A stretch of DNA of 35,002 nucleotides. Source: a virus. Positions 1 through 35,002 of the stretch are shown one piece after another. Numbering within the stretch: position 1 is the first letter of the stretch; the number at the start of each line of letters is the position of its first letter. Under the pieces are notes generated by a model, which worked only from the letters and a program-made list of their open reading frames with translations, did no database searches and was not told the origin of the DNA. Location: UHGV virus genome UHGV-0140552; one strand, given 5' to 3'. The position numbers and the translations under genes are program-made.

Positions 1-1017
1 TCATTTTTTCTGACCACCAACAACCGGCACAATTTTAGTTTTCCTGTCGTAAATCGCCGTTTGTCTCGAATTCTTATGGCCTGAAATCGCCTGTTTCTCC
101 TCGAGGCTTCCTTCCAGATCAGAGACACCTTTCGCTTTCAGATCGTGGAAAGTGAAATCTATCTGCAGGTGTGGGTTCTTTTCCTGCGCTGCGATTTTCG
201 CGTCGCGCCAGCGTGAATTAAAACCGTCACGGGTGTATTTGCTGCCGCTGGTCTGGTGAATGACAAACAGGCTACGGATACCCGGCTTTAACGGCAGGGA
301 ACGGGCGAGGGCGACAGCGGCGCGCAGGCGTGGCGACCATGCTTTGATTTGCTTCACGCCTGTTTTCCCCTGGCGGATAAAGATCCCGGTTTCGCGTATC
401 TGGTCTTCAGTCAAAGCCAGCACATCGCTTTGTCTGGCCAGACACAAATAAGCGATTTCCATGGTGGCGCGAACTACGTCTGGAGCAACATCGTAAACCG
501 CTTTGTATTCTTCGTCGGTGATGTAACGCTCCCGGGCTGCCTCTTTGAACTTCTTAACGCCCTGACAGGGATTATGCTGGACGTAACCCCGCTCATAACC
601 CCAGCGGAATACCCGAGAAAGAAAACTCTTTTCCCGGTTGGCCTGCGTTTTACTGGCCATGCCACGCTGATCCATATAGCGCCGGATGTGTTCCGGTTTA
701 ATTTTATCGGGGTTAACCTTCCCGAACACCGGCAACACTTTGCCTGCGTATTTCGTGTAGTCTTTTCGGGTTTCTGCCGCTAAATCCTGCCAGTCAGGGG
801 AAGACATGAATTGATCGGCCAGAGCCTGAAACGTCTTGCGCTCGACTTCTTCTCCCATGGCTTTTTCATATGCCAGCCATACAGCTGATTGAGGCTCGGA
901 GAGCGCACATAGCCTGATAGCCTTGTTATCTTTATTCCTGAATTCATACGCCGCCTTACCGCGATACACGCGGGGCGGCATCCAGTTATCAGCGGGGTTC
1001 TTACGTTTTCCGGCCAT
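1..1017 (-). CDS. int: Tyrosine-type site-specific integrase (338 aa, stop codon at 1-3)
   Basis: Full ORF on minus strand. C-terminal region has the integrase-like HDLKAKG...SGHKNSRQTAIYDR pattern with a putative catalytic Tyr. Lies at the edge of the phage gene set, directly downstream of a small excisionase-like gene. Confidence 0.88.
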   Translation of the reverse strand: MAGKRKNPADNWMPPRVYRGKAAYEFRNKDNKAIRLCALSEPQSAVWLAYEKAMGEEVERKTFQALADQFMSSPDWQDLAAETRKDYTKYAGKVLPVFGKVNPDKIKPEHIRRYMDQRGMASKTQANREKSFLSRVFRWGYERGYVQHNPCQGVKKFKEAARERYITDEEYKAVYDVAPDVVRATMEIAYLCLARQSDVLALTEDQIRETGIFIRQGKTGVKQIKAWSPRLRAAVALARSLPLKPGIRSLFVIHQTSGSKYTRDGFNSRWRDAKIAAQEKNPHLQIDFTFHDLKAKGVSDLEGSLEEKQAISGHKNSRQTAIYDRKTKIVPVVGGQKK

Positions 1018-1246
1018 TAAAGATAGCTCCGAAGTCTGGTTCTTCCTCCCGCACCGTCTCTTCCTGCTGGTTGCGGTATTTAATCGGGTTCAGGAAATGG
1101 CCCCACGTCGTTTTAGGATGGCCGTCTGCCCTTTCCATGAAAAAGACACCGGCCCGACGTAGCGCTTCACACTGCCTCGATTTAAGTGGGGTCCCCGTCA
1201 GTTCGATCATTTCCTCTCTGGTGATGATGTCGTGATCGTGTCTCAT
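1001..1246 (-). CDS. Putative excisionase / small recombination directionality factor (81 aa)
   Basis: Small basic ORF immediately upstream of int and overlapping it by 17 nt. Preceded by the conserved GAGGAAAGACC-ATG initiation motif. Function assigned by position only. Confidence 0.45.
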   Translation of the reverse strand: MRHDHDIITREEMIELTGTPLKSRQCEALRRAGVFFMERADGHPKTTWGHFLNPIKYRNQQEETVREEEPDFGAIFNGRKT

Positions 1247-1400
1247 GGTCTTTCCTCAGCATGCCGGCTATCGCGTTGTCTGCCGTATCGCAAGCGCGTT
1301 GGATATCGGACTGGGTCAGAGTCCTCTTTCTAACGCTGGCTGATAGCCTGCCAATTTTGATATCGAAATCTGAAAGTAAAAGTGTGCCTGGTTGCCAACG

Positions 1401-1440
1401 TAGCATTGTGATCTCCGGTTCATAGGTAGATCACAATGCT
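1401..1440. repeat. Perfect 14-bp inverted repeat TAGCATTGTGATCT / AGATCACAATGCTA with 12-bp spacer
   Basis: Read directly from sequence. Lies between the 61-aa gene and the xis-like gene, with no T-run on either side. Confidence 0.8.
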
Positions 1441-1455
1441 AACGACAGTTGCGAG

Positions 1456-1641
1456 TTATTTCTGATTAGGCTTAATCAGGTTTGGTTTATTCCGGAACGC
1501 GCCATTTTCGCGGGTGATTTTGGCACTGCGCGGAAAATGCATAGCCAGTTCACAACGCGCGCAGGCTTCGATTATCCCGTTAGTACCGTCCGGAAAAACG
1601 ACGTGAAGCGCGTCGCCTCGTTTCAGTGTGAGTTTCAGCAT
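1456..1641 (-). CDS. Hypothetical small protein (61 aa), start at ATG 1641
   Basis: ORF in the leftward early operon. Its ATG at 1639-1641 abuts the stop codon (1643-1645) of the upstream gene. No recognisable motif. Confidence 0.5.
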   Translation of the reverse strand: MLKLTLKRGDALHVVFPDGTNGIIEACARCELAMHFPRSAKITRENGAFRNKPNLIKPNQK

Positions 1642-1642
1642 A

Positions 1643-2209
1643 TCAGCGCACCTGCAGCGAACGTTCGCCAATCTCAAGGTGAGCGCCCGGCACTGGGTTT
1701 AACAGTTCTTCCGGTATCTCTCCGCCGTCAGCGGTAATCTGGGCCGCCGCTGCCTGTGCTGATTCAATCGCTTCCTTGATGGCTTTCTTGTCCGGAGTGA
1801 CTAACGTCTGAACTGTCACTAATTCATCCGGCAGTAATTCATCATTATCGATCACGACGTTTATAGCTCCCTTACGTGCGGTAAAGGTATTTTTGGCGGT
1901 TTTAACCGTATCCTGACCGGCGGCCAGTAGACACTGGAGAACATATTTCTTCAGGTTCGTGATCTTACCTTCGAATGATTTTTTGCGGGCGGCAAGGCGT
2001 TTGGCCTCTTCATCGCAGGTTTTTGCCAGGCCTTCCAGATTGCGAACGTGGACGAAAACGGCATCCAGTTTATCGCCGAGTTGTAACTCAAGACCTTCCA
2101 TTGTGTCGGCGATCATTTCAGGAGACAGACCAGCACCGTCTTCGTTTTCCAGTAGTGCCTGGAGTTTTGACATATCGGCTGCGATAGCAATTGCAGTGGT
2201 GGAAGTCAT
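1643..2209 (-). CDS. Gp157-like phage protein (188 aa), recombination-module associated
   Basis: Coiled-coil-rich acidic protein with an EEAKRLAARKK...NLKKYV segment resembling the Siphovirus Gp157 family as I recall it. Translationally coupled (TAATG overlap) to the upstream annealing-protein gene. Confidence 0.55.
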   Translation of the reverse strand: MTSTTAIAIAADMSKLQALLENEDGAGLSPEMIADTMEGLELQLGDKLDAVFVHVRNLEGLAKTCDEEAKRLAARKKSFEGKITNLKKYVLQCLLAAGQDTVKTAKNTFTARKGAINVVIDNDELLPDELVTVQTLVTPDKKAIKEAIESAQAAAAQITADGGEIPEELLNPVPGAHLEIGERSLQVR

Positions 2210-4401
2210 TATGCTTTCTCCTCGGCTTTATTCAGTTCTTTAATGCGCCCATCTTTGATGGAGATGAGTCGGCGGAGCCGGCCAGACAGATAACGTTCAT
2301 GCTGCGTGTCGCCGTTGGCCTGGGCGGCTTTAATGTGAACATCGATCTCACGTGCGATAGGGGAAAACACACCGTTGATTTCGTTCACCGTCACGCCATG
2401 CGCCAGGGTATTAGCAACGCGGCTTAATTTATCGTCAAACTCCTGGCGGAGCCGTGCTGCATCTTCGGCTGATTCGCTGGCGTTCTTCAGGTCAAACTCG
2501 GCCTTGTTCTTCTGGCGGTACTCCAGATTGTCGTAAAGCCCCATAAAGATATCGCCACTGAATCCGAGGCCGGATAACGCTTTTTTGGTCGCATCTGTCA
2601 GTGATTTTTTGGCTGCTTCGCCGTCGCAGGTGATCCCGTATTTACTACCGTAAATGTAGGGTGTACAGCCGTATGCTGTTTCCTCACCTCGTACTCCGTT
2701 CAGGATGTACCAGAGCCGGACAGTCACAACATGGTGCTGTTCGTTGACGGTATTACCATTCCCATCAAGAACCAGCTCCCACGATGCGTTGTTGTCTTTG
2801 CCTTTTACTTGCCGAGTGATCGGCGCGCCAATATCGAAACGCTCTTCAACAATATCCACGCCCCAGCCGATGCCCTTAGGGCCAAACTCACGTGTGGCAA
2901 GCATGGTCATGTAGGTACCGTTGATCGAGGTGCCACCGCCGTTCTGTGTGAAAGCCTTAGTAAACCTTTCGTCGGTTTTAAATACGCGTTTCCAGAGGTC
3001 TAAATTGTCTTCCCCGATGATTGGTTTTCCGACAGCCTGCACAACATCCTCAGCGTTAGGCAGGCTTTCAGCGTGAGCGATTTGTTTTGCTAAACGCTCG
3101 GAATCATCAGCCAGTTTTTCAGCCTTAACGCTTAACTTCTCTTCCGGCTCTGCACCTTCACCAGAGGCATATACGCCATAACCCATATCATTGAGCGTCT
3201 CACGCGCCTGTTTGGCCTGGGTGTCGGTTACAACCGGCTGCTGCGCTTCCACTTTTTCGCCCACGTTTGAGGCGGTATTTTGCGTCGCCTCTGGTTGTTT
3301 AACGGATCCTGTCTCGGTTTCCTCAAAGCGGCCGTTGGCCGCCAGCCATGAATCGATATGGCGGCGCAGGCTGTCAGGGAAATGGTAGGTATCTTTCGCC
3401 GGTACGTTTTGTACCACGCCGAAGATGCTGGCGCGGTCGTATTTGAGTATCTGCGGCGTGGTGTGCAGCGATGCTGACCAGCGTTTAAAATCTTCCCGGT
3501 CATCGGAAATCATCTTCTTAGCGTCCAGAAGGTTTCCGGATAGTACCGGCGCATCAGGCGCCAGCGGGAGAAGGGCGGTAGCGATCTCCTGATCCAGCGT
3601 TGCATAAGTGTGTTTATATCCGCGCTTAGAAATTACCACGGGTGTTTTATCATCGGTGCTGGTGCTGGTGCTGGTGCTGGTGCTGGTGCTGGTGCTGGTG
3701 CTGGTGCTGAGAGCGGTATTTTTATATACGCCGGGGGCCAGTTCGTCGCGCTTGCCCGGATTCTCAAGCCAGCGTTTAACGAACTGAGAGATAGCCGCTT
3801 TGCCCGGCGTCTGGTTTTCAAAGTGGGAGAAAATACCCTGAATAAGATTGTTCAGACCTTCCACATGCATGCTTTGAACCGGGAAGTTATTTTGCAGGGC
3901 ACACAGAACATTAAAGTTAAAGCGATCTTCCTCTTCAAATTCCCCATCGTGGTTTTTCAGATTATCCAGATAATCCACAACCTGAGAATAAAGATGGCCA
4001 TCAATCGCCGCGGTACTAAAAAGCAGGACGGCAGCAAAGCGTTCATCAGGGGAAACGGTCATCAGGTCGATCACTTCATCGTCGGCAGGTAAACCTGCAC
4101 CACTTCCGGAAGCGCTATCCTGCGCAGTAGAAACCCATTTTTCACCGTCAAAAGTATGCTGCTGGGCGAATGACTCATCGAACTGGCCAACGGTCGGCAG
4201 CGGCTGGCCTTCAACGTGTTCCCACAGTTTCGGTTTGAAATAGTTGTCACCATTGGCCGGGTATGATTCCCAGAGTTTGCCGGTCATAATGCTTTCGGCC
4301 ACTTTTTTGTTTGGCGCATCGATGGCGATCGCCAGCTGCACGGCGCCGCAGTCTTTAATCGCCGATTTCTTTGGCTCAAATGAGCCGTTGTAGATGGTCA
4401 T
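2209..4401 (-). CDS. Large multidomain protein (730 aa) with C-terminal Rad52/Sak-type single-strand annealing domain and an internal (Ser-Thr)9 linker
   Basis: Segment GCTPYIYGSKYGITCDGEAAKKSLTDATKKALSGLGFSGDIFMGLYDN matches the Rad52-family signature (K-x-A/S-V/L-TD-x-x-K-K/R-AL-x-x-F/L-G). Start placed at ATG 4399-4401, which has the GAGGAAAGACCA RBS motif; the ORF-track start at 4434 is a GTG without a Shine-Dalgarno. Confidence 0.75.
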   Translation of the reverse strand: MTIYNGSFEPKKSAIKDCGAVQLAIAIDAPNKKVAESIMTGKLWESYPANGDNYFKPKLWEHVEGQPLPTVGQFDESFAQQHTFDGEKWVSTAQDSASGSGAGLPADDEVIDLMTVSPDERFAAVLLFSTAAIDGHLYSQVVDYLDNLKNHDGEFEEEDRFNFNVLCALQNNFPVQSMHVEGLNNLIQGIFSHFENQTPGKAAISQFVKRWLENPGKRDELAPGVYKNTALSTSTSTSTSTSTSTSTSTDDKTPVVISKRGYKHTYATLDQEIATALLPLAPDAPVLSGNLLDAKKMISDDREDFKRWSASLHTTPQILKYDRASIFGVVQNVPAKDTYHFPDSLRRHIDSWLAANGRFEETETGSVKQPEATQNTASNVGEKVEAQQPVVTDTQAKQARETLNDMGYGVYASGEGAEPEEKLSVKAEKLADDSERLAKQIAHAESLPNAEDVVQAVGKPIIGEDNLDLWKRVFKTDERFTKAFTQNGGGTSINGTYMTMLATREFGPKGIGWGVDIVEERFDIGAPITRQVKGKDNNASWELVLDGNGNTVNEQHHVVTVRLWYILNGVRGEETAYGCTPYIYGSKYGITCDGEAAKKSLTDATKKALSGLGFSGDIFMGLYDNLEYRQKNKAEFDLKNASESAEDAARLRQEFDDKLSRVANTLAHGVTVNEINGVFSPIAREIDVHIKAAQANGDTQHERYLSGRLRRLISIKDGRIKELNKAEEKA
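3655..3708. repeat. Perfect hexanucleotide tandem repeat (GGTGCT)x9, in-frame within the 730-aa gene, encoding (ST)9
   Basis: Read directly: nine contiguous GGTGCT units on the plus strand; on the minus coding strand AGCACC gives S-T repeats. Confidence 0.95.
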
Positions 4402-4445
4402 TGGTCTTTCCTCTTGGTTACTGGCGCAGGTCACGCGCCGGTTAA

Positions 4446-4769
4446 TTAAAACGGTACGTCGCTTTCTTCAATTGGAGAGTGATCGATGCACAGCAGCTGC
4501 TGAATCTGGTCTTCAATAACACCCAGCTCCTTCTTTGCTTCGGCAGAGATTTTCTCTTTCTTCGCACGAAGGGCATTAACCTGCATACCAATAATGTCGA
4601 TTGGCTCTAAAGCTGGAATGGCAACCTCTACCGTTTTGGTAGTAACGAGGACATACAGATCAGGGTATTGCTGTGACATGTCACAGGTGAATGAGTGATA
4701 AGACGTTGGTAGATATGGGTTGGTTGTGGCCATAACGTAAATAGTTACGGGGATGGTAAGCGCTTCCAT
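4446..4769 (-). CDS. Hypothetical protein (107 aa), first gene of the leftward early operon; C-terminus ...PIEESDVPF
   Basis: ORF with a strong AAGGAG Shine-Dalgarno 5 nt upstream of the ATG at 4769. No recognisable domain. Confidence 0.7.
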   Translation of the reverse strand: MEALTIPVTIYVMATTNPYLPTSYHSFTCDMSQQYPDLYVLVTTKTVEVAIPALEPIDIIGMQVNALRAKKEKISAEAKKELGVIEDQIQQLLCIDHSPIEESDVPF

Positions 4770-4887
4770 AGCGACTCCTTGATGATATATACTCAGAGCC
4801 GATCAGCGGCTCTGTCGTTGGTCTTTCCTCGCTACAGGGTTGGTCCCCTGTAGCATTCTGGGCGGTTTGGTCACTGTCCCGGGTAAA

Positions 4888-4962
4888 TTAGCCCACTTCG
4901 GTGGGCTTTTTTACGCCTGAAGGTTGCCGGTCTTTCCCGGCTGTCAGGGTGGTCAGCCCCAT
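4888..4962 (-). CDS. Possible leader-peptide ORF (24 aa, MGLTTLTAGKDRQPSGVKKPTEVG) ending inside the terminator hairpin
   Basis: ATG at 4960-4962 is preceded by a perfect copy of the GAGGAAAGACCA initiation motif. The stop codon (4888-4890) sits at the base of the 4890-4907 hairpin. Very short and unverified. Confidence 0.25.
   Translation of the reverse strand: MGLTTLTAGKDRQPSGVKKPTEVG
4890..4912 (+). terminator. Intrinsic-terminator-like hairpin AGCCCAC-TTCG-GTGGGCT followed by TTTTT (plus-strand sense); A-tract on the other side, so possibly bidirectional
   Basis: 7-bp GC-rich stem, TTCG tetraloop, T-run 4908-4912. Located in the ~490-bp noncoding leader between the repressor gene and the early-left genes. 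Confidence 0.55.
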
Positions 4963-5169
4963 TGGTCTTTCCTCGTTACTGCGTGAATGCTTTAAAAAAA
5001 TGCCCGGGGCGCCCGGGCCAAGACTACACACAGCAATTCGCATTCGTTGCGGTCTTTCCCGCATGTCATCGTACTGTCGGCGACCCGAAGAATTCGCGCC
5101 CGTCTTTCCGGACTGTCAGAACTGTTTCTGAACAACTGCCGCGTGGTTAGTGCGTCGTTGATGTGATGT

Positions 5170-5198
5170 AATTTAGATAAATCTAACAATTTGGTCAA
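5170..5198 (-). promoter_or_regulatory. Putative early-left promoter (PL-like): -35 TTGACC, 17-bp spacer, -10 TAAATT, overlapped by an operator
   Basis: Reverse complement of 5170-5198 reads TTGACC-17 nt-TAAATT. The operator palindrome at 5173-5186 overlaps the spacer and -10. Confidence 0.4.
5173..5186. promoter_or_regulatory. Operator-like 14-bp palindrome TTAGATAAATCTAA (OL-like)
   Basis: One of three sites fitting TTAGA-N4-TCTAA. A swapped-arm relative, TCTAACTGATTAGA, lies at 5244-5257. Confidence 0.6.
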
Positions 5199-5263
5199 TG
5201 ATTAAATTAGAGAAAACGAACACAATGGGCGTAAAAAAATGCATCTAACTGATTAGAAAGGGA

Positions 5264-5650
5264 TTATTTTTGTTTGCGGGCTTGCAGTAACTCCTCAAAT
5301 AAACGATTGAAACCGTCTACTTTTTCGCGAAGTTCCGTTAAATGCCGCTCTTTTTCAGATTCTGGGAGTGACGAAAAGAGTTTTAAAAGCTCTGTTTCTC
5401 GTTCATCTAATGGCGGCGGGGTGTCTACCGGGGTTCCCGGAGTGGCGGCTTCATCGCCGTAAAGTATCCAGGTAGGGCTGCATTGAAGTGCGTTACTTAA
5501 AGCGAAAAGGTTTTTTCCGCCAGGCTCACTATCACCGGTCTCCCACTGGGAGATAGTGACGTGCGCGACGTTAACCAGCTTCGCTAAAGCGCGCTGAGTA
5601 AGTTTGAGATCTTTTCTACGCGCTCTGATGCGCTCACCTGGCATTGTCAT
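5264..5650 (-). CDS. Phage repressor, HTH XRE-family (128 aa), RacR/CI-like, no S24 peptidase domain
   Basis: N-terminal HTH (LTQRALAKLVNVAHVTISQWETG). Divergent from a cro-like gene, with palindromic operators in the 80-bp intergenic region. Too short to carry a LexA-like autocleavage domain. Confidence 0.85.
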   Translation of the reverse strand: MTMPGERIRARRKDLKLTQRALAKLVNVAHVTISQWETGDSEPGGKNLFALSNALQCSPTWILYGDEAATPGTPVDTPPPLDERETELLKLFSSLPESEKERHLTELREKVDGFNRLFEELLQARKQK

Positions 5651-5652
5651 AG

Positions 5653-5666
5653 TTAGATAATTCTAA
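5653..5666. promoter_or_regulatory. Operator-like 14-bp palindrome TTAGATAATTCTAA (OR-like, proximal to the repressor gene)
   Basis: Palindrome read from sequence. On the minus strand it contains TAGAAT about 10 nt upstream of the repressor ATG, suggesting a leaderless PRM-like transcript. Confidence 0.6.
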
Positions 5667-5672
5667 ATTTCC

Positions 5673-5701
5673 TTGACTTCGTTATCTCGAACACCTAATT
5701 T
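5673..5701 (+). promoter_or_regulatory. Putative early-right promoter (PR-like): -35 TTGACT, 17-bp spacer, -10 TAATTT
   Basis: Sequence match. The -10 is weak, so this is a tentative call. Confidence 0.35.
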
Positions 5702-5702
5702 G

Positions 5703-5716
5703 TTAGAAAAATCTAA
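5703..5716. promoter_or_regulatory. Operator-like 14-bp palindrome TTAGAAAAATCTAA (OR-like, proximal to the cro-like gene)
   Basis: Palindrome lies between the putative PR -10 and the CAGGAGGG Shine-Dalgarno of the cro-like gene. Confidence 0.6.
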
Positions 5717-5730
5717 CAGGAGGGTGTTTC

Positions 5731-5925
5731 ATGTTAACAACTGATGCGATCAAATATTTTGGTAGTAAGAGAAAACTGGCTGAGGCCGCTGGCGTTAAGG
5801 CTCCTACTGTCTATGCGTGGGGGCGTTTGGTTCCTGAAGGTAAAGCGGCTCGTTTGTCTCTGATGACTGATGGCGAACTTGTTTATGACCCAAAGGCTTA
5901 CCAACTGCCAGCCAAATCAGCTTAA
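5731..5925 (+). CDS. Cro-like / YdaS-family small HTH regulator (64 aa)
   Basis: Small ORF divergent from the repressor, with a strong Shine-Dalgarno (CAGGAGGG). HTH-like segment KRKLAEAAGVKAPTVYAWG. Same arrangement as racR-ydaS in the E. coli Rac prophage. Confidence 0.75.
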   Translation: MLTTDAIKYFGSKRKLAEAAGVKAPTVYAWGRLVPEGKAARLSLMTDGELVYDPKAYQLPAKSA

Positions 5926-5987
5926 CAATTAGCGGCATCGAAATCTGATTACGCTTAATCAATTTTCAGCGACAGGAGACGCTCGAA

Positions 5988-6434
5988 GTGGAATACCTCG
6001 AAGAACTTAAACGAGAGATCTTTAACTGGGCAGCGGAAAGCGGGCAGGAGCTGGTTGCTATCGAGATAAGCCGCATGTGGTTTCGTCTTGGTGGTAATAC
6101 CGGTTCGCTGAAGCTGCACCAGATCGAAGATGCAGATGGAAACGCCGACTGGCGGGCAATCAACAACAACCGCCAACAAATTTTTCGTTGGTTGCGAGGC
6201 GAGACCAAAGCCGCGAGAGCCAAAACTCTGGCGCTGGTCAAAGCGATGGAAGCGGCGCTGCCGGCAGAACGTTACGCGCGCTTGGGTATGTCCACTCAGT
6301 ATTTAATTTGTGTGGCCATTCGCGAGTTTGCCGCGGCGATTATCGCGTTGTTACTCGACGCCAGAGACGGGCCGCAGCAAGTCGCCAGAGCATTGCAAGC
6401 TATGCGAGAAACACAGCGCCTGACCAGCGTTTAA
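5988..6434 (+). CDS. YdaT-like / CII-like regulatory protein (148 aa), GTG start
   Basis: Follows the cro-like gene. AGGAG Shine-Dalgarno 9 nt upstream of GTG 5988. The QQIFRWLRGETK segment is reminiscent of the YdaT family (recalled from memory, unverified). Confidence 0.55.
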   Translation: MEYLEELKREIFNWAAESGQELVAIEISRMWFRLGGNTGSLKLHQIEDADGNADWRAINNNRQQIFRWLRGETKAARAKTLALVKAMEAALPAERYARLGMSTQYLICVAIREFAAAIIALLLDARDGPQQVARALQAMRETQRLTSV

Positions 6435-6454
6435 CCTGTACCGAGGAAAGACCA

Positions 6455-6676
6455 ATGAGAACACAAGACCGCATCACCTGGCGGAACGGGTTTCGCCGGA
6501 ACGGGGTACAAGTCCCGATAGAAGATATCGAATTGATTTTCGAGGAACGTCGCGCTGCTGCGCTGACAATCTGGGAACGCTACGAGCTGCGCAAAGCAGA
6601 CCTGCAGGAAGCGGGACTCACCCAGAAAGAATATGAAATCGCCTGCCGCCAGCTGGCTGACTCGCTGGGGATCTGA
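6455..6676 (+). CDS. Hypothetical small protein (73 aa)
   Basis: ATG 6455 is preceded by the conserved GAGGAAAGACCA motif. The longer ORF-track call (6188-6676) overlaps the YdaT-like gene and lacks an RBS. Confidence 0.6.
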   Translation: MRTQDRITWRNGFRRNGVQVPIEDIELIFEERRAAALTIWERYELRKADLQEAGLTQKEYEIACRQLADSLGI

Positions 6677-6678
6677 GT

Positions 6679-7671
6679 ATGAATATTTTGCCATTACTCG
6701 ACAGGCCGATCGCCTTCCAGCGTAGTTTCATTCGCCTGAATATCGGTGTGACGGCTGCACTGTTCCTGTCTCAAATGACTTACTGGACTAACCGATCCGA
6801 CGATGATGGATGGGTATATAAAACCCAGGAAGAATGGGAGGAAGAAACAGGCCTTTCCCGTTACGAACAGGAGGGGGCGCGTAAGAAACTTCGCTCAATT
6901 GGTGTACTGCTGGAAAAAAAGAAAGGTGTACCTGCTCGTCTTTTCTACAAGATTGATAATGATGTTTTATTTCAATCACTTGTAGCCGCAAACAAGAATG
7001 CGGAAAAACCACATACTGGAATGCGGAAAACCAGCAAACAAGTAAGTGGAAAACCAGCAAACTTTCTTACAGAGAATACTACAGAGAATATATATACCCC
7101 TAACCCCTTAGAGGGGGAAGGCGTTGAGTTAATTCTTTCTGATGCACAAAAAGCGCTGGAATTTTACAACGAGCAAACCGGTACCCGCTGCCGTGACCTG
7201 AAACCGTTTGTGATGATGCTGACGCCGACCACCACCCGGGAAGGTTACACCCTGGACGAATTGCAGTTAGTTATCCGCTGGGTGCTGGCCACATGGCGCC
7301 GCCGTGGCGATAGCCTGCCGAAGCCAGCGAACATCTGCCGGGTAAACCGCTTTGATGGTTATCTCGCTGACGCTGAAGCATGGGCGGTGACCGAAGCCGA
7401 TATTGACCCCGAAGCCGTTATGAACGGCTACAACGAAATTTTTGCTGACGCTCTGCCTGCTGCTGAACTCGACACCGACCGCCGCCGGATGATCACCCGT
7501 CTGGCCGCCCATATGAAAAACAAAACCACGGGCGCATTTCTGGGCTATTTCGAAAAATTCCGCGCTGACGCCTCCGATTTTTACTTTGGTGAAAATGGCG
7601 GATGGCGCGCCAGCTTTGACTACCTGATGAAGCCTGAAACATTGCGTAAAACTCGTGAGGGATCGCTATGA
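6679..7671 (+). CDS. Phage replication initiation protein (O-like / replisome organiser, 330 aa)
   Basis: Sits immediately upstream of, and translationally coupled to, the DnaB-type helicase gene. N-terminal DNA-binding-like region and a C-terminal region typical of phage replication proteins. Confidence 0.7.
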   Translation: MNILPLLDRPIAFQRSFIRLNIGVTAALFLSQMTYWTNRSDDDGWVYKTQEEWEEETGLSRYEQEGARKKLRSIGVLLEKKKGVPARLFYKIDNDVLFQSLVAANKNAEKPHTGMRKTSKQVSGKPANFLTENTTENIYTPNPLEGEGVELILSDAQKALEFYNEQTGTRCRDLKPFVMMLTPTTTREGYTLDELQLVIRWVLATWRRRGDSLPKPANICRVNRFDGYLADAEAWAVTEADIDPEAVMNGYNEIFADALPAAELDTDRRRMITRLAAHMKNKTTGAFLGYFEKFRADASDFYFGENGGWRASFDYLMKPETLRKTREGSL

Positions 7672-9056
7672 CTCCGCAGGAACTGGAATCTTGTGTACTG
7701 GCTGGACTGCTTAACGGTGGAGCAAGTCCGGACGCTTTCGACGTGATCGCATCGACGCCTGAAGAATCATTCAGCATTGTTTTTCATCGTCGCGCCTTCT
7801 CGGAAATCAAAAAACAGGCGTTGACGAACGGTCTGATCGATATGCTGTTTGTCAGTGAGGCTCTGGGAGGGAGTAGCCTGGCTGATTTATCAGAGATTTC
7901 GCGTATGCCCGCAACGGTACCAAACCTGAAAGGTTACGCCGGGAAAATGGTGAAGGCGTGGCGCAGCCGCCGTATGGCTGAATTACTGCAACATGGTGCT
8001 GATGGTATCCGCCAGGCGAATAATCAGGAGCAGCGCGATCAGATTGTCGAAACTGCCGTGGCGCAGCTGCTGGACATGACCGGCGACACTGGCGACGTGC
8101 AGCCGGTACACATGAGCGAATTATTGCCGGTGTACATGGAAACCATGCAGAAGCGCATGGACGGCGAAGAGGGTACTCGCAACCTGAAAACCGGGATCGA
8201 GGAACTGGACGATGCGACCGGCGGAATCAACCTGCAGGATTTGATTGTCGTCGCCGGGCGTCCGGGCATGGGAAAAACAGAATTTGCGCTGAAGATTGTC
8301 GATGGTGTTACCGCTGCTGGCGGTGGCGCGTTGATATTCAGCATGGAAATGGCCGCTGCGCAAATCGTAGAACGCTCTCTGGCGGGTTCTGGCAACATGT
8401 CAGTGTCACGCCTGCGTAATCCCCTCGATATGCAGGACGAGGACTGGGCGCGCTTTACCGCGGCCATGGAGACCATGAACGGGCGAGATATCTGGATCGT
8501 TGATGCTACCGATCTGACGATTGAGCAAATCCGCGCCGTTGCCGAAACGCATAAGCGCCGGTATCCGCATCTGGCGATGATCGTTGTCGATTACCTTGGC
8601 CTGATAAAAAAACCGAAGGCAGAGCGTAACGACCTCGCGATCGCCCACATATCCCGAAACCTAAAAACTATGGCTATGCGCCTGCATACGCCGACGTTCG
8701 CGCTTAGCCAGCTTTCCCGCGCCGTGGATTCCCGCCCGGCGGCCCAGCGCCGCCCGGTCATGTCAGACCTGCGCGATTCCGGTTCCATTGAGCAGGACGC
8801 CGACAGCATCATGTTTCTGTACCGCGATGAGGTTTACAACCCGGAAAGCCCGGCGGCTGGCGTCGCTGAAATTATCCTGGGTAAAAGCCGCTTCAGCGCC
8901 GCAGGCGCAATTATTTATCAGGAATTTAAAAACGGACACTTTCTGTCAATGGATCAGCATGTTGGCAAAGAGAAAACACGTATCCAACTGGAGGCCGCGA
9001 AACCCCGGAAACAACCCCGTAAATACTCAGAGAAATTCAATACCGATGCATTTTAA
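7668..9056 (+). CDS. Replicative DNA helicase, DnaB family (462 aa)
   Basis: Walker A GRPGMGKTEF, Walker B-like IVVDYLGLI, and overall DnaB C-terminal RecA-fold layout. Confidence 0.9.
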   Translation: MTPQELESCVLAGLLNGGASPDAFDVIASTPEESFSIVFHRRAFSEIKKQALTNGLIDMLFVSEALGGSSLADLSEISRMPATVPNLKGYAGKMVKAWRSRRMAELLQHGADGIRQANNQEQRDQIVETAVAQLLDMTGDTGDVQPVHMSELLPVYMETMQKRMDGEEGTRNLKTGIEELDDATGGINLQDLIVVAGRPGMGKTEFALKIVDGVTAAGGGALIFSMEMAAAQIVERSLAGSGNMSVSRLRNPLDMQDEDWARFTAAMETMNGRDIWIVDATDLTIEQIRAVAETHKRRYPHLAMIVVDYLGLIKKPKAERNDLAIAHISRNLKTMAMRLHTPTFALSQLSRAVDSRPAAQRRPVMSDLRDSGSIEQDADSIMFLYRDEVYNPESPAAGVAEIILGKSRFSAAGAIIYQEFKNGHFLSMDQHVGKEKTRIQLEAAKPRKQPRKYSEKFNTDAF

Positions 9057-9094
9057 CCGCGCCTGACCAGCGCGATTTAACTGAGGAAAGACCA

Positions 9095-9763
9095 ATGACC
9101 ACGAATTTAAATTACCCAAAACCAGTAAAACCGGATGATGGCTGCAACTGGCTCCCCGTTATTCTCTGGCGCATGAATGCCGGTGCGCGCGCCCGTAGCC
9201 GTTCCGTGTTCGTAGCGGCGCCACGTCCGGCCCCTGTACCAGGCATCACCCCGCAAAAACCGATTAAGCGAGAAATTATCGCCCCTACGGTTTCCGGCCG
9301 CAGGCGTAAAACCCACATCGGCACCGTGATTTATTCCAGAGGTGAAAAAAGCGTTCGCCTTAGCGAAGGCGCGACTGTCTGGTCTGCTGGCTCAAATGAG
9401 CATTTCGATAAAAAAACGGGCCAGCGCGTCGGCAGTATTGGCCGTCACCGTCTGGTGCTGGAGAGTATCCGCCCATTGCAGGCCAGCGACGCACAACAGG
9501 ACGCCGGGAGCGTCACCGCGCAGCAACTGGTAGCCGTGATGAAAGGCAAAACGCTTTCTTACCAGGGCATTCTGGCATTAATCCAGAAGCACTATCCCGA
9601 TTGTCAGGTGACGACTAAAGAACTTCACGATCGCGTGTTCGGCATGTTCATGTCGAATTACGTGGGTATCACCCGTCACGACGATATGCCGGTGGTTCAC
9701 TTCACGCTTAACAGCGTCGATCCCCGTTATTACATCGAGTCAGCGAAGAACAAGAGGGCATAA
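9095..9763 (+). CDS. Hypothetical protein (222 aa)
   Basis: ORF preceded by the GAGGAAAGACCA motif. Coding-like composition, no recognisable domain. Confidence 0.65.
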   Translation: MTTNLNYPKPVKPDDGCNWLPVILWRMNAGARARSRSVFVAAPRPAPVPGITPQKPIKREIIAPTVSGRRRKTHIGTVIYSRGEKSVRLSEGATVWSAGSNEHFDKKTGQRVGSIGRHRLVLESIRPLQASDAQQDAGSVTAQQLVAVMKGKTLSYQGILALIQKHYPDCQVTTKELHDRVFGMFMSNYVGITRHDDMPVVHFTLNSVDPRYYIESAKNKRA

Positions 9764-9766
9764 GGC

Positions 9767-10000
9767 ATGGCCGGGCAATCAGATTACTTGCCGCCCGGCT
9801 TACCGCTTAATCGCGCCAAATGGCCGCAGGAGTGCCAGATCAAAGAGCACTACGACATGCGGGCCGCGGCACTCATACGCCAGCTGTTCGAGAAAAAAGT
9901 TACTCGACAGGCCATCGTAGAGCAGATTGCAGCGACGCCGGAAAGCTACCGGGAGTTTTTCAAAGAACGATTAAATTTTTGGCGGGAGAAGCGGACATGA
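9767..10000 (+). CDS. Hypothetical small protein (77 aa)
   Basis: ORF packed between neighbours; stop overlaps the next start (ATGA). Confidence 0.5.
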   Translation: MAGQSDYLPPGLPLNRAKWPQECQIKEHYDMRAAALIRQLFEKKVTRQAIVEQIAATPESYREFFKERLNFWREKRT

Positions 10001-10167
10001 AATTTTCAACACCTGATTTTATGCATTGCAGCCGCAGGACGCTGATGCTGTTCGTACTCAGTGCAAACGTTGTTGGCTGGATAGTCATTATCGCTCTGAT
10101 ATGGGCTGGATGTGAGGTTGCACAGTGGGCGCTGGAATGTCTCCGCAGTAGTGGGGTGCTTGCGTGA
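9997..10167 (+). CDS. Small hydrophobic (membrane) protein, 56 aa
   Basis: ATG 9997 overlaps the upstream stop. One clear hydrophobic helix (LMLFVLSANVVGWIVIIALIWAG). The stop overlaps the GTG start of the methyltransferase gene. Confidence 0.4.
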   Translation: MKFSTPDFMHCSRRTLMLFVLSANVVGWIVIIALIWAGCEVAQWALECLRSSGVLA

Positions 10168-10754
10168 ATAACAAATACACCCTGATTTATTGCGATCCGC
10201 CCTGGACTTATCGCGACAAAGCCAACGATGGGGAACGCGGCGCCGGGCACAAATACCAGACCATGACTGTGCTCGATATCTGCCGTCTCCCGGTCTGGGA
10301 ACTGGCCGCTGAAAACTGCCTGCTGGCTATGTGGTGGGTACCTACTCAGCCGCTGGAGGCGTTACGAGTAGTCGAGGCGTGGGGGTTCCGCCTGATGACC
10401 ATGAAAGGCTTTACGTGGAACAAATGCTACAGCCGGCAGACCGACAAACTGGCCCTTGGAATGGGCCATATGACCAGGGCGAACAGTGAGGATTGCCTTT
10501 TCGCTGTGCAGGGGAAATTGCCCGCCCGGCTGGATGCCGGGATCGTTCAGTCATTCACGGCCCCGCGTCTGGAGCATTCGCGCAAACCGGATATCGTGCG
10601 CGAAAAGCTTGTGCAGCTGCTGGGCGATGTACCGCGTATTGAGTTATTCGCCCGCCAGTCTTCGCATGGTTTCGACGTGTGGGGCAACCAGTGTGAATCG
10701 CCAGCGGTGGCGCTGCTGCCGGGCATTGCGGAATATATCGGGGAGGTTTCTTAA
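10164..10754 (+). CDS. DNA N6-adenine methyltransferase, MT-A70 family (196 aa), orphan phage MTase, GTG start
   Basis: Catalytic DPPW motif (IYCDPPW) near the N-terminus. No adjacent restriction endonuclease gene. Confidence 0.85.
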   Translation: MNNKYTLIYCDPPWTYRDKANDGERGAGHKYQTMTVLDICRLPVWELAAENCLLAMWWVPTQPLEALRVVEAWGFRLMTMKGFTWNKCYSRQTDKLALGMGHMTRANSEDCLFAVQGKLPARLDAGIVQSFTAPRLEHSRKPDIVREKLVQLLGDVPRIELFARQSSHGFDVWGNQCESPAVALLPGIAEYIGEVS

Positions 10755-10919
10755 CCATGAATAACAGTACACAGGATTTTATAGACTATGAGTTCTCCAT
10801 GCTTCAAACTGTCACTATAGATTTTGTACTGACGGTATGTTAAAAATGTAGATGGATTTTTGTTTGACAAAAATTTAACCGCTTGTGTCCTTAAGAGTTT
10901 TATTAAAACTAGGTTTTTT

Positions 10920-11402
10920 ATGATAAAAATAGATGAACTAAAAGAAGCCGTTTCTACTTTTGATGACGTTTCTGATCTCAATGTTTCTAACAAAGGAGTT
11001 AATTTTAAATACCAAGGCGTTCAGACTATTATTAATACGTGTGAGAGTGATAAAATTTCAGCGAATAAAATAATTGTTATGAATTCTTTTAAGTCCCCGG
11101 AATCTATTGACAGTAAGATTATGGGTGAAAAAATCGCGGAGATTGTTAATATGACTTCGCTGTCCCCTGCGAAGACTACTTATGTACACTTCCCTGATGA
11201 TGGTGGAGCATTCTTTTTTAGAAATATATTTTCGGATAAATTAAATGCTTTGGAATATAATGACGATGTTTCCAGGCGGCTATTCTTATCTAATTTGAAG
11301 GTTGTTCTTCTCGGAATGATGCTGGAGAATTATAACTGCTTTCATGATGTTAAAGAAGAGGCTTCGAAACTGTGTGAGGCGCTGAATGATGAAAGCAAAT
11401 GA
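10920..11402 (+). CDS. Hypothetical cytoplasmic protein (160 aa), gene 1 of an AT-rich two-gene cassette
   Basis: ORF in a markedly AT-rich island. First ATG at 10920 (the ORF track extends to a TTG at 10860). No recognisable motif. Confidence 0.6.
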   Translation: MIKIDELKEAVSTFDDVSDLNVSNKGVNFKYQGVQTIINTCESDKISANKIIVMNSFKSPESIDSKIMGEKIAEIVNMTSLSPAKTTYVHFPDDGGAFFFRNIFSDKLNALEYNDDVSRRLFLSNLKVVLLGMMLENYNCFHDVKEEASKLCEALNDESK

Positions 11403-11787
11403 TGCTCCACGTATAATTATACAGCTGATTTTAAGTGCGTTTGTATTTTTTGCTTTCTCTTTTAAATATAAGGCCCAATTAATAGGGTTTCTTTCTGAAC
11501 AGGTATATTACCAATTGTTGATAATAACAGTCATATTGACTGGGTATTTTTCACGCTGGATTGATGAGTTGCGTATTTTCTTATGTCATCATTTTATGAT
11601 GACTTGCAATAAGCAATATAAAGTAAAGTATCTCAAGGACAATGCATCGGTTTTGTTAAAGCAGGCAGAGAATGCTAATATTTCAGAAGAAGCGAAAGCA
11701 ATGGTTTCTGAAATGACTGGTTCAGATTTTGAATTGGAGGTTAAAATTAAATCTTTAAGTGAGGAAATAAAAAGAATAAAAGGTTGA
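11386..11787 (+). CDS. Predicted membrane protein with 2 TM helices and a C-terminal coiled coil (133 aa), gene 2 of the AT-rich cassette
   Basis: Two hydrophobic segments (IIIQLILSAFVFFAFSF; QLLIITVILTGYF). Overlaps the upstream gene by 17 nt, implying co-translation. Confidence 0.65.
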   Translation: MMKANDAPRIIIQLILSAFVFFAFSFKYKAQLIGFLSEQVYYQLLIITVILTGYFSRWIDELRIFLCHHFMMTCNKQYKVKYLKDNASVLLKQAENANISEEAKAMVSEMTGSDFELEVKIKSLSEEIKRIKG

Positions 11788-11831
11788 TGGAGTGTTTATT
11801 ATTTGAGATAGGACTAATTATGAATTGTTAA

Positions 11832-11866
11832 ATAAATGAAGAGGTGATCTCACTCTCTTCATTTAT
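11832..11866 (+). terminator. Perfect 12-bp inverted repeat ATAAATGAAGAG / CTCTTCATTTAT with 11-nt loop; possible cassette terminator or protein-binding palindrome
   Basis: Read from sequence, 45 nt downstream of the cassette stop codon. The U-tract is weak. Confidence 0.4.
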
Positions 11867-11940
11867 CATCTAGTAAGTTATCAGTTCCAGTGGACAGAAA
11901 AAATAATATTTTACGTTGAGATAATTCCCTATGCATAGGT

Positions 11941-12147
11941 TCAGAAAATAATAGGGATGAGATGTAGGTTACTGGACAAAAATCGAGCTAGTAGGCCGAG
12001 TACATCGCTATGCTGATCCGATAGGATGATGCGCGAGTTAGTGGCCACATCAAATCGATCAGCAAACGCCTGTGTGGAAAGTGCGATGAGTCGCTGCCAA
12101 TCATCTCCTGCCCGTGTGCTTAAACTGTCAGCATAGCGAACAACCAT
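11941..12147 (-). CDS. Doubtful small ORF (68 aa from ATG 12147)
   Basis: ORF without a convincing Shine-Dalgarno. Could be a gene remnant. Confidence 0.25.
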   Translation of the reverse strand: MVVRYADSLSTRAGDDWQRLIALSTQAFADRFDVATNSRIILSDQHSDVLGLLARFLSSNLHLIPIIF

Positions 12148-12278
12148 ACCAGACAAAACAGAACCGTCAGAAATGGCGGTTTTCTTTATAATTCAATCGG
12201 ATATTTTGAGGTTTATTGTTGATTTTTAACGATTCGTGCTCTTAAAAATTTGCGCTCACTGTCAGTTGGTAGTATATA

Positions 12279-12298
12279 TACTGTAATTTTATACAGTA
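12279..12298. promoter_or_regulatory. LexA (SOS) box TACTGT-AATTTTAT-ACAGTA
   Basis: Perfect CTGT-N8-ACAG with the flanking TA/TA of the E. coli-type consensus TACTGTATATATATACAGTA. Overlaps a candidate promoter (-35 TTGGTA 12266-12271, -10 TATACA 12290-12295) and lies 20 nt upstream of a GTG start. Confidence 0.7.
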
Positions 12299-12318
12299 TT
12301 GTTGTTGAGGGAGAGGTA

Positions 12319-12510
12319 GTGGTTGATAAGAAAGACGCAGGAGACCTTCTCCCCGACGATGGTGATGTACTGATAACGTGTGAAAATGGGAAGATTAAGA
12401 AGACCAGAATTGTCCATTCCGATGAGCACGTAGCGACACTTAACGCGTTGTTTGAATTAGCTAAATTGACGGGTTATACCATTATCAAACCAGACGGCAA
12501 TATGCTATAA
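12319..12510 (+). CDS. Small protein (63 aa, GTG start) under the LexA box; candidate SOS-controlled antirepressor or induction factor
   Basis: GGGAGAGG Shine-Dalgarno 5-6 nt upstream of GTG 12319. The longer ORF-track call would place the LexA box inside the coding region. Confidence 0.5.
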   Translation: MVDKKDAGDLLPDDGDVLITCENGKIKKTRIVHSDEHVATLNALFELAKLTGYTIIKPDGNML

Positions 12511-12578
12511 TTACCCCGTTGGCCTGAACACCCAACACCATGTAATTCTGAACAATTGCTGCGCTAAAGGGGAACCCA

Positions 12579-13175
12579 ATGGCGCAGTATTCTTTTGTAA
12601 AAGCACCCGGCGGTGTATTAATTCCGGCAACGCCTGACGCCCGCGAATTCTTAGAAAAAAAAGTCCGCATGGGCGGTATTCTGTATGCGGATTTTAAACA
12701 GGCAAGGAACCCGGCATTTCACCGTAAATTTTTTGCCCTCCTGAATCTGGGATTTGATTACTGGCAACCTTCCGGCGGTGCAATATCGCCAGCCGATAAA
12801 AAACTGGTTCGTGGTTACGTGCAGCTGGTGGCCCACTATGCCGGGCATGCCGACACATTGCAGGAACTGGCGGATCAGTATCTGCGCGATGAGGCAGAAA
12901 AACGCGCCGGGAATATCAGCGCGGTTAAATCGTTTGAAGCTTTCCGTTCCTGGGTAACTATCGAAGCCGGTTTTTATACCGAATACCAGATGCCTGATGG
13001 CACCACCCGCAAGGAACCCAAATCCATATCGTTCGCAAAAATGGACGATGTAGAATTTTCCCAGCTGTACAAATCCGTATTAGACGTCCTCTGGAATTTT
13101 ATTTTATTCCGCACCTTCCCTAATCAGCAGGCAGCAGAAAACGCAGCCTCTCAGCTTTTCAGTTATGCGGCCTGA
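12579..13175 (+). CDS. Conserved nin-region phage protein (198 aa), possibly DUF1367-like
   Basis: Good Shine-Dalgarno (AAAGGGGA) and coding-like composition. The family name is a tentative recollection. Confidence 0.6.
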   Translation: MAQYSFVKAPGGVLIPATPDAREFLEKKVRMGGILYADFKQARNPAFHRKFFALLNLGFDYWQPSGGAISPADKKLVRGYVQLVAHYAGHADTLQELADQYLRDEAEKRAGNISAVKSFEAFRSWVTIEAGFYTEYQMPDGTTRKEPKSISFAKMDDVEFSQLYKSVLDVLWNFILFRTFPNQQAAENAASQLFSYAA

Positions 13176-13185
13176 GGCGGACACT

Positions 13186-13662
13186 ATGAAATTCAATATT
13201 CGCTCTCATATCGTCGAGATGGATGAGGCCGACGCCTTGATCTTTGTGGGTTACCCCATCCACATCGGCTCGAATGGTTATGCAAAAGTCACCGGCTGGC
13301 ATTTTGGCAAGGAAAGATACCTTCATCGCGTCATCATGAATGCGGGGCCTCATGATGTTGTAGATCACATTGATGGTAATAAGCTCAACTGCACCCGCTC
13401 AAATCTGAGGATCTGCACACAGGCCGACAATACCAAAAATGTGGGCTTGAGGAGTGACAATAGCTCAGGAATTCCGGGAATTTACTGGGTATCCACTCGC
13501 CTAAAATGGGCGGCGCAAATTTCAGTTGATGGCAGGACCGTTAGTTTAGGCCGCTTTGATGAAATTGCCGATGCTATCAATGCCCGCCGGAAAGCAGAAG
13601 ATTTGTATTACGGGGAGTTTGCAGCCAGCAAGGGGGTGCTTTGTGAAAAAGCGCGCCAGTAA
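13186..13662 (+). CDS. HNH homing-type endonuclease with AP2-like DNA-binding domain (about 158 aa)
   Basis: HNH motif VDHIDGNKLNCTRSNLRICTQADNTKN, followed by an AP2-like segment GIPGIYW...WAAQISVDGRTVSLGRFDEIADA. An alternative ATG at 13165 is in frame. Confidence 0.85.
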   Translation: MKFNIRSHIVEMDEADALIFVGYPIHIGSNGYAKVTGWHFGKERYLHRVIMNAGPHDVVDHIDGNKLNCTRSNLRICTQADNTKNVGLRSDNSSGIPGIYWVSTRLKWAAQISVDGRTVSLGRFDEIADAINARRKAEDLYYGEFAASKGVLCEKARQ

Positions 13663-13957
13663 ATCAGATAAGCAATATTTCCAAGATCTCGTTGAGATAG
13701 GTTGTATTGTCTGCAAAGTACACTTCGGCGTGTACTCCGCCCCCGAAATCCATCACATCCGAACCGGTCAGGGCATAGCCCAGCGCGCCGACCACAAAGA
13801 AACTCTCCCGCTTTGCCCTCCACACCACAGAACCGGCGGACACGGCGTAGCTATCCACGCAGGGCAAAAAACGTGGGAAGAAAACTATGGAACGGAGACT
13901 GAATTGCTCGAACAGGTCACTAACGAGGTAAAGGAATTACGCTTATGCAGAATTTAA
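13643..13957 (+). CDS. DUF1364/YbcO-like Cys/His-motif protein (putative nuclease), GTG start
   Basis: Pattern C-x2-C ... HHIRTG ... C-P-x-HH resembles the YbcO family of lambdoid nin regions. AAGGGGG Shine-Dalgarno precedes GTG 13643. Confidence 0.5.
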   Translation: MKKRASKSDKQYFQDLVEIGCIVCKVHFGVYSAPEIHHIRTGQGIAQRADHKETLPLCPPHHRTGGHGVAIHAGQKTWEENYGTETELLEQVTNEVKELRLCRI

Positions 13958-14112
13958 TTCCGTCTCTAAGAGCAGCGGATAAATCTAGAAAGTGTGGTTG
14001 GCCAACAAGACGAGAAAGCATGAAATTCTGTTCAGGCTCCTTTTCGATTCTGGCGGGCGGCGATTTTGCCCTTCTCTATGCTCGCGCACGCGCGCGTTTA
14101 GGGGGCTGATTT

Positions 14113-14409
14113 ATGCCGCTGGTCGCCACCTTCCGTACAGACTGGTTCAGAGTCATTACCGACCTGACCAGAAAAAATCTCACCACTCAGCAAATCGCCG
14201 ATGAACTTGGCGTTTCAAAATCCGCCGTCCTCGGCTGGAAATCTGGATCAGAGCCTCGCCATGGTCACGGTGAAGCGCTGATTGCTCTCTGGTGTCTGGC
14301 TACCAGCTCAGACCGTAAAAAACTCCCTACTGTGCTTTACCGCCAGTGGTGGACGTTCCGCCGCCCTGTTTTTGGTCGGGAAACTGACCAAAAGGGCAAC
14401 ACACAATGA
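14113..14409 (+). CDS. Small HTH DNA-binding protein (98 aa); candidate late-gene regulator by position
   Basis: HTH-like segment LTTQQIADELGVSKSAVLGW. Last gene before the virion module. Confidence 0.45.
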   Translation: MPLVATFRTDWFRVITDLTRKNLTTQQIADELGVSKSAVLGWKSGSEPRHGHGEALIALWCLATSSDRKKLPTVLYRQWWTFRRPVFGRETDQKGNTQ

Positions 14410-14437
14410 CGACTCACTAACTCAGGAGTGAAAAAAA

Positions 14438-14878
14438 ATGGCTCGACCGAAAAAAATCGTTGAGATGCCGGGGCAGGAAAAAGCGGCGTCGGAAGAAAAA
14501 ACGCTCGTTACAGAGGGGCAGTTAATTACTGCTGAACAGAGCGGCGTGCAGCAGCAGGGGAACGGCAGCGGCGAAGAGACCTTGCAGCAAAAGGTTTCAA
14601 CCCTGCTTGATAGCACTCAACTGGCAGAACGTAACGCCATTCTCGCCACGCTCAACGCGCAGGGTGCTGCCATCGTTGCCCGCTTCGAAGAGTACGCCTT
14701 CACTGACAGCCTCGATCACCCACTGACCAATAACCTCGATTTCCTCAATCTGGTACGCAAAGCCACCGATGTAAGCACTGGCGGTACGGCGGAGCAGGTG
14801 ACAAACGAGGAAGGCAAAAAGCAACCAGTACGCAGCGCGCCGGTATTAACCGAACACGGCTGGCACGTTCCAGGCTAA
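14438..14878 (+). CDS. Hypothetical protein (146 aa), first gene of the virion module
   Basis: Strong Shine-Dalgarno (CAGGAG). Sits just upstream of the gp6.7-like and portal genes. Confidence 0.6.
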   Translation: MARPKKIVEMPGQEKAASEEKTLVTEGQLITAEQSGVQQQGNGSGEETLQQKVSTLLDSTQLAERNAILATLNAQGAAIVARFEEYAFTDSLDHPLTNNLDFLNLVRKATDVSTGGTAEQVTNEEGKKQPVRSAPVLTEHGWHVPG

Positions 14879-14888
14879 GGAGATTTTT

Positions 14889-15110
14889 ATGTGTGGAAGC
14901 GCACCAAAAGTTGTTCAGTCAGACCCGCAGGCCGAAGCAGATGCAGCAGCAGACGCAGCCGCCAAAGCTGCGAACGCTGACGCAGCCGCGCGCAAAAAGC
15001 GCAAACAGGGATCATCCCTGCTGGCCAGCGGCGCAGAAGGCGCAACGGATACAGGTTCTTCCCTGCTGTCCACTGGCGCACAGGCCGCAAAAAATACGTT
15101 AGGGGCTTAA
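14889..15110 (+). CDS. Small virion protein resembling T7 gp6.7 (73 aa, N-terminal MC..., Ala/Lys-rich)
   Basis: Size, composition and position immediately upstream of the portal gene, as in T7-like phages. Confidence 0.5.
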   Translation: MCGSAPKVVQSDPQAEADAAADAAAKAANADAAARKKRKQGSSLLASGAEGATDTGSSLLSTGAQAAKNTLGA

Positions 15111-15113
15111 TTC

Positions 15114-16739
15114 ATGGATCAACTCGCCAGCCGGTTAATCAGGCGCGCTGACACGCTGAAAGCAAATCGCCAGGTGCACGAAAGCGTCTGGCGGGAATGC
15201 TACGACTACACCTATCCGCTGCGCGGGGCCGGGTTTTCGTCTGAGGTGCTGGACGCACAGAGCGCAAAGCACAAGGTTGCGAAGCTGCTGGACGGCACAG
15301 CCACCGACAGCGCCCGTATGCTGGCGTCCGCGCTTATGTCAGGGATGACCCCGGCGAATGCTCAATGGCTGAACCTCGACAGCGAATTACTTCCTGATGA
15401 CGCTAAGGCGTGGTTGTCCACCTGTGCAACGCTGGTATGGGAAAATATCCACGCCGCTAACTTTGACGCGGAAGGGTACGAGGCCAATCTCGATGTGGTC
15501 TGTGCTGGCTGGTTCGCGCTGTACGTCGATGAGGACAAGGAAGAGGGCGGATTTACCTTCCAGCAGTGGCCGCTGGCGCAATGCTTTGTGACCTCCACAC
15601 GTCGCGACGGCATCGTTGATACGATATATCGCTGCTATCAGCTCACCGCTGAACAGGCAGTGAAAGAATTCGGCGCGGACAAGGTAAGCGAAAAAATCCG
15701 CGTCGCTGCAAAAAACAAACCCGACGATAAATTTGATTTTCTGCACTGTATTTTCCCGCGCGATACCTACGTCGTAAATGCGAAGCTGGCGCGCAATATG
15801 CGTTTTGCATCGTTCAACGTGGAAGTGAGCGGCAAGCGTATCGTGCGTGAATCCGGCTATCACGAATTCCCTGTATGCGTCCCGCGCTGGATGAAAATCC
15901 CCGGTGGCTCCTACGGTATAGGCCCGGTATACGACGCGCTGCCGGACTGCAAAGAACTGAACGAAACCAAACGCATGGAGAAGGCCGCGCAGGATCTGGC
16001 TATCTCCGGCATGTGGATTGCTGAAGATGACGGCGTACTCAACCCGCGTACGGTCAAAGTCGGCCCGCGCCGCATCATCGTGGCGAACAGTACCGAAAGC
16101 ATGAAACCGTTGCTCACCGGCGCAGATTTCAACGTGGCGTTTACCGCTGAAGAACGCCTGCAGGCTTCCATCCGCAAAATCATGATGGCCGACCAGCTGC
16201 AACCGCAGGACGGCCCGGCGATGACCGCTACCGAAGTGCATGTGCGTGTCGCGCTGATCCGCCAGTTGCTTGGCCCGGTCTATGGACGATTCCAGGCTGA
16301 ATACCTGCAACCGCTGGTGGAGCGCTGCTTCGGTATTGCGTTCCGCGCTGGCGTTTTTCCTCCCGCTCCCGAGAGCCTCCAGAGCGCCAATTTCAACGTG
16401 CGTTATATCTCCCCGCTGGCCCGTGCGCAGAAGCTGGAAGATGTGACCGCCATCGAGCGATACGGCCAGAACATCATGCAGCTGGCGCGGGCGTACCCGG
16501 ATGTACTGGACAACATGGACAGCGACGAGGCGAGCAAGGTTGTCGGCGAGGCTCTTGGCGTTCCGGCAAAAGTTATGCGTTCCGCTGATGCGGTCGAGCA
16601 ACTTCGACAGCAGCGCCAGCAGATGCAACAGCAGCAGGCGCAACAGCAGTTGCTGATGCAGGCCGGGACGGAAGCCGCCGGCGCAGCAGGGCAGGCAGCA
16701 GGCGCAATTATGGGACAACGACTGGCGGGCAACCAATGA
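15114..16739 (+). CDS. Portal (head-to-tail connector) protein, T7 gp8-like (541 aa)
   Basis: Length, N-terminal pattern and Gln-rich C-terminal tail (QQRQQMQQQQAQQQLLMQ) typical of podovirus connector proteins. Followed by scaffold and capsid genes. Confidence 0.8.
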   Translation: MDQLASRLIRRADTLKANRQVHESVWRECYDYTYPLRGAGFSSEVLDAQSAKHKVAKLLDGTATDSARMLASALMSGMTPANAQWLNLDSELLPDDAKAWLSTCATLVWENIHAANFDAEGYEANLDVVCAGWFALYVDEDKEEGGFTFQQWPLAQCFVTSTRRDGIVDTIYRCYQLTAEQAVKEFGADKVSEKIRVAAKNKPDDKFDFLHCIFPRDTYVVNAKLARNMRFASFNVEVSGKRIVRESGYHEFPVCVPRWMKIPGGSYGIGPVYDALPDCKELNETKRMEKAAQDLAISGMWIAEDDGVLNPRTVKVGPRRIIVANSTESMKPLLTGADFNVAFTAEERLQASIRKIMMADQLQPQDGPAMTATEVHVRVALIRQLLGPVYGRFQAEYLQPLVERCFGIAFRAGVFPPAPESLQSANFNVRYISPLARAQKLEDVTAIERYGQNIMQLARAYPDVLDNMDSDEASKVVGEALGVPAKVMRSADAVEQLRQQRQQMQQQQAQQQLLMQAGTEAAGAAGQAAGAIMGQRLAGNQ

Positions 16740-16969
16740 TCAAAAAAGACGTAACCCCTGAAGACTACCGGCGCATTTTCGAGGAGATGCCCGGCGGGCC
16801 GCAGGTGCTGGACGAATTAACGCGCCGCTTCGGGCGTGAGGTGTATGTCAAAGGCGGTACCGAAGGCGACCGCGAAACCTGTTACCGGGCCGGACAGCGT
16901 TCCGTGCTCGATTTCATTCTGATGCAAATCAACAAAGCAGACGGAGTAAACGACGATGTGGAAGTTTAA
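16736..16969 (+). CDS. Hypothetical small protein (77 aa) between the portal and scaffold genes
   Basis: ORF overlapping the portal stop (ATGA). Confidence 0.5.
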   Translation: MIKKDVTPEDYRRIFEEMPGGPQVLDELTRRFGREVYVKGGTEGDRETCYRAGQRSVLDFILMQINKADGVNDDVEV

Positions 16970-17804
16970 ACACTTATTCATGAACACCGAAACAGGTGCA
17001 GAAGCGCCAGCGGGTAACGCAGGAGGGGATGATGCTGGTAATGGCGATGGTACTCAAAATCCGGGCGGCGGTACTCCTGCTGGTACTTCGCTACTCAGCA
17101 CCGGCGCGGGCGAACAAGGCGCGGATGACTGGCTACCTGAAAAATACCGCGTTATGGGCGATGACGGAAAACTCAACGTTGAAGGCTCAGCCCGCAAACT
17201 GGCGGATGCTTACTCGCACCTTGAAAAGCGCATGGGCAGCGGGGACATGCCGCCGAAAACTGCTGATGAGTATGCGCCAAAGGTAGAAGTCGAGGGCTTT
17301 AAGTGGGACGAATTCAAAGCCGATCCGCGCATGCAATCATTCATGAAATCGGCTCATGCCAAAGGCATCACCAACGATCAGATGGGTTTCATCCTGGGCG
17401 AATATGCACAGCTGGCCCCAGAGCTGGTTAACGGTGCTGCGGCGCTGGATTCGGAAGCCGCCGCCACGCAACTGCGCGAGACGTGGAAAACTGACGCCGA
17501 GTTTAATAAAAACATCGGCCTGGCTTTCCGTGCATTTAATACCCTGGCGGATGACGGCGACAAAGGGCGCATGGACGAAATCGGCAATAACCCGATGGTG
17601 ATCCGCATGTTGGCGAAAATCGGTGCTGAAATGCAGGAGGATGCACCGGCGGGCGGCGATGTGAATCTCGAAGAGCAGCAATCAATCCGCGACCTGATGA
17701 AGTCTCCGGCCTACATGGATCCTAAACACGCCGACCATGAGAATGTTTCCGCCCGGGTTCGCGCCTATTACCAAAAGCGTTACGGCGATCAAACCGTAGC
17801 GTGA
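16956..17804 (+). CDS. Capsid assembly (scaffolding) protein, T7 gp9-like (282 aa)
   Basis: Acidic, Gly/Ala-rich N-terminus and a T7 gp9-like C-terminal tail, positioned between portal and capsid. Confidence 0.65.
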   Translation: MWKFKHLFMNTETGAEAPAGNAGGDDAGNGDGTQNPGGGTPAGTSLLSTGAGEQGADDWLPEKYRVMGDDGKLNVEGSARKLADAYSHLEKRMGSGDMPPKTADEYAPKVEVEGFKWDEFKADPRMQSFMKSAHAKGITNDQMGFILGEYAQLAPELVNGAAALDSEAAATQLRETWKTDAEFNKNIGLAFRAFNTLADDGDKGRMDEIGNNPMVIRMLAKIGAEMQEDAPAGGDVNLEEQQSIRDLMKSPAYMDPKHADHENVSARVRAYYQKRYGDQTVA

Positions 17805-17835
17805 CATGTCACGACTACGGTCTGGGCCACTGGTC

Positions 17836-18135
17836 TTATTGCTTATTAAGCCAATCGAGGCCAGTGGCTGTTATAAAGGTTTGTCTGGTATCGATAAGCC
17901 AACGACCTTCACCGCGTTTAGGGTTGTCTATCTGCGCTCCATCCTCATCAATATATAAGTATTGAACCTGTGAGGATATCAGTCCTTTTTGATACATATA
18001 GAGAATGTGGCCATCAAGTTTATCTTCGCCATACGTCCTTAATAATTTGGTATATCCATCAGTCATTAATGGGTGCGGATAAAACTCTTGCAAATATTTT
18101 AATATATCGAAACAAACATTTTCTTCAATTTTCAT
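17836..18135 (-). CDS. Moron: hypothetical protein (99 aa) on the opposite strand between scaffold and capsid genes
   Basis: AT-rich island. TAAGGAAT Shine-Dalgarno upstream of ATG 18135. Orientation opposes the virion operon. Confidence 0.55.
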   Translation of the reverse strand: MKIEENVCFDILKYLQEFYPHPLMTDGYTKLLRTYGEDKLDGHILYMYQKGLISSQVQYLYIDEDGAQIDNPKRGEGRWLIDTRQTFITATGLDWLNKQ

Positions 18136-18202
18136 CAATTCATTCCTTAGTTGCTTAGAGCAACACCAGTATGGCACTAGTTTTTGTGCAGATATAGGTA
18201 TT

Positions 18203-18218
18203 TGGTCGGGATTCCGAC
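18203..18218. repeat. Hairpin motif GGTCGG-GATT-CCGACC (copy 1 of 4), upstream of the capsid gene; followed by ATCACTCCA at 18235-18243
   Basis: Identical 20-mer TTGGTCGGGATTCCGACCGC recurs at 30919-30938. Confidence 0.8.
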
Positions 18219-18369
18219 CGCGCACCTCGCTAACAATCACTCCATAACCAGCCCGGCGGGGACGCCGGATACCTGATTTCTCCCGCAATGCGCCAGCGCC
18301 AACCGCATTGTGCAGATTTGGGCCGGGAAACCGACACCCCGCAGGCGATTTTTTACTGGAGTGATTTTT

Positions 18370-19275
18370 ATGTCATTTGATACAAACAAGAACATGATCA
18401 CCGCTGCGTTTGTTACGCAGTTTCATGATTCTTTCGAAATTGCTGCACAGCAAAAGGATTCGCGCCTGCAAGCGGCTGTCCATGACCGTGGCAGCATCAC
18501 CGGTGCGTCGTTCACCATCAACGATATGGGCACCATTGAGATGACCCAGATCACCACGCGCTTCGGTGATACTGTCTGGGATGTTCCGGAAGCTGGTACC
18601 CGTAATGCGCTGATGGCCGACTACGGCGTTTTCGTCCCGGTCGAGAAACGCGACCTGCGCAAGCTGATTGCCGACCCGCAGGGGCCGTATTTGCAGCTCA
18701 CCCTGTCCGCCGCCAACCGCAAAAAAGACGATGTTATTTACCGCGCGCTGCTCGATGCGGTACTGCGTAAGACTGAGAACAACGGCGCGTATGCATCCGT
18801 TACCCTCCCGGCCTCGCAGAAAATCGTTGCTGGTGGTACCGGCATGACCAAAGCCAAACTGATCGCAGCAAAAGCGATGTTCCGCCGTAACGAGTGTGAC
18901 GAGCAGAACGGCGAAGAGCTGTACATGACGTACAACGCCGACATGCTGACGCAGATCCTCAGCGATACCACGCTGACCAGCGCCGACTTTATGGCGGTGA
19001 AAATGCTTCAGGAAGGTGCGGTAAACGGTAACTGGCTGGGCTTTAAATGGCTGGCTTACGAGAAACTGGACTCTGTGACCGCCGAAAGCGTCACCACCAA
19101 AACCGCCGCCGCCTGGTGTAAGTCCGCTGTGCATTTCGGTACCGGCGCTGAGTACAACGTCGATATCGGCCCGCGTCGCGATAAAAATAACACCATCCAG
19201 ATTTCCGTTGATGCGTCCTATGGCGCTGGCCGCGCCAACGAGAAAAAAGTCGTTGCCATCGATTTTGTAGCATAA
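18370..19275 (+). CDS. Major capsid protein (301 aa)
   Basis: Position after the scaffold gene, size, and GGAG Shine-Dalgarno. Assigned by synteny; similarity to T7 gp10 was not obvious by eye. Confidence 0.6.
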   Translation: MSFDTNKNMITAAFVTQFHDSFEIAAQQKDSRLQAAVHDRGSITGASFTINDMGTIEMTQITTRFGDTVWDVPEAGTRNALMADYGVFVPVEKRDLRKLIADPQGPYLQLTLSAANRKKDDVIYRALLDAVLRKTENNGAYASVTLPASQKIVAGGTGMTKAKLIAAKAMFRRNECDEQNGEELYMTYNADMLTQILSDTTLTSADFMAVKMLQEGAVNGNWLGFKWLAYEKLDSVTAESVTTKTAAAWCKSAVHFGTGAEYNVDIGPRRDKNNTIQISVDASYGAGRANEKKVVAIDFVA

Positions 19276-19334
19276 AGCCGCTGGTACCTTTGCCGGGGGA
19301 TCCCTCCCGGCCTTTTTTCATCTGAGGTAAGGCT

Positions 19335-19898
19335 ATGGCTTCCAGTATCTCTATCTGTTCTAACGCACTGCTGGCGCTCGGCGCTCATCCCATTAACAGC
19401 TTCGACGAAGCGACCGAACACGCCCGCCTGTGCTCCAATATTTACCCTACCGTACGCAATGACCTGCTGCGAAAACATCCATGGAACTGCGCGGTAAAAC
19501 GCGTCGTGCTCTCACCGTCCAGCACCGCGCCCGCGTTTGGTTTCGGCTACCAGTTCCCGCTGCCGGGCGATTTAATCCGGATCCTGTCCGTTGGCCGTGA
19601 GTATGAGGATATCGGGTACCGCGTTGAAGGAAACCGCCTGCTGGCGAATCAGAACGTAATTTATCTGCGCTACCTGTTTCGTAACGAGGATGAATCGACG
19701 TGGGATTCGTCGCTGGTCAATCTGGCCGAAGCGTTCATGGCCGCAAAGCTGGCGTACGCCGTCACCGGCTCCGCGAGTCTGCGCGACAGTCTGACGCAGG
19801 AAGCTGCATTCCTTCTTCGCCAGGCCAAATCTATCGACGGACAGGAAGAACCGCCGGAAACGCTGGACGGCTATCCAACTTATGAATCGAGGTTCTGA
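19335..19898 (+). CDS. Tail tubular protein A, gp11-like (187 aa)
   Basis: Size and position after the capsid gene, as in T7-like podovirus gene order. Confidence 0.55.
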   Translation: MASSISICSNALLALGAHPINSFDEATEHARLCSNIYPTVRNDLLRKHPWNCAVKRVVLSPSSTAPAFGFGYQFPLPGDLIRILSVGREYEDIGYRVEGNRLLANQNVIYLRYLFRNEDESTWDSSLVNLAEAFMAAKLAYAVTGSASLRDSLTQEAAFLLRQAKSIDGQEEPPETLDGYPTYESRF

Positions 19899-21889
19899 TG
19901 CGCGCGAACCTGATAAAAACCAATTTTACCGCGGGTGAAATTTCCCCGCGCCTGATGGGGCGTGTTGATATCGCCCGCTATGCCAACGGTGCAAAAATTA
20001 TCGAAAACGCGGTGTGCGTGGTGCAGGGCGGTGTCGTTCGCCGACCGGGTACGCGCTTTGCCGCTGCCGCTAAATATGGTGACCGGACAGCACGACTGAT
20101 CCCCTACGTCTTTAACCGCTCGCAGGCGTACATGCTCGAATTTGGCGACGGGTATCTGCGCATCTACCAGAACGGCCGGCAGCTGGTAAACGACGATAAT
20201 ACCCCGTATGAAATCGCCAGCCCGTACACCGTCGATATGTTGTCTGAGGTGAATTACGTGCAGGGCGCTGACACGATGTTTTTAGTGCACCAGAGCGTCC
20301 CGCCGCACCGCTTGCAGCGTAAGGGGCAAACTGATTGGGTACTGGAAGCCGCGCCGTTTATCGTGGAACCATTCGACGAAATCCGCGACACGCCGGAGAA
20401 ATGGTGTAAGCCATCGGTTAAAGAATTCGTCGGCTCAGAAATCACGCTGACGCTCAGTGATGCCGAACCCGCAGATGATGACGATTCCCCCGCGTTTACT
20501 GGTACCGGCTGGGTATCGGAGGACGTTGGTTCGTACGTTCGTATTAACAGCGGTCTGGTGCTAATTAAGAGCATCACCAGCGCGCAGATTGCTGTCGGCA
20601 CCATCCGCACCGATTTAAGCGCAACGCAGGCGGCATCCCCCGGAGCCTGGACACGTGAAGATACTGTCTGGACGGAGGAATTTGGCTACCCCGGCGCGGT
20701 GACGCTGTACCAGCAGCGGCTGGTTCTGGCTGGTTCCCCGCAGTACCCGCAAACAATCTGGTGGAGCGAAACCGGCGTTTACCTGTCGTTTGAGCTGGGA
20801 ACGGACGACGACGACGCGATCAGCTTTACGCTGTCTTCTGACCAGTTAAACCCGATCGTGCATCTGGCGCAGATGAATACGCTTATCGCGCTGACGTACG
20901 GCGGCGAGTTTACAATCACTGCCGGCAGCGACGCGGCGATCACCCCGACCAATATTTCGGTAAAAAATCCCAGCCCGTACGGCTGCAACAGCATTCGCCC
21001 GGTTCGTGTCGGTACCGAAATTATGTTTATCCAGCGTGCCGGGAAAAAACTGTATGCCGTGGCGTATGACCCCGACAGCTACGTTTCGTATTCCGCCAAT
21101 GATTTAACGGTGCTGGCCGAACACATCACGGCCGGCTGCGTCCTCGATATGGCGTATCAGCAACAGCCTGATGCGTTCGTGTGGCTGATCCGCGCCGATG
21201 GCGTACTGGTGACGATGGGTATCGACCGGGCGCAGGATGTAGTCGCATGGTCACGCCAGATCACCGATGGCGTTTTTGAATCGGTGGCGAGTATTCCCTC
21301 GGAAAGCGACGACGTGATTTATGTTCTGGTGCGCCGGGAAGTTAACGGCCAGACCGTTCGTTATGTTGAAGTATTCGACAGCAACCTGAATACCGATTCC
21401 GCAGTAACCGGCTCCAGTTCAGAAGGTGCCACCACGTGGACAGGTCTTTCTCACCTCAATGGAAAAACGGTTGATGTGGTGGCCGATGGTTCCGTGATGC
21501 CGCAGGCAACGGTAACAGACGGGCAAATCACTCTCAGCCGCAAAGCGAAAAAAATCGAAGTAGGCCTGCATTACGAAACCACCATCCAGACGCTGACGCC
21601 GGAAATCTCAACGACAGAAGGCACCACGCAGAACGCCCGCAAGCGTACCAGCGAAGTCACGCTCCGCTTTATGGAAACCACTGGCGCGGAGTGCAACGGT
21701 CAGGTGATCCCCTTCCGTACCTTCGGCCCAAAAATCCTTAACCAGCCCGCGCCACTTTTCACCGGTGATCATTATTTCGGGAAACTTGGCTGGGAGCGCG
21801 GGGAAGACACTTTGATTATTCAGCAACGCCAGCCGCTGCCGTTTCATCTGCTGGCGATTATTTTCACGTTCTCCAGCAACGGGGGCTAA
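19898..21889 (+). CDS. Tail tubular protein B, gp12-like (663 aa)
   Basis: Large protein translationally coupled to the gp11-like gene. Assigned by synteny. Confidence 0.6.
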   Translation: MRANLIKTNFTAGEISPRLMGRVDIARYANGAKIIENAVCVVQGGVVRRPGTRFAAAAKYGDRTARLIPYVFNRSQAYMLEFGDGYLRIYQNGRQLVNDDNTPYEIASPYTVDMLSEVNYVQGADTMFLVHQSVPPHRLQRKGQTDWVLEAAPFIVEPFDEIRDTPEKWCKPSVKEFVGSEITLTLSDAEPADDDDSPAFTGTGWVSEDVGSYVRINSGLVLIKSITSAQIAVGTIRTDLSATQAASPGAWTREDTVWTEEFGYPGAVTLYQQRLVLAGSPQYPQTIWWSETGVYLSFELGTDDDDAISFTLSSDQLNPIVHLAQMNTLIALTYGGEFTITAGSDAAITPTNISVKNPSPYGCNSIRPVRVGTEIMFIQRAGKKLYAVAYDPDSYVSYSANDLTVLAEHITAGCVLDMAYQQQPDAFVWLIRADGVLVTMGIDRAQDVVAWSRQITDGVFESVASIPSESDDVIYVLVRREVNGQTVRYVEVFDSNLNTDSAVTGSSSEGATTWTGLSHLNGKTVDVVADGSVMPQATVTDGQITLSRKAKKIEVGLHYETTIQTLTPEISTTEGTTQNARKRTSEVTLRFMETTGAECNGQVIPFRTFGPKILNQPAPLFTGDHYFGKLGWERGEDTLIIQQRQPLPFHLLAIIFTFSSNGG

Positions 21890-22341
21890 TGATGATCCGT
21901 AATGCAACCGCCGGTGATATTCCGGCGCTTATCGAACTGGGAACCCGGATGTACCTGGAATCCCGCTATTCCGAAAACTCACCCTTTGACGCGGACAAAT
22001 GCGCGGAACTGGCTGAGAGCCTGATTTATTCCCCCGCCGGATGCGTGCTGGTGGCAGAGAAAAACGGCCTGGTGATTGGCTGGCTCGGCGGCGGCATCGC
22101 GGAGCAGTTTTTTTCCCGCCAGTTGATGGCGTTTGAATATGGCCTGTTCGTCGCTCCGGAGTACCGGGGCGGCAGCGCGGGCCCACGGCTGGCCCGTGCA
22201 TTTATCGAATGGTCGAAAGAACACGGCGCCGCAGTGATCAACATGGGGATCACCACGGGCGTCCATGCCGAACGTACTGGCCAGCTTTATTCCCGCCTCG
22301 GTCTGCAACGTACCGGGCTGCTTTATTCGATGGAGGTTTAA
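21889..22341 (+). CDS. GNAT-family N-acetyltransferase (150 aa) embedded in the virion gene block
   Basis: Acetyl-CoA-binding-type motif FVAPEYRGGSAGPRLARAF. TAATG overlap with the tail tube B gene. Confidence 0.75.
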   Translation: MMIRNATAGDIPALIELGTRMYLESRYSENSPFDADKCAELAESLIYSPAGCVLVAEKNGLVIGWLGGGIAEQFFSRQLMAFEYGLFVAPEYRGGSAGPRLARAFIEWSKEHGAAVINMGITTGVHAERTGQLYSRLGLQRTGLLYSMEV

Positions 22342-22343
22342 CG

Positions 22344-22832
22344 ATGTGTACAGGTGTTGAAATCGCACTGGTGGCTTCTTCGGTTCTCGCTGCTGGCGGG
22401 GCAGTGGCCAGCGGCCAGCAGCAAAAGAAAATGGCGAACTATCAGGCCGCGCAGGCTGAAGCCGACGCCGAAGCATCAAAAGCAGCGGCAAAAGTTGAAG
22501 CGGAGCGTATTCGTAAAGCCGGTCGCCAGCAGGCATCTGCCGCCAATGCTGCGTTGGCAGCTTCAGGCGTTGAGACGGGAGAGGGAACGGCGCTCCGTGT
22601 CACGTCAGGTATTGTAGGGGATGCGGAGCAGGACGCCTATCAGACAATCCTTAATGGCGTGAATTCTTCTAATCGCCTGCAGGCGCAGGCACAAGCCGAC
22701 AGGATCAGCGGCAGTAATGCGGCGACAGCGGGGAATATTAGTGCTGGCAGTTCATTACTTAGTGCTGGCGGAACTGCATACAGCGGCTGGAAAAAAGCAA
22801 AAACAGGCAAATACGGTTTATATGCGGAGTAA
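22344..22832 (+). CDS. Internal virion protein (162 aa), Ala-rich, N-terminal hydrophobic segment
   Basis: Position and composition. TGGAGG Shine-Dalgarno. Confidence 0.5.
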   Translation: MCTGVEIALVASSVLAAGGAVASGQQQKKMANYQAAQAEADAEASKAAAKVEAERIRKAGRQQASAANAALAASGVETGEGTALRVTSGIVGDAEQDAYQTILNGVNSSNRLQAQAQADRISGSNAATAGNISAGSSLLSAGGTAYSGWKKAKTGKYGLYAE

Positions 22833-22837
22833 GTGAC

Positions 22838-25552
22838 GTGAGAATTCCAACGGGTAATTTTGGTAATGTGACACCGCAGGCACAGCAGACGCGTGTCGCT
22901 GTTAGCAATGTAGGCACTATAGGCAATGCGGTGTCTGGTTTTGGGACCGCTACAGGGCAGGTAGCAGAACAAGTACAGCATGAGCAGGATAAAGCCGATG
23001 TGGCAGCCACGCAGGCGATTCTGACTGATCTGGAAGCTAAATCTAATGACCGCTGGGAAAACCCGGAGACGGGCGCCACGGTCACTCGTCAGGGCTTTAA
23101 ATCGTCCGGTGTGGTAACCGATATGGATAAGGCCGACGCTGGCGATTACGAGGAAGCGCGGAAGCGCGTACCGCCCAACCAGTTAAACTATTTTGATGCG
23201 CAGTGGAAAGCAGGGCAGGTACGCCGGACAAGTACCTACAGCGGTTTCGAGCGTGCACAGACGGATGAGGCCCAGCGGCAGCAGCTTAATGCGACGGTGA
23301 CCACTTCCGTCGAACAAGAGGCCAGCGCATACGATAATCCGATGCAGGCAGGGCTGATACGTAGCGCCCGTAAACACTCGATCGAGATGTATGGCCAGGC
23401 GCGTGGCTGGCCGCAGGAGCGCATCGACGCGGCGGTATCAGAAGCGAACCAAAAAGCGCTGGAGCAGCGCGCGCAGAACTACGCGGTAACCAATCCCACT
23501 GGCTGGCTGAATGGCGATTTTACGTTGATTAACAGCAGCACCGGCGAACTCGATATGCGCGCCGTTGGCCTGGTGGAGTCCGGTGGTAAGCACCGCAATG
23601 CGGATGGTAGTCTTGTTACATCGCCCGCTGGCGCGCAGGGTGAATTTCAGTTGATGCCGGACACAGGGAAAGAACTGGCGGCTAAACGTGGCGTGGAATA
23701 CAACCCGGACGATCCTGTGCAGCATGCGCAGCTGGCGCGTGATTATGCCGGGCAGCTCAGTAAAAAATACCAGTCAGAACCACTGGCCGGGGCCGCGTAT
23801 AACTGGGGGATGGGTAACGTCGATAAACTGATCGCCAAAGTGGGCGACCCGCGCAAAGGCGAAATCTCGATGGCGGATTTCGTTAAGCAGCTGCCCGCAG
23901 AAACGCGCGGTTGGTTGTCCCGTTACAACAAAAATAAAACCGGTCTCGACCCGGTAGCAGTAAACAAAATCGACAATATCGCCGAAGCGCAGATCCGGCA
24001 GCAGCGTACGGCGCTGCGCCAGCAGATTGACCCGATTCTCAATAATACAATGGCGCAGCTGTATAACGGCGAGGTGCCGGATGCTATGCCGAACGCCTCC
24101 ACCATTTTGTTTGCGTATGGTGAGCAGGGGCAAACAGCGGTCAAGCAGCTGGATATCGCGATTGATAACGCCAGAACCTTCCAGGCTATTCAGTACGCCA
24201 CCCCGGCAGAACAGCAGGCCGAACTGGCGAAGGTGAAGCCGCAGGCAAACGATCCCGATTTTGCGCTAAAACTTGATGCACACGGCAAACTTAGCGCGCT
24301 GGTGCAGAAGAGCAACGCCAATATTCAGGCGCAGCGCGACTCCGCCCGCTTTAACGATGCGCTGCTCTCCGGCGAGAAACTCGACCCGAGCAATAAATCT
24401 ATGCAGAGGGCGGCGGACAATACGCCATCGGCGCTTAACTTCCGCATTAACGACGCCACCACTCACGACGCCATCGTGCAGCAGGTTAACCAGACCGGCA
24501 TTATCCCATCGCAAGTTACATCGCAACTGAATGCGATCGCCCGTTCCAGCAGCCCCGGCGTGGTTAAGCAGGGCTCGACATTATTTAACGCGCTGTACGA
24601 AACAGATCCTGCCTCTGTGGGCGATATGCCAAAGGACATGCAAAGCTTTTACCTGACCGTTAAACAACTTACCGATTCCGGCATGGCGTCAGACGAAGCA
24701 GTGAAGCAGGCGCAGAACGTTACCTATAACCAGACTGATGCCCTTAAATCACAATTGTCTTCTACGCAGAGCACGAAGGAATACAAAAAAGAGCGTGCCA
24801 GCGCGATGGATTCCGCAGTCAGTAGCATGAAACCGTGGTACAGCTTTGGCGGTCCTGCAGCAGATGACCAGAATCTTAACGCCGTCAATTTCCGTAACGA
24901 CTACCAGTCGCTTTATGACATCAATTATCGCAACTCGGGTGGTAATGCCGATGTTGCCAAAAAGATGACCAATACCCAGATCGCGCGTACCTGGAGTCTT
25001 AGCGATGTGAACGGCAGCGCCCAGTTTATGAAATACGCGCCTGAAGCACTTTATAACTACGGGCCTTCTGGTTGGCAGGCTGCGCAGTGGAAAGAAGAGA
25101 AAGAGCGTCTGACCTATGGCGAACGTGGAGAAAAATTTGAAACCAGCCCGACCCAACTGGGTATTACATCAGGTTCAGCGCCCGTTATTACATCAAATAC
25201 ACCTGAATCCCAAATCGGTGGTGAACTGGAAATTACCCCTGACGTTTTAACCACGCGTAACGGTGACTACGCCATTATGGTTCGCATGAAAGATAAAGAT
25301 GGTAACGAGAGCGTACAGCCATATTACGATAAATTCAGGCGTCCGATGCGCTGGAAACCGTCGCTGGAAGACTGGGAACCGTATAAAAAAATGCAGCAGG
25401 AGCGGGAACAGCAAGGCGAAGAGGAATTATCACGCGGGAAAGATATTCGAGGCTTTAAGGAAAAACACCGAGCGCTCGATGAGCAATATCAGCGTTTGCA
25501 CGATGACCGTATGAACCGGGTTAAAAACTACTTTTCATGGAGCAATGAATAA
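22838..25552 (+). CDS. Internal virion (ejection) protein with lytic transglycosylase (SLT) domain (904 aa), GTG start
   Basis: SLT motifs ES...GAQGEFQLMP...AYNWGMGN around residues 250-330. Large size and position in the internal-core block. Confidence 0.75.
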   Translation: MRIPTGNFGNVTPQAQQTRVAVSNVGTIGNAVSGFGTATGQVAEQVQHEQDKADVAATQAILTDLEAKSNDRWENPETGATVTRQGFKSSGVVTDMDKADAGDYEEARKRVPPNQLNYFDAQWKAGQVRRTSTYSGFERAQTDEAQRQQLNATVTTSVEQEASAYDNPMQAGLIRSARKHSIEMYGQARGWPQERIDAAVSEANQKALEQRAQNYAVTNPTGWLNGDFTLINSSTGELDMRAVGLVESGGKHRNADGSLVTSPAGAQGEFQLMPDTGKELAAKRGVEYNPDDPVQHAQLARDYAGQLSKKYQSEPLAGAAYNWGMGNVDKLIAKVGDPRKGEISMADFVKQLPAETRGWLSRYNKNKTGLDPVAVNKIDNIAEAQIRQQRTALRQQIDPILNNTMAQLYNGEVPDAMPNASTILFAYGEQGQTAVKQLDIAIDNARTFQAIQYATPAEQQAELAKVKPQANDPDFALKLDAHGKLSALVQKSNANIQAQRDSARFNDALLSGEKLDPSNKSMQRAADNTPSALNFRINDATTHDAIVQQVNQTGIIPSQVTSQLNAIARSSSPGVVKQGSTLFNALYETDPASVGDMPKDMQSFYLTVKQLTDSGMASDEAVKQAQNVTYNQTDALKSQLSSTQSTKEYKKERASAMDSAVSSMKPWYSFGGPAADDQNLNAVNFRNDYQSLYDINYRNSGGNADVAKKMTNTQIARTWSLSDVNGSAQFMKYAPEALYNYGPSGWQAAQWKEEKERLTYGERGEKFETSPTQLGITSGSAPVITSNTPESQIGGELEITPDVLTTRNGDYAIMVRMKDKDGNESVQPYYDKFRRPMRWKPSLEDWEPYKKMQQEREQQGEEELSRGKDIRGFKEKHRALDEQYQRLHDDRMNRVKNYFSWSNE

Positions 25553-28446
25553 TGCCGATCTATCCGCAATCTGATGTTCCACCGAGCGTAATGGATAATG
25601 CTCTTCAGGCGCCAACTGGTTTTGATGTCTCTCTGCCTGAAGGAACTAACCCGGAGCCGCTGCAACAGCAACCGTCTGTATGGGATGCCGCTTTTCGTCA
25701 GAATAACCTGCTGGCCGGAGTGTTCCGCCCGGCTAAACAGTTCGAGACAGCGGAGGGGTATAACCCTTATTCTGATAAAAACGAACTAAAGGGGTACGAA
25801 CAATGGGGATCTGCCTTCGCTGATTCAAAATCCCCAGAGGAAACCGCCTGGATTAAAAACCAGATTGATGAAGAAAATGAAGATAGGCGCGTTACTGCTG
25901 AGGCAGGATGGGGCGGAACTTTAGCGAATATTGCGTCTGGCATGCTTGACCCTATCACAGTAGCATCAATGTTTATTCCCGGTGCGCAGGGAAGCCTGGC
26001 TGCGCGTATTGGTTCTCAGGTTGCTATTGGCGCCGCCGGTACCGCACTTAGCGAGGTAGCGCTCAATAACGAGCAGTACACCAGAACCGCCAGGGAGAGC
26101 GCAGCACACATCACAGCCGGCGCACTTCTAAGCGGTGTATTCGCCACTGCTGGCGCGATGATCACTCCAGCGGTAAGAAACGCGGCCACGCGTGAAGTGG
26201 CAGAGGCGCTCGATAATATGAACGTCTCGCCAACGATTAACAACGCAGCAGACGCCCTGGCGGATACTTTACCGAACGGTGGCAGCGTCGGCGCCATGCG
26301 TATTCGCGAAGCTACACTGGAAGACCTCACGCCGGTGTCTGGCGGCCCGCTTGGCAAGCTGGCTAAAAAAGCCGGTAGCTATCTCACGCCGATCACCCGA
26401 CTGATGGAATCCCCGTCAAAAGAAGCGCGCCGGACAGCGCTGGAGCTAGCGGAGAATAACTTCACGCTGGAAGGAAACCTGCGCGGTATCGAAACTCCGG
26501 TAGCTGCCGAGACGCGCGTACGTGGTTGGCGCCGCGAAGAGGCGGCCGTCGTTACTGCGAATAAGCAGGCATACACTCAGTATAAAGCTGAAGGCGGCGA
26601 TCTGGGTCATACGGCTTTCCGTGAACAGGTCGGCGAGGCGCTGCGTAACGGCGACGTGCACGTTAATGCGAAAGTGCAGGAAGCAGCGCAGGCAATGCGC
26701 ACAGTCATTAACCGCGTGAAGACGGCACAGCAGGAGCTGGGTTTGCTTCCGCCGGATGCCGAACTGAAAGCGATGGGGCAGACCAGCTATTTCCCTCGCG
26801 TGTACAAGGTAGGGAAAATTGTTAGCGAGCGCGATAAATTCCGCAATATGCTGGTTGACTGGTGGTCACGTGGTGAAAAAACCATGTCCCGCGAAGATGC
26901 CGAAATCGCCGCCGATACCACGATTAACCGTATCGTCGGGGCCAAAATTCCGCAGGAGTTCGCCAACGTCTTCATGGTGAAAGCACCAGGTAGCACCAAA
27001 TCGCGAACGTTGAGCGTCCCCGATCGCCTGATGAAAGATTATCTGGAGAGTGATGCAAATTACGTCCTGCAGCGTCATATCCGCGAAGCCTCAGCGGAGA
27101 TCGAATTAACCCGTACGTTCGGCAACAAGTCGCTGGATTCGCAGCTCGCCGCCATCCAGGACGAATACGACGCGCTGATGCGTTTACGCCCAGCAGAACA
27201 GGAAAAGCTGGCGAAGGCGCGCGAAGCCGACCTGCGCGATATTCTGGCGCTTCGCGATCGCCTCGTCGGTACCTACGGTATGCCGGATGACCCATCATCA
27301 TTTTTCGTTCGCGCTGGTGCTTTCCTGCGTAGCGCCAACTTTGTAACGAAACTCGGCGGCATGACGGTATCCGCTATCCCGGATCTGGCGCGCGGCATGA
27401 TGGTTAACGGCTTCAGCAATACCATGCGTGGATATGGCGCACTGATCACCCGCTCTCCGGCTTATCTCGCCAGCCGGGCGGAGCAGAAGAAAATGGCCGT
27501 TGGGCTGGAAACCATACTGCATACCCGCGCGCGTACTATGGGGGATCTGGTCGATAGCTCTTCTCGTACGACAGCTGCAGAAGCTGGCATGGAACGTATT
27601 ACTGATGTGTTCGGCAAGTTGACCATGATGGGCCACTTTGACGATATGAACAAATCGGTGAATGGCATGATCACGTCCGACGGTATTCTGTCCGGCGCGT
27701 TCCCTGCGAAGCGCCTGGCAAAACTCGGCATCAACGAGAATATGGCCGAACGCATCCAGCGAGAATTTCAGAGGCACGGTGAAGTTATTCAGGGCTGGCA
27801 TATCGGCAATTTCGAAAAATGGGATGACCAGTACGCCGCTGGACTTCTGCAATCTGCTGTGCTCAAGGATGTAAACAATACCGTTATCACGCCGGGTATC
27901 GGTGACACGCCGTTGTGGGCCAGCACCCCGTTGGGAAAAACCGTATTCCAGTTTAAGTCTTTTGCTACGGCATCCTATAACCGCGCGACGCTCGGCGGCC
28001 TGCAGGAAGGTACCGCGCAGTTCTATTACGGTACCGCCTTCCAGATTGGCCTTGGTTCACTGACCTATGCGCTTAAGCAGGCGGCCAACGGCCGGGAGGT
28101 TGATTTGACTCCGCAGAAAATGGTAATCGAGGGCATCGACCGCTCTGGTATTCTCGGCCCGCTGATGGAATACAACAACATGGCGGAAAAGGCATCCGGT
28201 GGGATGATAGGGCTCGGGCCATTGCTCGGTACCGGTACGCAGTCCCGTTACGCCAGCCGTGGCTTTATCGGTTCTGCGCTAGGGCCAACCTTCGGCCTGC
28301 TGGATACCGTTACTGATGTGACCGCCGGCGTGCTTAACGGCGATGCCGGCGATCGTGTTTTGCATAGTGTGCGTACGTTACTGCCGGGTAATAACCTGTT
28401 CTGGATTGCCCCACTGCTTAATCAGGTTGATCCGGGAATGCGATAG
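25552..28446 (+). CDS. Large internal virion / ejection protein (964 aa)
   Basis: Size and position (TAATG coupling to the previous gene), as for T7 gp15/gp16-like core proteins. Confidence 0.6.
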   Translation: MPIYPQSDVPPSVMDNALQAPTGFDVSLPEGTNPEPLQQQPSVWDAAFRQNNLLAGVFRPAKQFETAEGYNPYSDKNELKGYEQWGSAFADSKSPEETAWIKNQIDEENEDRRVTAEAGWGGTLANIASGMLDPITVASMFIPGAQGSLAARIGSQVAIGAAGTALSEVALNNEQYTRTARESAAHITAGALLSGVFATAGAMITPAVRNAATREVAEALDNMNVSPTINNAADALADTLPNGGSVGAMRIREATLEDLTPVSGGPLGKLAKKAGSYLTPITRLMESPSKEARRTALELAENNFTLEGNLRGIETPVAAETRVRGWRREEAAVVTANKQAYTQYKAEGGDLGHTAFREQVGEALRNGDVHVNAKVQEAAQAMRTVINRVKTAQQELGLLPPDAELKAMGQTSYFPRVYKVGKIVSERDKFRNMLVDWWSRGEKTMSREDAEIAADTTINRIVGAKIPQEFANVFMVKAPGSTKSRTLSVPDRLMKDYLESDANYVLQRHIREASAEIELTRTFGNKSLDSQLAAIQDEYDALMRLRPAEQEKLAKAREADLRDILALRDRLVGTYGMPDDPSSFFVRAGAFLRSANFVTKLGGMTVSAIPDLARGMMVNGFSNTMRGYGALITRSPAYLASRAEQKKMAVGLETILHTRARTMGDLVDSSSRTTAAEAGMERITDVFGKLTMMGHFDDMNKSVNGMITSDGILSGAFPAKRLAKLGINENMAERIQREFQRHGEVIQGWHIGNFEKWDDQYAAGLLQSAVLKDVNNTVITPGIGDTPLWASTPLGKTVFQFKSFATASYNRATLGGLQEGTAQFYYGTAFQIGLGSLTYALKQAANGREVDLTPQKMVIEGIDRSGILGPLMEYNNMAEKASGGMIGLGPLLGTGTQSRYASRGFIGSALGPTFGLLDTVTDVTAGVLNGDAGDRVLHSVRTLLPGNNLFWIAPLLNQVDPGMR

Positions 28447-28449
28447 CTA

Positions 28450-28968
28450 TTACGACTTACATGATTCGGGGGAAACCCCAAACCCAAACATGAGGGTTTT
28501 CCCTGAATCACTGTAGTAATTGATCATTATTTTTTTATTTTCTTTTCGGGTTTCGTAGAATAGCCGCTCTTGAGATGACACTGGGTAAAATCCATCTGGT
28601 GCACAATACAAATCCCTTAAATTTTTCAATGTTGAATTTTTAGCGTCTTCTGATGTAAATTTTATAAAATCGTCTGTGTAAACATTGGCATTGTAACTAG
28701 ATATGGTTTTACTTCCTTCCACATAGTGAGTATTAGTTTCACTAAAATCTGCGTTTTCTTTATAGGTTCGCAAGTGTAATACCGATACATGGATCTCAAT
28801 TTTTTTACCAGTGTCGATACCGTTAATGACCGTATAGTCGGTATATGGATTGGTAATCTGTATTCCTGGTCCGGATATAGGAACGATATATTTAGAGTCA
28901 TCAACTAAATCGGTTGATGCGAATGCTGCAAAGTGAAAGATTAGCAACAATGGAATTAATATCTTCAT
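28450..28968 (-). CDS. Moron: secreted/periplasmic protein with signal peptide (172 aa)
   Basis: AT-rich island, opposite strand. N-terminal signal peptide MKILIPLLLIFHFAAFA|STD. AAGGAG Shine-Dalgarno. Confidence 0.7.
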   Translation of the reverse strand: MKILIPLLLIFHFAAFASTDLVDDSKYIVPISGPGIQITNPYTDYTVINGIDTGKKIEIHVSVLHLRTYKENADFSETNTHYVEGSKTISSYNANVYTDDFIKFTSEDAKNSTLKNLRDLYCAPDGFYPVSSQERLFYETRKENKKIMINYYSDSGKTLMFGFGVSPESCKS

Positions 28969-28987
28969 TCTATTTACTCCTTGTGAT

Positions 28988-29003
28988 AGTCAGGATTCCG
29001 ACC
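28988..29003. repeat. Hairpin motif variant AGTCAG-GATT-CCGACC (copy 2 of 4), upstream of the terminase genes
   Basis: Read from sequence; shares the GATTC core and flanking arms with the other three copies. Confidence 0.7.
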
Positions 29004-29050
29004 TCAAAAAGAATACATCATAGCTCTATGGATAACCACGGGGCTTTTTT

Positions 29051-29392
29051 ATGCATTCAGATTACAAAACTCGCCTTACTGCTCTTAGCGATAAGCTCAC
29101 CGATGTAGTTCTGGAAGAAGCCGATCCGGACAACTGGCCGGGGGCAGGGAAGGAAATCACAAAGCACACTAAACAGGAACGCGGTGATCGGTACTGGCAT
29201 AAGAAGAACGCGGCCGCATCGCTGACGCTGCTGGTAAAAGTCCATTCGCTGATTGGCATGCATACGCGCGGGGGGACGCCTAAACCCGGCGAGGATCCGG
29301 ACGATGAAGCATTCCGCCTGGGGCAACAGGTATCTGCGGCTGAACGGGCAGCACAGGAAGTTATCGAACGCATACAACAGCGGAAAAAATGA
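29051..29392 (+). CDS. Putative terminase small subunit (113 aa)
   Basis: Small protein translationally coupled (ATGA) to the large terminase gene. Assigned by position. Confidence 0.45.
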   Translation: MHSDYKTRLTALSDKLTDVVLEEADPDNWPGAGKEITKHTKQERGDRYWHKKNAAASLTLLVKVHSLIGMHTRGGTPKPGEDPDDEAFRLGQQVSAAERAAQEVIERIQQRKK

Positions 29393-30999
29393 TTTCATTC
29401 GTCGCCTTTTTCATCATATGGGCGGAGCGGATGGGGTGGGAGGTTCCCGACTGCCATTATCGAGCCTGCCACTGGTTGGAACACCGCGGGGATCTCGCGG
29501 TGCTTCGCTGTTTTCGTGGCTTTGGTAAATCTACCATTCTGGCGGTGTATAACGCATGGCGATATTACCAGAACCGCCAGTACCGCATTCTTCACCAGTC
29601 TGAAGCTGACGGCACCGCGTACAAAACCAGCCGCGATACGCAGAACGTTTTACGCAATCACCCACTGACCAAAGGCATGCTACCGGACGGACAGGGAACC
29701 GTTGAACAGTGGTGGGTTAACGGCTCTCTGGATATGCGTAACGGCAGCATGTACGCAAAGGGGATCCTCTCTAACGTTACCTCGGCCCGCGCTGATGAAT
29801 GCCAGAACGATGACGTAGAAGTACCCCGCAATATCCAGACGCCAGAGGCGCGGGAAAAGCTGCGTTATCGTCTCGGTGAACAGACACACATTCTTGTCCC
29901 CGGCGGGCGAAAGCTGTTTATCGGCACGCCGCATACCCACGATAGCCTTTACGATGAGGTTGAATCTATGGGCGCCGACTGTCTGACCATCAAACTATTC
30001 GGTAAAGAATTTAGAATCGAGGAAAAACAGGCCACCGCGAGCCGTTACTCGTTACCGTTCCGGCCGGAATATGTTTTCGTCGGTATTCACATTGGCGCGC
30101 GACTGCTCGTTGAAGGTGTTGATTATCGTCTTAACGATGACGGTATCGAGTTTGCCGAGGCTCCCGGCACCACGGTTGACTGTTACGCCGATTGTGAATG
30201 GCCAGAAAGGTTCACTCCGGAGGAAATGACAAAGCGCCGTCGCGAGACTCGCACAATTAACGAATGGGACAGCCAGTACCAGCTGCACAGTAAACCGGTT
30301 GGCGAGGTTCGTCTCGATCCCGACCGCATACGCGAATACAACGTACAGCCTGAAATCCGGTACGCGAACCGCTCCTGCTCGATGTGGCTTGGCCAGACGC
30401 AAATTGTTGGTGCTGTTGCCTGGTGGGATGTGGCCACCGGCAAAGTTAAGGCCGACGCCTCGGCGTTCTCTCTGATTTTCACCGACGCACGCGGGCATCT
30501 GTACTGGCATGTTTGCCAGGGGCTTACGGGCGAACTGGCGGAATTCGACGACAACGACAAAATCACCGGCGGTCAGGTGATGCAGATTAAAGAGCTGGTG
30601 CTTAAATACCAGATCCCGCTGGTCTGCGTCGAGGTGAACGGCCCGGGCAGCTTTGCCGGGAAATTGCTGATTCAGGCACTAAAGGGTACCGGCTGCGGCG
30701 TACGGGAAGAATTCAGCGTGACCAATAAACAAAAGCGCATCCTCGATGCATTCGAAGCGCCGCTGTCGTCGCGCTTCCTCTGGGCGCATACCGACGTGCT
30801 CGACGGCCCAATGTATGACCAGATGCGCGACTTTAACCCGGCGCTGACTAATCAGCCAGATGACTTTATCGACTCTGGCTCTGGCGCAATCAGCTCAACA
30901 CCAGTGCGCATTGGTAAATTGGTCGGGATTCCGACCGCACAGGCGCGGGAACATTGGCAACCAAATGATGGCGATCACATGGTCGCCGTAGATTACTAG
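29389..30999 (+). CDS. Terminase large subunit (536 aa)
   Basis: Walker A-like FRGFGKST near the N-terminus, size, and coupling to the small-subunit gene. Confidence 0.75.
   Translation: MISFVAFFIIWAERMGWEVPDCHYRACHWLEHRGDLAVLRCFRGFGKSTILAVYNAWRYYQNRQYRILHQSEADGTAYKTSRDTQNVLRNHPLTKGMLPDGQGTVEQWWVNGSLDMRNGSMYAKGILSNVTSARADECQNDDVEVPRNIQTPEAREKLRYRLGEQTHILVPGGRKLFIGTPHTHDSLYDEVESMGADCLTIKLFGKEFRIEEKQATASRYSLPFRPEYVFVGIHIGARLLVEGVDYRLNDDGIEFAEAPGTTVDCYADCEWPERFTPEEMTKRRRETRTINEWDSQYQLHSKPVGEVRLDPDRIREYNVQPEIRYANRSCSMWLGQTQIVGAVAWWDVATGKVKADASAFSLIFTDARGHLYWHVCQGLTGELAEFDDNDKITGGQVMQIKELVLKYQIPLVCVEVNGPGSFAGKLLIQALKGTGCGVREEFSVTNKQKRILDAFEAPLSSRFLWAHTDVLDGPMYDQMRDFNPALTNQPDDFIDSGSGAISSTPVRIGKLVGIPTAQAREHWQPNDGDHMVAVDY
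30921..30936. repeat. Hairpin motif GGTCGG-GATT-CCGACC (copy 3 of 4), inside the 3' end of the terminase gene, upstream of the tail fibre gene
   Basis: Exact copy of the 18203-18218 hairpin and its 20-nt context. Confidence 0.8.
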
Positions 31000-31016
31000 C
31001 CGCCGGAGTTCCTCGT

Positions 31017-33536
31017 ATGTCGGTACCGAACCAGACACCCTATAACATCTATACCGCCAACGGGCTGACGACTGTCTTTGCCTATGAGTTTTACCTGATC
31101 AGCGCCAGCGATATTCAGGTCACAATCAACGGCAACGAAGTAACGTCCGGCTATACAGTGTCTGGTGTGGGTAATACTGGCGGTGGCGAAGTTACTTTTC
31201 TGACCGCGCCGGCCAATGGCGCTACAGTCATTTTTGAACGTGTAACGCCGACTTACAGGCTCACTGATTACCAGGACAACGGCGACCTGCTGGCCGATAC
31301 AGTTAACAAAGATTTTGACCGTCTCTGGATGGCTACTCAGCGCGCGTTTATTTATCTCGGAGTGGCCCTAAGTCGCCCGCTGTTCGGCGGTGGACCTTTC
31401 AACGCTAACGGCTACCGGATAGCAAATCTGGCCGATCCAGTTAACGATCAGGATGCAGCTACTAAAAAATTTGTAATTGAAAATGGAAAAATTAATCTAG
31501 CTCGTACTCTACGCGTTCCGGAGTCTAGCATCACACCGTTACCTTCCATTGCAGAACGAAAAAATAAAATCGTTGCAATGGATAATAATGGCAATCCATT
31601 GATGGTATTGCCTTCGAGTGGAAGTGCAGCAGATGTAATGATTGAGTATGCCAAACCGACAGGTAGCGGGCATATAGGGGTTCTTACTGGAGGCACCGTT
31701 GAAGATGCAATAAAATACGTAACCCCTGAAATGATAAGGATTAATGGTGAAAGATATATTCACGGCATCACTGCTGATGCAACTAAATTTCTACAGGCAG
31801 CTATAGATTACGGAAAAGCTAATAACCTTCCGGTATATTTAACTAAAATGTATCCGTGCATATCTTCACCGATAGAGTTTAATTTGCCATTCGACGATGG
31901 GACTGTATACCCAGGGTGGATAGGGAACGGTGATTCAAATATTGCTCCTGAAATACCAGTTAAGGCAAAAGCAGCACTGCGTGTTTATGATGATTCAATG
32001 ATTGTTGGTGAAAACCAACACAATTGTGGGATTATTGGTAATTTTTCAAAAACTGCGGGACCATGGGATCATACATCTTCCATGGGTCTATACATCGCAG
32101 GTGACAGCGGACCAGATCAATACATAAAGTATCACCTTTCTGATTTCAGGATTAGCGGATTCTTTATTGGGCAATGGGTAGACGGGACTGTAAACCGCTG
32201 TGTAGAAAATAATATGATGTACTCAGGGTGTGCCATTCCTGCTTGTTATCAAGGATCTGATTCTCTGGCGCAAACTGGGCTGACATTATATTGGTATAAT
32301 ATTACAGGCCCTGTTTTTGGCGGGCGCTGGCTAACGAGAAATCATGCATACGCGTCTCAGTACCTTCCGCCGTACCCGGCATCAGATATTCATCGGGCGG
32401 GATGGAATGATTCGTACCATGTAGACAAGTTTCATTATTATGGTGATACCGGCATGGACTGGACACATCCAGCATATGCCGCTCTTGACACTTGGTTTGA
32501 TACGTATGTTTTCAAGTCTGCAAACTGCTTGCCTACGGCCAGCGGTGGTCGGTTGTCAAATAATCAGCAGAATGGGGTTTACCCAGTTGATACCTATAGA
32601 GGTATAGCTGGGCGCGCAAGAACTATTATTTCACTTCCGGGAAGGGAGATATTGCATTGCAATATTGGTGAGGCTAAAGTGCTGTGGTCTCCAAGAACGC
32701 CATTCTACCACTCTGCTCAATTCGTTGACGGATTTAAATCATATGTTGGTAACAGTAAAATAAGGACTCTTATACTGGAAAGGGTAGGAATCATCAAGTA
32801 TGGCCTTGGTGATGTTGCTGGAAATAGATTTAATGTTAATAATGTTGATCCCTACGAACCATCTCTTTCAACATTTCCAGCGATGGCAACAAGAGGAAAT
32901 ATTTTCGCCCTTGATATTGTAAAAGGTGGCGCGGTTCAGGCTGCCCCAGTTAATGAATTTAACGGCACAAGAATCGGTGCCGGTGAGAATATAGTTGCTC
33001 AAAGAAAGCTTGGAGATAATTCAAACTATCGTCTTTTCGGTCTTCAGGAGTTAAACGGAACAAATTTATCCGATAAGTATGTTTTTAATCGAAATGATGC
33101 CTATATGCCGCCAATAGCTTTTCCCGGTGGTAATGCTGCTCAGTTTAAGTATCTTTATGGCTCATTCACACCAACTATTACAATTGGCGGGGCAAGCGTA
33201 ACGCCATCATCCATTACTGGAATTTACCGTAGGTTTGGTGATGTTGTTCGTTGCGATATAAGAGTCAGATCAACCTCTTTACTGGTTAGTACTGCGGGAG
33301 CCATAGTCATTAGTGGTCTTCCTTTTACAGCCGCCTCAATACAGGAGGGTGGGTCTAAAGGAAGCATAATTCTAAGCACGGCTACAGGAGTTTTTGTTAT
33401 GCCGCTTGTTCCTGCAGGGACAAATCAAATGACGATTATAAAATCGTCAGCCCAAGAAATATATTCTCAAGCAGCTGGTACTTTTGATTTTACTCTCCAG
33501 TGTACTTTTGATTATGTTGTTCCTTTTAATTCATGA
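31017..33536 (+). CDS. Tail fibre / tailspike (839 aa) with T7-like N-terminal adaptor domain and an AT-rich distal receptor-binding region
   Basis: N-terminal segment NGYRIANLADPVNDQDAATKKFV parallels T7 gp17 (RGRRIVNLANAVDDRDAVPFGQL). GC content drops after about 31450. Confidence 0.8.
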   Translation: MSVPNQTPYNIYTANGLTTVFAYEFYLISASDIQVTINGNEVTSGYTVSGVGNTGGGEVTFLTAPANGATVIFERVTPTYRLTDYQDNGDLLADTVNKDFDRLWMATQRAFIYLGVALSRPLFGGGPFNANGYRIANLADPVNDQDAATKKFVIENGKINLARTLRVPESSITPLPSIAERKNKIVAMDNNGNPLMVLPSSGSAADVMIEYAKPTGSGHIGVLTGGTVEDAIKYVTPEMIRINGERYIHGITADATKFLQAAIDYGKANNLPVYLTKMYPCISSPIEFNLPFDDGTVYPGWIGNGDSNIAPEIPVKAKAALRVYDDSMIVGENQHNCGIIGNFSKTAGPWDHTSSMGLYIAGDSGPDQYIKYHLSDFRISGFFIGQWVDGTVNRCVENNMMYSGCAIPACYQGSDSLAQTGLTLYWYNITGPVFGGRWLTRNHAYASQYLPPYPASDIHRAGWNDSYHVDKFHYYGDTGMDWTHPAYAALDTWFDTYVFKSANCLPTASGGRLSNNQQNGVYPVDTYRGIAGRARTIISLPGREILHCNIGEAKVLWSPRTPFYHSAQFVDGFKSYVGNSKIRTLILERVGIIKYGLGDVAGNRFNVNNVDPYEPSLSTFPAMATRGNIFALDIVKGGAVQAAPVNEFNGTRIGAGENIVAQRKLGDNSNYRLFGLQELNGTNLSDKYVFNRNDAYMPPIAFPGGNAAQFKYLYGSFTPTITIGGASVTPSSITGIYRRFGDVVRCDIRVRSTSLLVSTAGAIVISGLPFTAASIQEGGSKGSIILSTATGVFVMPLVPAGTNQMTIIKSSAQEIYSQAAGTFDFTLQCTFDYVVPFNS

Positions 33537-33543
33537 GGCTAAT

Positions 33544-33813
33544 ATGACTTTCAGAGTGACGCAGACCATAGGAAAATCTATAGCATATCCAACGCTAGGT
33601 GTATGGATGCCATCAGAAGATACATCGATTGAAGTTGAATACCAGGCTGTATCGTTAATATCGCTAAATAATGGAACAGCGACTGTTTCATTTAAAGTTA
33701 GCATTGATGGTTGTCTTTCCTGTGGGGAGCTTACCCATTCTTTTGTGTATTCTGGGTCAGGAAGCCCTCTTGAAGAGGCAGAGGAATCACTTAAAAGAAA
33801 ACTCCAAATATAG
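33544..33813 (+). CDS. Hypothetical protein (89 aa) downstream of the tail fibre gene
   Basis: ORF in an AT-rich region with ATG at 33544. Possibly a fibre accessory protein. Confidence 0.45.
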   Translation: MTFRVTQTIGKSIAYPTLGVWMPSEDTSIEVEYQAVSLISLNNGTATVSFKVSIDGCLSCGELTHSFVYSGSGSPLEEAEESLKRKLQI

Positions 33814-33823
33814 AATTTCATTT

Positions 33824-33839
33824 AGTCAGGATTCTGACC
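33824..33839. repeat. Hairpin motif variant AGTCAG-GATT-CTGACC (copy 4 of 4), upstream of the lysis cassette; followed by ATCACTCCA at 33861-33869
   Basis: Read from sequence. Confidence 0.7.
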
Positions 33840-33895
33840 TTAGCTTCGCCTTACCCTCGCATCACTCCACATAGTGATCCCCATGGGGGTAAGGC

Positions 33896-34126
33896 ATGCG
33901 AATGAAGAATTTACCGGATGTGGCGGCTGGCACGTCGTACATCACATCCACTGTCAGCGGGAGCTACTGGCTGCTGCAACTTCTCGATAAGGTAAGCCCC
34001 AGCCAGTGGGCGGCTATTGGCGTACTGGCCAGTATTGTTTTTGGGCTGCTTACCTACCTCACTAATTTGTACTTCAAAATCAAAGACGACCGGCGGAAGG
34101 CACAGGACTATGAGCAACAAAGCTAA
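33896..34126 (+). CDS. Holin (76 aa), probably pinholin-type
   Basis: Small protein with a hydrophobic helix ([23 protein letters not shown]) and charged C-terminus, immediately upstream of and overlapping a SAR-endolysin gene. Confidence 0.6.
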
Positions 34127-34646
34127 GTTCAGCGCCGCTATGCTGGCGCTTCTGGCCGCCGGTGCATCTGCACCGATACTGTTCGATCAGTTTATCAGCG
34201 AAAAAGAAGGTAACGCGCTGGTGGCCGTTGTTGACCCCGGCGGTGTGTGGTCATTGTGCCACGGAGTAACCGTTATAGATGGCAAGCGTGTCATTAAGGG
34301 CCAAAGAGCAACTGAGGAACAGTGCAGGAAGGTAAACGCCATTGAGCGTGATAAGGCGCTTGCCTGGGTAGAAAAGAATGTGCTCGTTTCTTTGACGCCG
34401 CCGCAGAAGGTCGGCATAGCCTCATTCTGCCCGTACAACATCGGGCCGGGTAAATGCTTCCCCTCAACGTTCTATCGCAAGCTGAACGCAGGCGACCGTA
34501 AAGGTGCATGCGCGGAGATCCGGCGATGGGTGTTCGACGGAGGCCGGGATTGCCGACTGACCAAAGGCCAGAAGAATGGCTGCTACGGGCAGGTTGACCG
34601 CCGCGATCAGGAAAGCGCTTTGACGTGCTGGGGGCTGTACGAATGA
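34110..34646 (+). CDS. SAR endolysin (lysozyme, 178 aa)
   Basis: Weakly hydrophobic Gly/Ala-rich N-terminal signal-anchor ([17 protein letters not shown]) followed by a lysozyme-like catalytic segment ([26 protein letters not shown]). ATG 34110 lies within the holin 3' end. Confidence 0.75.
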
Positions 34647-35002
34647 ACGGAAAAACCAAACTGGTGATTGTTGGTGGCGTGCTGGCGGTATGCGCCGGGA
34701 TTTACTGGGCGGGGTATCTGAAAGGCTGGTACGCACATTCAGAGCAAGTAAACAGCCAGGCTAAACAAAGGCTACCGAAGCAGGAAAAGGCAGTTGCCGC
34801 TGGTGAGCAGAAAGCAGCGACGGCGAACGCCGAAGCCAAAGTGATTTACCGTACCGTTTATCGTGATGTGGTGAAATATGTCAATGACCCGAATCGTACT
34901 GTGTGCCAGTTTGATCCTGCTGCTGTGCAGCTGCGCCAACGAGCAATCGACGCGGCCAACGCCATCCCCGGATTTGATGAACCGACCGTGCAAGATAAGT
35001 AA
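34643..35002 (+). CDS. Rz-like i-spanin (119 aa)
   Basis: N-terminal TM helix followed by a charged, Ala/Gln/Lys-rich periplasmic region. ATGA overlap with the endolysin. Stop codon at 35000-35002. Confidence 0.7.
   Translation: MNGKTKLVIVGGVLAVCAGIYWAGYLKGWYAHSEQVNSQAKQRLPKQEKAVAAGEQKAATANAEAKVIYRTVYRDVVKYVNDPNRTVCQFDPAAVQLRQRAIDAANAIPGFDEPTVQDK
34884..35002 (+). CDS. Rz1-like o-spanin lipoprotein, embedded in the +1 frame of Rz; 3' end runs past the window
   Basis: ATG 34884 opens MTRIVLCASLILLLCSCANEQSTRPTPSPDL..., with a lipobox (LLCSC) and Pro-rich mature region. Not in the ORF track because it is truncated by the window end. Confidence 0.55.
   Translation, partial: MTRIVLCASLILLLCSCANEQSTRPTPSPDLMNRPCKIS

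Follow-up and report, generated by a model that had tools for sequence, protein, structure and literature searches.

YeP4, YeP5 and YeP6 (MK733262-4) of Yersinia enterocolitica O:9 are induced temperate podoviruses whose morphology was seen by EM. Their genomes of about 35 kb encode an integrase and no RNA polymerase, and their early module comprises PolA, DUF2800, VapE-primase and SNF2 genes with a LexA-type repressor. Epsilon15 (Salmonella, Uetakevirus) and BPP-1 (Bordetella, Rauchvirus) form a sister subgroup to T7 (Hardies et al., 2016). Both are temperate podophages with lambda-like early and lysogeny genes, no RNA polymerase, and portal, adaptor, nozzle and internal virion proteins of the T7 supergroup; int and the lysis cassette occupy the right end of their genomes. 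T7 itself (Autographiviridae) is virulent and carries its own RNA polymerase with 17 cognate promoters, as well as its own DNA polymerase and primase. Legionella LME-1, a mobile element, was shown by cryo-EM to have a T7-like virion, and HTVC010P-type pelagiphages, some of which integrate, are reported to lack both RNA and DNA polymerase.

The window analysed here is the whole 35,002-nt stretch of virus genome UHGV-0140552, and spans a single prophage, with the stop codon of the integrase gene marking one end and that of Rz the other. A metagenome contig (L081) was found to contain window positions 28017-35002 followed by 1-1095, at 100% identity, with 440 bp between them. This joining segment, outside the window, holds only attP (the 3' half of tRNA-Leu) and brings the complete genome to 35,442 bp. 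In integrated forms, int and Rz are flanked by host genes. The window covers nearly all of a 35.4-kb temperate podophage with tRNA-Leu as its integration site, a member of the YeP4-like lineage of the T7 supergroup, which is already known. Since misassembly can create mosaics, a defective element or chimeric assembly artefact was also considered in place of a functional phage, but no point in its support was found: every gene is intact, the architecture is repeated in independent complete genomes and 17 contigs, and a metagenome assembly yielded the closed Rz-attP-int junction. This explanation is highly improbable.

The preliminary description of the element as a mosaic temperate phage is borne out by the recurrence of its early and late modules in different combinations across several genera. 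The early half, from int through the nin-like genes, is a lambdoid module shared with a phage that has a different virion module; up to position 13947, nucleotide identity with BUCT708 is about 85%. It contains the following features.

1-1017, minus strand: tyrosine integrase (Pfam PF00589, PF22022; phrog_1266 among the integrase/excisionase evidence)
1001-1246, minus strand: DUF4224 excisionase, Xis (Pfam PF13986)
1643-2209, minus strand: Gp157/Gam-like protein (PF05565 and phrog_2489, with a weak NF007259 match, listed for the leftward recombination genes, 1643-4434)
probable ATG at 4401, minus strand: 741-aa exonuclease of the leftward recombination genes
5264-5650, minus strand: HTH_3 repressor (PF01381)
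5731-5925, plus strand: P22_Cro/YdaS-like protein (PF14549, 54 bits; PF15943, YdaS, under the cut-off)
5988-6434, plus strand: YdaT/CII-like protein (PF06254, 76 bits)
6679-7671, plus strand: O-like initiator (phrog_428, phrog_9773), with three 23-nt iterons at 6986-7054 (repeat family D10)
7668-9056, plus strand: DnaB helicase (PF03796, PF00772)
9095-13957, plus strand: nin-like region, including an unknown 222-aa protein and a theta-like protein
10164-10754, plus strand: MT-A70 methylase of the nin-like region
10860-12200, plus strand: AT-rich cargo island (33% GC) of the nin-like region
12579-13175, plus strand: DUF1367/NinB of the nin-like region
13165-13662, plus strand: inserted HNH-AP2 endonuclease of the nin-like region
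ending at 13957, plus strand: Ref nuclease of the nin-like region

These family matches agree with the earlier description of the integration, immunity and replication genes; for the YdaS-like call, the P22_Cro match stands and YdaS itself falls below threshold. In the relative L002, nothing corresponds to the HNH segment (13172-13744).

From about 14073 on, the late module shares 79-85% identity with E. coli prophages, one of which carries a PolA/VapE early module at dusA. It occurs behind lambdoid early modules and behind PolA/primase modules, each combination in several genera. The late half, from the gene for a 98-aa helix-turn-helix protein (HTH98) through Rz, is a self-contained module that can be preceded by early modules of at least two unrelated kinds. 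The lysis genes had been counted as lambdoid; the cassette instead accompanies the late module in genomes with a PolA/primase-type early module. The features of the late half are listed below.

14081-14099, plus strand: 19-nt element CTCGCGCACGCGCGCGTTT at the early/late module junction
14113-14409, plus strand: XRE-type HTH protein HTH98, first gene of the late module and candidate late activator
14438-17804, plus strand: head-completion block, including orf146 and a 73-aa MCxS protein (epsilon15 gp3/T7 gp6.7-like)
15114-16739, plus strand: portal (PF12236, E 4e-121)
16736-16969, plus strand: Bbp19-family protein (PF25181, phrog_3742 and phrog_458, listed for the head-completion block)
16956-17804, plus strand: 282-aa scaffold/protease-like protein of the same block
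17836-18135, minus strand: 99-aa moron; its variable insertion spot is flanked by the scaffold gene and P-late2
18370-19275, plus strand: major capsid protein (PF19821, E 2e-70)
19292-19311, plus strand: strong intrinsic terminator after the capsid gene (terminator scan; T7 Tphi analogue)
19335-19898, plus strand: gp11-like adaptor (phrog_394; match to the 8ck1 adaptor chain in the PDB), opening the tail/ejection block (19335-28446)
19898-21889, plus strand: gp12-like nozzle (PF25675, phrog_376; 8ck1 nozzle, E 4e-102)
21889-22341, plus strand: GNAT gene of the tail/ejection block
22344-22832, plus strand: gp14-like protein (phrog_418; PF24072 below threshold)
22838-25552, plus strand: 904-aa internal protein with an SLT domain, tail/ejection block
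25552-28446, plus strand: 964-aa internal virion protein, IVP-D-like (phrog_342)
28450-28968, minus strand: 172-aa moron whose N-terminus resembles a signal peptide; variable spot upstream of P-late3
29051-29392, plus strand: putative small terminase, 113 aa
29389-30999, plus strand: large terminase TerL, T7-type (PF22530)
31017-33536, plus strand: tail fibre/spike with a T7 gp17-type N-terminal adaptor (PF03906, E 2e-11; phrog_22560)
33544-33813, plus strand: 89-aa ORF after the tail fibre
33902-34126, plus strand: P21-type holin (PF04971)
34110-34646, plus strand: lysozyme with a SAR-type N-terminus (PF00959)
34643-35002, plus strand: Rz (phrog_2536 among the lysis-gene evidence)
from 34878, plus strand: Rz1, cut by the window end (translation)

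The 99-aa moron gave no match in the family search, and its region is not conserved among relatives. The holin, SAR endolysin and Rz/Rz1 are confirmed by family matches and translations. The placement of the terminase genes between the core proteins and the fibre also holds. This order is the same in YeP4-6, whose late module is 80-88% identical to that of the window (portal 82%, major capsid protein 86-88%, nozzle 77%, TerL 80%, HTH98 homologue 51%) and carries the same palindromic sites. The window differs from YeP4-6 in its integrase and att site, and in having O, DnaB and YdaS/YdaT in the early module.

Epsilon15 and BPP-1 share with the window the features described above and, by tblastn, 28-35% identity for portal, adaptor and nozzle (28-33% for portal and nozzle). 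The order of the small MC-protein, portal, gp5/Bbp19, protease-like protein, capsid, adaptor, nozzle, GNAT, gp14-like protein, SLT protein and tailspike is also shared, the GNAT gene and protease-like scaffold of the window lying at epsilon15-equivalent positions. However, epsilon15 and BPP-1 have P22/Sf6-type terminases encoded upstream of the portal, whereas the window has a T7-type TerL gene downstream of those for the core proteins; the capsid families also differ. The gp6.7-like assignment is backed by a shared N-terminal MCxSxPK motif, size and position, but not by any BLASTP alignment.

The virion had been called T7-like, which is valid only at the supergroup level; its gene order is close to that of T7. 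T7 and the window have in common the PF12236 portal family, the nozzle family, a gp14-like protein, the fibre N-terminal adaptor and a homologous TerL, together with dispersed promoters before the portal block, capsid and fibre and a terminator after the capsid gene. Direct matches to T7 are nonetheless limited to TerL (32% over 196 aa) and the fibre N-terminus; tblastn detected no direct similarity for portal, adaptor, nozzle, capsid or scaffold, and the capsid belongs to PF19821, not gp10. The portal and nozzle match 8ck0/8ck1 in the PDB, probably Cobetia phage Carin-1 (portal E 6e-55, nozzle E 4e-102), and LME-1 (9efk), and the capsid family is common to HTVC010P-type phages. All three are likewise phages with T7-type virions and no RNA polymerase, but they are distant in sequence and have other hosts and early modules. 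The nearest virion-module relatives are temperate podophages, all without RNA polymerase.

The reported lack of a phage RNA polymerase was upheld: all ORFs above 700 aa are otherwise assigned, no RNA polymerase family was matched, and tblastn with the T7 enzyme gave no match in the window or in 72 related loci. A polymerase gene beyond position 35002 had been proposed as evidence against the mosaic, but the genome closes through 440 bp with attP alone and therefore leaves no room for one. In this temperate podophage lineage, the lack of RNA polymerase is the rule and no anomaly. Because a phage enzyme is lacking, late transcription falls to the host RNA polymerase. As described earlier, a Q-like antiterminator is not evident; no Q-family Pfam or PHROG was matched.

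Late control, previously left unexplained, now has a candidate basis in HTH98 and a set of five promoter-like sites that are conserved. A 14-bp palindrome, GTCGG-N4-CCGAC (GTCGGGAwwCCGAC), occurs five times in the late half, compared with a chance expectation of 0.09. Every copy is followed, at a distance of exactly 13 nt, by a -10-like hexamer (A at -11, T at -7), and this spacing therefore places the palindrome centre near -32.5, standing in for a -35 element. One site lies directly ahead of each late gene block.

14375-14407, plus strand: P-late1, palindrome GTCGGGAAACTGAC with the -10-like hexamer CACAAT; precedes orf146 and the 6.7-like, portal, Bbp19 and scaffold genes
18205-18237, plus strand: P-late2, palindrome GTCGGGATTCCGAC with AACAAT; the 126-nt leader before the capsid ATG contains a second, degenerate palindrome copy (18322-18335)
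28989-29021, plus strand: P-late3, ahead of the putative small terminase and TerL
30922-30954, plus strand: P-late4, inside the TerL 3' end, ahead of the tail fibre
33825-33857, plus strand: P-late5, ahead of the holin/lysis genes

A generic sigma-70 scan did not flag these five sites. They are syntenic in L002, L004 and YeP4, and also in Pseudomonas, Stenotrophomonas, Massilia, Herbaspirillum and Burkholderia; motif, spacing and positions are conserved in prophages from other classes of bacteria. Across 104 non-identical copies, A (90%) and T (88%) occur at the fixed offsets and flanking positions are almost information-free. The junction element CTCGCGCACGCGCGCGTTT is invariant across four relatives and is present as a single plus-strand copy upstream of the portal gene in 51 sequences (window counted), from Enterobacterales to Acinetobacter.

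HTH98 gave no match in the Pfam search and has no sequence-family membership. Its fold resembles controller C-proteins and the N-terminal domains of P22 c2 and lambda cI, with C.EcoT38IS, C.Kpn2I and C.AhdI as the best structural matches. Homologues occur in most loci bearing this portal, and the HTH gene and motif are conserved and co-vary from Enterobacterales to Burkholderiales: 39 loci have both, 10 neither, 7 the HTH gene only and 2 the motif only. Loci whose recognition helix has SWQ or SWS in place of GWK are exactly those in which the half-sites shift, symmetrically, to GCCGA or GGCGA. By analogy, P2 Ogr, Mu C/Mor, lambda CII and restriction-modification C-proteins may be comparable: they too are small dimeric HTH proteins acting at palindromic sites at or near a weak or absent -35 element, and a single factor serves several late operons, as proposed for HTH98. 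The site centre differs, being about -32.5 in the window versus -41.5/-43.5 for Mu C and -55 for Ogr. A centre at -32.5 is odd for a class II activator and could just as well fit a repressor or a loading site of the Q kind. The PHROGs label of the HTH98 family, 'transcriptional repressor', and the seven loci with an HTH gene and no recognisable motif also speak against activation. In Pseudomonas relatives, an intrinsic terminator (hairpin and T-run) about 40 nt after the first site looks more like the pR'-tR' antitermination arrangement.

From the sequence evidence, the reading as a whole is judged probable: a near-complete YeP4-like temperate podophage built of two modules, using host RNA polymerase, with late promoters predicted to be activated by HTH98. 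HTH98 would be made by read-through from the early rightward operon, and its dimer would bind the palindromes and switch on the five promoters, in a mode like that of restriction-modification controller proteins, lambda CII or P2 Ogr. The strong terminator after the capsid gene may raise capsid mRNA, as Tphi does in T7.

Two other explanations of the sites bear on this model. Like the lambda QBE, the palindrome sits between where the -35 and -10 elements would be, and it could be a QBE-like site within a constitutive promoter, where HTH98 or another late-module protein would load onto RNA polymerase and make it read through terminators such as the one after the capsid gene. The Pseudomonas terminators suit such antitermination, as do the terminator at 19292-19311 and the absence of a motif before gp11. 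HTH98 is nevertheless a plain XRE fold without likeness to any Q family, read-through control is superfluous with five sites, one per gene block, and the P-late1 leader of the window has no terminator; antitermination is thus considered unlikely. About equally unlikely is HTH98 as a repressor or timer on operators that keep late promoters off, or the palindromes as RNA hairpins (processing or stability sites), with read-through from the early rightward promoter accounting for most late gene expression. The PHROG annotation favours a repressor, and the palindromes ahead of the epsilon15 late operons (ATTACC-N5-GGTAAT) are annotated as repressor sites. Those palindromes also occur in the epsilon15 immunity region. 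Against this reading, the window motif is absent from the immunity region of the window and independent of early-module type. GGUCGG-GAUU/GAAA-CCGACC could fold into a 6-bp hairpin with pairing kept in some variants, but the stem is broken in several copies (A-C or G-A), and an RNA hairpin leaves A(-11)/T(-7) at a fixed distance unexplained. Furthermore, the promoters are without any -35 element, and an activator is therefore needed. If activation by HTH98 is correct, the late module would carry its activator and promoters as one portable set, filling the role that T7 RNA polymerase and its promoters have in T7.

Open reading frame listing and family scans yielded a clean and gap-free gene map of the window. 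The genes listed in the preliminary description were all found at their places, and its position for the terminase genes, between the core proteins and the tail fibre, was confirmed.

Gene map of the window.
1-1017, leftward: integrase; the window begins at its stop codon
Leftward: DUF4224 excisionase, Gp157/Gam-like protein, 741-aa exonuclease
5264-5650, leftward: HTH_3 repressor
6679-7671, rightward: O-like initiator, with three 23-nt iterons within the gene at 6986-7054
Rightward, other early genes: P22_Cro/YdaS-like, YdaT/CII-like, DnaB, MT-A70 methylase, AT-rich cargo island, DUF1367/NinB, HNH endonuclease, Ref nuclease
From 14113, late genes: 98-aa HTH protein (HTH98), two small proteins, then portal (PF12236, E 4e-121)
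After the portal: Bbp19-family protein, scaffold/protease-like protein, PF19821 capsid, gp11-like adaptor, gp12-like nozzle, GNAT, gp14-like protein
After the gp14-like protein: 904-aa SLT protein, 964-aa IVP-D-like protein, reverse-strand moron, small terminase, T7-type large terminase
Late 3' end: fibre with PF03906 N-terminal adaptor, P21-type holin, lysozyme with SAR-like N-terminus, Rz/Rz1

Scanning the window with Rfam (gathering thresholds) and for tRNA genes returned no matches, and NCBIfam and PADLOC gave none for orf180, orf133, orf172, the 99-aa moron, orf222, orf146 and the putative TerS. PDB sequence searches with the capsid, the SLT protein and the 964-aa internal virion protein (IVP) gave no meaningful matches. 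The 73-aa MC-protein did not align with T7 gp6.7 by BLASTP, their common part being only the N-terminal MCxSxPK motif, which is also present in epsilon15 gp3. The orf107 product equals lambda N in length, and its gene comes after that of the repressor in the leftward operon; the product was nevertheless rejected as an N analogue, being not arginine-rich and without a family match.

Several small features of the early half were also recorded. The sequence CGGTCTTTCCCGGCTGTCA occurs three times within 4928-5118, between orf107 and the repressor gene, and has an operator-like look. A shared ribosome-site/start context, GAGGAAAGACCAATG, is found at five early genes (4397-4413, 4814-4830, 4958-4974, 6435-6458 and 9083-9101), and at least four tandem copies of a 12-nt unit (GGTGCTGGTGCT...) at 3655-3715, inside the 741-aa exonuclease gene, encode a short low-complexity peptide repeat. 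The AT-rich island at 10860-12200 (33% GC) contains ORFs of 180 and 133 aa, neither with a Pfam, PHROG, NCBIfam or PADLOC match. The same slot is occupied by DUF2971 and IS110 in the prophage of E. coli 23GD11002 and by an RloB/ATPase pair in phage BUCT708, and the island probably serves as a cargo or defence hot spot. The gene for an HNH-AP2 (homing-type) endonuclease is an insertion at 13172-13744, between DUF1367 and Ref, and is absent from that position in E. coli 23GD11002 and BUCT708.

The window was found to be nearly the complete genome, its 5' end being the integrase stop codon and its 3' end the Rz stop codon. The exact tail-fibre protein was found on 17 public contigs. One metagenome contig (L081; ENA ERZ1743278 NODE_75) is 100% identical to window 28017-35002, continues for 440 bp (contig positions 6987-7426) and is then 100% identical to window 1-1095. 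The 440-bp junction contains the end of Rz1 and attP with the 3' half of tRNA-Leu. The contig is thus a circular (or tandem) form of this phage genome, and since it joins both window ends through 440 bp, the genome length is 35,442 bp. The closed Rz-attP-int junction suggests that an excised, replicating or tandem form was present in that sample. Integrated copies are flanked by host genes, with tRNA-Leu at the integrase side and yecA at the Rz side. An assembly artefact is excluded by the independent genomes and the closed junction.

The absence of a phage RNA polymerase from the window, as described earlier, was upheld: no large ORF of the window matched an RNA polymerase family, and neither the window nor any of 72 related loci gave a tblastn match with T7 RNA polymerase. 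The preliminary description had also proposed looking for such a gene just past the window. None is there, as follows from these searches together with the flanking host genes and the closure of the genome by the 440-bp attP segment.

The genome is a mosaic. Window 1243-13947 is ~85% identical at the nucleotide level to BUCT708 (OM816834), the virion genes of which differ from those of the window and form an epsilon15-like set. BUCT708 is recorded as 'Stenotrophomonas phage vB_SmeS_BUCT708', a siphovirus name, whereas its virion genes resemble an epsilon15-type podovirus set and its early module resembles that of the present enterobacterial prophage; its host and morphotype labels both look doubtful. 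E. coli prophages share 78-85% identity with the rest of the window, from ~14073 on. The 23GD11002 prophage has the same lambdoid early module and tRNA-Leu site as the window; the B379 prophage carries a PolA/DUF2800/VapE/SNF2 early module and a dusA-specific integrase. The early/late junction lies within the 13958-14112 spacer. This late module was found with a RepO/DnaB early module in Enterobacter, Raoultella, Serratia and Symbiopectobacterium, and with a PolA/VapE early module in Pluralibacter, Pectobacterium and Symbiopectobacterium (Trabulsiella, VapE only). In B379 the late module keeps its holin, endolysin and Rz genes, at 64-78% identity. The lysis genes, previously described as lambdoid, therefore encode proteins of lambdoid type but do not belong to the lambdoid module.

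Among 50,697 phage records searched by megablast, Yersinia phages YeP4-6 were the sole matches. These phages were induced from Y. enterocolitica O:9 and have podovirus morphology by EM; their records contain an integrase and a repressor and no annotated RNA polymerase. Proteins of the late module are 63-88% identical to those of YeP4-6, with portal, PF19821 capsid, nozzle and T7-type TerL at 70-88% amino acid identity, collinear nucleotide blocks, and the same order from the portal through core proteins, TerS/TerL and fibre to lysis. At a deeper level, portal, adaptor and nozzle matched epsilon15 and BPP-1 (28-35% identity, E down to 3e-82, tblastn) and gave no tblastn match with T7. Conversely, TerL matched T7 gp19 (32% over 196 aa, E 1e-18, tblastn) as well as PF22530, and gave no tblastn match with epsilon15 or BPP-1. 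The fibre N-terminus has matches in T7 gp17 as well as in epsilon15 gp20. Epsilon15 has the same gene order from the small MC-protein via portal, gp5/Bbp19, protease-like protein, capsid, adaptor, nozzle and GNAT, continuing alike with a gp14-like protein, SLT protein, tailspike, lysis genes and integrase. The tail and IVP ensemble is thus nearer to epsilon15 and BPP-1 than to T7, and the positions of GNAT and the MC-protein agree; the terminase of that subgroup is of P22/Sf6 type and upstream of the portal, whereas TerL of the window is downstream of the core proteins.

The virion module belongs to the T7 supergroup, or transient-tail podovirus group (Hardies et al., 2016), in that it unites a portal, the tubular tail A and B proteins and several internal virion proteins, among them one carrying a lysozyme domain. 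This assignment is based on PF12236, phrog_394, PF25675 with phrog_376, phrog_418, the SLT domain in the 904-aa protein, and phrog_342, and PDB matches for portal, nozzle and adaptor support it. The earlier term 'T7-like' accordingly holds only at the supergroup level; by tblastn, portal, adaptor and nozzle match epsilon15/BPP-1 rather than T7. Membership of Autographiviridae is contradicted: no single-subunit RNA polymerase is encoded, and instead of a virulent phage with T7-type DNA polymerase and primase-helicase, the genome has an integrase, excisionase, repressor/cro, and O with DnaB, and in relatives the element sits integrated at tRNA-Leu. The lambdoid features comprise divergent repressor/cro, a CII-like gene, an O-type initiator with the origin inside its gene, and DnaB helicase. 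They do not extend to N/Q antitermination with Q directly upstream of a lysis cassette heading the late operon: N- and Q-family searches of the window gave no match, bearing out the earlier remark that no Q-like antiterminator is evident, and the lysis genes are the last of the late module.

The capsid family is shared with phages of Acinetobacter, Alcaligenes, Ralstonia and Liberibacter and with HTVC010P-type pelagiphages, which have been reported to lack both RNA polymerase and DNA polymerase. Prophages with a portal of this lineage are present in no fewer than 72 species-representative genomes, which range from Enterobacter to Pseudomonas, Burkholderia and Acinetobacter. Epsilon15 and BPP-1 were placed as a sister subgroup to T7 inside one 'transient tail' homology group, and RNA polymerase was considered able to reassort independently of the tail genes (Hardies et al., 2016). 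The RNA polymerase-less Legionella element LME-1 has a T7-type tail by cryo-EM. A temperate genome without RNA polymerase is the norm for this branch and not an anomaly. The phage is a temperate T7-supergroup podophage of a known sort, comparable to YeP4, epsilon15 and BPP-1; the finding is real and well described.

Repeat finding in the late module revealed a palindrome with consensus wwTrGTCGGGAwwCCGACc, present at five plus-strand sites against 0.09 expected.

Palindrome sites in the window.
14375, plus strand: ahead of orf146 through the scaffold gene; -10-like hexamer CACAAT
18205, plus strand: ahead of the capsid gene; AACAAT
28989, plus strand: ahead of the terminase genes; CATCAT
30922, plus strand: ahead of the fibre gene; GAACAT
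33825, plus strand: ahead of the lysis genes; TACCCT

The hexamers are located at 14402, 18232, 29016, 30949 and 33852. All five sites are also present in both E. coli prophages and four of them in YeP4; the first two keep their positions in prophages of Pseudomonas, Stenotrophomonas, Massilia, Herbaspirillum and Burkholderia, the portals of which are only ~50% identical. Three of the five are points where nucleotide conservation with relatives restarts after variable moron slots. When 104 non-identical instances were compared, A (90%) and T (88%) stood 14 and 18 nt, respectively, beyond the 14-mer, with neighbouring positions below 0.3 bits. This pattern is that of a sigma-70 -10 hexamer (A at -11, T at -7) at a fixed distance and places the palindrome at -39 to -26, replacing the -35 element. 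A generic sigma-70 scan of the window gave promoter counts not above shuffles and missed the late sites because they have no -35 element. A strong intrinsic terminator follows the capsid gene. The promoter-like sites and terminator mirror the phi6.5, phi10 with Tphi, and phi17 layout of T7.

Both morons (17836-18135, minus strand, 99 aa; 28450-28968, minus strand, 172 aa with a signal-peptide-like N-terminus) occupy variable slots directly upstream of late promoters 2 and 3, where relatives have other inserts or none. The 126-nt capsid leader (18244-18369) has a hairpin, CCGGCGGGGACGCCGG, and a further palindrome copy that is degenerate and without a -10 hexamer (GCCGGGAAACCGAC, 18322-18335); enterobacterial relatives keep both.

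The late module has the HTH98 gene as its first conserved gene, situated directly upstream of the first palindrome site. HTH98 homologues (31-97% identity) accompany the portal lineage whatever the early module, and the family comprises 1,259 representatives of ~90 aa at E <= 1e-3, named only 'hypothetical' and having no Pfam domain. Among the loci compared, 39 have both the HTH gene and the motif, 10 have neither, seven the HTH gene only and two the motif only. At two Burkholderiales loci, the two half-sites have changed in concert (GCCGA...TCGGC and GGCGA...TCGCC) at unaltered spacing, and the recognition-helix GWK of HTH98, conserved elsewhere, reads SWQ or SWS. As a small XRE-fold dimeric HTH protein, HTH98 resembles R-M controller (C-protein)-like and XRE activators. 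The -35 position of the palindrome, the co-occurrence and the co-variation with the protein suggest that HTH98 may be a palindrome-binding activator.

With a closed genome, defined module boundaries, five conserved promoter-like sites and a conserved HTH family, late control could proceed as follows. The early rightward operon would read into the HTH98 gene, a HTH98 dimer would bind the palindromes, and host RNA polymerase would start at the five -35-less promoters; the capsid unit, flanked by promoter and terminator, would give high output. A late module with its own regulator and promoters, as proposed, would function behind unrelated early modules, and neither Q nor a phage RNA polymerase would be needed.

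A rival to activation by HTH98 is Q-like antitermination at the palindrome sites, for which the QBE-like position of the palindrome speaks, as do terminators ~40 nt past the first site in Pseudomonas relatives. In five such prophages (L024 7270, L025 7729, L026 7737, L027 8117 and L030 7970), a hairpin with a T-run lies at that distance after the first palindrome-promoter; termination there would yield a very short transcript, a leader/attenuator or small RNA. The PHROG label of the HTH family and the palindromes of epsilon15 would fit a repressor/operator role or an RNA hairpin, but this reading is disfavoured by the missing -35 element, and the hairpin version in particular is down-weighted by broken stems and the fixed -10 spacing.

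A second conserved signal marks the left edge of the late module. This near-invariant 19-nt element, CTCGCGC(A/G)(C/T)GCGCGCGTTT, is at 14081-14099 (CTCGCGCRYGCGCGCGTTT, also written CTCGCGCACGCGCGCGTTT) and occurs as a single plus-strand copy at that edge in 51 sequences, the window included (elsewhere at L001 17465, at 16068 and 16020 in the related genomes L002 and L004, and in 47 of the loci L008-L075). It has zero mismatches in Acinetobacter prophages with portals only 44% identical. Its core is strictly alternating pyrimidine-purine and CG-rich, and its variants are transitions only. The element may be a packaging or terminus signal for the T7-type terminase, or may be a leader or promoter element of the HTH98 gene.

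It is quite possible, if not quite probable, that the late half is a portable, self-sufficient cassette for expression and assembly, conserved in Gamma- and Betaproteobacteria and combining an uncharacterised XRE activator family, GTCGG-N4-CCGAC promoters that replace the T7 RNA polymerase system, and the 19-nt element as packaging/terminus signal. Such a cassette would account for the way a T7-type virion module can sit behind unrelated early modules. Full-text searches for the palindrome and CG-element strings, with subscription literature outside their coverage, found no paper with either motif, and such a late-expression cassette is apparently undescribed.

The apparent paradox of T7 virion genes without T7 RNA polymerase is removed, the phage being ordinary for its lineage. 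Across bacterial classes, the virion and lysis genes appear to travel together with one small regulator and a conserved set of promoters, which provides a testable model of late control for widespread, unstudied prophages of Klebsiella, Enterobacter, E. coli, Yersinia, Pseudomonas, Burkholderia and others. The promoter consensus could serve late-operon annotation and phage engineering, and the arrangement shows how phage modules remain functional when swapped between genomes.

Follow-up and report, generated by a model that had tools for sequence, protein, structure and literature searches.

A motif repeated at early gene starts of a phage and a candidate antisense RNA complementary to it

The viral genome UHGV-0140552, a prophage analysed here as one window of 35,002 nt, raises the question of why unrelated genes on both strands should begin with an identical sequence. 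The 12-nt sequence GAGGAAAGACCA has six exact copies in the window where 0.00 are expected (100 shuffles), and the 8-nt core GGAAAGAC is found 10 times, the expectation being 0.88. A sequence-only reading had listed five copies, overlooking that at 4819-4830; the sharing of a start sequence by unrelated genes is confirmed, and is stronger than was claimed. The six exact copies are:

1246-1257 (-), linear copy, RBS of xis; ATG 1246-1244, gene 1001-1246
4402-4413 (-), linear copy, RBS of the exonuclease gene exo; ATG 4401-4399, 730-aa gene 2209-4401
4819-4830 (-), copy without a start codon
4963-4974 (-), linear copy in untranslated leader, followed by an unconserved ATG
6443-6454 (+), linear copy, RBS of p73; 73-aa gene 6455-6676
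9083-9094 (+), linear copy, RBS of p222; 222-aa gene 9095-9763, PHROG 4183

The xis copy with its ATG had been placed at 1247-1260 and is corrected to 1244-1257.

Distribution of the motif

The motif spans the Shine-Dalgarno (SD) region and spacer of the lead cistron in four early translational units, exo-gp157-p61, xis-int, p73-repO-dnaB, and p222 with the genes that follow it. The 730-aa product, previously taken for a recombinase, matches an exonuclease family (PHROG 2489), the xis-like product has Pfam DUF4224 and PHROG excisionase matches, and p73, the first gene of the coupled p73-repO-dnaB unit, matches PHROG 2465.

A search for the motif in related phages had been proposed with the first reading, and for this we have 80 related loci, selected solely by exonuclease homology (57-97% amino acid identity). 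In this homology-selected set the motif is upstream of exo in 79 of 79 loci, of p73 in 78 of 78, of p222 in 69 of 72 and of xis in 75 of 77, such that the same four starts carry it in 96-100% of loci, and in the same set there is not one case at the starts of p107, ydaT, repO, gp157, p61 or dnaB. All 485 copies are oriented in the direction of transcription. The invariant target block among relatives is GAGGAAAGACC, and the spacing between two conserved pieces is 25 to 28 nt. Judged by these comparisons, chance falls far short of accounting for the pattern, and simple descent does not account for it either.

The description of the motif as an initiation module at five gene starts holds for four genuine starts. 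The fifth, a supposed leader-like ORF beginning at the ATG after the 4963-4974 copy, is not a gene, as relatives read ACG or AAG there and the ORF is not conserved, and more than half of the motif copies in the lineage are in the untranslated pL leader and have no start codon.

The pL leader and an RNA gene antisense to it

In addition to linear copies the leader has three copies in hairpin form, with loop GAAAGA and cores at 4930, 5052 and 5102. Its main features are:

5170-5198 (-), pL, leftward early promoter TTGACC-17-TAAATT, overlapping the operator-like palindrome TTAGATAAATCTAA
5098-5113 (-), hairpin-form copy A1, GUCCG-GAAAGA-CGGGC, the first element after pL, preceded by CUGACAG
5048-5063 (-), hairpin-form copy A2, UGCGG-GAAAGA-CCGCA, upstream of T0
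4995-5018 (-), T0, a strong intrinsic terminator (GCCCGGGCGCCCCGGGC plus U7) in the leader, 150-170 nt downstream of pL
4926-4941 (-), hairpin-form copy GCCGG-GAAAGA-CCGGC in the leader

The A1 stems covary among relatives (UCCG/CGGG, CCCG/CGGG, UCUG/CAGG, AUUCG/CGAAU, GUGG/CCAC), those of the 4926-4941 copy vary with pairing maintained, and the T0 stems differ in sequence with pairing retained.

The first reading had further proposed that the plus strand of 4800-5110 be examined for an RNA complementary to GGUCUUUCCUC. This is borne out for 4800-4913, a structured segment with promoter, terminator and an exact complement of the motif, and not for the remainder, which has no plus-strand RNA signatures. 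The elements of the candidate gene are:

4788-4793 (+), putative -10 box TATACT, overlapping the opposite-strand 5' UTR of the 107-aa gene
4800-4913 (+), candidate sRNA gene, about 113 nt, antisense to the pL leader and just upstream of the 107-aa gene
4801-4823 (+), 5' hairpin hp0
4818-4830 (+), seed block UUGGUCUUUCCUC, reverse complement of the motif copy at 4819-4830 (-)
4824-4830 (+), unpaired UUUCCUC
4831-4854 (+), hairpin 1, loop UUGGUC
4858-4882 (+), hairpin 2, loop UUUGGUC
4890-4913 (+), intrinsic terminator, hairpin 4890-4907 plus U6

Comparison among relatives shows a conserved RNA gene at about 4800-4913 (+), structured in a strand-specific manner and with its own predicted promoter and terminator. 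TATA[C/A]T is at the -10 position in 59 of 59 unique upstream variants with variable flanks, several of them reading TGnTATAAT; a generic consensus promoter scan did not flag this promoter, because its -35 is poor. The predicted fold has an MFE of -58.6 kcal/mol (z = -7.4). When 28 distinct relatives are aligned, pairing is kept in 97.7% of cells and 12 of the 17 pairs have compensatory changes, with a covariation score of 0.551 against 0.272 in shuffles, none of 500 reaching it (slid controls, about 48%). The strand is indicated by the wobbles: 76 of 472 alignment cells are G·U on the sRNA strand, and in hairpin 1 there are 14 pairs that are G·U on the sRNA strand (A·C in sense) and 0 of the reverse. 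The sRNA strand is also more stable than its complement in 47 of 47 variants, by a mean of 13.5 kcal/mol. In 20 of 20 sequence-diverse variants hp0 folds and leaves exactly UUUCCUC exposed (P(unpaired) about 1). A strict regular expression finds the signature in 82 of 86 loci and the remaining four have it in variant form. The seed GGTCTTTCCTC is invariant in all 28 aligned relatives and mirrors the invariant target block. With regard to known families, Rfam isrB matches 4827-4911 with 28.7 bits, below the gathering threshold of 35, and no Rfam family reaches threshold for the candidate or for 11 relatives. The best reading of the sequence is that the RNA is distantly IsrB-like.

A second set of hairpins, of the CUGACCA-loop type, is found upstream of three of the target sites:

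4423-4439 (-), GGCGC-GUGACCU-GCGCC, upstream of the exonuclease motif copy
6415-6431 (+), AGCGC-CUGACCA-GCGUU, at the 3' end of ydaT, upstream of the p73 motif copy
9058-9074 (+), CGCGC-CUGACCA-GCGCG, after dnaB, upstream of the p222 motif copy

The stems upstream of exo covary (GGCGC/GCGCC, GGTGT/GCACC, CGC/GCG, AGCGC/GCGCT, CTGCG/CGCAG), and the form AGCGC-CUGACCA-GCGUU, which includes a sense-strand G·U pair, accounts for 89 of 115 instances. By this comparative evidence the hairpins fold as sense-strand RNA, because the wobbles upstream of targets comprise 17 G·U in the sense strand and 2 A·C. The CUGACCA loops are complementary to the UUGGUC loops of the sRNA.

What reads the motif

We think it probable, and the best explanation of the sequence data, that all copies of the motif are targets of one phage-encoded small antisense RNA. 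UUGGUCUUUCCUC is the perfect complement of GAGGAAAGACCA(A), and when 547 candidate starts are ranked by predicted duplex with the seed (median -10 kcal/mol) the first four are p73 (-29.5 kcal/mol), p222 (-27.7), exo (-27.5) and xis (-23.7). One RNA pairing everywhere would freeze 11-13 nt per site, and would therefore give identity across unrelated genes. In the proposed mechanism UUUCCUC is single-stranded, and opening of hp0 would extend the pairing region to UUGGUCUUUCCUC; pairing would occlude the RBS and so repress translation of recombination, excision and replication functions. We infer for the sRNA a role in repression and lysogeny, most plausibly as a second layer of protection during repression of pL and pR. 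The leader contains 5-8 additional sense copies, linear and hairpin-presented; these would be the cis target of the sRNA and upon induction may serve as decoys that titrate it, and convergent pL transcription would interfere with the sRNA promoter. If this is correct, the phage could switch several early genes through a single RNA. The earlier suggestion had been of selection for a specific initiation context, through a shared translational regulator or as the target of a small RNA, and it is the small-RNA branch that the comparative evidence supports.

There are difficulties for this reading. Only 7 nt are free in the predicted fold, UUUCCUC being a generic anti-SD sequence, and as the GGUC part is paired in hp0, specificity would need strand invasion or 5' processing. 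In part, the complementarity of seed and motif follows automatically from the overlap of the sRNA with one motif copy. The hairpin-form leader copies have no clear strand preference (5 and 4 wobbles), the xis site has no CUGACCA hairpin upstream, and transcription from pL past the strong T0 is left unexplained. The action of the sRNA could also be limited to the leader, in cis, and the sense motif be read by some other factor.

The last possibility is best stated as a phage or host protein that reads the motif in sense RNA, the regulatory effect of the antisense RNA being confined, in cis, to the leader and the 107-aa gene. Such a protein could work as N does on boxB, by antitermination at the hairpins that precede T0 in the leader, as a CsrA/RegA-like translational repressor at the SD copies, or in both ways. 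This we consider unlikely, although it has the hairpin copies in its favour, with invariant GAAAGA loops and covarying stems between pL and a strong terminator, as well as the sense-strand folding of the CUGACCA-loop hairpins and the greater stability of the sense strand of the pL-proximal leader in 17 of 20 variants. The 61-aa p61 is a possible reader: it aligns by eye in register with CsrA, its AF2 model has five predicted strands at the CsrA strand positions, and the two align over their full length in hhalign (P = 0.003). However the hhalign probability is just 11%, p61 has no BLASTP or Pfam matches, Foldseek against PDB did not find CsrA, and the early proteins have no match to a known RNA-binding family. 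As regards antitermination, the interval from pL to T0 contains no N-like ORF, and pR is not followed by any hairpin-form copy. Because the linear copies are unable to fold into the hairpin, a single protein would need to accept two presentations of the motif. The antisense-specific structure exposing the exact complement of the motif would also be left unexplained.

A further alternative, which we regard as improbable, is that the motif is simply a strong RBS shared by descent and kept uniform by recombination between copies, perhaps also serving as a cassette linker, with no trans factor. It does have GAGG 7-9 nt before the start codon, and in addition four accessory families carry the motif, the slot before exo is filled by differing accessory genes among relatives, and locus L002 has an extra 94-aa gene with the motif on either side and junctions at GGAAAGACC. 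However AAAGACC, beyond the SD and unable to pair with 16S rRNA, is invariant even at 57% exonuclease identity while flanking spacers vary, and over half of the copies have no start codon. Only about eight gene families bear the motif, four of them at fixed positions, which is little sign of cassette traffic, and the L185 homologue of the L002 gene has no motif. The recombinational linker once proposed is thus a side effect at best, and neither the hairpins nor the antisense RNA would be accounted for. We regard it as very improbable that a DNA-binding protein recognises the copies as DNA, as happens at the asymmetric stoperators of mycobacteriophage L5, where elongation is blocked in lysogens. 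In favour of this are the asymmetry of the motif, its orientation with transcription, its place in short intergenic gaps and its clustering a short distance after an early promoter. Against it, covariation in the inverted repeats on the flanks maintains base pairing and includes strand-specific G·U pairs, a signature of RNA and not of double-stranded DNA, the 25 to 28 nt spacing is variable, and the operator-like palindromes of the repressor (TTAGATAAATCTAA) are unrelated to the motif.

Comparison with known systems

The leader resembles lambda N/nut (boxB) and HK022 put in having conserved hairpins directly 3' of pL and before the first terminator. The lambda boxB loops are GAAAA and GAAGA, and the GAAAGA loop resembles both, but is a hexaloop and not a pentaloop; there is also no N-like ORF and no equivalent hairpin after pR, and HK022 putL and putR have no sequence similarity to the present leader. 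A short motif that recurs at target SDs and in the loops of many hairpins in a non-coding RNA is the titration-circuit architecture of the CsrA/CsrB sponge and of the prophage anti-sRNA AgvB. However we found no credible CsrA homologue and the proposed partner is an RNA and not a protein; the AgvB match is just 18.7 bits.

IsrB (Rfam RF01386) of the Salmonella prophages Gifsy-1 and Gifsy-2 is a Northern-verified sRNA of 88/94 nt, associated with ProQ and presumed to have a role in lysogeny. Like the candidate it is short, ends in a terminator, is antisense in the leftward early operon and adjoins the prophage exonuclease gene (<- -> <-), and the two have in common a second hairpin with UUUGGUC loop and the GCCCACUUCGGUGGGC terminator. 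However the 5' half of IsrB is unrelated and has no anti-motif, and, as a point against the sRNA reading of our motif, such a seed is absent from Gifsy-2 IsrB and a common start motif from the Gifsy early genes.

The Start-Associated Sequences (SAS/ESAS) of cluster K mycobacteriophages (Pope et al. 2011, PMC3203893) are likewise asymmetric 12-13-nt SD-containing motifs a few bases before the starts of unrelated non-structural genes, in a single orientation, with conserved positions beyond 16S pairing and a second conserved element upstream of about half of the sites. We noticed, in addition, that the lone reverse SAS of Adephagia is in a hairpin loop. SAS differ in sequence (GGGATAGGAGCCC), host phylum and number (11-19 sites per genome and 4 here), the ESAS repeats were judged unable to form RNA hairpins (PMC3203893), and SAS have no known mechanism, whereas for the present motif there is a candidate complementary RNA.

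The classical RBS-occluding phage antisense RNAs are P22 sar/ant, lambda OOP/cII and P1-P7 c4/icd-ant, and in the case of P1 c4 the RNA acts through loops on repeated targets, and an RBS lies within one of these (PMC12197685). They are, as predicted for the candidate, short phage RNAs that base-pair with the region where translation of a phage regulatory or early gene begins. Each of them serves one gene or operon, whereas the seed of the candidate is matched by four unrelated cistrons, dispersed over both divergent operons, and the leader carries a multi-copy array.

The early region, its relatives and the placement of the motif

The window belongs to a lambdoid-type prophage, of which it contains the early region and a portion of the late region. 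The features that concern us are as follows.

1-1017, leftward: integrase
1001-1246, leftward: DUF4224 excisionase-like gene (xis)
1456-1641, minus strand: 61-aa gene (p61), PHROG 2482
1643-2209, leftward: Gp157/Gam-like gene
2209-4401, leftward: 730-aa exonuclease gene (exo)
4446-4769, leftward: 107-aa gene (p107)
Between the 107-aa gene and the cI-like repressor gene: non-coding leader of about 400 nt
5018-4995, minus strand: very strong intrinsic terminator in the leader (T0)
5198-5170, minus strand: pL promoter
5264-5650: cI-like repressor gene
Rightward: cro, YdaT (CII-like), the 73-aa gene (p73), RepO, DnaB, the 222-aa gene (p222) and others

Within the exonuclease gene there is a (GGTGCT)n tandem hexamer repeat (3655-3709), read on the coding minus strand as a Ser/Thr-rich run, and the length of the exonuclease ranges from 714 to 760 aa among the relatives. 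The repO gene includes iteron-like direct repeats, GCGGAAAAACCA, GCGGAAAACCAGCAAAC and GTGGAAAACCAGCAAAC (6999-7062, plus strand), the probable replication origin; among these repeats is one that matches the motif with two mismatches.

The close relatives are the BUCT708 and BUCT709 records, a few E. coli prophages, one Raoultella genome and about 100 uncultivated viral contigs, and the family of the 61-aa protein is spread over Klebsiella/Raoultella, Salmonella, Enterobacter and E. coli. A scan of genome contigs with the 107-aa protein gave only one locus, that in Raoultella, and the comparison was therefore built on viral contigs. BUCT708 (OM816834, our locus L001) and BUCT709 (OM816835) are the sole isolated phages with an early region of this type. 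They were deposited as Stenotrophomonas maltophilia phages, but their early region shares about 85% identity with prophages of enterobacteria and its protein families are those of Klebsiella/Raoultella, Salmonella and E. coli; that host assignment looks doubtful.

The motif GAGGAAAGACCA is present in six exact copies in the window where 0 are expected, and its core GGAAAGAC in 10 copies against 0.88 expected. The sequence-only reading described an initiation module shared by five gene starts. Four of these copies do lie directly 5' of real genes (xis, exo, p73 and p222). The fifth, assigned to a leader-like ORF, is not at a gene start, as its ATG reads ACG or AAG in relatives, and a sixth exact copy (4819-4830), which has no ATG, was missed. 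Three further copies are in hairpin form, with a 5-bp stem and a GAAAGA loop.

To avoid motif-based ascertainment, the 80 loci compared were chosen solely for the homology of their exonuclease (57-97% aa identity). The expectation that related prophages would carry the motif at the orthologous starts was borne out, as it is found 5' of exo in 79/79, p73 in 78/78, xis in 75/77 and p222 in 69/72, and in 0 cases before p107, ydaT, repO, gp157, p61 or dnaB. The genes so marked are the first cistrons of each translationally coupled unit after an intergenic gap. All 485 copies of GAGGAAAGAC have the same orientation as the divergent operons in which they lie, and as all motif copies are co-oriented, there is no complement of the motif on the sense strand of its own transcript, such as the logic of P1 c4 and P4 CI would require.

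The initiation module is thus real at four genes, but many copies are start-less and lie in the leader. Of the 427 core copies in motif-rich loci, 166 stand before an ORF of 40 aa or longer; 121 have the hairpin form and 80 the linear form with no start, both kinds being concentrated in the leader. The role of the motif therefore goes beyond initiation signalling.

RNA structures on the two strands and a candidate sRNA gene

Upstream of the motif copies at exo, p73 and p222 there is a small hairpin with loop (C/G)UGACC(A/U) and a stem that covaries. Its non-Watson-Crick pairs are 17 G·U in the sense strand versus 2 A·C, which marks it as a hairpin formed by the mRNA. The leader consists of such modules in tandem array with no intervening genes, and its pL-proximal part is more stable in the sense strand in 17/20 variants.

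Two other features of the leader deserve mention. Over roughly its first 60 nt (CAUCAACGACGCACUAACCACGCGGCAGUUGUUCAGAAACAGUUCUGAC; 5125-5165, minus strand) the pL transcript is nearly invariant in all relatives, including those with a different downstream leader or different immunity genes; the stretch is C/A-rich and has a boxA-like GCACUAAC. The segment at 4992-5093 (minus strand), which runs from A2, a hairpin-form motif copy, to T0, has a resemblance to RprA, a host sRNA. The match to Rfam RprA (RF00034) is full-length at 41.6 bits (E about 1e-3), short of the gathering threshold of 70, and comprises a 21-nt identical block, CGAAUUGCUGUGUGUAGUCUU, kept in relatives, and the terminator. The short pL-T0 transcript may be an RprA-like sRNA with two GAAAGA loops.

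The hairpin adjoining the sixth copy (4831-4854) has a wobble bias opposite to that of the sense-strand hairpins. Among 31 unique variants there are multiple compensatory changes, and the non-Watson-Crick pairs are 14/14 A·C in the sense strand, equivalent to G·U in the plus strand. Read on the plus strand, the sequence of the region has the form of a well-formed sRNA gene (4800-4913), with the minus-strand 107-aa and exonuclease genes on one side and the leader on the other. The -10 hexamer of its putative promoter, TATA(C/A)T, is kept in 59/59 unique variants with variable flanks, several having an extended-10 TG; the -35 is weak. The predicted 5' hairpin forms in 20/20 sequence-diverse variants, and is accompanied by a single-stranded window that is exactly UUUCCUC in 47/47 variants (P(unpaired) about 1), the fold freeing only 7 nt of the seed. 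There are two hairpins with invariant loops UUGGUC and UUUGGUC, and at the 3' end an intrinsic terminator with U-run (4890-4913, plus strand).

The window's RNA folds at -58.6 kcal/mol (z = -7.4). When 28 distinct relatives are aligned, 97.7% of cells are paired, against about 48% in slid controls, with compensatory changes in 12/17 pairs and G·U on the sRNA strand in 76/472 cells; the covariation score is 0.551 versus 0.272 for shuffled alignments, 0/500 of which reach it. The sRNA strand is stabler than its complement in 47/47 variants (mean difference 13.5 kcal/mol), and the gene was found in essentially all of the 86 loci examined. With a promoter, a terminator, a conserved structure, an accessible conserved seed and complementary target RBSs, the candidate has the attributes of a trans-acting base-pairing sRNA. 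Comparison of the relatives shows, at the level of sequence, that a conserved, structured, terminator-ended RNA exists on the plus strand, and we infer that it is expressed. The suggestion to look for an RNA complementary to the motif has thus led to a structured candidate (about 4800-4913) that carries the complement.

At the predicted 5' end (4801-4804, plus strand, and homologous positions) most variants have (C/T)GATC, a Dam site, whose GATC is the partner of the seed's invariant GGUC in the 5' hairpin; a methylation-sensitive start is possible. As an A-run precedes the terminator hairpin on the sense strand, the terminator may be bidirectional and partly stop pL transcripts or make them pause; it would also shield the immunity region against rightward read-through.

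Proposed pairing with the start modules and the readings considered

The seed GGTCTTTCCTC is invariant in the sRNA alignment and mirrors the invariant target block GAGGAAAGACC, with variation in the sRNA and in the targets starting at an identical boundary; where a target has the variant GACUA, pairing is retained through G·U. Within the compared sequences the complementarity to the start modules is shown to be exact and co-conserved. In duplex prediction the four motif genes are the best four of 547 candidate starts in the window (-23.7 to -29.5 kcal/mol; median -10), a ranking that follows from the shared sequence and so shows magnitude and is not independent proof. Complementarity also exists between the UUGGUC loops of the sRNA and the CUGACCA(G) loops in the target hairpins, which suggests a bipartite interaction of loop-loop kissing and seed pairing.

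What we propose is a phage base-pairing sRNA that has its "regulon tag" on several cistrons, together with a leader that carries the motif in multiple copies. Pairing would block ribosome binding and hence repress, a direction that we assume, and the sRNA would act in the lysogen as a safeguard over recombination, excision and replication genes, with the leader copies serving as a cis target or as decoys upon induction. The identity of 11-13 nt at unrelated genes would arise because one seed must match four sites. In its widest form, which we put forward tentatively and think somewhat more apt to fail than to hold, there is an all-RNA second immunity layer in temperate phages of Klebsiella and other enterobacteria, with sRNA silencing, leader release and a logic extending to the SAS motifs discussed below. 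The sRNA would silence four dispersed early units (recombination, excision, replication and the 222-aa function) by pairing with a frozen 13-nt start module, and a pL leader with 5-8 decoy copies would free them on induction; two of the decoys would be in the short pL-T0 transcript, also a mimic of host RprA.

The alternative that survives best is a protein that binds the sense RNA, N/boxB-like or CsrA-like, which may act on the hairpin-form leader copies upstream of T0. Our searches supported no candidate protein. For p73, p222 and p107 there are no PDB sequence relatives and no Pfam family. The hairpin-form copies are confined to the pL leader, with no nutR equivalent, and there is no ORF between pL and T0, the first gene (107 aa) having neither an arginine-rich motif nor a family match; the lambda arrangement, with boxB near pL and pR and an arginine-rich N first, is thus not found. 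The N-terminus of p73 has an arginine-rich look, but the family alignment gives a conserved DRITWRNGFRLNG motif and we rejected it as an ARM. The p61 protein, conserved in all relatives, can be set by eye in register with CsrA (M1 L2 L4 T5 G9 ... G33 P37 V40 V42 R44 E45), and in its AF2 model (pLDDT 84) five strands fall where those of CsrA do. Homology to the CsrA/RsmA family was nevertheless not supported: BLASTP gave none, Pfam none at E <= 10, hhalign a probability of 11%, and Foldseek against PDB no CsrA.

A plain strong RBS spread as a recombination linker, as the sequence-only reading had also proposed, fits one related locus (L002) in which an accessory gene is flanked by the motif on both sides, recombination among the copies being a possible by-product. 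However it leaves unexplained the invariance past the SD, the start-less copies and the RNA structures. Extended SD pairing to the 16S 3' end was rejected, since by eye GAGG alone pairs. DNA-level sites of the L5 stoperator type are contradicted by the RNA-type covariation, and the motif bears no relation to the operator-like palindromes (TTAGATAAATCTAA).

We know of no host sRNA with GGUCUUUCC. The 9-mer GGAAAGACC, in all motif copies (for example 6445-6453), is identical to E. coli 23S rRNA 2056-2064, the A2058 macrolide/Erm/TLR13 segment, and an adenine methyltransferase of the MT-A70 family (10164-10754) is among the phage's gene products. We treat the rRNA identity as coincidence, a given 9-mer occurring in rRNA with about 2% chance.

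Comparison with known RNAs and phage systems

No known RNA family reaches its Rfam gathering threshold in the window. Rfam isrB (RF01386) scores 28.7 bits at 4827-4911 (plus strand), below its threshold of 35, and none reaches that threshold in 11 related loci. One related contig (L028) has sRNA-Xcc1 above threshold (66.3 bits; 10882-10970, plus strand), unrelated to the motif system. Salmonella IsrB is the nearest described RNA. In Gifsy-2 its gene (5993-6080, plus strand) lies between exoVIII and STM1010, both on the minus strand, so that niche and orientation are the same: a prophage RNA of about 90 nt with an intrinsic terminator, antisense to a leftward operon beside an exonuclease gene. 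The 3' half is also similar. Unlike our candidate IsrB lacks the seed, and a search of Gifsy-2 for an analogous shared motif or an IsrB seed found neither. Our proposal would give a function to IsrB-like prophage sRNAs, known since 2008 without targets. Members of the RNA family occur in 80 or more genomes of uncultivated phages and in prophages of E. coli, Klebsiella/Raoultella, Salmonella and Enterobacter, and the family is absent from Rfam at threshold.

The classical phage antisense RNAs (sar, OOP, c4) each address one gene or operon, whereas here we propose a multi-cistron tag. The putL/putR regions of HK022 share no motif with the window's leader, for which, as a long untranslated pL leader, we predict a sponge-like role. 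The 13-nt module and the sRNA could be of use as a compact multi-gene translational switch.

In the case of the motif the nearest described phenomenon is the SAS/ESAS of cluster K mycobacteriophages, with consensus GGGATAGGAGCCC, at most 2 mismatches, 3-8 bp ahead of start codons (Pope et al. 2011, PMC3203893). Our GAGGAAAGACCA does not fit that consensus and has only the architecture in common: an asymmetric, SD-containing motif in one orientation at unrelated non-structural genes, with conservation exceeding 16S complementarity. In Adephagia (JF704105) 16/16 SAS copies are on the plus strand before genes. Its single reverse SAS, complementary to the SAS core, is in a 430-nt non-coding gap, where a strong hairpin presents it in its 10-nt loop, CCUCCUAUCC (38655-38730, plus strand, of our compared locus L206, about 58,654-58,729 in the record; also in loci L207-L210). 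The hairpin (-33.7 kcal/mol, z = -4.65) is kept across 131 records of cluster K, and its stem shows compensatory and G·U changes among them. On this evidence a single phage RNA may have the SAS motifs, too, as its targets.

Phage start-associated motifs have so far been described without a mechanism (SAS in 2011, and still so in 2025), and we offer one that is concrete and testable, the motif as the regulon mark of a single phage sRNA. If the all-RNA immunity layer proves true, the start motif is the regulon tag of a phage RNA, and that would also account for SAS, unexplained since 2011.

Follow-up and report, generated by a model that had tools for sequence, protein, structure and literature searches.

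A conserved mRNA hairpin over the start of a small gene upstream of xis-int in enterobacterial prophages, and its possible role as a YdaT-linked translational gate

The inverted repeat and its gene neighbourhood

A perfect palindrome precedes the excisionase and integrase genes in the 35,002-nt viral genome UHGV-0140552 (this whole stretch is called the window below), and the question is what it does there. The original prediction, made from the letters of the sequence, described two 14-bp arms with a 12-bp spacer, ending at position 1440. It considered the repeat unlikely to have arisen by chance and offered two uses for it, an RNA stem that controls xis and int or a DNA site for a dimeric regulator. 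A repeat search of the whole window placed the arms at 1401-1414 (TAGCATTGTGATCT) and 1428-1441 (AGATCACAATGCTA). They are 100% complementary over 14 nt, as predicted; 13 nt lie between them and the repeat spans 1401-1441 (41 bp), so that spacer and end had each been given one base short. The window contains no longer perfect local inverted repeat. Among 60 dinucleotide-preserving shuffles, the longest perfect repeat (spacer of 3-30) measured 8-12 nt and 14 nt was reached in none (0/60), and the 8-nt core with its spacer occurred once in the window versus 0 expected. These results confirm that the repeat is real and not an effect of chance.

A run of T or U follows neither arm on either strand, and a terminator scan of positions 1000-2300 made no call at the dyad. 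With both the U-tract and the scan call missing, an intrinsic (Rho-independent) terminator was rejected, and the earlier statement that the dyad is not a simple terminator stands. Further copies of the arms were searched for elsewhere in the window, and none was found.

All genes in the first 5 kb lie on the minus strand. They include a tyrosine integrase gene (338 aa, 1..1017), a xis-like gene of the DUF4224 type (1001..1246; Pfam E = 2.6e-14, PHROG excisionase E = 1.7e-33), orf74 (phrog_27062, 74 aa, 1182..1406) and orf61 (phrog_2482, 61 aa, 1456..1641), which lies upstream of orf74 and accompanies it. Beyond orf61 in the upstream direction come a Gp157 gene and one for a 741-aa protein. The dyad is located between orf61 and xis. 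This all-minus gene order puts it inside a leftward early (pL-type) unit, in which the minus strand is the relevant RNA; the predicted location upstream of xis-int is thus correct, and the transcription unit is shared. Farther along are a CI-like repressor gene (5264..5650, minus strand), a Cro/YdaS-like gene (P22_Cro/YdaS, 5731..5925) and a ydaT-family gene on the plus strand (5988..6434; PF06254 YdaT, E = 3e-21), the equivalent of CII. Operators near the CI and Cro genes were read by eye as TTAGA-N-TCTAA.

The start codon of orf74 (ATG at 1406-1404) falls within the repeat, as had been noted, and the reading frame itself had been called doubtful. That doubt can be withdrawn. The translated product matched phrog_27062 with E = 6.7e-31, and the protein was recovered in about 100 clusters (a sequence search gave 75, a profile search 105). 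By both searches together, the hosts of these clusters were Klebsiella, Raoultella, Enterobacter, Citrobacter, Escherichia and Salmonella, and further Serratia, Yersinia, Pectobacterium, Dickeya, Brenneria and Symbiopectobacterium. Conservation is confined to approximately 50 N-terminal residues (M[LQ]xWQPGxxLLSDFDIKIGRLSASVRK..), beyond which the tail is variable. In the 48 distinct 129-nt 5′ parts of the gene, the numbers of variable columns at the first, second and third codon positions were 25, 19 and 41 of 43, and codon pairs with a single difference were synonymous in 16,683 cases versus 3,391 nonsynonymous. This bias towards synonymous sites indicates purifying selection on the protein, and by these sequence comparisons orf74 is a conserved protein-coding gene.

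The gene is easily overlooked in databases: it is annotated as gp04 in ZF40 and is unannotated in the RefSeq entry of the Escherichia coli 23GD11002 prophage and in the GenBank entry of BUCT708. Searches of Pfam, NCBIfam and PDB with the product gave no match, and the AlphaFold model, consisting of two helices, was poor (pLDDT 61). Another candidate, a 35-aa ORF beginning at an ATG in the spacer of the repeat (1316..1423), was rejected, as relatives lack that ATG.

The conserved part of orf74 ends in RKDH, which is the Shine-Dalgarno (SD) sequence and ATG of xis (AGGAAAGACCATG) read in another frame. The xis start signals thus lie inside orf74, and this overlap was kept in every lineage, irrespective of whether the excisionase was of the DUF4224 type or a lambda-type Exc.

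A selected mRNA hairpin over the orf74 ribosome site

On the transcribed minus strand, the dyad reads as a hairpin. Its 5′ arm (1428..1441, UAGCAUUGUGAUCU) was recognized by the repeat search, by folding and by covariation, and is followed by a 13-nt loop (1415..1427, from sequence and fold). The 3′ arm (1401..1414) holds the second half of the orf74 SD, the spacer between SD and AUG, the AUG (1406-1404) and codon 2. The SD itself, GGAG, occupies 1416-1413, its GG (1416-1415) being the last two bases of the loop, which pair with CC at 1426-1425 in the minimum free energy (MFE) fold. In the folds, a one-base bulge lets the stem continue into orf74 codons 2-5, so that an optional lower stem is formed by 1442..1447 on the 5′ side and 1393..1400 (codons 3-5) on the 3′ side across a bulge or internal loop; the stem of the window has 14 perfect bp plus 3-5 more across the bulge. 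An 81-nt RNA segment folded with -28.4 kcal/mol (z = -5.1), a stability equalled in 0 of 200 shuffles.

More than 90 related loci were collected, and covariation was counted on 48 distinct upstream sequences. RNAalifold run on the raw MAFFT alignment returned a weak consensus only; four divergent rows were misaligned in that input, and for this reason an explicit count of pairs and folds of each sequence were used instead. Over the 48 sequences, the 14 stem pairs were paired in 89% of cases versus 29-52% when the partner was slid by 1-3 columns. Double changes were seen at 6 stem pairs (43 cells), and in 0 of 500 column shuffles was the observed paired fraction, the number of doubly changed cells or the covariation score matched. 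Arm variants included GCGGCCUC/GAGGUCGC, CAUAGC/GCUAUG and GCAUUGCUG/CAGCAAUGC. Arms unrelated in sequence but of the same design were found in Dickeya (AUAGUGACCUC/GGAGGUCACUAU, with a 4-nt loop), Yersinia (GCAUGGUGG/CCACCAUGC) and Symbiopectobacterium (CAUGGUGGCCUU/GGAGGUCACCAUG). Serratia L094 has CCA in place of CGA as codon 3, a coding change for which a substitution in the non-coding 5′ strand of the lower stem compensates.

The start codon was paired in all 48 MFE folds (48/48) and also in 13 further folds, and the SD was partly or wholly paired across the folded distinct relatives, from Klebsiella to Dickeya. The RNA stem proposed earlier is therefore borne out by compensatory changes in many lineages, and a look at related prophages, which the original prediction had recommended, shows its pairing to be kept from Klebsiella to Dickeya. 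The dyad is the DNA copy of a selected mRNA structure that hides the SD and AUG of orf74.

As to which strand is under selection, internal G.U pairs on the sense strand outnumbered A.C pairs by approximately 10 to 3 independent events, counted by eye. This excess modestly favours the sense RNA over an antisense RNA or DNA; the antisense strand folds about equally well. An antisense small RNA on the plus strand, ending at the YdaT-box described below and a T-run, was rejected, as the plus strand has no promoter-like site there and the T-run is orf61 coding sequence. A search of Rfam with the whole window gave no family at the gathering or E-value threshold; sub-threshold matches, at 1385-1451, were to generic hairpins (miRNA precursors) only. 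A literature search for an excisionase-linked hairpin found nothing relevant.

The same variation bears on the second use offered for the repeat, binding of a dimeric regulator to the DNA, and equally on a cruciform. In favour of a DNA-level element, the palindrome is perfect and its arms are separated by roughly one helical turn. A sequence-specific site, however, would retain its half-sites, and the arms of the dyad do not: they change freely while pairing is kept, variation in one arm is compensated in the other, and the arms of Dickeya and Yersinia are wholly different. They are also not repeated elsewhere in the window and resemble neither the CI/Cro operators, for which reason identity with the latter was rejected, nor the YdaT-box. 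Covariation and replacement of the arms rule out that the dyad is an operator recognized by its DNA sequence, and any DNA-level role of this kind is highly improbable. A CRP-like TGTGA/TCACA reading was likewise rejected because its spacing, N19, is wrong and other lineages have different sequences in its place. A true dimer-type site does exist next to the dyad, in the form of the 18-bp YdaT-box at 1462-1479.

Cleavage by RNase III is a further possible function of the stem. The enzyme would cut a long stem in the pL transcript, and this would separate or destabilize the xis-int mRNA or switch orf74 translation. The usual substrates of RNase III have about two helical turns (~20 bp), and in lambda RNase III hairpins control int (sib) and N. 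Counted across its bulge, the stem has approximately 17-20 bp in most lineages, nearing two turns (Serratia, about 19 bp). It shrinks to 10-14 bp in Pectobacterium, Dickeya and Symbiopectobacterium, whereas the pairing of AUG and SD is invariant. What is conserved is thus that the orf74 start is covered, and not how long the stem is; no Rfam family matched either, and RNase III processing is unlikely to be the main function of the hairpin. Such processing is compatible with the translational gate described below and could act on top of it.

Occlusion of the orf74 start may also be considered from the side of transcription. In an attenuation mechanism, the hairpin would terminate or pause RNA polymerase, or the block of orf74 would expose about 210 nt of RNA to Rho, which would lower transcription of xis-int from pL. 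Rho polarity acts on untranslated RNA, and with orf74 untranslated a ribosome-free gap of this length (1456 to 1246) does open in the transcript. The missing U-tract and terminator call speak against the mechanism, which we consider very unlikely.

YdaT-boxes and a predicted leftward promoter

Twenty bases upstream of the hairpin 5′ arm, in the last codons of orf61, is an 18-bp inverted repeat (site 1, CTGATT-AGGCTT-AATCAG, 1462..1479). A second one (site 2, CTGATT-ACGCTT-AATCAA, 5945..5962) is located between the cro-like gene and ydaT, in a P_RE-like position. YdaT fulfils the role that CII has in lambda and binds TTGATT-N6-AATCAA at the ydaS/ydaT junction (PMC9986795). In Rac, it gives 29-fold, box-dependent leftward activation toward the repressor gene (PMC11879457), and in CP-933P it activates the P_RE equivalent (PMC8630535). 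Both sites in the window fit the published box. The core TGATT-N6-AATCA is perfect in both, and these two places (1463-1478 and 5946-5961) are the only perfect matches in the window. The product of the ydaT-family gene is presumed to be an activator that binds both boxes.

The half-sites of site 1 are nearly invariant from Klebsiella to Pectobacterium, Yersinia and Dickeya; in some Serratia-type loci the distal half-site is degenerate. Between the half-sites, the 6 nt vary among relatives, and with them the encoded amino acids of orf61. Constant half-sites around varying codons indicate constraint at the nucleotide level. Both box positions are filled in BUCT708 and in ZF40; compared with the 18-mer, the two sites differ at 0 and 1 bases in the former and at 0 and 2 in the latter. 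A ydaT gene and a box at the cro(ydaS)/ydaT junction are present in ZF40, BUCT708 and the Serratia L181 prophage, the last of which combines YdaT with a lambda-type Exc/Int module. Site 1 of L181 deviates from the core at one base; its site 2, judged by eye, retains only a single half-site (CCAATT...AATCAG).

In a term search, integrase was mentioned in none of the three YdaT papers (PMC9986795, PMC11879457 and PMC8630535), excisionase in neither of the first two, and excision not in the third. A second YdaT-box upstream of xis-int therefore appears to be new to the YdaT literature. The lambda-type activator motif TTGC-N6-TTGC was absent from these regions, its sole match in the window (22797) being as expected by chance, and a lambda-type CII-dependent promoter was rejected since the motif is missing from the -35 region.

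At both sites, the box is followed on the leftward strand by a -10-like hexamer at a fixed distance. TAnnnT begins exactly 20 nt past the box (N20) in 69 of the 73 distinct sequences of site 1 and in 56 of the 57 of site 2; elsewhere, either at a different offset or beyond the opposite end of the box, TAnnnT shows no peak in these two sets. The four site-1 exceptions have CATTGT or TTTGCA. In the window, the hexamers are TAGCAT (1436..1441, minus strand) at site 1, which is also the first 6 nt of the hairpin 5′ arm, and TAAGCT (5919..5924, minus strand) exactly 20 nt from the box at site 2; in ZF40 they are TACCGT and TACGCT. The spacer between box and hexamer varies freely in sequence, as does the cro gene beyond it at site 2. 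The experimentally studied box of E. coli K-12 Rac has the same geometry (TTGATTTTCATGAATCAT-N20-TATGAT). Rac also has another box, a perfect one at 1413504-1413519 of NC_000913.3, in the interval from rcbA to xisR; TAACAT comes 21 nt after it and approximately 25 nt before the xisR ATG.

Since TAGCAT lies in the stem, its conservation has to be separated from that of the pairing. In lineages whose orf74 begins with Met-Leu, TAGCAT is also required for pairing with AUGCUA/G and is thus not independent evidence. In Dickeya, the hexamer (TAATAT or TAAGAT) is mostly outside the stem, and in L011/L012 and Yersinia the A at position 2 of the hexamer is retained as a mismatch or bulge in the stem. 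These cases argue that base pairing is not the sole constraint on the hexamer.

With 20 bp between the 18-bp box and the hexamer, the box is centred at about -41.5, where class-II activators bind. This geometry leads us to infer that YdaT activates a leftward promoter at each site, with site 2 providing the P_RE equivalent and site 1 the P_I equivalent. A generic sigma-70 scan of 1000-2300 called no promoter, which is expected of an activator-dependent promoter without a -35 element and is not positive evidence. In Rac, the YdaT-responsive promoter was assigned to a place approximately 190 bp from the box (PMC11879457), and in CP-933P the box is downstream of the proposed promoter (PMC9986795). 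As these placements differ from it, the -41.5 geometry is put forward here as our own deduction and not as the published view. The fixed spacing of box and hexamer and the putative use of a hairpin 5′ arm as a -10 element appear to be new, as does a small gene that such a hairpin would gate.

A predicted translational gate and its relation to known systems

The hairpin and the predicted promoter can be combined as follows. RNA reading through from pL would form the full hairpin, by which the orf74 ribosome site would be closed and no translation would take place. YdaT at the site-1 box would activate the P_I-like promoter, with TAGCAT as its -10 element, and transcription would start approximately 7 nt past this hexamer, at about 1430-1427, which is the end of the 5′ arm or the beginning of the loop. 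The resulting RNA would have a leader of 18-24 nt with the SD present, and the orf74 site would be open because the 5′ arm is missing.

Calculated opening costs agree with these two states. Unfolding the region from -13 to +3 required a median of 20.2 kcal/mol in the read-through RNA versus 5.1 in RNA starting 7 nt past the hexamer; the values were 19.8 versus 5.6 kcal/mol for the window and 17-20 versus 4.4-5.9 kcal/mol for five distant lineages. The stability of a ribosome site is an established determinant of expression level, and a cost gap of this size between the two RNA forms should therefore shift initiation by orders of magnitude. We lean towards the reading that the hairpin is a translational gate for orf74-xis-int that is specific for the origin of the transcript and operates through a YdaT-activated promoter.

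A simpler device would have no internal promoter. The hairpin would then be a plain damper that keeps orf74 expression very low, or would make it dependent on ribosomes that end orf61 some 15 nt before the stem, and the YdaT-box would have another role such as repression or DNA looping; in the looping version, a YdaT tetramer joins the site-1 box with the cro/ydaT box. Occlusion of the ribosome site is common to this proposal and the gate, and a constant 14 nt separate the stop codon of orf61 from the hairpin, which could reflect a constraint from translational coupling. YdaT is indeed a tetramer and can hold two DNA sites (PMC11879457). By the usual footprint, however, a ribosome at the orf61 stop codon (UAA, 1458-1456) would touch the lowest 2-3 pairs only, leaving the 14-bp core intact. 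A damper also does not account for box-N20-TAnnnT at site 2 and in Rac, both of which are without hairpin, nor for the hexamer being kept where pairing needs none, which besides the Dickeya hexamers and the A at position 2 mentioned above includes TACCGT in Pectobacterium. This proposal is rated as distinctly unlikely.

Since the orf74 frame crosses the SD and AUG of xis in every lineage, translation of orf74 may alter translation of xis; this is speculation. If it does, the hairpin could be the sensor of a switch in the direction of recombination. On the YdaT-dependent RNA made in lysogeny, ribosomes translating orf74 would cross the xis SD and AUG out of frame, Xis synthesis would be altered, most simply blocked, and Int would be made without Xis. 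On the pL RNA made upon induction, orf74 would be silenced by the hairpin, the xis start would be free, and both Xis and Int would be made. Such a switch is offered tentatively, as an extension of the gate that is itself rather improbable.

An anonymous palindrome is thereby turned into a concrete regulatory design in a widespread group of enterobacterial prophages, with hosts in Klebsiella, Escherichia, Salmonella, Serratia, Yersinia, Pectobacterium and Dickeya. The analysis identified a small conserved gene that had been missed by GenBank/RefSeq in two of the three relatives examined, together with its putative RNA gate. A further outcome is a predicted P_I-type promoter for CII equivalents of the YdaT class. 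Should the gate also set the ratio of Xis to Int, it would be a new coupling of the lysis-lysogeny decision to the direction of recombination, and the switch, if true, a new answer to a problem for which lambda relies on sib and on a P_I located within xis.

The closest parallel is found in late genes of phage T4 (e lysozyme, soc, 49 and I-TevI). Early read-through RNA of these genes carries a hairpin over SD and AUG, and late promoters start inside that hairpin, which results in transcript-specific translation. The arrangement described here resembles that of e, soc and 49 in that a long RNA hairpin buries SD and AUG and an inner promoter within or after the 5′ arm would open the site. It differs in that the inner promoter is a predicted one, in that the CII-like YdaT would take the place of the T4 late sigma factor, and in its setting, the xis-int module of a temperate phage.

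The likeness to lambda lies in the placement of activator sites at the cro/cII junction (P_RE) and upstream of int (P_I), and, as with P_I and sib, in expression of recombination genes being set by the promoter of origin, which is predicted here. The activator, however, would be YdaT (POU-like HTH, box TGATT-N6-AATCA) instead of CII, the predicted promoter is upstream of xis whereas P_I of lambda is inside xis, and a 5′ hairpin over a ribosome site contrasts with the 3′ RNase III site of sib.

The YdaT systems of Rac and CP-933P (PMC9986795, PMC11879457, PMC8630535) share with the window the PF06254 family, the inverted repeat and its position between cro(ydaS) and ydaT. Leftward activation was demonstrated by experiment in those prophages and is deduced here from sequence; a second box upstream of xis-int and the box-N20-hexamer geometry were apparently undescribed in those papers.

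Finally, the MS2 replicase operator and lambda cIII also have a start codon in a stem, and in both, RNA structure sets the level of translation. In the gate proposed here, relief would come from a shorter transcript and not from a protein ligand or alternative folds.

Conservation and annotation of the orf74 module

The region compared was 81% identical at the DNA level between this enterobacterial prophage and 'Stenotrophomonas phage vB_SmeS_BUCT708' (OM816834.1), which shares with it the orf61-hairpin-orf74-xis-int module as well as the two YdaT-boxes (window 1462-1479 and 5945-5962). Stenotrophomonas looks odd as the stated host of such a phage. The GenBank entry for BUCT708 and the RefSeq entry for E. 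coli 23GD11002 both leave the conserved small gene orf74 (phrog_27062; window 1182-1406, minus strand) unannotated; the annotation of the related phage ZF40 includes it as gp04. In the Symbiopectobacterium homologue (L189 1501-1731), the called start is an upstream ATG within the 5′ arm of the hairpin, and the family N-terminus, MQRWKPG, starts from the ATG of the 3′ arm, 24 nt downstream of the called start.

Exchange of modules around the cassette

Comparison of the window with the Serratia loci L094 and L181 and a further related locus, L097, revealed that the orf61-box-hairpin-orf74 cassette has unrelated downstream partners, being either the DUF4224 xis and its integrase or a lambda-type Exc and an Arm-binding integrase. 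The upstream recombination genes also differ, being Gp157 and the 741-aa gene, or RecT/YqaJ. In the same loci, the junction between cassette and downstream module was located exactly at the xis SD/ATG, and thereby marks a mosaic boundary.

Early-left region and operators

A ribosome-site cassette, GAGGAAAGACCA(A)TG, is repeated on the minus strand of the window at 1245-1258, 4401-4414, 4818-4831, and 4962-4975, and the copies precede xis, the early-left gene of 741 aa, and, close to pL (the presumed early-left promoter), two short ORFs. The true start of the 741-aa gene is probably the ATG at 4402. More copies of GGAAAGACC were found at approximately 4931, 5052, and 5104. Within the 741-aa gene, a (GGTGCT)n run (3655-3715) encodes a Ser-Thr repeat (STSTST...), possibly a length-variable linker.

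Inspection by eye also showed a G+C-rich hairpin, agcccacttcggtgggct (4888-4918), followed by TTTTTT on the plus strand. This hairpin sits in the interval that separates the presumed pL from the first early-left genes and might terminate transcription, either rightward or bidirectionally. Likely CI/Cro operators of the form TTAGA-N5-6-TCTAA, likewise recognized by eye, flank the repressor gene at 5173-5189, 5655-5672, and 5701-5718, and are unrelated to the dyad (1401-1441) and to the YdaT-box.

A YdaT-box near xisR in Rac

The paper on YdaT of the Rac prophage (PMC11879457) makes no mention of xis. Sequence analysis of the rcbA-xisR interval of Rac in E. coli K-12 revealed a perfect YdaT-box core, TGATTATTAATAATCA (L184 1705-1720, corresponding to NC_000913.3 1413504-1413519). 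On the leftward strand, TAACAT lies 21 nt past this box and approximately 25 nt ahead of the xisR ATG.

Follow-up and report, generated by a model that had tools for sequence, protein, structure and literature searches.

A hexanucleotide Ser-Thr coding repeat of variable length in the linker of a RecE-N-like/Rad52-like annealase of enterobacterial prophages

Tandem repeats inside genes may be the passive residue of DNA replication or may be kept by selection for what they do, and a perfect run of nine hexanucleotides within a phage recombination gene raises the question of which of these applies. The run lies in the virus genome UHGV-0140552, and we refer to the whole stretch of DNA that was analysed (35,002 nucleotides) as the window. 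The raw sequence and Tandem Repeats Finder both give a perfect (GGTGCT)x9 on the + strand at 3655-3708, the program reporting it at 3655-3709 with a period of 6, 9.2 copies, consensus GGTGCT, 100% matches, 0 indels and a score of 110. It is the only array of more than 2.3 copies that Tandem Repeats Finder detects in the 35-kb window. A 54-base perfect tract of period 6 has 48 constrained positions and an expectation in 35 kb of about 35000 x 4^-48, and a chance origin is therefore excluded. Among 642 kb of fetched DNA, the other perfect arrays of 4-9-nt units with at least four copies were homologous copies of the GGTGCT locus, the Salmonella repeat STTR6, which was included on purpose, and two 4-copy arrays at unrelated loci; there was nothing else. 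Rfam and tRNA scans of the window returned no matches.

Read codon by codon, the minus (coding) strand of the array is (AGC ACC)x9, or (Ser-Thr)x9. The preliminary description of this DNA, made from the letters of the window, had proposed that the array is coding and gives a Ser-Thr product, and the list of open reading frames and the codon-level reading agree with it. The unit is a multiple of three and lies inside the open reading frame, and all alleles that we translated are intact reading frames. Reading frames in other registers also cross the array (3610-4092 and 3608-3787 on the + strand, 3633-3821 on the minus strand), and their poly-Gly-Ala, poly-Val-Leu and poly-Ala-Pro translations were rejected as by-products of the repeat. 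The array is thus a coding, in-frame variable-number tandem repeat, real, but of an ordinary length-variable kind.

The protein and its linker

We place the start of the gene at the ATG at 4401, where all homologues also begin (MTIYNG...); the mechanical reading frame, 2209-4434, runs on to a GTG at 4434. The 730-aa product matches PHROG 2489 over its full length and has 1190 homologues at E<=1e-20. The features of the locus are as follows.

2209..4401, minus strand: gene for the 730-aa RecE-N-like/Rad52-like annealase fusion, stop codon included (ORF list, homologue N-termini, PHROG 2489, 1190 homologues)
3733..4401, minus strand: N-terminal folded domain of YdfE_N type, residues 1-223 (AF2 pLDDT about 85-96; PF27430 on homologues; NCBIfam profile match)
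3628..3732, minus strand: disordered inter-domain linker holding the repeat, residues 224-258 (pLDDT 30-47; family alignment)
3655..3708, minus strand: (AGC ACC)x9, a hexanucleotide array of variable copy number that codes for (Ser-Thr)x9 at residues 232-249 of the protein (Tandem Repeats Finder, codon reading, homologous loci)
3325..3627, minus strand: second folded, helical domain, residues 259-359, probably YdfE_C (AF2 helices 266-356, pLDDT about 73-93)
3013..3324, minus strand: second low-confidence variable region, partly helical, residues 360-463 (pLDDT 29-60; gap-rich in the alignment)
2212..3012, minus strand: Rad52-fold single-strand annealing domain with long C-terminal helices, residues 464-730 (Foldseek, AF2)
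1643..2209, minus strand: downstream gene of the Siphovirus Gp157 family, overlapping the annealase stop codon by one base (Pfam PF05565, E 8e-35)

The N-terminal part of the protein resembles E. coli YdfE and the RecE of prophage Rac. The NCBIfam exodeoxyribonuclease VIII profile aligns over its positions 56-381 (of 877) with residues 52-376 (E 3.7e-13, 48.5 bits, against a family cut-off of 1269), a precomputed PF27430 YdfE_N label is present on all close homologues, and PF27432 YdfE_C is recorded on a Serratia homologue. A Pfam search with the whole protein at E<=0.1 gave no match, the model set evidently being one without the newer YdfE_N and YdfE_C. The C-terminal domain matches 11 human RAD52 chains in a Foldseek search of the PDB (E 1.8e-6 to 2.4e-5, probability 1.00), and in the AF2 model it has a beta-beta-beta-alpha core at 513-611, with strands at 513-527, 553-567 and 570-586 followed by a helix at 596-611. 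Matches found by tblastn include phage proteins annotated as RAD52-like annealing proteins. PDB sequence searches with the 730-aa protein, and with a profile of 58 sequences, gave insignificant matches only, and a curated Rad52-family sequence model was not matched; only the fold, and similarity to the phage proteins annotated as RAD52-like, reveal the relationship to Rad52. Judged from these models, the protein joins a RAD52 annealase fold to an N-terminal module that resembles RecE outside its nuclease (YdfE_N/YdfE_C), with annealing as its predicted activity.

The RecE likeness stops short of the nuclease. We detected no nuclease domain in the 730-aa protein, and the C-terminal PD-(D/E)XK domain of RecE (RecE residues 564-866) is absent, with the Rad52-like annealase in its place; the names "exonuclease" and "endonuclease" given to it by PHROGs and RefSeq are therefore probably misnomers. 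Like the Rad52/Sak-type phage annealing proteins (Lopes et al. 2010, PMC2896510), the protein has the RAD52 N-terminal fold, and its C-terminal domain is also found by itself, many representatives consisting of it alone (about 240-280 aa), much as the stand-alone domain (~250 aa) is found in many phages. Also as with the Rad52/Sak-type proteins, the gene is in an early-left recombination region beside a Gp157-family gene, and the order of annealase gene followed by Gp157-family gene is common to all related loci; no exonuclease gene was seen beside the annealase gene. Unlike those proteins, the annealase here follows, in a single polypeptide, a module of some 460 residues that is akin to the non-nuclease N-terminal region of RecE. 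The function of the RecE N-terminal domain is unknown (PMC11611040), and our search of the literature on YdfE/RecE N-terminal fusions found nothing specific.

The repeat sits between these parts. Residues 224-258 have an AF2 pLDDT of about 30 (30-47), between domains with a pLDDT of about 90, and in an alignment of 33 full-length homologues the linker has the lowest conservation (0.07) and the highest gap fraction (0.79) of the family. Alignments of distant homologues by phmmer stop at about residue 250-260. Linker length ranges from 23 to 42 aa among close homologues, with 54 aa deduced for a 15-unit allele; among homologues overall the range is wider, about 10 to over 50 aa, the sequences being unrelated and rich in S, T, G, N, D or A. 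In many close relatives the repeat has been lost, and the linker is short and non-repetitive. Two further proposals of the preliminary description, that the repeat lies in a linker and that the host is a recombinase fusion protein, are thus supported, the first by a stretch of pLDDT about 30 between two confident domains that is also the most gap-rich and least conserved in the alignment, the second by the YdfE_N region and the RAD52 fold (best Foldseek E 1.8e-6, probability 1.0). The repeat shows where domains meet in an uncharacterised protein that fuses a RecE N-terminal module with a Rad52-like annealase, and a junction that tolerates linkers of about 10 to more than 50 residues may be useful for construct design and for engineering recombineering tools.

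Copy number among related prophages

The preliminary description had also proposed an in-frame length polymorphism at the population level, which would have failed had all relatives carried the same copy number; in fact they range from 2 to 15 units among prophages sharing the immediate flanks of the repeat, and by whole hexamers. Perfect arrays with matching immediate flanks in Klebsiella prophages have 2, 4, 5, 6, 7, 8, 9 or 15 units. The commonest Klebsiella allele is the minimal one, with two units in at least 17 loci. Four units are found at L005/6, L054 and L075, five at L003/4, six at L050, seven at L045 and L046, eight at L041, nine in the window and 15 at L043. The differences between Klebsiella alleles are always of whole hexamers.

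On a neighbour-joining tree built from 400+400 nt of flanking sequence, the closest relative of the window (L060) has only two units, with flanks 99.25% identical, and expanded alleles are scattered among two-unit alleles, a pattern that points to recurrent and recent expansion. From such comparisons it is reasonable to expect that the array in the window's own strain is also still unstable. An 18-mer from the left flank, scanned against genome contigs with one genome per species, gave chance matches only, in unrelated taxa, and a literature search for a Klebsiella repeat marker in the annealase gene yielded nothing specific.

Imperfect arrays are present as well. At L009 five of the nine units have AGC changed to GGC (Ser to Gly), and at L010 three consecutive units have ACC changed to TCC (Thr to Ser), patterns that read as the slippage signature of a mutated unit that was later copied. 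Some non-repeat linkers resemble decayed units, such as GGCACC GCC AGCACT at L002 and AGCACT at L001.

The AGCACC array is also polymorphic at the equivalent linker position outside Klebsiella, with 2-15 units in Enterobacter and 5 or 7 in Serratia. The hexamer is kept at the equivalent site in lineages down to 50% amino-acid identity (35-50% protein divergence), while the flanking linker sequence is unrelated. AGC and ACC are the commonest Ser and Thr codons here, and given this codon usage the chance of purely independent origins of the same hexamer in the lineages is about 0.0135. The persistence of AGCACC is consistent with an ancient seed whose units slippage has kept alike, and selection maintaining the tract could also account for it. 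For practical purposes the array, with its 2-15 units, is a ready-made and highly polymorphic marker by which a widespread prophage family of Klebsiella, Enterobacter and Serratia can be typed.

Slippage and its alternatives

We consider it likely that the array varies by replication slippage of a coding hexanucleotide repeat in a disordered, length-tolerant linker, with little or no functional cost. Slipped-strand mispairing would add or remove whole AGCACC units, and because the unit is six bases, each event would insert or delete Ser-Thr dipeptides with the reading frame kept. On one side of the linker is the N-terminal YdfE_N-type domain, and on the other the remainder of the protein, which ends in the predicted Rad52-fold annealing domain; since the linker tolerates large differences in length and composition, the array may drift at little or no cost to function. 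We infer both the slippage and the near-neutrality from the pattern of alleles; comparable 6-bp repeats of Salmonella do change by one unit in laboratory passage (PMC5183578). An array would begin as a two-unit proto-repeat, grow, becoming more prone to slippage as it lengthened, and decay by point mutations, so that the locus would offer a view of a microsatellite life cycle in a phage gene, from seed through expansion and the copying of a mutated unit to decay. Length differences of the annealase protein would then be slippage noise rather than a sign of distinct genes.

Selection might instead keep the repeat, with rapid and reversible changes of linker length adjusting how far apart the RecE-like module and the Rad52-like annealase ring can reach or how the two are arranged, or aiding escape from a host defence that senses recombinases. 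We think this unlikely, if worth weighing, as several observations are in its favor: the array is retained and polymorphic in all three genera, to 50% protein identity and amid unrelated linker sequence, independent origins of an identical hexamer are improbable (p about 0.0135), the expansions are recurrent, and several host defence systems are reported to target phage homologous recombinases (PMC11846896). Yet the commonest Klebsiella allele has only two units and the repeat has disappeared entirely from many close relatives, linkers of about 10 aa suffice in distant homologues, no preferred length is evident, Ser to Gly and Thr to Ser variants are tolerated, and an ancestral seed homogenised by slippage would explain the persistence without selection. 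A role for the DNA itself can be imagined, in that the + strand of the array contains eight overlapping copies of GCTGGTGC, one base off the enterobacterial Chi octamer GCTGGTGG, and a tandem near-Chi array might attenuate degradation of phage DNA by RecBCD or stimulate recombination. The eight GCTGGTGC sites compare with 1.34 expected across the whole window, the window also has five exact Chi sites, all on the + strand like the GCTGGTGC copies, where 1.15 are expected, and the hexamer itself is conserved across lineages beyond its Ser-Thr product. There is a precedent in the 11-mer chi* (GCTGGTGCTCG), which weakly stimulates wild-type RecBCD and raises the burst size of lambda red gam (PMC5041463). 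The array, however, reads GCTGGTGCTGG, which is neither Chi nor chi*: GCTGGTGC matches 7/8 bases of Chi and 9/11 of chi*, exactly matching neither, and each base of CTCG in chi* has been reported as required, with the mutant enzyme RecBC1004D (PMC5041463). Moreover, the octamer occurs just once in the modal allele, the motif is disrupted in natural variants (the GGC units of L009 and the TCC units of L010), a shared strand has a prior of 50%, the + strand bias of true Chi sites would follow from codon usage in + strand genes, and AGC and ACC are simply the codons most used here. We regard the near-Chi function as very improbable. That the (AGCACC)n tract is a selectively maintained hypermutable element in either form, as an adjustable spacer affecting recombinase behavior or defence escape, or as a tandem near-Chi array (GCTGGTGC x n) dampening RecBCD, seems to us distinctly unlikely; the locus would be more interesting if it were so, but the present evidence does not require selection.

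Two further readings concern the tract itself. Phosphorylation and O-glycosylation are uncommon for a cytoplasmic phage protein in an enterobacterium. The preliminary description had pointed to the Ser/Thr repeats as potential sites of either, and such modification might regulate the recombinase, the case for it being one of composition, a run of 18 hydroxyl residues in a segment that is disordered and exposed. The suggestion has found no support, as a Pfam scan of 20 window ORFs revealed neither a kinase nor a glycosyltransferase domain, the array is down to two units or absent in many close homologues, and natural alleles exchange Ser for Gly or Thr for Ser in many units; we would call it exceedingly improbable. 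Some assemblies do mis-size short tandem repeats, but nothing specific points to an assembly or sequencing artefact here. A 54-bp tract is shorter than ordinary reads, dozens of independent assemblies (NCBI, IMG/VR, ENA, Logan) carry arrays of various lengths between the same flanks, and the reading frame is preserved in every case, so that we give an artefact next to no credence.

Comparison with other repeats

Among the 6-bp repeats of Salmonella Typhimurium used for MLVA, STTR5 is a coding repeat, giving a dipeptide repeat in a loop of YohM/RcnA. The array described here is like STTR5 and STTR6 in being a perfect 6-bp array whose copy number differs between close strains by whole units. It also shares slipped-strand mispairing of a short tandem repeat within a gene, the probable mechanism here, with the phase-variable contingency loci of Haemophilus and Neisseria. 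Unlike those on/off loci, its unit is a multiple of three and the frame is never shifted, giving variation in length and not switching: the reading frame is intact in all of the at least 40 alleles seen, with no frameshifted allele among the loci examined.

The preliminary description called nine hexamers unusual in a phage gene, which is only mildly true, since variable-number repeats with a six-base unit are familiar from the prophages and genes of enterobacteria. STTR6 is itself prophage-borne, on Gifsy-1 (PMC3901673), is (GCAAGG)x13.7 in NC_010392, and gains units in laboratory passage (PMC5183578). We considered whether STTR6 lies inside a homologous RecE-like gene of Gifsy-1 and rejected this, as it is found near gogB, where no gene is annotated, and the RecE-like region is free of tandem repeats. 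STTR6 is flanked by gogB and STM2585 and falls in no annotated gene, whereas the repeat described here is coding, specifies Ser-Thr, lies in a recombinase linker and comes back at one site in prophage lineages of three genera.

The repeat and the protein that carries it

The raw sequence has a perfect (GGTGCT)x9 array at window 3655-3708, and Tandem Repeats Finder extends it to 3709 (9.2 copies, 100% matches, no indels, score 110); every other array it reports in the 35-kb window has at most 2.3 copies. Chance could not plausibly produce a perfect period-6 tract of 54 bases. Elsewhere in 642 kb of fetched DNA, perfect arrays of 4-9-nt units with at least four copies occur only in homologues of this locus, in Salmonella STTR6, which was fetched on purpose, and as two 4-copy arrays at unrelated loci. 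The array lies within a minus-strand ORF (2209-4434), in which the start is placed at the ATG at 4401, giving a 730-aa product, because all homologues open with MTIYNG. In that frame AGC ACC is read nine times, giving (Ser-Thr)x9, as the preliminary description had proposed, at residues 232-249. ORFs in other frames across the array were rejected as by-products of the repeat itself. The prophage has an integrase, and the gene is in its early-left arm:

1-1017, minus strand: int
1643-2209, minus strand: Gp157
2209-4401, minus strand: annealase gene, after int and Gp157 in minus-strand order

No exonuclease gene adjoins the annealase gene, which is flanked by Gp157 and small ORFs of unknown function.

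The product matches PHROG 2489, labeled "exonuclease", from end to end, and RefSeq names its relatives "exonuclease family protein" or "phage-associated endonuclease". The exodeoxyribonuclease VIII profile, however, is matched only at positions 56-381 of 877 (residues 52-376; 48.5 bits vs a cut-off of 1269), which is the N-terminal, non-nuclease part; the function of the RecE N-terminal domain has been described as unknown, the nuclease being residues 564-866 (PMC11611040). As no nuclease domain was detected in the 730-aa protein either, identity with RecE exonuclease was rejected, and the database labels are probably misnomers. Precomputed labels on homologues are PF27430 YdfE_N and, in one case, PF27432 YdfE_C. 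Residues ~464-700 are also found as stand-alone proteins of ~250 aa in many phages, some of them annotated as RAD52-like annealing proteins. An AlphaFold2 model from a 58-sequence alignment (mean pLDDT 79) has folded domains at residues 1-223, 259-359 and 465-730, and the last of these matches eleven human RAD52 chains in Foldseek (E 1.8e-6 to 2.4e-5, probability 1.00). The protein thus joins a RecE-N-like module (YdfE_N/YdfE_C) to a Rad52-fold annealase, so the earlier term "recombinase fusion protein" is correct. The protein resembles Rad52/Sak annealases by fold and is predicted to work likewise, but despite that fold it matches none of the curated sequence models of this type. An uncharacterised fusion of this kind as host protein adds modest interest to the repeat.

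Residues 224-258 have pLDDT values of 30-47, indicating disorder between two confident domains. Across 33 full-length homologues, no stretch of the protein is less conserved (0.07) or more often gapped (gap fraction 0.79) than residues 226-240, and pairwise phmmer alignments with distant homologues are interrupted around residue 250-260. Homologue linkers run from ~10 to >50 residues; their sequences are unrelated, with S, T, G, N, D and A abundant. The repeat thus lies in an inter-domain linker that tolerates differences in length, as had been suggested. A second low-confidence, gap-rich region (window 3013-3324, minus strand; residues 360-463), between the helical middle and Rad52-like domains, also differs in length among homologues and has no tandem repeat.

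Copy number among related prophages

We compared alleles from Klebsiella prophages with common flanks (...AAT ACC GCT CTC / array / GAT GAT AAA...).

Copies of the coding-strand unit AGCACC in perfect arrays of Klebsiella prophages (L numbers, fetched homologous loci)
2 units: at least 17 loci; also the commonest protein variant
4 units: L005/6, L054, L075
5 units: L003/4
6 units: L050
7 units: L045, L046
8 units: L041
9 units: the window
15 units: L043

The comparison across related prophages, proposed in the preliminary description, thus gives numbers that differ, from 2 to 15, and bears out the expected in-frame length polymorphism. Length changes are always whole hexamers, the frame is kept in every allele translated, and protein-level data agree with the DNA alleles. 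Three further loci have imperfect arrays. In L009 (3001-5196) AGC has become GGC in 5 of 9 units, so that GGCACC x5 encodes a Gly-Thr repeat; in L010 (3001-5190) ACC has become TCC in three consecutive units (AGCTCC x3, poly-Ser); L011 has a degenerate 4-unit array. In L009 and L010, then, a unit acquired a point mutation and was itself amplified afterwards, which is direct evidence of slippage. In a neighbor-joining tree built from the flanks (400+400 nt), the window's neighbors, L060 (99.25% identical) and L036, each have 2 units, and expanded alleles are dispersed among 2-unit alleles; the 9-unit array is therefore recent and derived, and expansions have been repeated.

AGCACC arrays are also present at the equivalent linker position in two more distant lineages, where the linker sequence on either side is unrelated. 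In prophages of the Enterobacter cloacae complex (65% protein identity), DNA alleles have 3, 5, 6, 8, 10, 14 and 15 units if a terminal AGCACG or AGCACA is included as a unit, and protein variants with 2, 4 and 5 units occur too; Serratia proteamaculans-type prophages (50% identity) have alleles of 5 and 7 units. From window codon usage, P(AGC given Ser) x P(ACC given Thr) is 0.116, and two further independent origins with the identical hexamer would have p ~0.0135; a common ancestral seed, homogenised by slippage, is therefore likelier than repeated invention. Repeat-less Klebsiella, E. coli and "Stenotrophomonas phage" alleles have GGCACC GCC AGCACT, or AGCACT, which look like decayed units. 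Read together, the alleles trace the life cycle of a microsatellite, from seed through expansion and mutated-unit copying to decay. Persistence and hypervariability at one site in three genus-level prophage lineages is of modest interest.

Possible causes of the variation

The explanation with the best support, which we consider probable, is that the hexanucleotide tract, in its disordered linker, undergoes slipped-strand mispairing. Mispairing would add or remove whole hexamers, each change being an in-frame Ser-Thr insertion or deletion of little functional cost, so that length change would be near-neutral. Repeat anatomy, coding phase, position in a predicted disordered linker, Rad52 fold and recurrent polymorphism are observed here; we infer slippage as the process because analogous 6-bp repeats gain units during passage (PMC5183578). 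Dozens of independent assemblies and the short tract rule out an artefact, and, with a unit length divisible by three, the repeat is not a phase-variation switch.

Selection might instead keep a variable-length repeat as an adaptive tuning knob, which would be compatible with cross-lineage persistence and recurrent expansions, but the modal allele is the minimal one, the repeat is lost in many relatives and no preferred length is seen among the alleles, so we regard this as unlikely. The plus strand might also act at the DNA level as a Chi-like element, since it gives GCTGGTGC eight times, one base off Chi; that strand also carries every exact Chi octamer (GCTGGTGG) of the window, five vs 1.15 expected from shuffles (five reached in only 1 of 100), and chi* (GCTGGTGCTCG) is weakly active on wild-type RecBCD (PMC5041463). 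Each base of CTCG is reported to be required for the mutant RecBC1004D enzyme, however (PMC5041463), while the repeat has GCTGGTGCTGG; the motif is broken in natural variants, and for Ser and Thr, AGC and ACC are in any case the codons used most. This is a very improbable lead, and selection for the tract in either form seems quite unlikely. Identity with Chi or chi* itself was rejected, as GCTGGTGC differs from the one and GCTGGTGCTGG from the other. That the Ser-Thr tract is phosphorylated or glycosylated, as had also been raised as a possibility, found no support and is very improbable: Ser->Gly and Thr->Ser alleles exist, and a Pfam scan of 20 window ORFs detected no kinase or glycosyltransferase domain.

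The exact Chi octamers are at window 12824, 16313, 18829, 22047 and 34217. The eight near-Chi octamers share their plus strand, yet the annealase gene there is on the minus strand.

Known repeats and the prophage context

The repeat behaves like the enterobacterial MLVA hexanucleotide variable-number repeats, and a coding repeat of this sort in a disordered linker is of a well-known kind. Its description as unusual in a phage gene is therefore only mildly true, STTR6 being likewise borne on a prophage (PMC3901673). In Gifsy-1 (NC_010392.1), STTR6 is (GCAAGG)x13.7 at 2316-2397 of the fetched stretch L081, between gogB and STM2585 where no gene is annotated. It is thus outside the Gifsy-1 RecE-like gene, which has no tandem repeat, whereas the repeat here is inside a RecE-N-like/annealase gene.

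Related prophages adjoin pgsA, and the E. coli locus adjoins pgsA and a tRNA-Gly/Cys/Leu cluster. Only one of 5426 complete E. coli genomes has a full-length relative of the annealase gene (L002; NZ_CM180093.1, 23GD11002); its prophage is at the pgsA / tRNA-Gly-Cys-Leu site also used in Klebsiella, which suggests occasional between-genera transfer of this prophage type. Two records assigned to Stenotrophomonas maltophilia, L001 (OM816834.1, Stenotrophomonas phage vB_SmeS_BUCT708) and OM816835.1, have an integrase/DUF4224/Gp157/annealase/cI module ~80-90% nucleotide-identical to that of the window's Klebsiella-type prophage, which is unexpected for a xanthomonad host.

A putative second recombination-related function of the prophage, judged from domain matches, is encoded by the pair at 13165-13957:

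13165-13662, plus strand: HNH endonuclease ORF, overlapping the next
13556-13957, plus strand: ORF with a RecA-dependent nuclease (Ref-like) / DUF968 domain

The late region (15114-33536, plus strand) has a T7-like layout within this integrase-bearing, cI/Cro-controlled prophage. It encodes a portal-position protein (PHROG 'head-tail adaptor'), capsid and tail proteins, 904- and 964-aa proteins with PHROG matches to 'endolysin' and 'internal virion protein with endolysin domain', and the following:

21889-22341, plus strand: GNAT acetyltransferase
29389-30999, plus strand: T7-type terminase
31017-33536, plus strand: T7 tail-fibre N-terminal domain

Follow-up and report, generated by a model that had tools for sequence, protein, structure and literature searches.

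Small phage RNAs acting on short, repeated and complementary sites of early operons are represented by the c4 antisense RNA of P1/P7, which controls an antirepressor, and by the CI RNA of P4, which causes premature termination. Each arises by processing from the strand that also carries its targets, and the complementary pair differs between related phages, which confers specificity. Moreover, the start-associated sequences of Cluster K mycobacteriophages consist of an asymmetric motif of ~13 nt placed directly upstream of some start codons, always in the direction of transcription and specific to the phage group, and we know of no cognate antisense RNA described for them. As for early leaders, the put RNA of HK022 presents two stem-loops (~70 nt) directly after the promoter. 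Little is understood of how the early-left kil, recombination and excision genes of non-lambda lambdoid prophages are silenced and then turned on in the absence of an N protein. Among the sRNAs encoded by prophages, KilS (b4833), from the Rac prophage of E. coli K-12, is a northern-verified, Hfq-associated RNA derived from a 5′-UTR (Bar et al. 2021, PMC8175672), IsrB-1 and IsrB-2 are sRNAs of Salmonella Gifsy-2 and Gifsy-1, respectively (Padalon-Brauch et al. 2008, PMC2330248), AgvB and AsxR are 'anti-sRNAs' of EHEC prophages (Tree et al. 2014, PMC4104026), and StxS acts as an sRNA, being the short, terminated product of a phage promoter under antitermination control (PMC7547250).

Here, a stretch of 35,002 nt from the virus genome UHGV-0140552 (the window) was analysed with regard to the 490-bp gap between the repressor gene and the early-left genes. 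This gap holds the early-left promoter and a transcribed leader. The best explanation is a lambdoid prophage of the Rac/Gifsy kind, in which the gap supplies the early-left operon with its OL/pL control region and its leader; the neighbouring genes encode a CI-type repressor, Cro, a YdaT/CII-like protein, a RecE-like exonuclease, a Gam-like protein, Xis and Int. In particular, four parts were distinguished, namely OL/pL (5170-5220), a leftward pL RNA, a convergent rightward sRNA and a set of repeats of two classes, and the anatomy and conservation of these parts, as well as the strand on which each structure is read, were demonstrated. The whole would amount to a gap encoding two convergent small RNAs, a reading that the sequence comparisons place slightly above an even chance, and the gap is probably an RNA control hub rather than a leader-peptide attenuator. 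Across relatives, the intergenic length varied from 494 to 1461 bp. Furthermore, parts of the leader were found in ~450 out of the 5426 complete genomes of E. coli, so that any function of it would be widespread. Strains of E. coli with close relatives include NZ_CM180093 and NZ_AP018784. The features listed in a preliminary description of this gap were all found in the sequence, a few of them with slightly displaced coordinates, and the RNA folding and covariation analysis across related prophages that it had proposed was run, with covarying stems being found on both RNAs.

The pL promoter was called by the promoter scan on the minus strand (5170..5198), with a -35 hexamer TTGACC (5198-5193), a 17-nt spacer and a -10 hexamer TAAATT (5175-5170), from which transcription would start at ~5162-5164. 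The operator OL1, TTAGATAAATCTAA (5173..5186, without strand), overlaps the spacer and the -10 hexamer. Three perfect copies of the operator pattern TTAGAnAAnTCTAA appeared in the 35 kb, at 5173, 5653 and 5703, the last two flanking the divergent cI/cro promoters, and this count was matched by none of the 100 shuffles. A weaker operator-like site with two mismatches, perhaps OL2, was located at 5207..5220 (without strand). Just downstream of the pL -10, the sequence turned nearly invariant among 15 relatives with at least four different immunity regions. There is little doubt about the assignment of pL and OL, whose presence inside the interval had previously been overlooked. The first gene downstream of pL encodes an acidic protein of 107 aa (phrog_2479) of unknown function.

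Once the repressor leaves OL, the pL transcript would begin at ~5163 and fold, the 5′ stem-loop being followed by three more hairpins, of which two carry GAAAGA loops. From the predicted start to the end of the U-run, this leftward leader RNA covers ~170 nt (4994..5163, minus strand, as are all the elements that follow). The 5′ stem-loop AACGAC/GUUGUU (5132..5158) resulted from the consensus fold of 12 leaders, in which G.U pairs changed to A-U, and it was recognizable in the leader of Gifsy-2 too. It is followed by hairpin C, GUCCG-GAAAGA-CGGGC (5098..5113), whose stem covaries (CCG/CGG, CUG/CAG, CCCG/CGGG) around an invariant loop and includes a U.G pair compatible only with a minus-sense RNA; by a middle hairpin, UCGG-GUCG-CCGA (5077..5088), with compensatory changes in two pairs; and by hairpin B, UGCGG-GAAAGA-CCGCA (5048..5063), with a stem that also covaries (GCGG/CCGC, GAGG/CUUC and, with G.U, GCGG/CUGC). 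Next come a 17-nt core, UUGCUGUGUGUAGUCUU (5020..5036), with 16 bases identical in E. coli RprA and KilS, and the intrinsic terminator tL0, GCCCGGG-CGC-CCCGGGC, A and U7 (4994..5018), found by the terminator scan. This terminator coincides with a GC palindrome that had been correctly noticed and placed at 5003-5019, one base off its actual position (5002-5018); that the palindrome is followed by A7 on the plus strand, hence being a strong intrinsic terminator of the minus strand, had escaped attention. A terminator appeared at the tL0 position in all relatives, with differing stems, ~150 nt downstream of pL and preceded by conserved hairpins. Beyond tL0, hairpin X, GGGG-CUGACCA-CCC (4947..4960), presented a stem that covaries in relatives when read by eye (GGGC/GCCC, GAGC/GCUC), and hairpin A, GCCGG-GAAAGA-CCGGC (4926..4941), was kept in the distant relatives L107, L123 and L125, all of them lacking hairpins B and C.

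Most pL transcripts would end at the intrinsic terminator (5018-5002 followed by U7) and release the RNA of ~170 nt, so that the module would be both an attenuator before the early-left genes and an sRNA gene. Judging from sequence features, the leftward RNA is reasonably likely to end at tL0 and accumulate as an sRNA. The promoter scan called no separate promoter for it in the window, and it would therefore be made only when pL fires. In addition, a long-range interaction between the 5′ leader and the 17-mer was discarded, as its energy of −20 kcal/mol in the window was lost in the L006 type (−10.5), and no consistent pairing partner of the 17-mer was found across the module classes.

The three GAAAGA-loop hairpins (C, B and A) might instead be nut- or put-like sites of processive antitermination, in which a phage or host protein, or the RNA polymerase itself, would bind the nascent hairpins and allow the passage of tL0 and of a second terminator, the terminated RNA being a mere by-product. 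In every relative, hairpin C indeed occupies +51 to +66 of the transcript from pL, also in the groups with another start motif (see below) and in the leaders interrupted by inserted genes, its purine-rich loop closed by G-C is invariant with covarying stems, one hairpin precedes each of the two terminators, and the early-left genes need to be expressed despite a strong terminator, with no gene lying between pL and tL0. The position just downstream of pL and before the first terminator, as well as the purine-rich loops on covarying stems, resemble lambda nutL/boxB-N and HK022 putL. However, no match to N-like or antiterminator families was found among 10 neighbouring proteins, including that of the first pL gene, in line with the earlier remark that no N-like gene was apparent; unlike lambda nut, the window has no N gene, boxA or nutR counterpart, and the GAAAGA hairpin is absent from the pR operon; the loop has 6 nt instead of the 5 nt of a GNRA-like boxB loop; and the distant relatives L107, L123 and L125 keep tL0 in spite of missing hairpins B and C. 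Neither was there sequence similarity between the leader and HK022 putL, since the comparison with the pL-nun interval gave only chance matches of 9-10 nt. Antitermination as the main role of these hairpins was considered unlikely. A cis-acting RNA for antitermination or attenuation on the leftward transcript, as suggested at first, may exist. The conserved hairpin with the GAAAGA loop at +50 of pL, for which no partner is known, offers a directly testable lead. The protein p73 was evaluated as a possible N-like arginine-rich protein and rejected, as its N-terminal motif DRITWRNGW is not a conserved arginine-rich one and no Pfam match was obtained; the co-occurrence of p73 and the hairpins is uninformative because the whole phage group is related.

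The GAAAGA loops belong to a set of six repeats, GGTCTTTCC at 4403, 4820, 4929, 4964 and 5051, and the variant CGTCTTTCC at 5101, all of which were verified at the positions first reported. The exact 9-mer occurred nine times in the 35 kb compared to ~0.3 expected occurrences, and 17 matches were counted when one mismatch was allowed (6.5 ± 2.4 in shuffles, with none out of 100 reaching 17). These six copies fall into two unrelated classes. Three of them are the GAAAGA-loop hairpins of the leftward RNA, hairpins C, B and A holding the copies 5101, 5051 and 4929, respectively. The other three are copies of a translation-start motif on the minus strand: the true start site of the RecE-like exonuclease gene, GAGGAAAGACCAATG (4399..4413, with the ATG at 4401-4399), which holds copy 4403 and lies outside the leader, and two pseudo start sites within the leader, GAGGAAAGACCAAUG (4960..4974, copy 4964) and GAGGAAAGACCAACG (4816..4830, copy 4820), the latter being the template of the anti-motif of the rightward sRNA. 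The start motif GAGGAAAGACCAATG precedes four real genes, those of the exonuclease, the excisionase, p73 and p222, and at the exonuclease site it is retained in homologues with an amino-acid identity of only 36-41%. Further exact 9-mers were found at 1247(+), 6445(−) and 9085(−), each in sense and directly before a gene start; neither these extra copies nor the split into two classes had been reported before. Their orientation, which matches that of transcription, and the retention of G.U pairs on a single strand of the stems make binding sites at the DNA level an unlikely explanation of the repeats.

The pseudo start site at 4960..4974 had been taken for the ribosome-binding site of a 24-codon ORF, whose translation into the terminator stem would control termination as in a leader-peptide attenuator. 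Such an ORF exists on the minus strand (ATG 4962-4960, stop 4890-4888), with a perfect RBS and ATG, and it reaches the terminator stem by stopping at the foot of the 4890-4907 hairpin. However, the start codon was ACG, AAG, GTG or absent in close relatives and indels shifted the frame, and the attenuator was rejected for this lack of conservation. Moreover, the hairpin entered by the ORF has its U-run on the other strand, the ORF lies downstream, not upstream, of the main leftward terminator tL0, and no PHROG family matched it. The site itself is identical to the start motif of the four real genes, its ATG not being conserved. The chance left for a leader-peptide attenuator is accordingly minimal.

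On the plus strand, a probable antisense sRNA of ~115 nt (4798..4913) was delineated, formed by a 5′ helix, a linker, the hairpins P1 and P2 and a terminator. The 5′ helix GAUCAGCG/CGUUGGUC (4801-4808/4816-4823) is followed by the single-stranded UUUCCUC (4824-4830), P1 with the loop UUGGUC (4831-4854), P2 with the loop UUUGGUCA (4858-4885) and the terminator AGCCCAC-UUCG-GUGGGCU with U6 (4890..4913, stem 4890-4907, T-run 4907-4913), which was found by the terminator scan. The perfect hairpins previously noticed at 4796-4812 and 4831-4854 were confirmed. The terminator stem covaries (GCCCAC/GUGGGC vs. GGCCCGC/GCGGGCC) and, given that there is no plus-strand gene upstream, it can only end an antisense RNA; the same hairpin (4890..4913) may also be a weak terminator for leftward transcripts. 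The -10 region of the putative promoter, TGATATATACT (4783..4793, plus strand), contains the conserved hexamer TATACT (4788-4793), which appeared as TATA[AC]T in all 24 relatives, and a perfect extended -10, TGATATAAT, was present in the distant relatives L107, L123 and L125. A possible extended -10 had already been suggested near 4773-4781, and the element was indeed found (TGATATATA), its actual position being 4783-4791. No good -35 was found for this RNA in the window, and the promoter scan did not call the site. From this promoter of its own (-10 at 4788-4793), the antisense sRNA would be transcribed up to 4913.

The three helices of the rightward RNA were paired in 99.3% of the cells in 21 relatives, with compensatory changes in 13 pairs, while none of the 500 shuffles reached the observed pairing and the slid controls did not exceed 51%. 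Moreover, 108 out of 559 paired cells were G.U, which would read as A.C mismatches on the other strand, and the 5′ helix was preserved through three compensatory combinations. The covariance model detected diverged copies in seven further loci, convergent with the 17-mer module in the six whose strand was checked. Overall, the small plus-strand RNA proposed earlier, with its end at the 4890-4912 terminator, gained support from the covariation, the strand-specific G.U pairs and the conserved -10 upstream, and the rightward sRNA is very probably real. The folding z-scores were −5.8 (plus strand) and −6.1 (minus strand) for 4790-4913, and −2.3 for the pL leader.

Regarding described families, IsrB (RF01386) was the best Rfam match of the rightward RNA in the window (28.7 bits) and in the diverged member L120 (28.1 bits), both under the gathering score of 35, and the reciprocal search with the covariance model of the window family did not match the Gifsy-2 IsrB at E ≤ 1. 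In both cases, an RNA lies antisense within the early-left operon of a prophage and ends at a Rho-independent terminator; IsrB, of ~90 nt, shows the arrangement <- -> <- with its flanking genes, and its terminator GCCCnCUUCGGnGGGC comes after a hairpin whose loop reads CUUUGGUC. In contrast, IsrB lacks the anti-motif 5′ part and Gifsy-2 lacks the GGAAAGACC system, and IsrB is located in front of recE, whereas the sRNA of the window is located in the pL leader.

The start motif GAGGAAAGACCAAUG finds its complement in the 5′ hairpin and linker of the rightward sRNA, CGUUGGUCUUUCCUC, and in the UUGGUC loops of P1 and P2. The duplexes predicted between the sRNA and the start sites had 17-19 bp and energies of −29 to −31 kcal/mol, compared to −12 to −26 at other start sites. 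Four phage groups were found to use four start motifs, GAGGAAAGACC, GAGGCATGACC, GAGCATAACC and GAGTTTTGACC, each with 2-7 copies that appeared only in its own group (a diagonal count matrix), and the antisense sRNA carries the exact complement of the motif in each of the four groups; the L043 type has a motif and an sRNA of its own (GAGCAUAACC). This concerted change of the start motif and the 5′ part of the sRNA, which was demonstrated, suggests an anti-start-site sRNA regulon, and such a function of the rightward sRNA is, from these complementarities, given a chance just short of even. The antisense sRNA would then pair with the start sites in vivo and restrain the translation of leaky early transcripts in the lysogen, and after induction the convergent transcription from pL and the motif copies of the leader would remove or titrate it; we infer this direction of regulation. 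A recognition sequence that changes together with multiple target sites is shared with the c4 and CI RNAs, with four matching motif/sRNA pairs in four groups here, but the present RNA is encoded convergently and its sites are the translation start regions of several unlinked genes, and no relation in sequence to those RNAs is expected. On the other hand, the host phylum and the sequence differ from those of the Cluster K start-associated sequences. The covariation of the sRNA recognition sequence with the start motif across phage groups predicts an RNA-based layer in the control of lysogeny and in the specificity between phages. The UUGGUC part of the sRNA seed is sequestered in a conserved helix, and the GAAAGA hairpins, hairpin C among them, persist in the groups with another start motif, so that they are not explained by the sRNA model. 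The idea that the hairpin loops are decoys for the antisense sRNA was weakened by this persistence where both motif and sRNA differ.

The start motif could also be bound by a protein, that is, a translational repressor or activator of the RegA/CsrA kind, with the leader copies as decoys or autoregulatory sites and with the rightward RNA acting only in cis, by antisense or transcriptional interference on the 107-aa gene and the pL transcript. Conservation of the motif at 36-50% protein identity goes beyond the needs of a Shine-Dalgarno sequence, its copies are always in sense relative to transcription, and group-specific motifs would fit co-evolution with a protein as well. Moreover, the concerted change is also expected if the leader copy is a protein decoy, as the motif complement matches all copies by construction. 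However, no candidate RNA-binding protein was found among the scanned neighbours, the structure of the sRNA is conserved, and in four groups the complement of the motif falls precisely on its 5′ helix and linker, a match that a purely cis-acting antisense RNA would not need. A protein-bound motif was deemed rather improbable. Even less probable is that the leader copies are scars of module exchange (gene-boundary cassettes) without a regulatory role in a leader that acts as a recombination hot spot. This would agree with the genes inserted at unit boundaries in L007, L021, L031, L039 and L129, the cassette CCTGACCAGCG...GAGGAAAGACCAATG recurring at gene boundaries and the variable intergenic length, but every relative keeps the pseudo start site at 4816-4830, which changes with the true start sites in the four groups, and the compensatory substitutions in the hairpins speak against it.

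Coming back to the leftward RNA as a candidate sRNA, the family relations of its 3′ part were demonstrated. A scan of the IMG/VR viral contigs with the DNA 17-mer yielded the core followed by a variable terminator in at least 120 contigs. The terminator followed the core in 90 out of 93 unique contexts, and at least 83 of the 122 module loci were preceded, at a distance of 227-984 nt, by the end of a CI/XRE repressor gene of the same strand. When relatives were anchored through the 107-aa protein in genome contigs, only one locus was retrieved, the 17-mer scan being far more productive. No annotation of the module was present in the annotated records examined, no Rfam family other than RprA (below threshold) matched it, and a literature search for RprA-like phage RNAs found nothing.

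The 3′ ~100 nt of the leftward RNA (4992-5093) matched RprA (RF00034) with 41.6 bits and nine relatives did so with 35.7-50.2 bits, always on the leftward strand and below the gathering score of 70. The RprA core UUGCUGUGUGUAGUCUUUGCCC with its terminator and U-run has its counterpart in 21 consecutive identical nucleotides, CGAAUUGCUGUGUGUAGUCUU, followed by the terminator, and the core of the window is identical to the verified E. coli rprA and the annotated kilS. The likeness extends over the 3′ ~70 nt, comprising a hairpin with a GGAAA loop where RprA has its seed (hairpin B, aligned with the RprA seed hairpin in the Rfam alignment), CAACGAAU, the 21-nt core, the terminator and the U-run. 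However, RprA is a chromosomal, Rcs/Cpx-induced Hfq sRNA of enterobacteria, whereas the RNA of the window, with an unrelated 5′ part, is located in a prophage and driven by pL instead of an RcsB/CpxR-dependent promoter, lacks the long 5′ stem-loop and the C/U-rich seed hairpin, has GAAAGA as the loop at the seed position and carries a 4-nt insertion. The pairing predicted with the rpoS leader through AACGAAU reached −22 kcal/mol, compared to −28 for RprA, and was equalled by 2% of the shuffles; being possible but weak, mimicry at rpoS was left as speculation, and an RprA-like action on host targets such as rpoS seems unlikely.

KilS, an RNA of ~100 nt that accumulates bound to Hfq and has yncL as its partner, likewise belongs to the early-left operon of a Rac-type prophage, where it is read leftward from a position between the repressor gene and kil/recE, and the RNA of the window also lies leftward in the early-left operon downstream of the repressor gene. 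Both share the core AUUGCUGUGUGUAGUC after AACGA(C), followed by an intrinsic terminator, with 16 nt identical to the K-12 kilS. The 5′ hairpin of KilS, GGnGGAGUGCGCnUCC, is common to the relatives L001 and L006-L009, and a KilS-type 5′ hairpin GGGAGUGCGCCUCC with its own promoter directly upstream was present in these relatives and absent from the window. In contrast to KilS, the core of the window is fused to a GAAAGA hairpin and fed directly by pL, its terminator stem is unrelated, and the module lies 125 nt from the start, while KilS lies ~1.1 kb from the Rac pL. The 3′ part of the ~170-nt RNA (hairpin, AACGAAU, core AUUGCUGUGUGUAGUC and terminator) is of one family with KilS and RprA, and the RNA would presumably depend on Hfq. 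Through this terminator/sRNA module, present in RprA, in KilS and in at least 120 contigs of phages, phage leaders are connected with a core stress sRNA of the host.

Taking both RNAs together, it is conceivable, albeit doubtful as a joint claim, that Rac/Gifsy-type lambdoid prophages run an undescribed 'address code' and that the 3′ domain of RprA is a mobile phage module. A group-specific start motif would mark a subset of early genes (excisionase, RecE-like exonuclease, p73 and p222), the convergent sRNA in the pL leader would silence this regulon in the lysogen, and the pseudo start sites would serve as an induction-dependent decoy. If this were true, hundreds of phages would place the RprA 3′ domain (core and terminator) as the first terminator after pL, and the mobile module would give each phage an early and abundant Hfq-type RNA with a phage-specific 5′ part.

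The use of a terminated phage-promoter transcript as an sRNA, as proposed for the leftward RNA, has a parallel in StxS. Prophage sRNAs with a conserved 3′ module, variable 5′ parts and convergent sRNA pairs are also found in AgvB/AsxR, but these occupy another locus (the insertion site of PR′ accessory genes) and have another conserved module (a 3′ region of ~42 nt). Membership in this family (RF02702) was rejected, as the window scored 18.7 bits vs. the gathering score of 56, with an alignment resting mostly on the terminator, and none of the 13 sampled module-bearing loci reached that score. In other module classes, the most enriched hexamer upstream of the 17-mer was CACAAC, which is the GcvB-target consensus of AgvB.

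The window is a lambdoid prophage in which integrase (1-1017), excisionase (1004-1246), a Mu Gam-like protein, a RecE-like exonuclease (2212-4401) and a 107-aa protein (4449-4769) are encoded leftward, a 128-aa CI-type HTH repressor lies on the minus strand (5267-5650), and the Cro-like, YdaT/CII-like, p73, O-like and DnaB genes are rightward. The region studied was the 494-bp gap from the repressor gene to the first early-left gene. All the features listed for this gap in the preliminary description were found in the sequence, with the GC palindrome relocated to 5002-5018 and TGATATATA to 4783-4791. The 9-mer repeat appeared in nine exact copies in 35 kb, far above chance, its one-mismatch count was reached by none of 100 shuffles, and 4790-4913 folded far better than shuffles (z about -6). 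The observation was confirmed, and its interpretation was supported in part.

The palindrome TTAGAnAAnTCTAA was present in three perfect copies, two between cI and cro and one at 5173-5186, the latter overlapping a minus-strand promoter (-35 TTGACC, -10 TAAATT). When pL was aligned in 15 relatives, among which at least four repressor/operator types were represented, the sequences were unrelated as far as the -10 and nearly identical beyond, which places the pL start at ~5163 and shows selection on the leader, be it on the RNA or on the transcribed DNA. Three of the six originally listed repeats (5101, 5051 and 4929) were the loops of minus-strand hairpins C (5098..5113), B (5048..5063) and A (4926..4941), each with a 4-5-bp stem round GAAAGA, a G-C closing pair and UGACA just before. 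Across loci, their stems carried compensatory substitutions around an unchanged loop, and their G.U pairs fit minus-sense RNA only. Moreover, hairpin C was found at +51 to +66 in all leaders, also with an accessory gene inserted behind it and in phage groups whose start motif differed. These hairpins may have a nut- or put-like part in antitermination; none of the defining features of nut and put systems was found in them. In the related loci L007:2534-2758, L129, L031, L039 and L021, this otherwise conserved leader carried accessory genes, which had entered at set positions immediately behind the 5′ stem-loop or hairpin C; one of them, in E. coli CFSAN061769, encodes a hypothetical protein of 74 aa. 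The pL leader is a gene-insertion hot spot.

The leader RNA runs into tL0 (4994..5018, minus strand), in which an all-GC hairpin of 7 bp precedes A and U7 (the GC palindrome plus the plus-strand A7). This is a strong intrinsic terminator ~170 nt from the pL start, with UUGCUGUGUGUAGUCUU directly upstream. On this strand, the sole notable Rfam match was RprA (41.6 bits, gathering score 70), in which 21 bases in a row were identical and hairpin B aligned with the seed hairpin of RprA; the E. coli rprA sequence was confirmed from NC_000913. Sub-threshold RprA matches (35-50 bits) occurred at the same place and strand in all nine relatives retrieved, which were phage, E. coli and Raoultella sequences. 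The 17-mer core (5020..5036, minus strand) was found in at least 120 IMG/VR contigs. Among the matches listed, the sequences upstream of it belonged to numerous mutually unrelated classes, and 90 of 93 unique contexts had a GC-rich hairpin with a T-run after it. In at least 83 of 122 loci, the ORF that ended 227-984 nt upstream on the same strand came from one cluster of CI/XRE repressors; therefore, the module of core and terminator is typically the first terminator after pL. An annotated member is kilS (b4833), upstream of kilR in the K-12 Rac prophage, whose RNA was detected by Hfq RIL-seq and confirmed on a northern blot (PMC8175672). KilS shares the core with the window and has a long terminator, the window copy being a compact variant without the 5′ hairpin and promoter of KilS. 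As hairpin B directly adjoins the core in the window and there is no KilS promoter, the leftward RNA would come from pL. No Rfam family other than RprA matched module elements in the relatives and sampled loci, and no paper connecting RprA with phage RNAs was found in a literature search; the wide spread of this module behind pL appears undescribed. Pairing of AACGAAU with the rpoS leader is possible, weaker than that of RprA, and host-target mimicry by the leftward RNA is speculation.

Core and terminator were also present, unannotated, in KF806588 (Erwinia phage Ea9-2, 22137-22180), KX098389, MZ443776 and MH460460, which are virulent N4-like Erwinia phages and jumbo Erwinia/Dickeya phages, where the module cannot be a pL leader. 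Furthermore, CACAAC was the top-enriched hexamer in the 40 nt before the 17-mer, being present in 18 of 79 unique contexts among the matches listed (L013, L024, L036, L042, L075, L103, L107, L112 and others). AgvB uses the consensus target of the GcvB R1 seed, CACAACA (PMC4104026), so that some family members may be anti-GcvB RNAs. In longer relatives, a GC-rich, apparently structured RNA of ~300-350 nt lay between hairpin B and a KilS-like element (minus strand; L006:1891-2260, L008:1899-2270, L001:3428-3750), with a part resembling the T-arm and acceptor end of a tRNA (GGTTCGATTCCGGGCGCCCA); it matched no Rfam family, and the same T-arm-like sequence preceded the 17-mer in L021, L070 and L078. 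The Gifsy-2 pL leader (L133 6670-6864, minus strand) started with a homologue of the 5′ stem-loop module (segments CATCGACAAC...CGTTGTCAGG...AAAACGTTCCGCTGGCCGGCG), and neither the 17-mer nor the GGAAAGACC motif was found in Gifsy-2.

On the opposite strand, the terminator at 4890-4913 can end only an antisense RNA, as no plus-strand gene lies to its left. The covariation folding suggested in the preliminary description was run on 21 distinct relatives and supported a three-helix consensus, with a 5′ helix GAUCAGYR/YRUUGGUC and hairpins P1 (loop UUGGUC) and P2 (loop UUUGGUCA). In this fold, 99.3% of cells were paired, with double changes at 13 pairs, a pairing reached by none of 500 shuffles and compared with at most 51% in slid controls; as one paired cell in five was G.U, the structure belongs to the plus strand. 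Three different compensatory combinations preserved the 5′ helix. Upstream, a TATA[AC]T hexamer was conserved at a fixed distance, and TGATATAAT was present in three distant relatives. Support for the fold is strong, and covariation, G.U pairs and the conserved hexamer speak for the plus-strand antisense sRNA initially put forward. The other proposal, a leader peptide, failed: the ATG after the 4964 copy was present in some relatives only and the downstream frame shifted, so the 24-codon ORF is not a gene. The best Rfam match of this RNA was IsrB (28.7 bits, gathering score 35), which in Gifsy-1 and Gifsy-2 is likewise antisense within the early-left operon. A model built from the alignment detected diverged copies in seven further loci, convergent with the 17-mer module in all six whose strand was checked, one of them (L120) scoring 28.1 bits on isrB; Gifsy IsrB was not found by this model. 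With matches below the gathering score and Gifsy IsrB not retrieved, IsrB is the nearest analogue and not a family assignment.

The repeats at 4403, 4964 and 4820 were part of GAGGAAAGACCAA(U/C)G, and the same 15-mer served as ribosome-binding region in the exonuclease (4401), p73 (6455) and p222 (9095) genes, with the excisionase (1246) having the motif one base shorter. Homologues with amino-acid identities as low as 36-50% still had this motif; the start sites of the 107-aa and CII-like genes were different and ordinary. A longer cassette, CCTGACCAGCG-N-TTTAAC-N-GAGGAAAGACCAATG, was conserved before p73 and p222 (window 6420-6457 and 9060-9097, plus strand) and again before the exonuclease gene in relatives, with fragments (CTGACCA) within leader units. 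The sRNA segment CGUUGGUCUUUCCUC was complementary to the start motif, and its predicted duplexes with the exonuclease, p73, p222 and excisionase genes (17-19 bp) reached -29 to -31 kcal/mol, compared to -12 to -26 kcal/mol for other start sites. However, this complementarity by itself is weak evidence, because CGUUGGUCUUUCCUC is the antisense of one motif copy, and the diverged family members are more telling. Their start motifs were GAGGCATGACC (L015), GAGCATAACC (L043 and L065) and GAGTTTTGACC (L119 and L120), each with 3-4 copies in its own group only, about half directly before genes, and each group's antisense sRNA carried the exact complement of the group motif at the same place. Thus, the motif in the leader evolves in concert with that at the true start sites, which speaks for a relationship in trans and against simple scars of recombination. 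The simplest reading would be pairing between sRNA and start sites, the main alternative being a motif-binding protein for which the leader copy is a decoy. Such co-varying motif/sRNA pairs appear undescribed.

The element is akin to the known prophage early-left sRNAs KilS and IsrB. The sequences show the anatomy, the strand of each structure, the family relations and the concerted change; from these we infer the expression, Hfq involvement and regulation of all parts as follows. Upon derepression pL would fire, and most transcripts would stop at tL0, giving a KilS/RprA-type RNA, so that the module is proposed to attenuate the early-left genes. In the lysogen, with sRNA-start site pairing, a constitutive antisense sRNA would block the xis, exo, p73 and p222 start sites, and on induction convergent pL transcription together with the leader motif copies would lift this block.

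Finally, the two closest complete phages, OM816834 and OM816835 (L001 and L130), were submitted under the names Stenotrophomonas phage BUCT708 and BUCT709. Their nearest relatives here are E. coli and Raoultella prophages and the window, and the entire early region is shared at ~87% identity; the Stenotrophomonas host label looks doubtful. In the exonuclease gene (3640-3700, minus strand), a hexanucleotide tandem repeat encoded ~9 Ser-Thr repeats (STSTSTSTSTSTSTSTST), which may be a flexible linker or a variable-length tract in the RecE-like protein.

Follow-up and report, generated by a model that had tools for sequence, protein, structure and literature searches.

A DicA/DicC-type immunity switch with a probable leaderless repressor transcript in phage UHGV-0140552

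Genes and palindromes of the immunity region

The window, by which we mean the whole 35,002-nucleotide stretch of virus genome UHGV-0140552 that was analysed, contains two divergent regulatory genes. On the minus strand, positions 5264-5650 encode a 128-residue repressor of the DicA family (Pfam HTH_3, E = 1.6e-16) that is 63% identical to DicA of Escherichia coli Qin over 123 of its 128 residues. On the plus strand, positions 5731-5925 encode a 64-residue Cro-like protein of the DicC/P22_Cro family (Pfam P22_Cro, E = 1.1e-14), which is 60% identical to DicC and is served by a GGAGG Shine-Dalgarno sequence. Further to the right, a plus-strand ydaT-like gene (5988-6434) encodes a 148-residue CII-equivalent regulator (Pfam YdaT_toxin, E = 3e-21; PHROG 163, annotated as a CII-like activator, E = 4e-39). 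Between the cro-like and ydaT-like genes lies the inverted repeat CTGATTACGCTTAATCAA (5945-5962), which agrees with the YdaT operator consensus TTGATT-N6-AATCAA at 11 of the 12 specified bases, and a (C/T)TGATT-N6-AATCA(G/A) repeat occupies the equivalent position in 17 of 27 family loci. The CII-equivalent YdaT has been footprinted in CP-933P (PMC9986795).

In the repressor, a P22-C2-like five-helix helix-turn-helix (HTH) domain (residues about 4-64) is joined through a linker to a helical hairpin at the C-terminus (83-127). An AF2 model, made from an alignment that left out the Qin sequence, has the HTH and the helical hairpin with a pLDDT of 82. The N-terminal domain matches P22 C2 in phmmer (E = 9e-22 to 1adr, 2r1j and 3jxb), Foldseek places the repressor on P22 c2-operator complexes with a TM of 0.97 normalised to the target and an rmsd of 0.5 Å, and records from P22-type phages align to residues 5-70 only. 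Pfam returned HTH families only, with no Peptidase_S24 (S24) domain, and the repressor has no RecA-cleavable autocleavage domain.

Direct reading of the window locates four palindromes where the initial annotation had put them. Three of these, which we call OL1 (TTAGATAAATCTAA, 5173-5186), OR2 (TTAGATAATTCTAA, 5653-5666, the candidate repressor-side operator, reading TTAGAATTATCTAA on the minus strand) and OR1 (TTAGAAAAATCTAA, 5703-5716, the cro-side operator), are perfect 5+5 palindromes with identical arms in phage UHGV-0140552. With up to one mismatch allowed, the pattern TTAGA-N4-TCTAA has exactly three matches in the 35,002 bases, all inside 544 bp; shuffled sequences average 0.52, and in 100 shuffles the count never reached three. 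The arms TTAGA/TCTAA first described are present here, but the conserved core is TTAG-N6-CTAA within an 18-bp P22-like operator; close relatives show TTAGT...TCTAA. Similarly, the three operators originally counted were all found, but the total is four: OL2, a degenerate site at 5207-5220 (TTAGAGAAAACGAA on the plus strand, TTCGTTTTCTCTAA on the minus strand), had been overlooked. A comparison of related loci revealed this four-site operator layout family-wide.

The motif is short and the region is AT-rich, so that the palindromes might be chance intergenic repeats with no regulatory role. However, besides the shuffles, more than 20 diverged loci have the sites at exactly the same base positions, and the homologous site in Qin has been validated experimentally (PMC3441716). 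Shuffling and cross-locus conservation in effect refute the chance explanation, and we give it almost no weight. Within loci, OR1 and OL1 also co-vary in their inner 6 bp (2.1 compared with 3.34 mismatches, with none of 10,000 permutations as low), a permutation figure that overstates independence because the loci are related to one another.

The fourth palindrome noted initially, TCTAACTGATTAGA with its arms swapped, is indeed present at 5244-5257, just past the repressor stop codon. Its pattern has three matches at up to one mismatch against 0.59 expected, a count that 2 of 100 shuffles reach; only one of the three is exact, and one overlaps an operator. The palindrome is missing in relatives whose repressors are 89-97% identical, with only one locus (L070) having 13 of the 14 bases, and as RNA it folds with -1.5 kcal/mol (z = +0.5). 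Given this lack of conservation and the weak hairpin, we rejected it both as a fourth operator and as a terminator, and it probably has no function.

The rightward promoter, the repressor promoter and OR2

Transcription of the cro-like operon can be assigned to a plus-strand PR-like promoter at 5673-5701, with -35 TTGACT (5673-5678), a 17-bp spacer, -10 TAATTT (5696-5701) and a predicted start at about 5708. A generic promoter scan overlooked PR because its -10 matches at only 3 of 6 positions. Most of 33 loci keep the TTGACT element at a fixed distance from the repressor ATG, and the geometry matches that of Qin dicCp (TTGACT-N17-TATCTT), the start of which has been mapped by 5' RACE (PMC3441716). 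OR1 begins directly behind the PR -10 and extends over the predicted start, and its counterpart in Qin is the site Oc, TTGTTAGTCATAACTAACAA. An Oc-type operator, TGTTAG-N6-CTAACA, is present across the PR start as the 18-bp form of OR1, TGTTAGAAAAATCTAACA (5701-5718), at the same position as in Qin and about 20 other loci. DicA binds Oc in vivo, binding is abolished by one arm mutation, and DicA at Oc both represses dicC and stimulates dicA (PMC3441716).

Both intergenic palindromes had been described as overlapping PR. This is true of the site at 5703-5716, but OR2 is placed 7 bp upstream of the PR -35, where it spans the -10 and start of the repressor's own promoter instead. The centres of OR1 and OR2 are 50 bp apart, exactly as in Qin. 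We found no third TTAG-N6-CTAA site between them at up to one mismatch and rejected a lambda-like middle operator on this ground; with two intergenic sites 50 bp from centre to centre, the region differs from the pairwise-cooperative three-operator OR of lambda.

On the minus strand, a strong -10 hexamer, TAGAAT (5665..5660), is contained in OR2 and separated by 9 nt (TATCTAACT) from the repressor ATG (5650..5648), in agreement with the roughly 10 nt given initially. The -35 is poor, as had also been noted: the best candidate at 17 bp is GAGATA, which matches at 3 of 6 positions. The predicted start is at 5653, 3 nt before the ATG, and a sequence scan detected no Shine-Dalgarno-like motif within 20 nt of that codon. 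In Qin, the OR2 counterpart is TTAGCATTAGCTAA, both sites end 2 nt before the repressor ATG, and the string TAGCAT-TAGCTA-A-CT-ATG corresponds to TAGAAT-TATCTA-A-CT-ATG in the window. The Qin dicA mRNA start has been mapped 3 nt before the ATG and confirmed by RLM-RT-PCR (PMC4681348, Table S3); Reg-Seq (PMC7567609) yielded no usable dicA promoter data, as no active start fell within the mutagenised segment. A Shine-Dalgarno-like motif before the repressor ATG is absent from 31 of 33 related loci, and all but two of the 33 have a -10-like hexamer 5-9 nt from this codon. The mapped dicA start, the matching string and the layout shared by the related loci uphold the earlier proposal of a leaderless transcript, and the repressor mRNA of phage UHGV-0140552 is, by analogy, likely to be leaderless.

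Alternatively, the repressor could be made mainly from a leadered transcript, with TAGAAT being merely an operator half-site within OR2. Such a transcript would come from a promoter with its -10 inside OR1 and a start at about 5703, or from a CII/YdaT-dependent promoter further to the right. The minus strand does carry a second promoter-like site (TTAACA at 5737..5732, N16, TG-TAGATT at 5715..5710) that scores 9/12 in the promoter scan, has an extended -10 TG, and would produce a leader some 53 nt long, while the TAGAAT promoter has no recognisable -35. The YdaT-type site at 5945-5962 also makes a leftward establishment promoter plausible by analogy with CP-933P (PMC9986795). However, the rarity of Shine-Dalgarno-like motifs within 20 nt of the ATG across the family is hard to reconcile with a leader, the homologous dicA mRNA begins at -3 (PMC4681348), and loci that have lost the OR2 right arm, or whose operators are quite different, still have a TAnnnT hexamer at 5-9 nt from that codon. 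In Qin, the hexamer corresponding to TAGATT is TAGTCA, which lacks the final T. Further, the repressor would silence a promoter inside OR1, and lysogeny could not be maintained from it. We consider a mainly leadered transcript improbable, although the OR1-internal promoter could be active during establishment beside the leaderless one.

Whether OR2 is an operator for the repressor is a separate matter. The one experiment bearing on the repressor-side site comes from Qin: Yun et al., using an in vivo assay, reported that DicA left two other proposed Qin sites unbound (data not shown; PMC3441716), one of which, 'Oa', is presumably the OR2 equivalent, judging by the site names. OR2 might then owe its palindromic look to the -10 and the start context (CTAACT-ATG), or be a site for Cro only, with the repressor using only OR1, OL1 and OL2. 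In support of this reading, in addition to the unbound intergenic sites of Qin, four of the 33 loci (L006, L011, L012 and L037) lack the OR2 right arm while retaining TAGAAT, and in all loci the inner bases follow the -10 pattern (AATT, CATT or TATT). Because these four loci keep only TAGAAT, the repressor -10 is under tighter constraint than the OR2 palindrome, and conservation of OR2 may be driven partly by the promoter rather than by an operator. Against it, OR2 of the window is a perfect 5+5 palindrome with the arms of OR1 and OL1, and about 20 loci keep both the TTAG and CTAA arms at exactly -16. Moreover, the Cro and repressor proteins of P22 and lambda share operators, so that even a Cro-only site would remain an operator of the switch. 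Overall we judge it unlikely, though deserving of serious attention, that OR2 is not a repressor operator, and we retain OR2 as a candidate.

The leftward promoter and a predicted RprA-like RNA

A promoter scan identified a PL-like promoter on the minus strand at 5170-5198, with -35 TTGACC (5198..5193), a 17-bp spacer and -10 TAAATT (5175..5170), from which we infer a start at about 5163. The palindrome at 5173-5186 falls inside this promoter, as expected from the original description of one site overlapping PL. In its 18-bp form (5171-5188; TGTTAGATTTATCTAAAT on the minus strand), OL1 occupies the spacer and runs into the beginning of the -10. Qin dicBp (TTGACC-N17-TAATCT) has matching geometry: the window reads TTGACC-aaattg-TTAGATTTATCTAA and Qin TTGACC-gatatg-TTAGTCATGGCTAA, and in both the operator begins 6 nt after the -35. 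In 12 close relatives OL1 is kept while its flanks vary. OL2, centred 34 bp from OL1 and upstream of the PL -35, is similarly kept as TGTTCG-N6-CTAA amid variable DNA in 12 of 12 close relatives, and most other family loci have a full TTAG-N6-CTAA site 34-36 bp from OL1. The left operon carries a YdfE_N protein, as in Qin.

PL is also predicted to drive an RprA-like RNA. OL1 and PL may thereby control, beyond the early-left genes, a terminated RNA of about 170 nt (5163 to 4993). Its 3' half resembles the host RprA sRNA, with a 20-nt single-stranded core equal to the RprA consensus upstream of a terminator, and pairing is predicted between this core and the invariant 5' leader. We rejected the anti-sRNAs of Tree et al. 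2014 as equivalents of this element, as those lie downstream of PR' and not PL (PMC4104026). Inspection by eye for a lambda- or P22-type nut site revealed no boxA or boxB match in the PL leader, and no N-like gene follows PL. Among E. coli genomes there was no near-identical switch DNA, with short matches to the PL leader only. Rfam gave no match reaching the gathering score in 4300-6000. As a separate observation, a weak Rfam match to isrB adjoins the switch, and the match is above threshold in one related locus (L009); isrB is a Salmonella sRNA family associated with Gifsy prophages.

Proposed mechanism, induction and comparison with known systems

The description of the region as an immunity switch is borne out by the identities to DicA (63%) and DicC (60%), by site positions that correspond base for base to those in Qin, and by the binding of DicA to Oc (PMC3441716). 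We consider it probable, at roughly 85%, that UHGV-0140552 is a temperate phage of Klebsiella-type Enterobacterales and that the region is its DicA/DicC-type immunity (lysis-lysogeny) switch, working by the mechanism proposed here. The sequence features, homologies and family conservation come from this analysis, while Oc binding, the start at -3 and antirepression by Rem come from homologues; for phage UHGV-0140552 we infer binding at each site, the transcription starts and the protein that binds OR2.

In the proposed mechanism, a repressor dimer would bind the 18-bp operators through the core TTAG-N6-CTAA. At OR1 it would cover the PR start and silence the cro-like and ydaT-like genes together with the replication genes, and at OL1 in the PL spacer it would silence the leftward operon, probably with help from the weak OL2 at a distance of 34 bp. 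The repressor promoter, with a good -10 (TAGAAT) in OR2 and no real -35, would start about 3 nt before the AUG, giving an in effect leaderless mRNA to be translated without a Shine-Dalgarno sequence. PR and the repressor promoter would be arranged back to back, about 55 bp separating their starts. Judging by these coordinates, their polymerase-binding regions would overlap and polymerase binding at the two is probably mutually exclusive, so that occupancy of OR1 would favour repressor transcription. The OR1-dependent 'activation' shown in Qin could reflect either direct contact or relief of occlusion, and one possibility is that the repressor activates itself by relieving occlusion between the overlapping back-to-back promoters rather than by contacting polymerase. 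If the Cro-like protein, or repressor in excess, occupied OR2, repressor transcription would be blocked. That the repressor gates an RprA mimic or sponge through OL1 and PL, or that its self-activation is occlusion relief, are speculative ideas that we regard, taken together, as doubtful. If the former is true, prophage induction would be tied to the RpoS/Rcs sRNA network of the host.

As the repressor lacks an autocleavage domain, induction would need another route. A LexA-box search identified the box TACTGTAATTTTATACAGTA at 12279-12298 on the plus strand, followed by a 63-residue open reading frame (ORF) at 12319-12510 that is a candidate SOS-controlled antirepressor of the Rem family. The ORF matches phrog_340 (E = 4.7e-23), as does Rem of Qin (E = 4.4e-21); pairwise similarity between the two proteins is weak (E = 0.019), so that the link rests on the phrog_340 profile, and Pfam has no family for either. 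Both the box and the ORF are kept in phage BUCT708. DicA has no cleavage site, and Rem is a proven DicA antirepressor (PMC10448788). Induction of phage UHGV-0140552 probably proceeds through this LexA-boxed Rem-family protein.

The operators and the leaderless repressor mRNA are ordinary for the DicA family, the Qin switch has already been studied, and the general picture of lambdoid immunity regions is unchanged. For this phage, the analysis provides a map of the switch with four operators, three promoters, a YdaT site and a candidate antirepressor. To the Qin literature it adds, from about 30 loci, a conserved four-site layout (50 bp at OR, 34-36 bp at OL), the persistence of the leaderless design even where operator sequences have changed, and the positional conservation of the repressor-side operator that was reported as unbound by DicA in Qin.

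Among characterised systems, lambda cI/PRM, with which the initial annotation compared the repressor promoter, offers an analogy only. Both have divergent repressor and cro promoters that share operators, a weak -35 and a repressor mRNA that is leaderless in lambda and probably so here, and lambda-like stimulation of the repressor promoter by cro-side occupancy has been demonstrated for Qin DicA (PMC3441716). However, beyond the HTH class there is no sequence homology between the lambda and window switches, and both the tripartite array of adjacent operators and the cleavable C-terminal domain of lambda are missing. Lambda OR2 is centred about -42 at PRM, whereas the activating site in the window is centred near -56.5 from the repressor start. 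The resemblance to P22 immC is closer: the N-terminal domain of the repressor is about 61% identical and superposes at 0.5 Å on operator-bound C2, the Cro-like protein belongs to Pfam P22_Cro, and the 18-bp palindromic operators have the same register. The P22 operator reads ATTTAAG.., with half-site TTAAG, and the window operator TGTTAGA.., with half-site TTAG(A). P22 has three adjacent OR sites, whereas the two in the window are separated, and the S24/LexA-like C-terminal domain of C2 is missing from the window repressor, which would preclude RecA-mediated cleavage.

The Salmonella Gifsy repressors GfoR and GftR are short and non-cleavable and are countered by LexA-controlled small antirepressors, an arrangement that the LexA-boxed Rem-family ORF would reproduce here; a passage of PMC10448788 citing Lemire et al. 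2011 describes DicA as similar to these repressors. In CP-933P/Rac, a YdaS/P22_Cro-type Cro is followed by YdaT, with a TTGATT-N6-AATCAA-type repeat between them, as in the window (PMC9986795). The repressor there is of the RacR type rather than the DicA type, and in the window no toxin-antitoxin operon was noticed further downstream.

The closest known counterpart is Qin DicA/DicC. In both switches one operator lies over the start of the cro/dicC promoter, and another contains the -10 and stops 2 nt short of the repressor ATG; the OR centres are 50 bp apart, and a third operator follows TTGACC of the leftward promoter by 6 nt. The TAGAAT-N9-ATG spacing equals that of Qin, where the leaderless dicA mRNA has been mapped. 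Both have a short repressor lacking a cleavage site, and the Rem of Qin has a candidate Rem-family counterpart in the window. The inner bases of the Qin operators are TCATAA, CATTAG and TCATGG, in contrast to A/T-only bases in the window, a difference that probably confers a different immunity specificity. The phage looks intact, its nearest relative being a 44-kb isolated phage, whereas Qin is defective; the antirepressor candidate of the window has a clear LexA box, which sets it apart from Qin; a ydaT-like gene follows cro in the window and is absent from that position in Qin; and PL of the window would drive the RprA-like RNA, whereas its Qin counterpart drives ydfABC-dicF-dicB.

The repressor and its predicted operators

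The switch is built around two divergent genes, one encoding a 128-aa repressor (5264-5650, minus strand) in which HTH_3 was the sole domain found, and the other a 64-aa cro-like protein of the P22_Cro/YdaS type (5731-5925). The repressor is 63% identical over 123 residues to DicA, the repressor of the Escherichia coli K-12 Qin prophage, and the cro-like protein is 60% identical to its partner DicC. The N-terminal domain of the repressor matches the P22 C2 DNA-binding domain (E = 9e-22), and its predicted model superposes on P22 C2–operator complexes at 0.5 Å. A YdaT-family gene (5988-6434) follows the cro-like gene, with a replication initiator and then a DnaB-type helicase downstream. To the left of the switch lie genes for a 107-aa protein, a 741-aa YdfE_N/exonuclease-type protein and a Gam-like protein. 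The 741-aa ORF (2209-4434, minus strand) includes a run of eight Ser-Thr pairs, STSTSTSTSTSTSTST (window 3690-3740), coded by a dinucleotide-like repeat that may be prone to slippage. Within the 107-aa gene (4446-4769, minus strand) is a perfect 16-bp palindrome, CTGTGACATGTCACAG (4671-4686); it fits CTGT-N8-ACAG, although its GC-rich centre is not typical of a LexA box.

Among deposited phages the nearest is vB_SmeS_BUCT708, a 44-kb temperate phage with 91% identical DNA and a 97% identical repressor. Apart from BUCT708 and BUCT709, all relatives of the switch are Enterobacterales prophages, including those of Klebsiella, Raoultella, Citrobacter and Serratia. These two phages, the closest deposited to the whole window (OM816834 and OM816835), are labelled Stenotrophomonas phages, a host label that is doubtful.

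The initial annotation proposed three operators with TTAGA and TCTAA arms and one swapped-arm palindrome, and a direct reading of 4300-6500 found all four in place: TTAGATAAATCTAA at 5173-5186 (OL1, at the leftward promoter PL), TTAGATAATTCTAA at 5653-5666 (OR2, on the repressor side), TTAGAAAAATCTAA at 5703-5716 (OR1, on the cro side) and the swapped-arm TCTAACTGATTAGA at 5244-5257. Allowing at most one mismatch, TTAGA-N4-TCTAA has three matches in the 35-kb window, which are exactly the three proposed operators; 0.52 are expected from shuffled sequence, and none of 100 shuffles reached three. Because the N-terminal domain of the repressor is so close to that of P22 C2, the operators are best described as 18-bp P22-type palindromes with half-site TGTTAG(A). 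The count of three overlooked a degenerate second PL-side operator, OL2 (5207-5220; TTCG-N6-CTAA on the repressor strand), which is kept in 12 of 12 close relatives while the neighbouring DNA varies. In most loci of the family, the DNA downstream of the repressor gene carries a pair of operators spaced 34-36 bp apart. At their inner six bases, the cro-side and PL operators differ by 2.1 mismatches within a locus versus 3.34 between loci, which is what one would expect if both were read by the repressor of the same phage; this likeness was equalled in 0 of 10,000 permutations, a figure that is indicative only because the loci are related to one another. The swapped-arm palindrome was not found in relatives with 89-97% identical repressors, the sole near-match being 13 of 14 bases in one relative (L070), and as RNA it would form a negligible hairpin (-1.5 kcal/mol, z = +0.5). 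We treat it as idiosyncratic.

Promoters of the switch and its likely SOS input

The -10 hexamer TAGAAT that had been proposed for a leaderless repressor mRNA is present inside OR2 at 5665..5660 on the minus strand, nine bases before the repressor ATG, with a predicted start near 5653. No Shine-Dalgarno-like motif occurs in the 20 nt preceding this ATG. Scanning one genome per species, with an alignment of DicA relatives as the query, gave 57 loci, of which 33 distinct ones were compared by anchoring on the repressor ATG. About 25 of the 33 have TAGAAT, TAGCAT or TAGTAT with its first base at -14 or -15, TATATT, TATAGT or TACAGT occurs at -12 or -13 in a divergent subgroup, and a Shine-Dalgarno-like motif is missing from the 20 nt before the ATG in 31 of the 33. 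The -35 of the cro promoter, TTGACT, does not shift in position across these loci, and the first base of the cro-side operator falls at -64 to -66. In four loci TAGAAT is retained although the right arm of the repressor-side palindrome is gone, which makes the -10 the most constrained part of that site. OR2 may serve chiefly as a promoter element or for Cro binding instead of as a repressor site, but this is the less likely reading.

A second minus-strand promoter-like site, with its -10 inside OR1, could give a leadered repressor transcript. However, the lack of a Shine-Dalgarno sequence, the poorer Qin hexamer at the matching place, and the mapped start of dicA mRNA, 3 nt upstream of its ATG (Romero et al; PMC4681348, Table S3, Fig. 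S1), all count against it, and therefore this promoter is at most auxiliary to the leaderless one. The same study counts dicA as one of five leaderless mRNAs in E. coli, a set that includes racR and ymfK (PMC4681348).

The rightward promoter of the cro-like operon, PR, consists of TTGACT (5673-5678), a 17-bp spacer and TAATTT (5696-5701), with a predicted start near 5708, inside OR1. Transcription from PR and from the repressor promoter is predicted to start ~55 bp apart and to run outward in opposite directions, and the PR spacer contains the repressor promoter's weak -35 region. Judged from coordinates alone, two polymerases would be unlikely to occupy both promoters at once, so that repressor at OR1 would favour its own synthesis. 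That synthesis would be halted by cro-like protein, or by surplus repressor, bound to OR2. Measured from the predicted repressor start, OR1 is centred at about -56.5, unlike lambda OR2, which is centred at about -42. The reported 'activation' by DicA may reflect either contact or relief of occlusion.

The repressor has no S24 domain, which excludes RecA-mediated cleavage as an induction route. A near-consensus LexA box, TACTGTAATTTTATACAGTA (12279-12298), lies upstream of a 63-aa ORF (12319-12510) that belongs to the same PHROG as Rem, the Qin antirepressor (phrog_340), and both box and ORF are kept in BUCT708 (L060 41449-41682). These features make an SOS route through LexA and an antirepressor likely, with the 63-aa ORF as the candidate input to the switch.

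RNA elements and repeats of the early region

The first ~40 nt of the PL leader, ACATCACATCAACGACGCACTAACCACGCGGCAGTTGTTCA, are invariant in 12 close relatives, even though the promoter and upstream DNA vary. The leader (about 5095-5165, minus strand) has hairpins with GAAAGA loops and does not match the lambda or P22 nut sites. Related leaders occur across the DicA family (L001, L003, L009, L017-L021, L062-L070) in two classes, one with a hairpin, then GTTCAGAAAC, then GTTCTGACAG and a GAAAGA-loop hairpin, and the other, as in Qin, with GTTCCGC..GGCGnTAAGGG. An RprA-like module (4992-5093, minus strand) lies ~70 nt downstream of the predicted PL start; its 20-nt single-stranded core, GAAUUGCUGUGUGUAGUCUU, agrees at every position with the Rfam RprA consensus and is followed by a GC hairpin and a U7 terminator (5018..5002). 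The match scores 41.6 bits (E = 7.5e-4), short of the 70 that Rfam sets as its threshold. Five close relatives carry the module too, at 44-50 bits (L001 3827-3946, L065 2077-2164, L067 2076-2163, L068 2056-2161 and L070 2485-2600). The 176-nt PL RNA is predicted to fold at -62.6 kcal/mol (z = -2.2) with its 5' leader paired with the RprA-like core. It is possible that PL yields a terminated RNA of ~170 nt, a phage-made RprA mimic under immunity control. Convergent with this transcript is an isrB-like sRNA candidate (4827-4911, plus strand) with its own terminator (4890-4907, plus strand), which scores 28.7 bits against a threshold of 35; it has counterparts in a Serratia rubidaea locus, where the match exceeds threshold at 36.3 bits (L009 3181-3303), and in L017 (3192-3277).

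The octamer GGAAAGAC occurs 10 times in the window (minus strand: 5109, 5059, 4972, 4937, 4828, 4411, 1255 and 33720; plus strand: 6445 and 9085) versus 0.88 expected; none of 100 shuffles gave as many. All but one of the copies fall in the early region (1248-9092), in the orientation of the early ORFs next to them. A common ribosome-binding cassette, (G)AGGAAAGACC(A)ATG, holds five of these nine ahead of different early genes, and the cassettes at 6445 and 9085 also share the upstream sequence GCGCCTGACCAGCG..TTTAAC. Of the other four, three are in PL-leader hairpin loops and the 4828 copy follows a hairpin. The octamer may mark module boundaries or be recognised by an RNA-binding regulator.

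An inverted repeat, CTGATTACGCTTAATCAA (5945-5962), follows the cro-like gene and precedes the ydaT-like gene, and 17 of 27 family loci have such a repeat in the same place. It matches in sequence and arrangement the YdaT operator TTGATT-N6-AATCAA, which was footprinted in CP-933P (PMC9986795).

Comparison with Qin DicA/DicC

In vivo, DicA binds Oc, the Qin cro-side operator, and binding is lost with a single mutation in one arm (Yun et al; PMC3441716). DicA at Oc represses dicC and stimulates dicA, which has no recognisable consensus promoter, and DicA was reported not to bind a further two sites proposed for the intergenic region, 'Om' and 'Oa' (data not shown; PMC3441716). DicA also represses dicBp, lacks a RecA cleavage site and is antagonised by the small antirepressor Rem (Ragunathan and Vanderpool; PMC10448788). 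Between dicC and dicA, the Qin sequence is ...TTGTTAGTCATAACTAACAA...(TTGACT on the dicC strand)...TTAGCATTAGCTAACT-ATG, and that of the window, in the same orientation, ...TGTTAGATTTTTCTAACA...(TTGACT)...TTAGAATTATCTAACT-ATG. Both sequences have 50 bp between the operator centres and leave 2 nt between the end of the repressor-side site and the ATG. Similarly, the Qin dicB promoter downstream of dicA (TTGACC-gatatg-TTAGTCATGGC-TAATCT) has its counterpart in the leftward promoter of the window (TTGACC-aaattg-TTAGATTTATC-TAAATT). Nothing in this switch would surprise a specialist in lambdoid regulation, and the conservation of its four-site, leaderless design across the family is a modest addition to knowledge.
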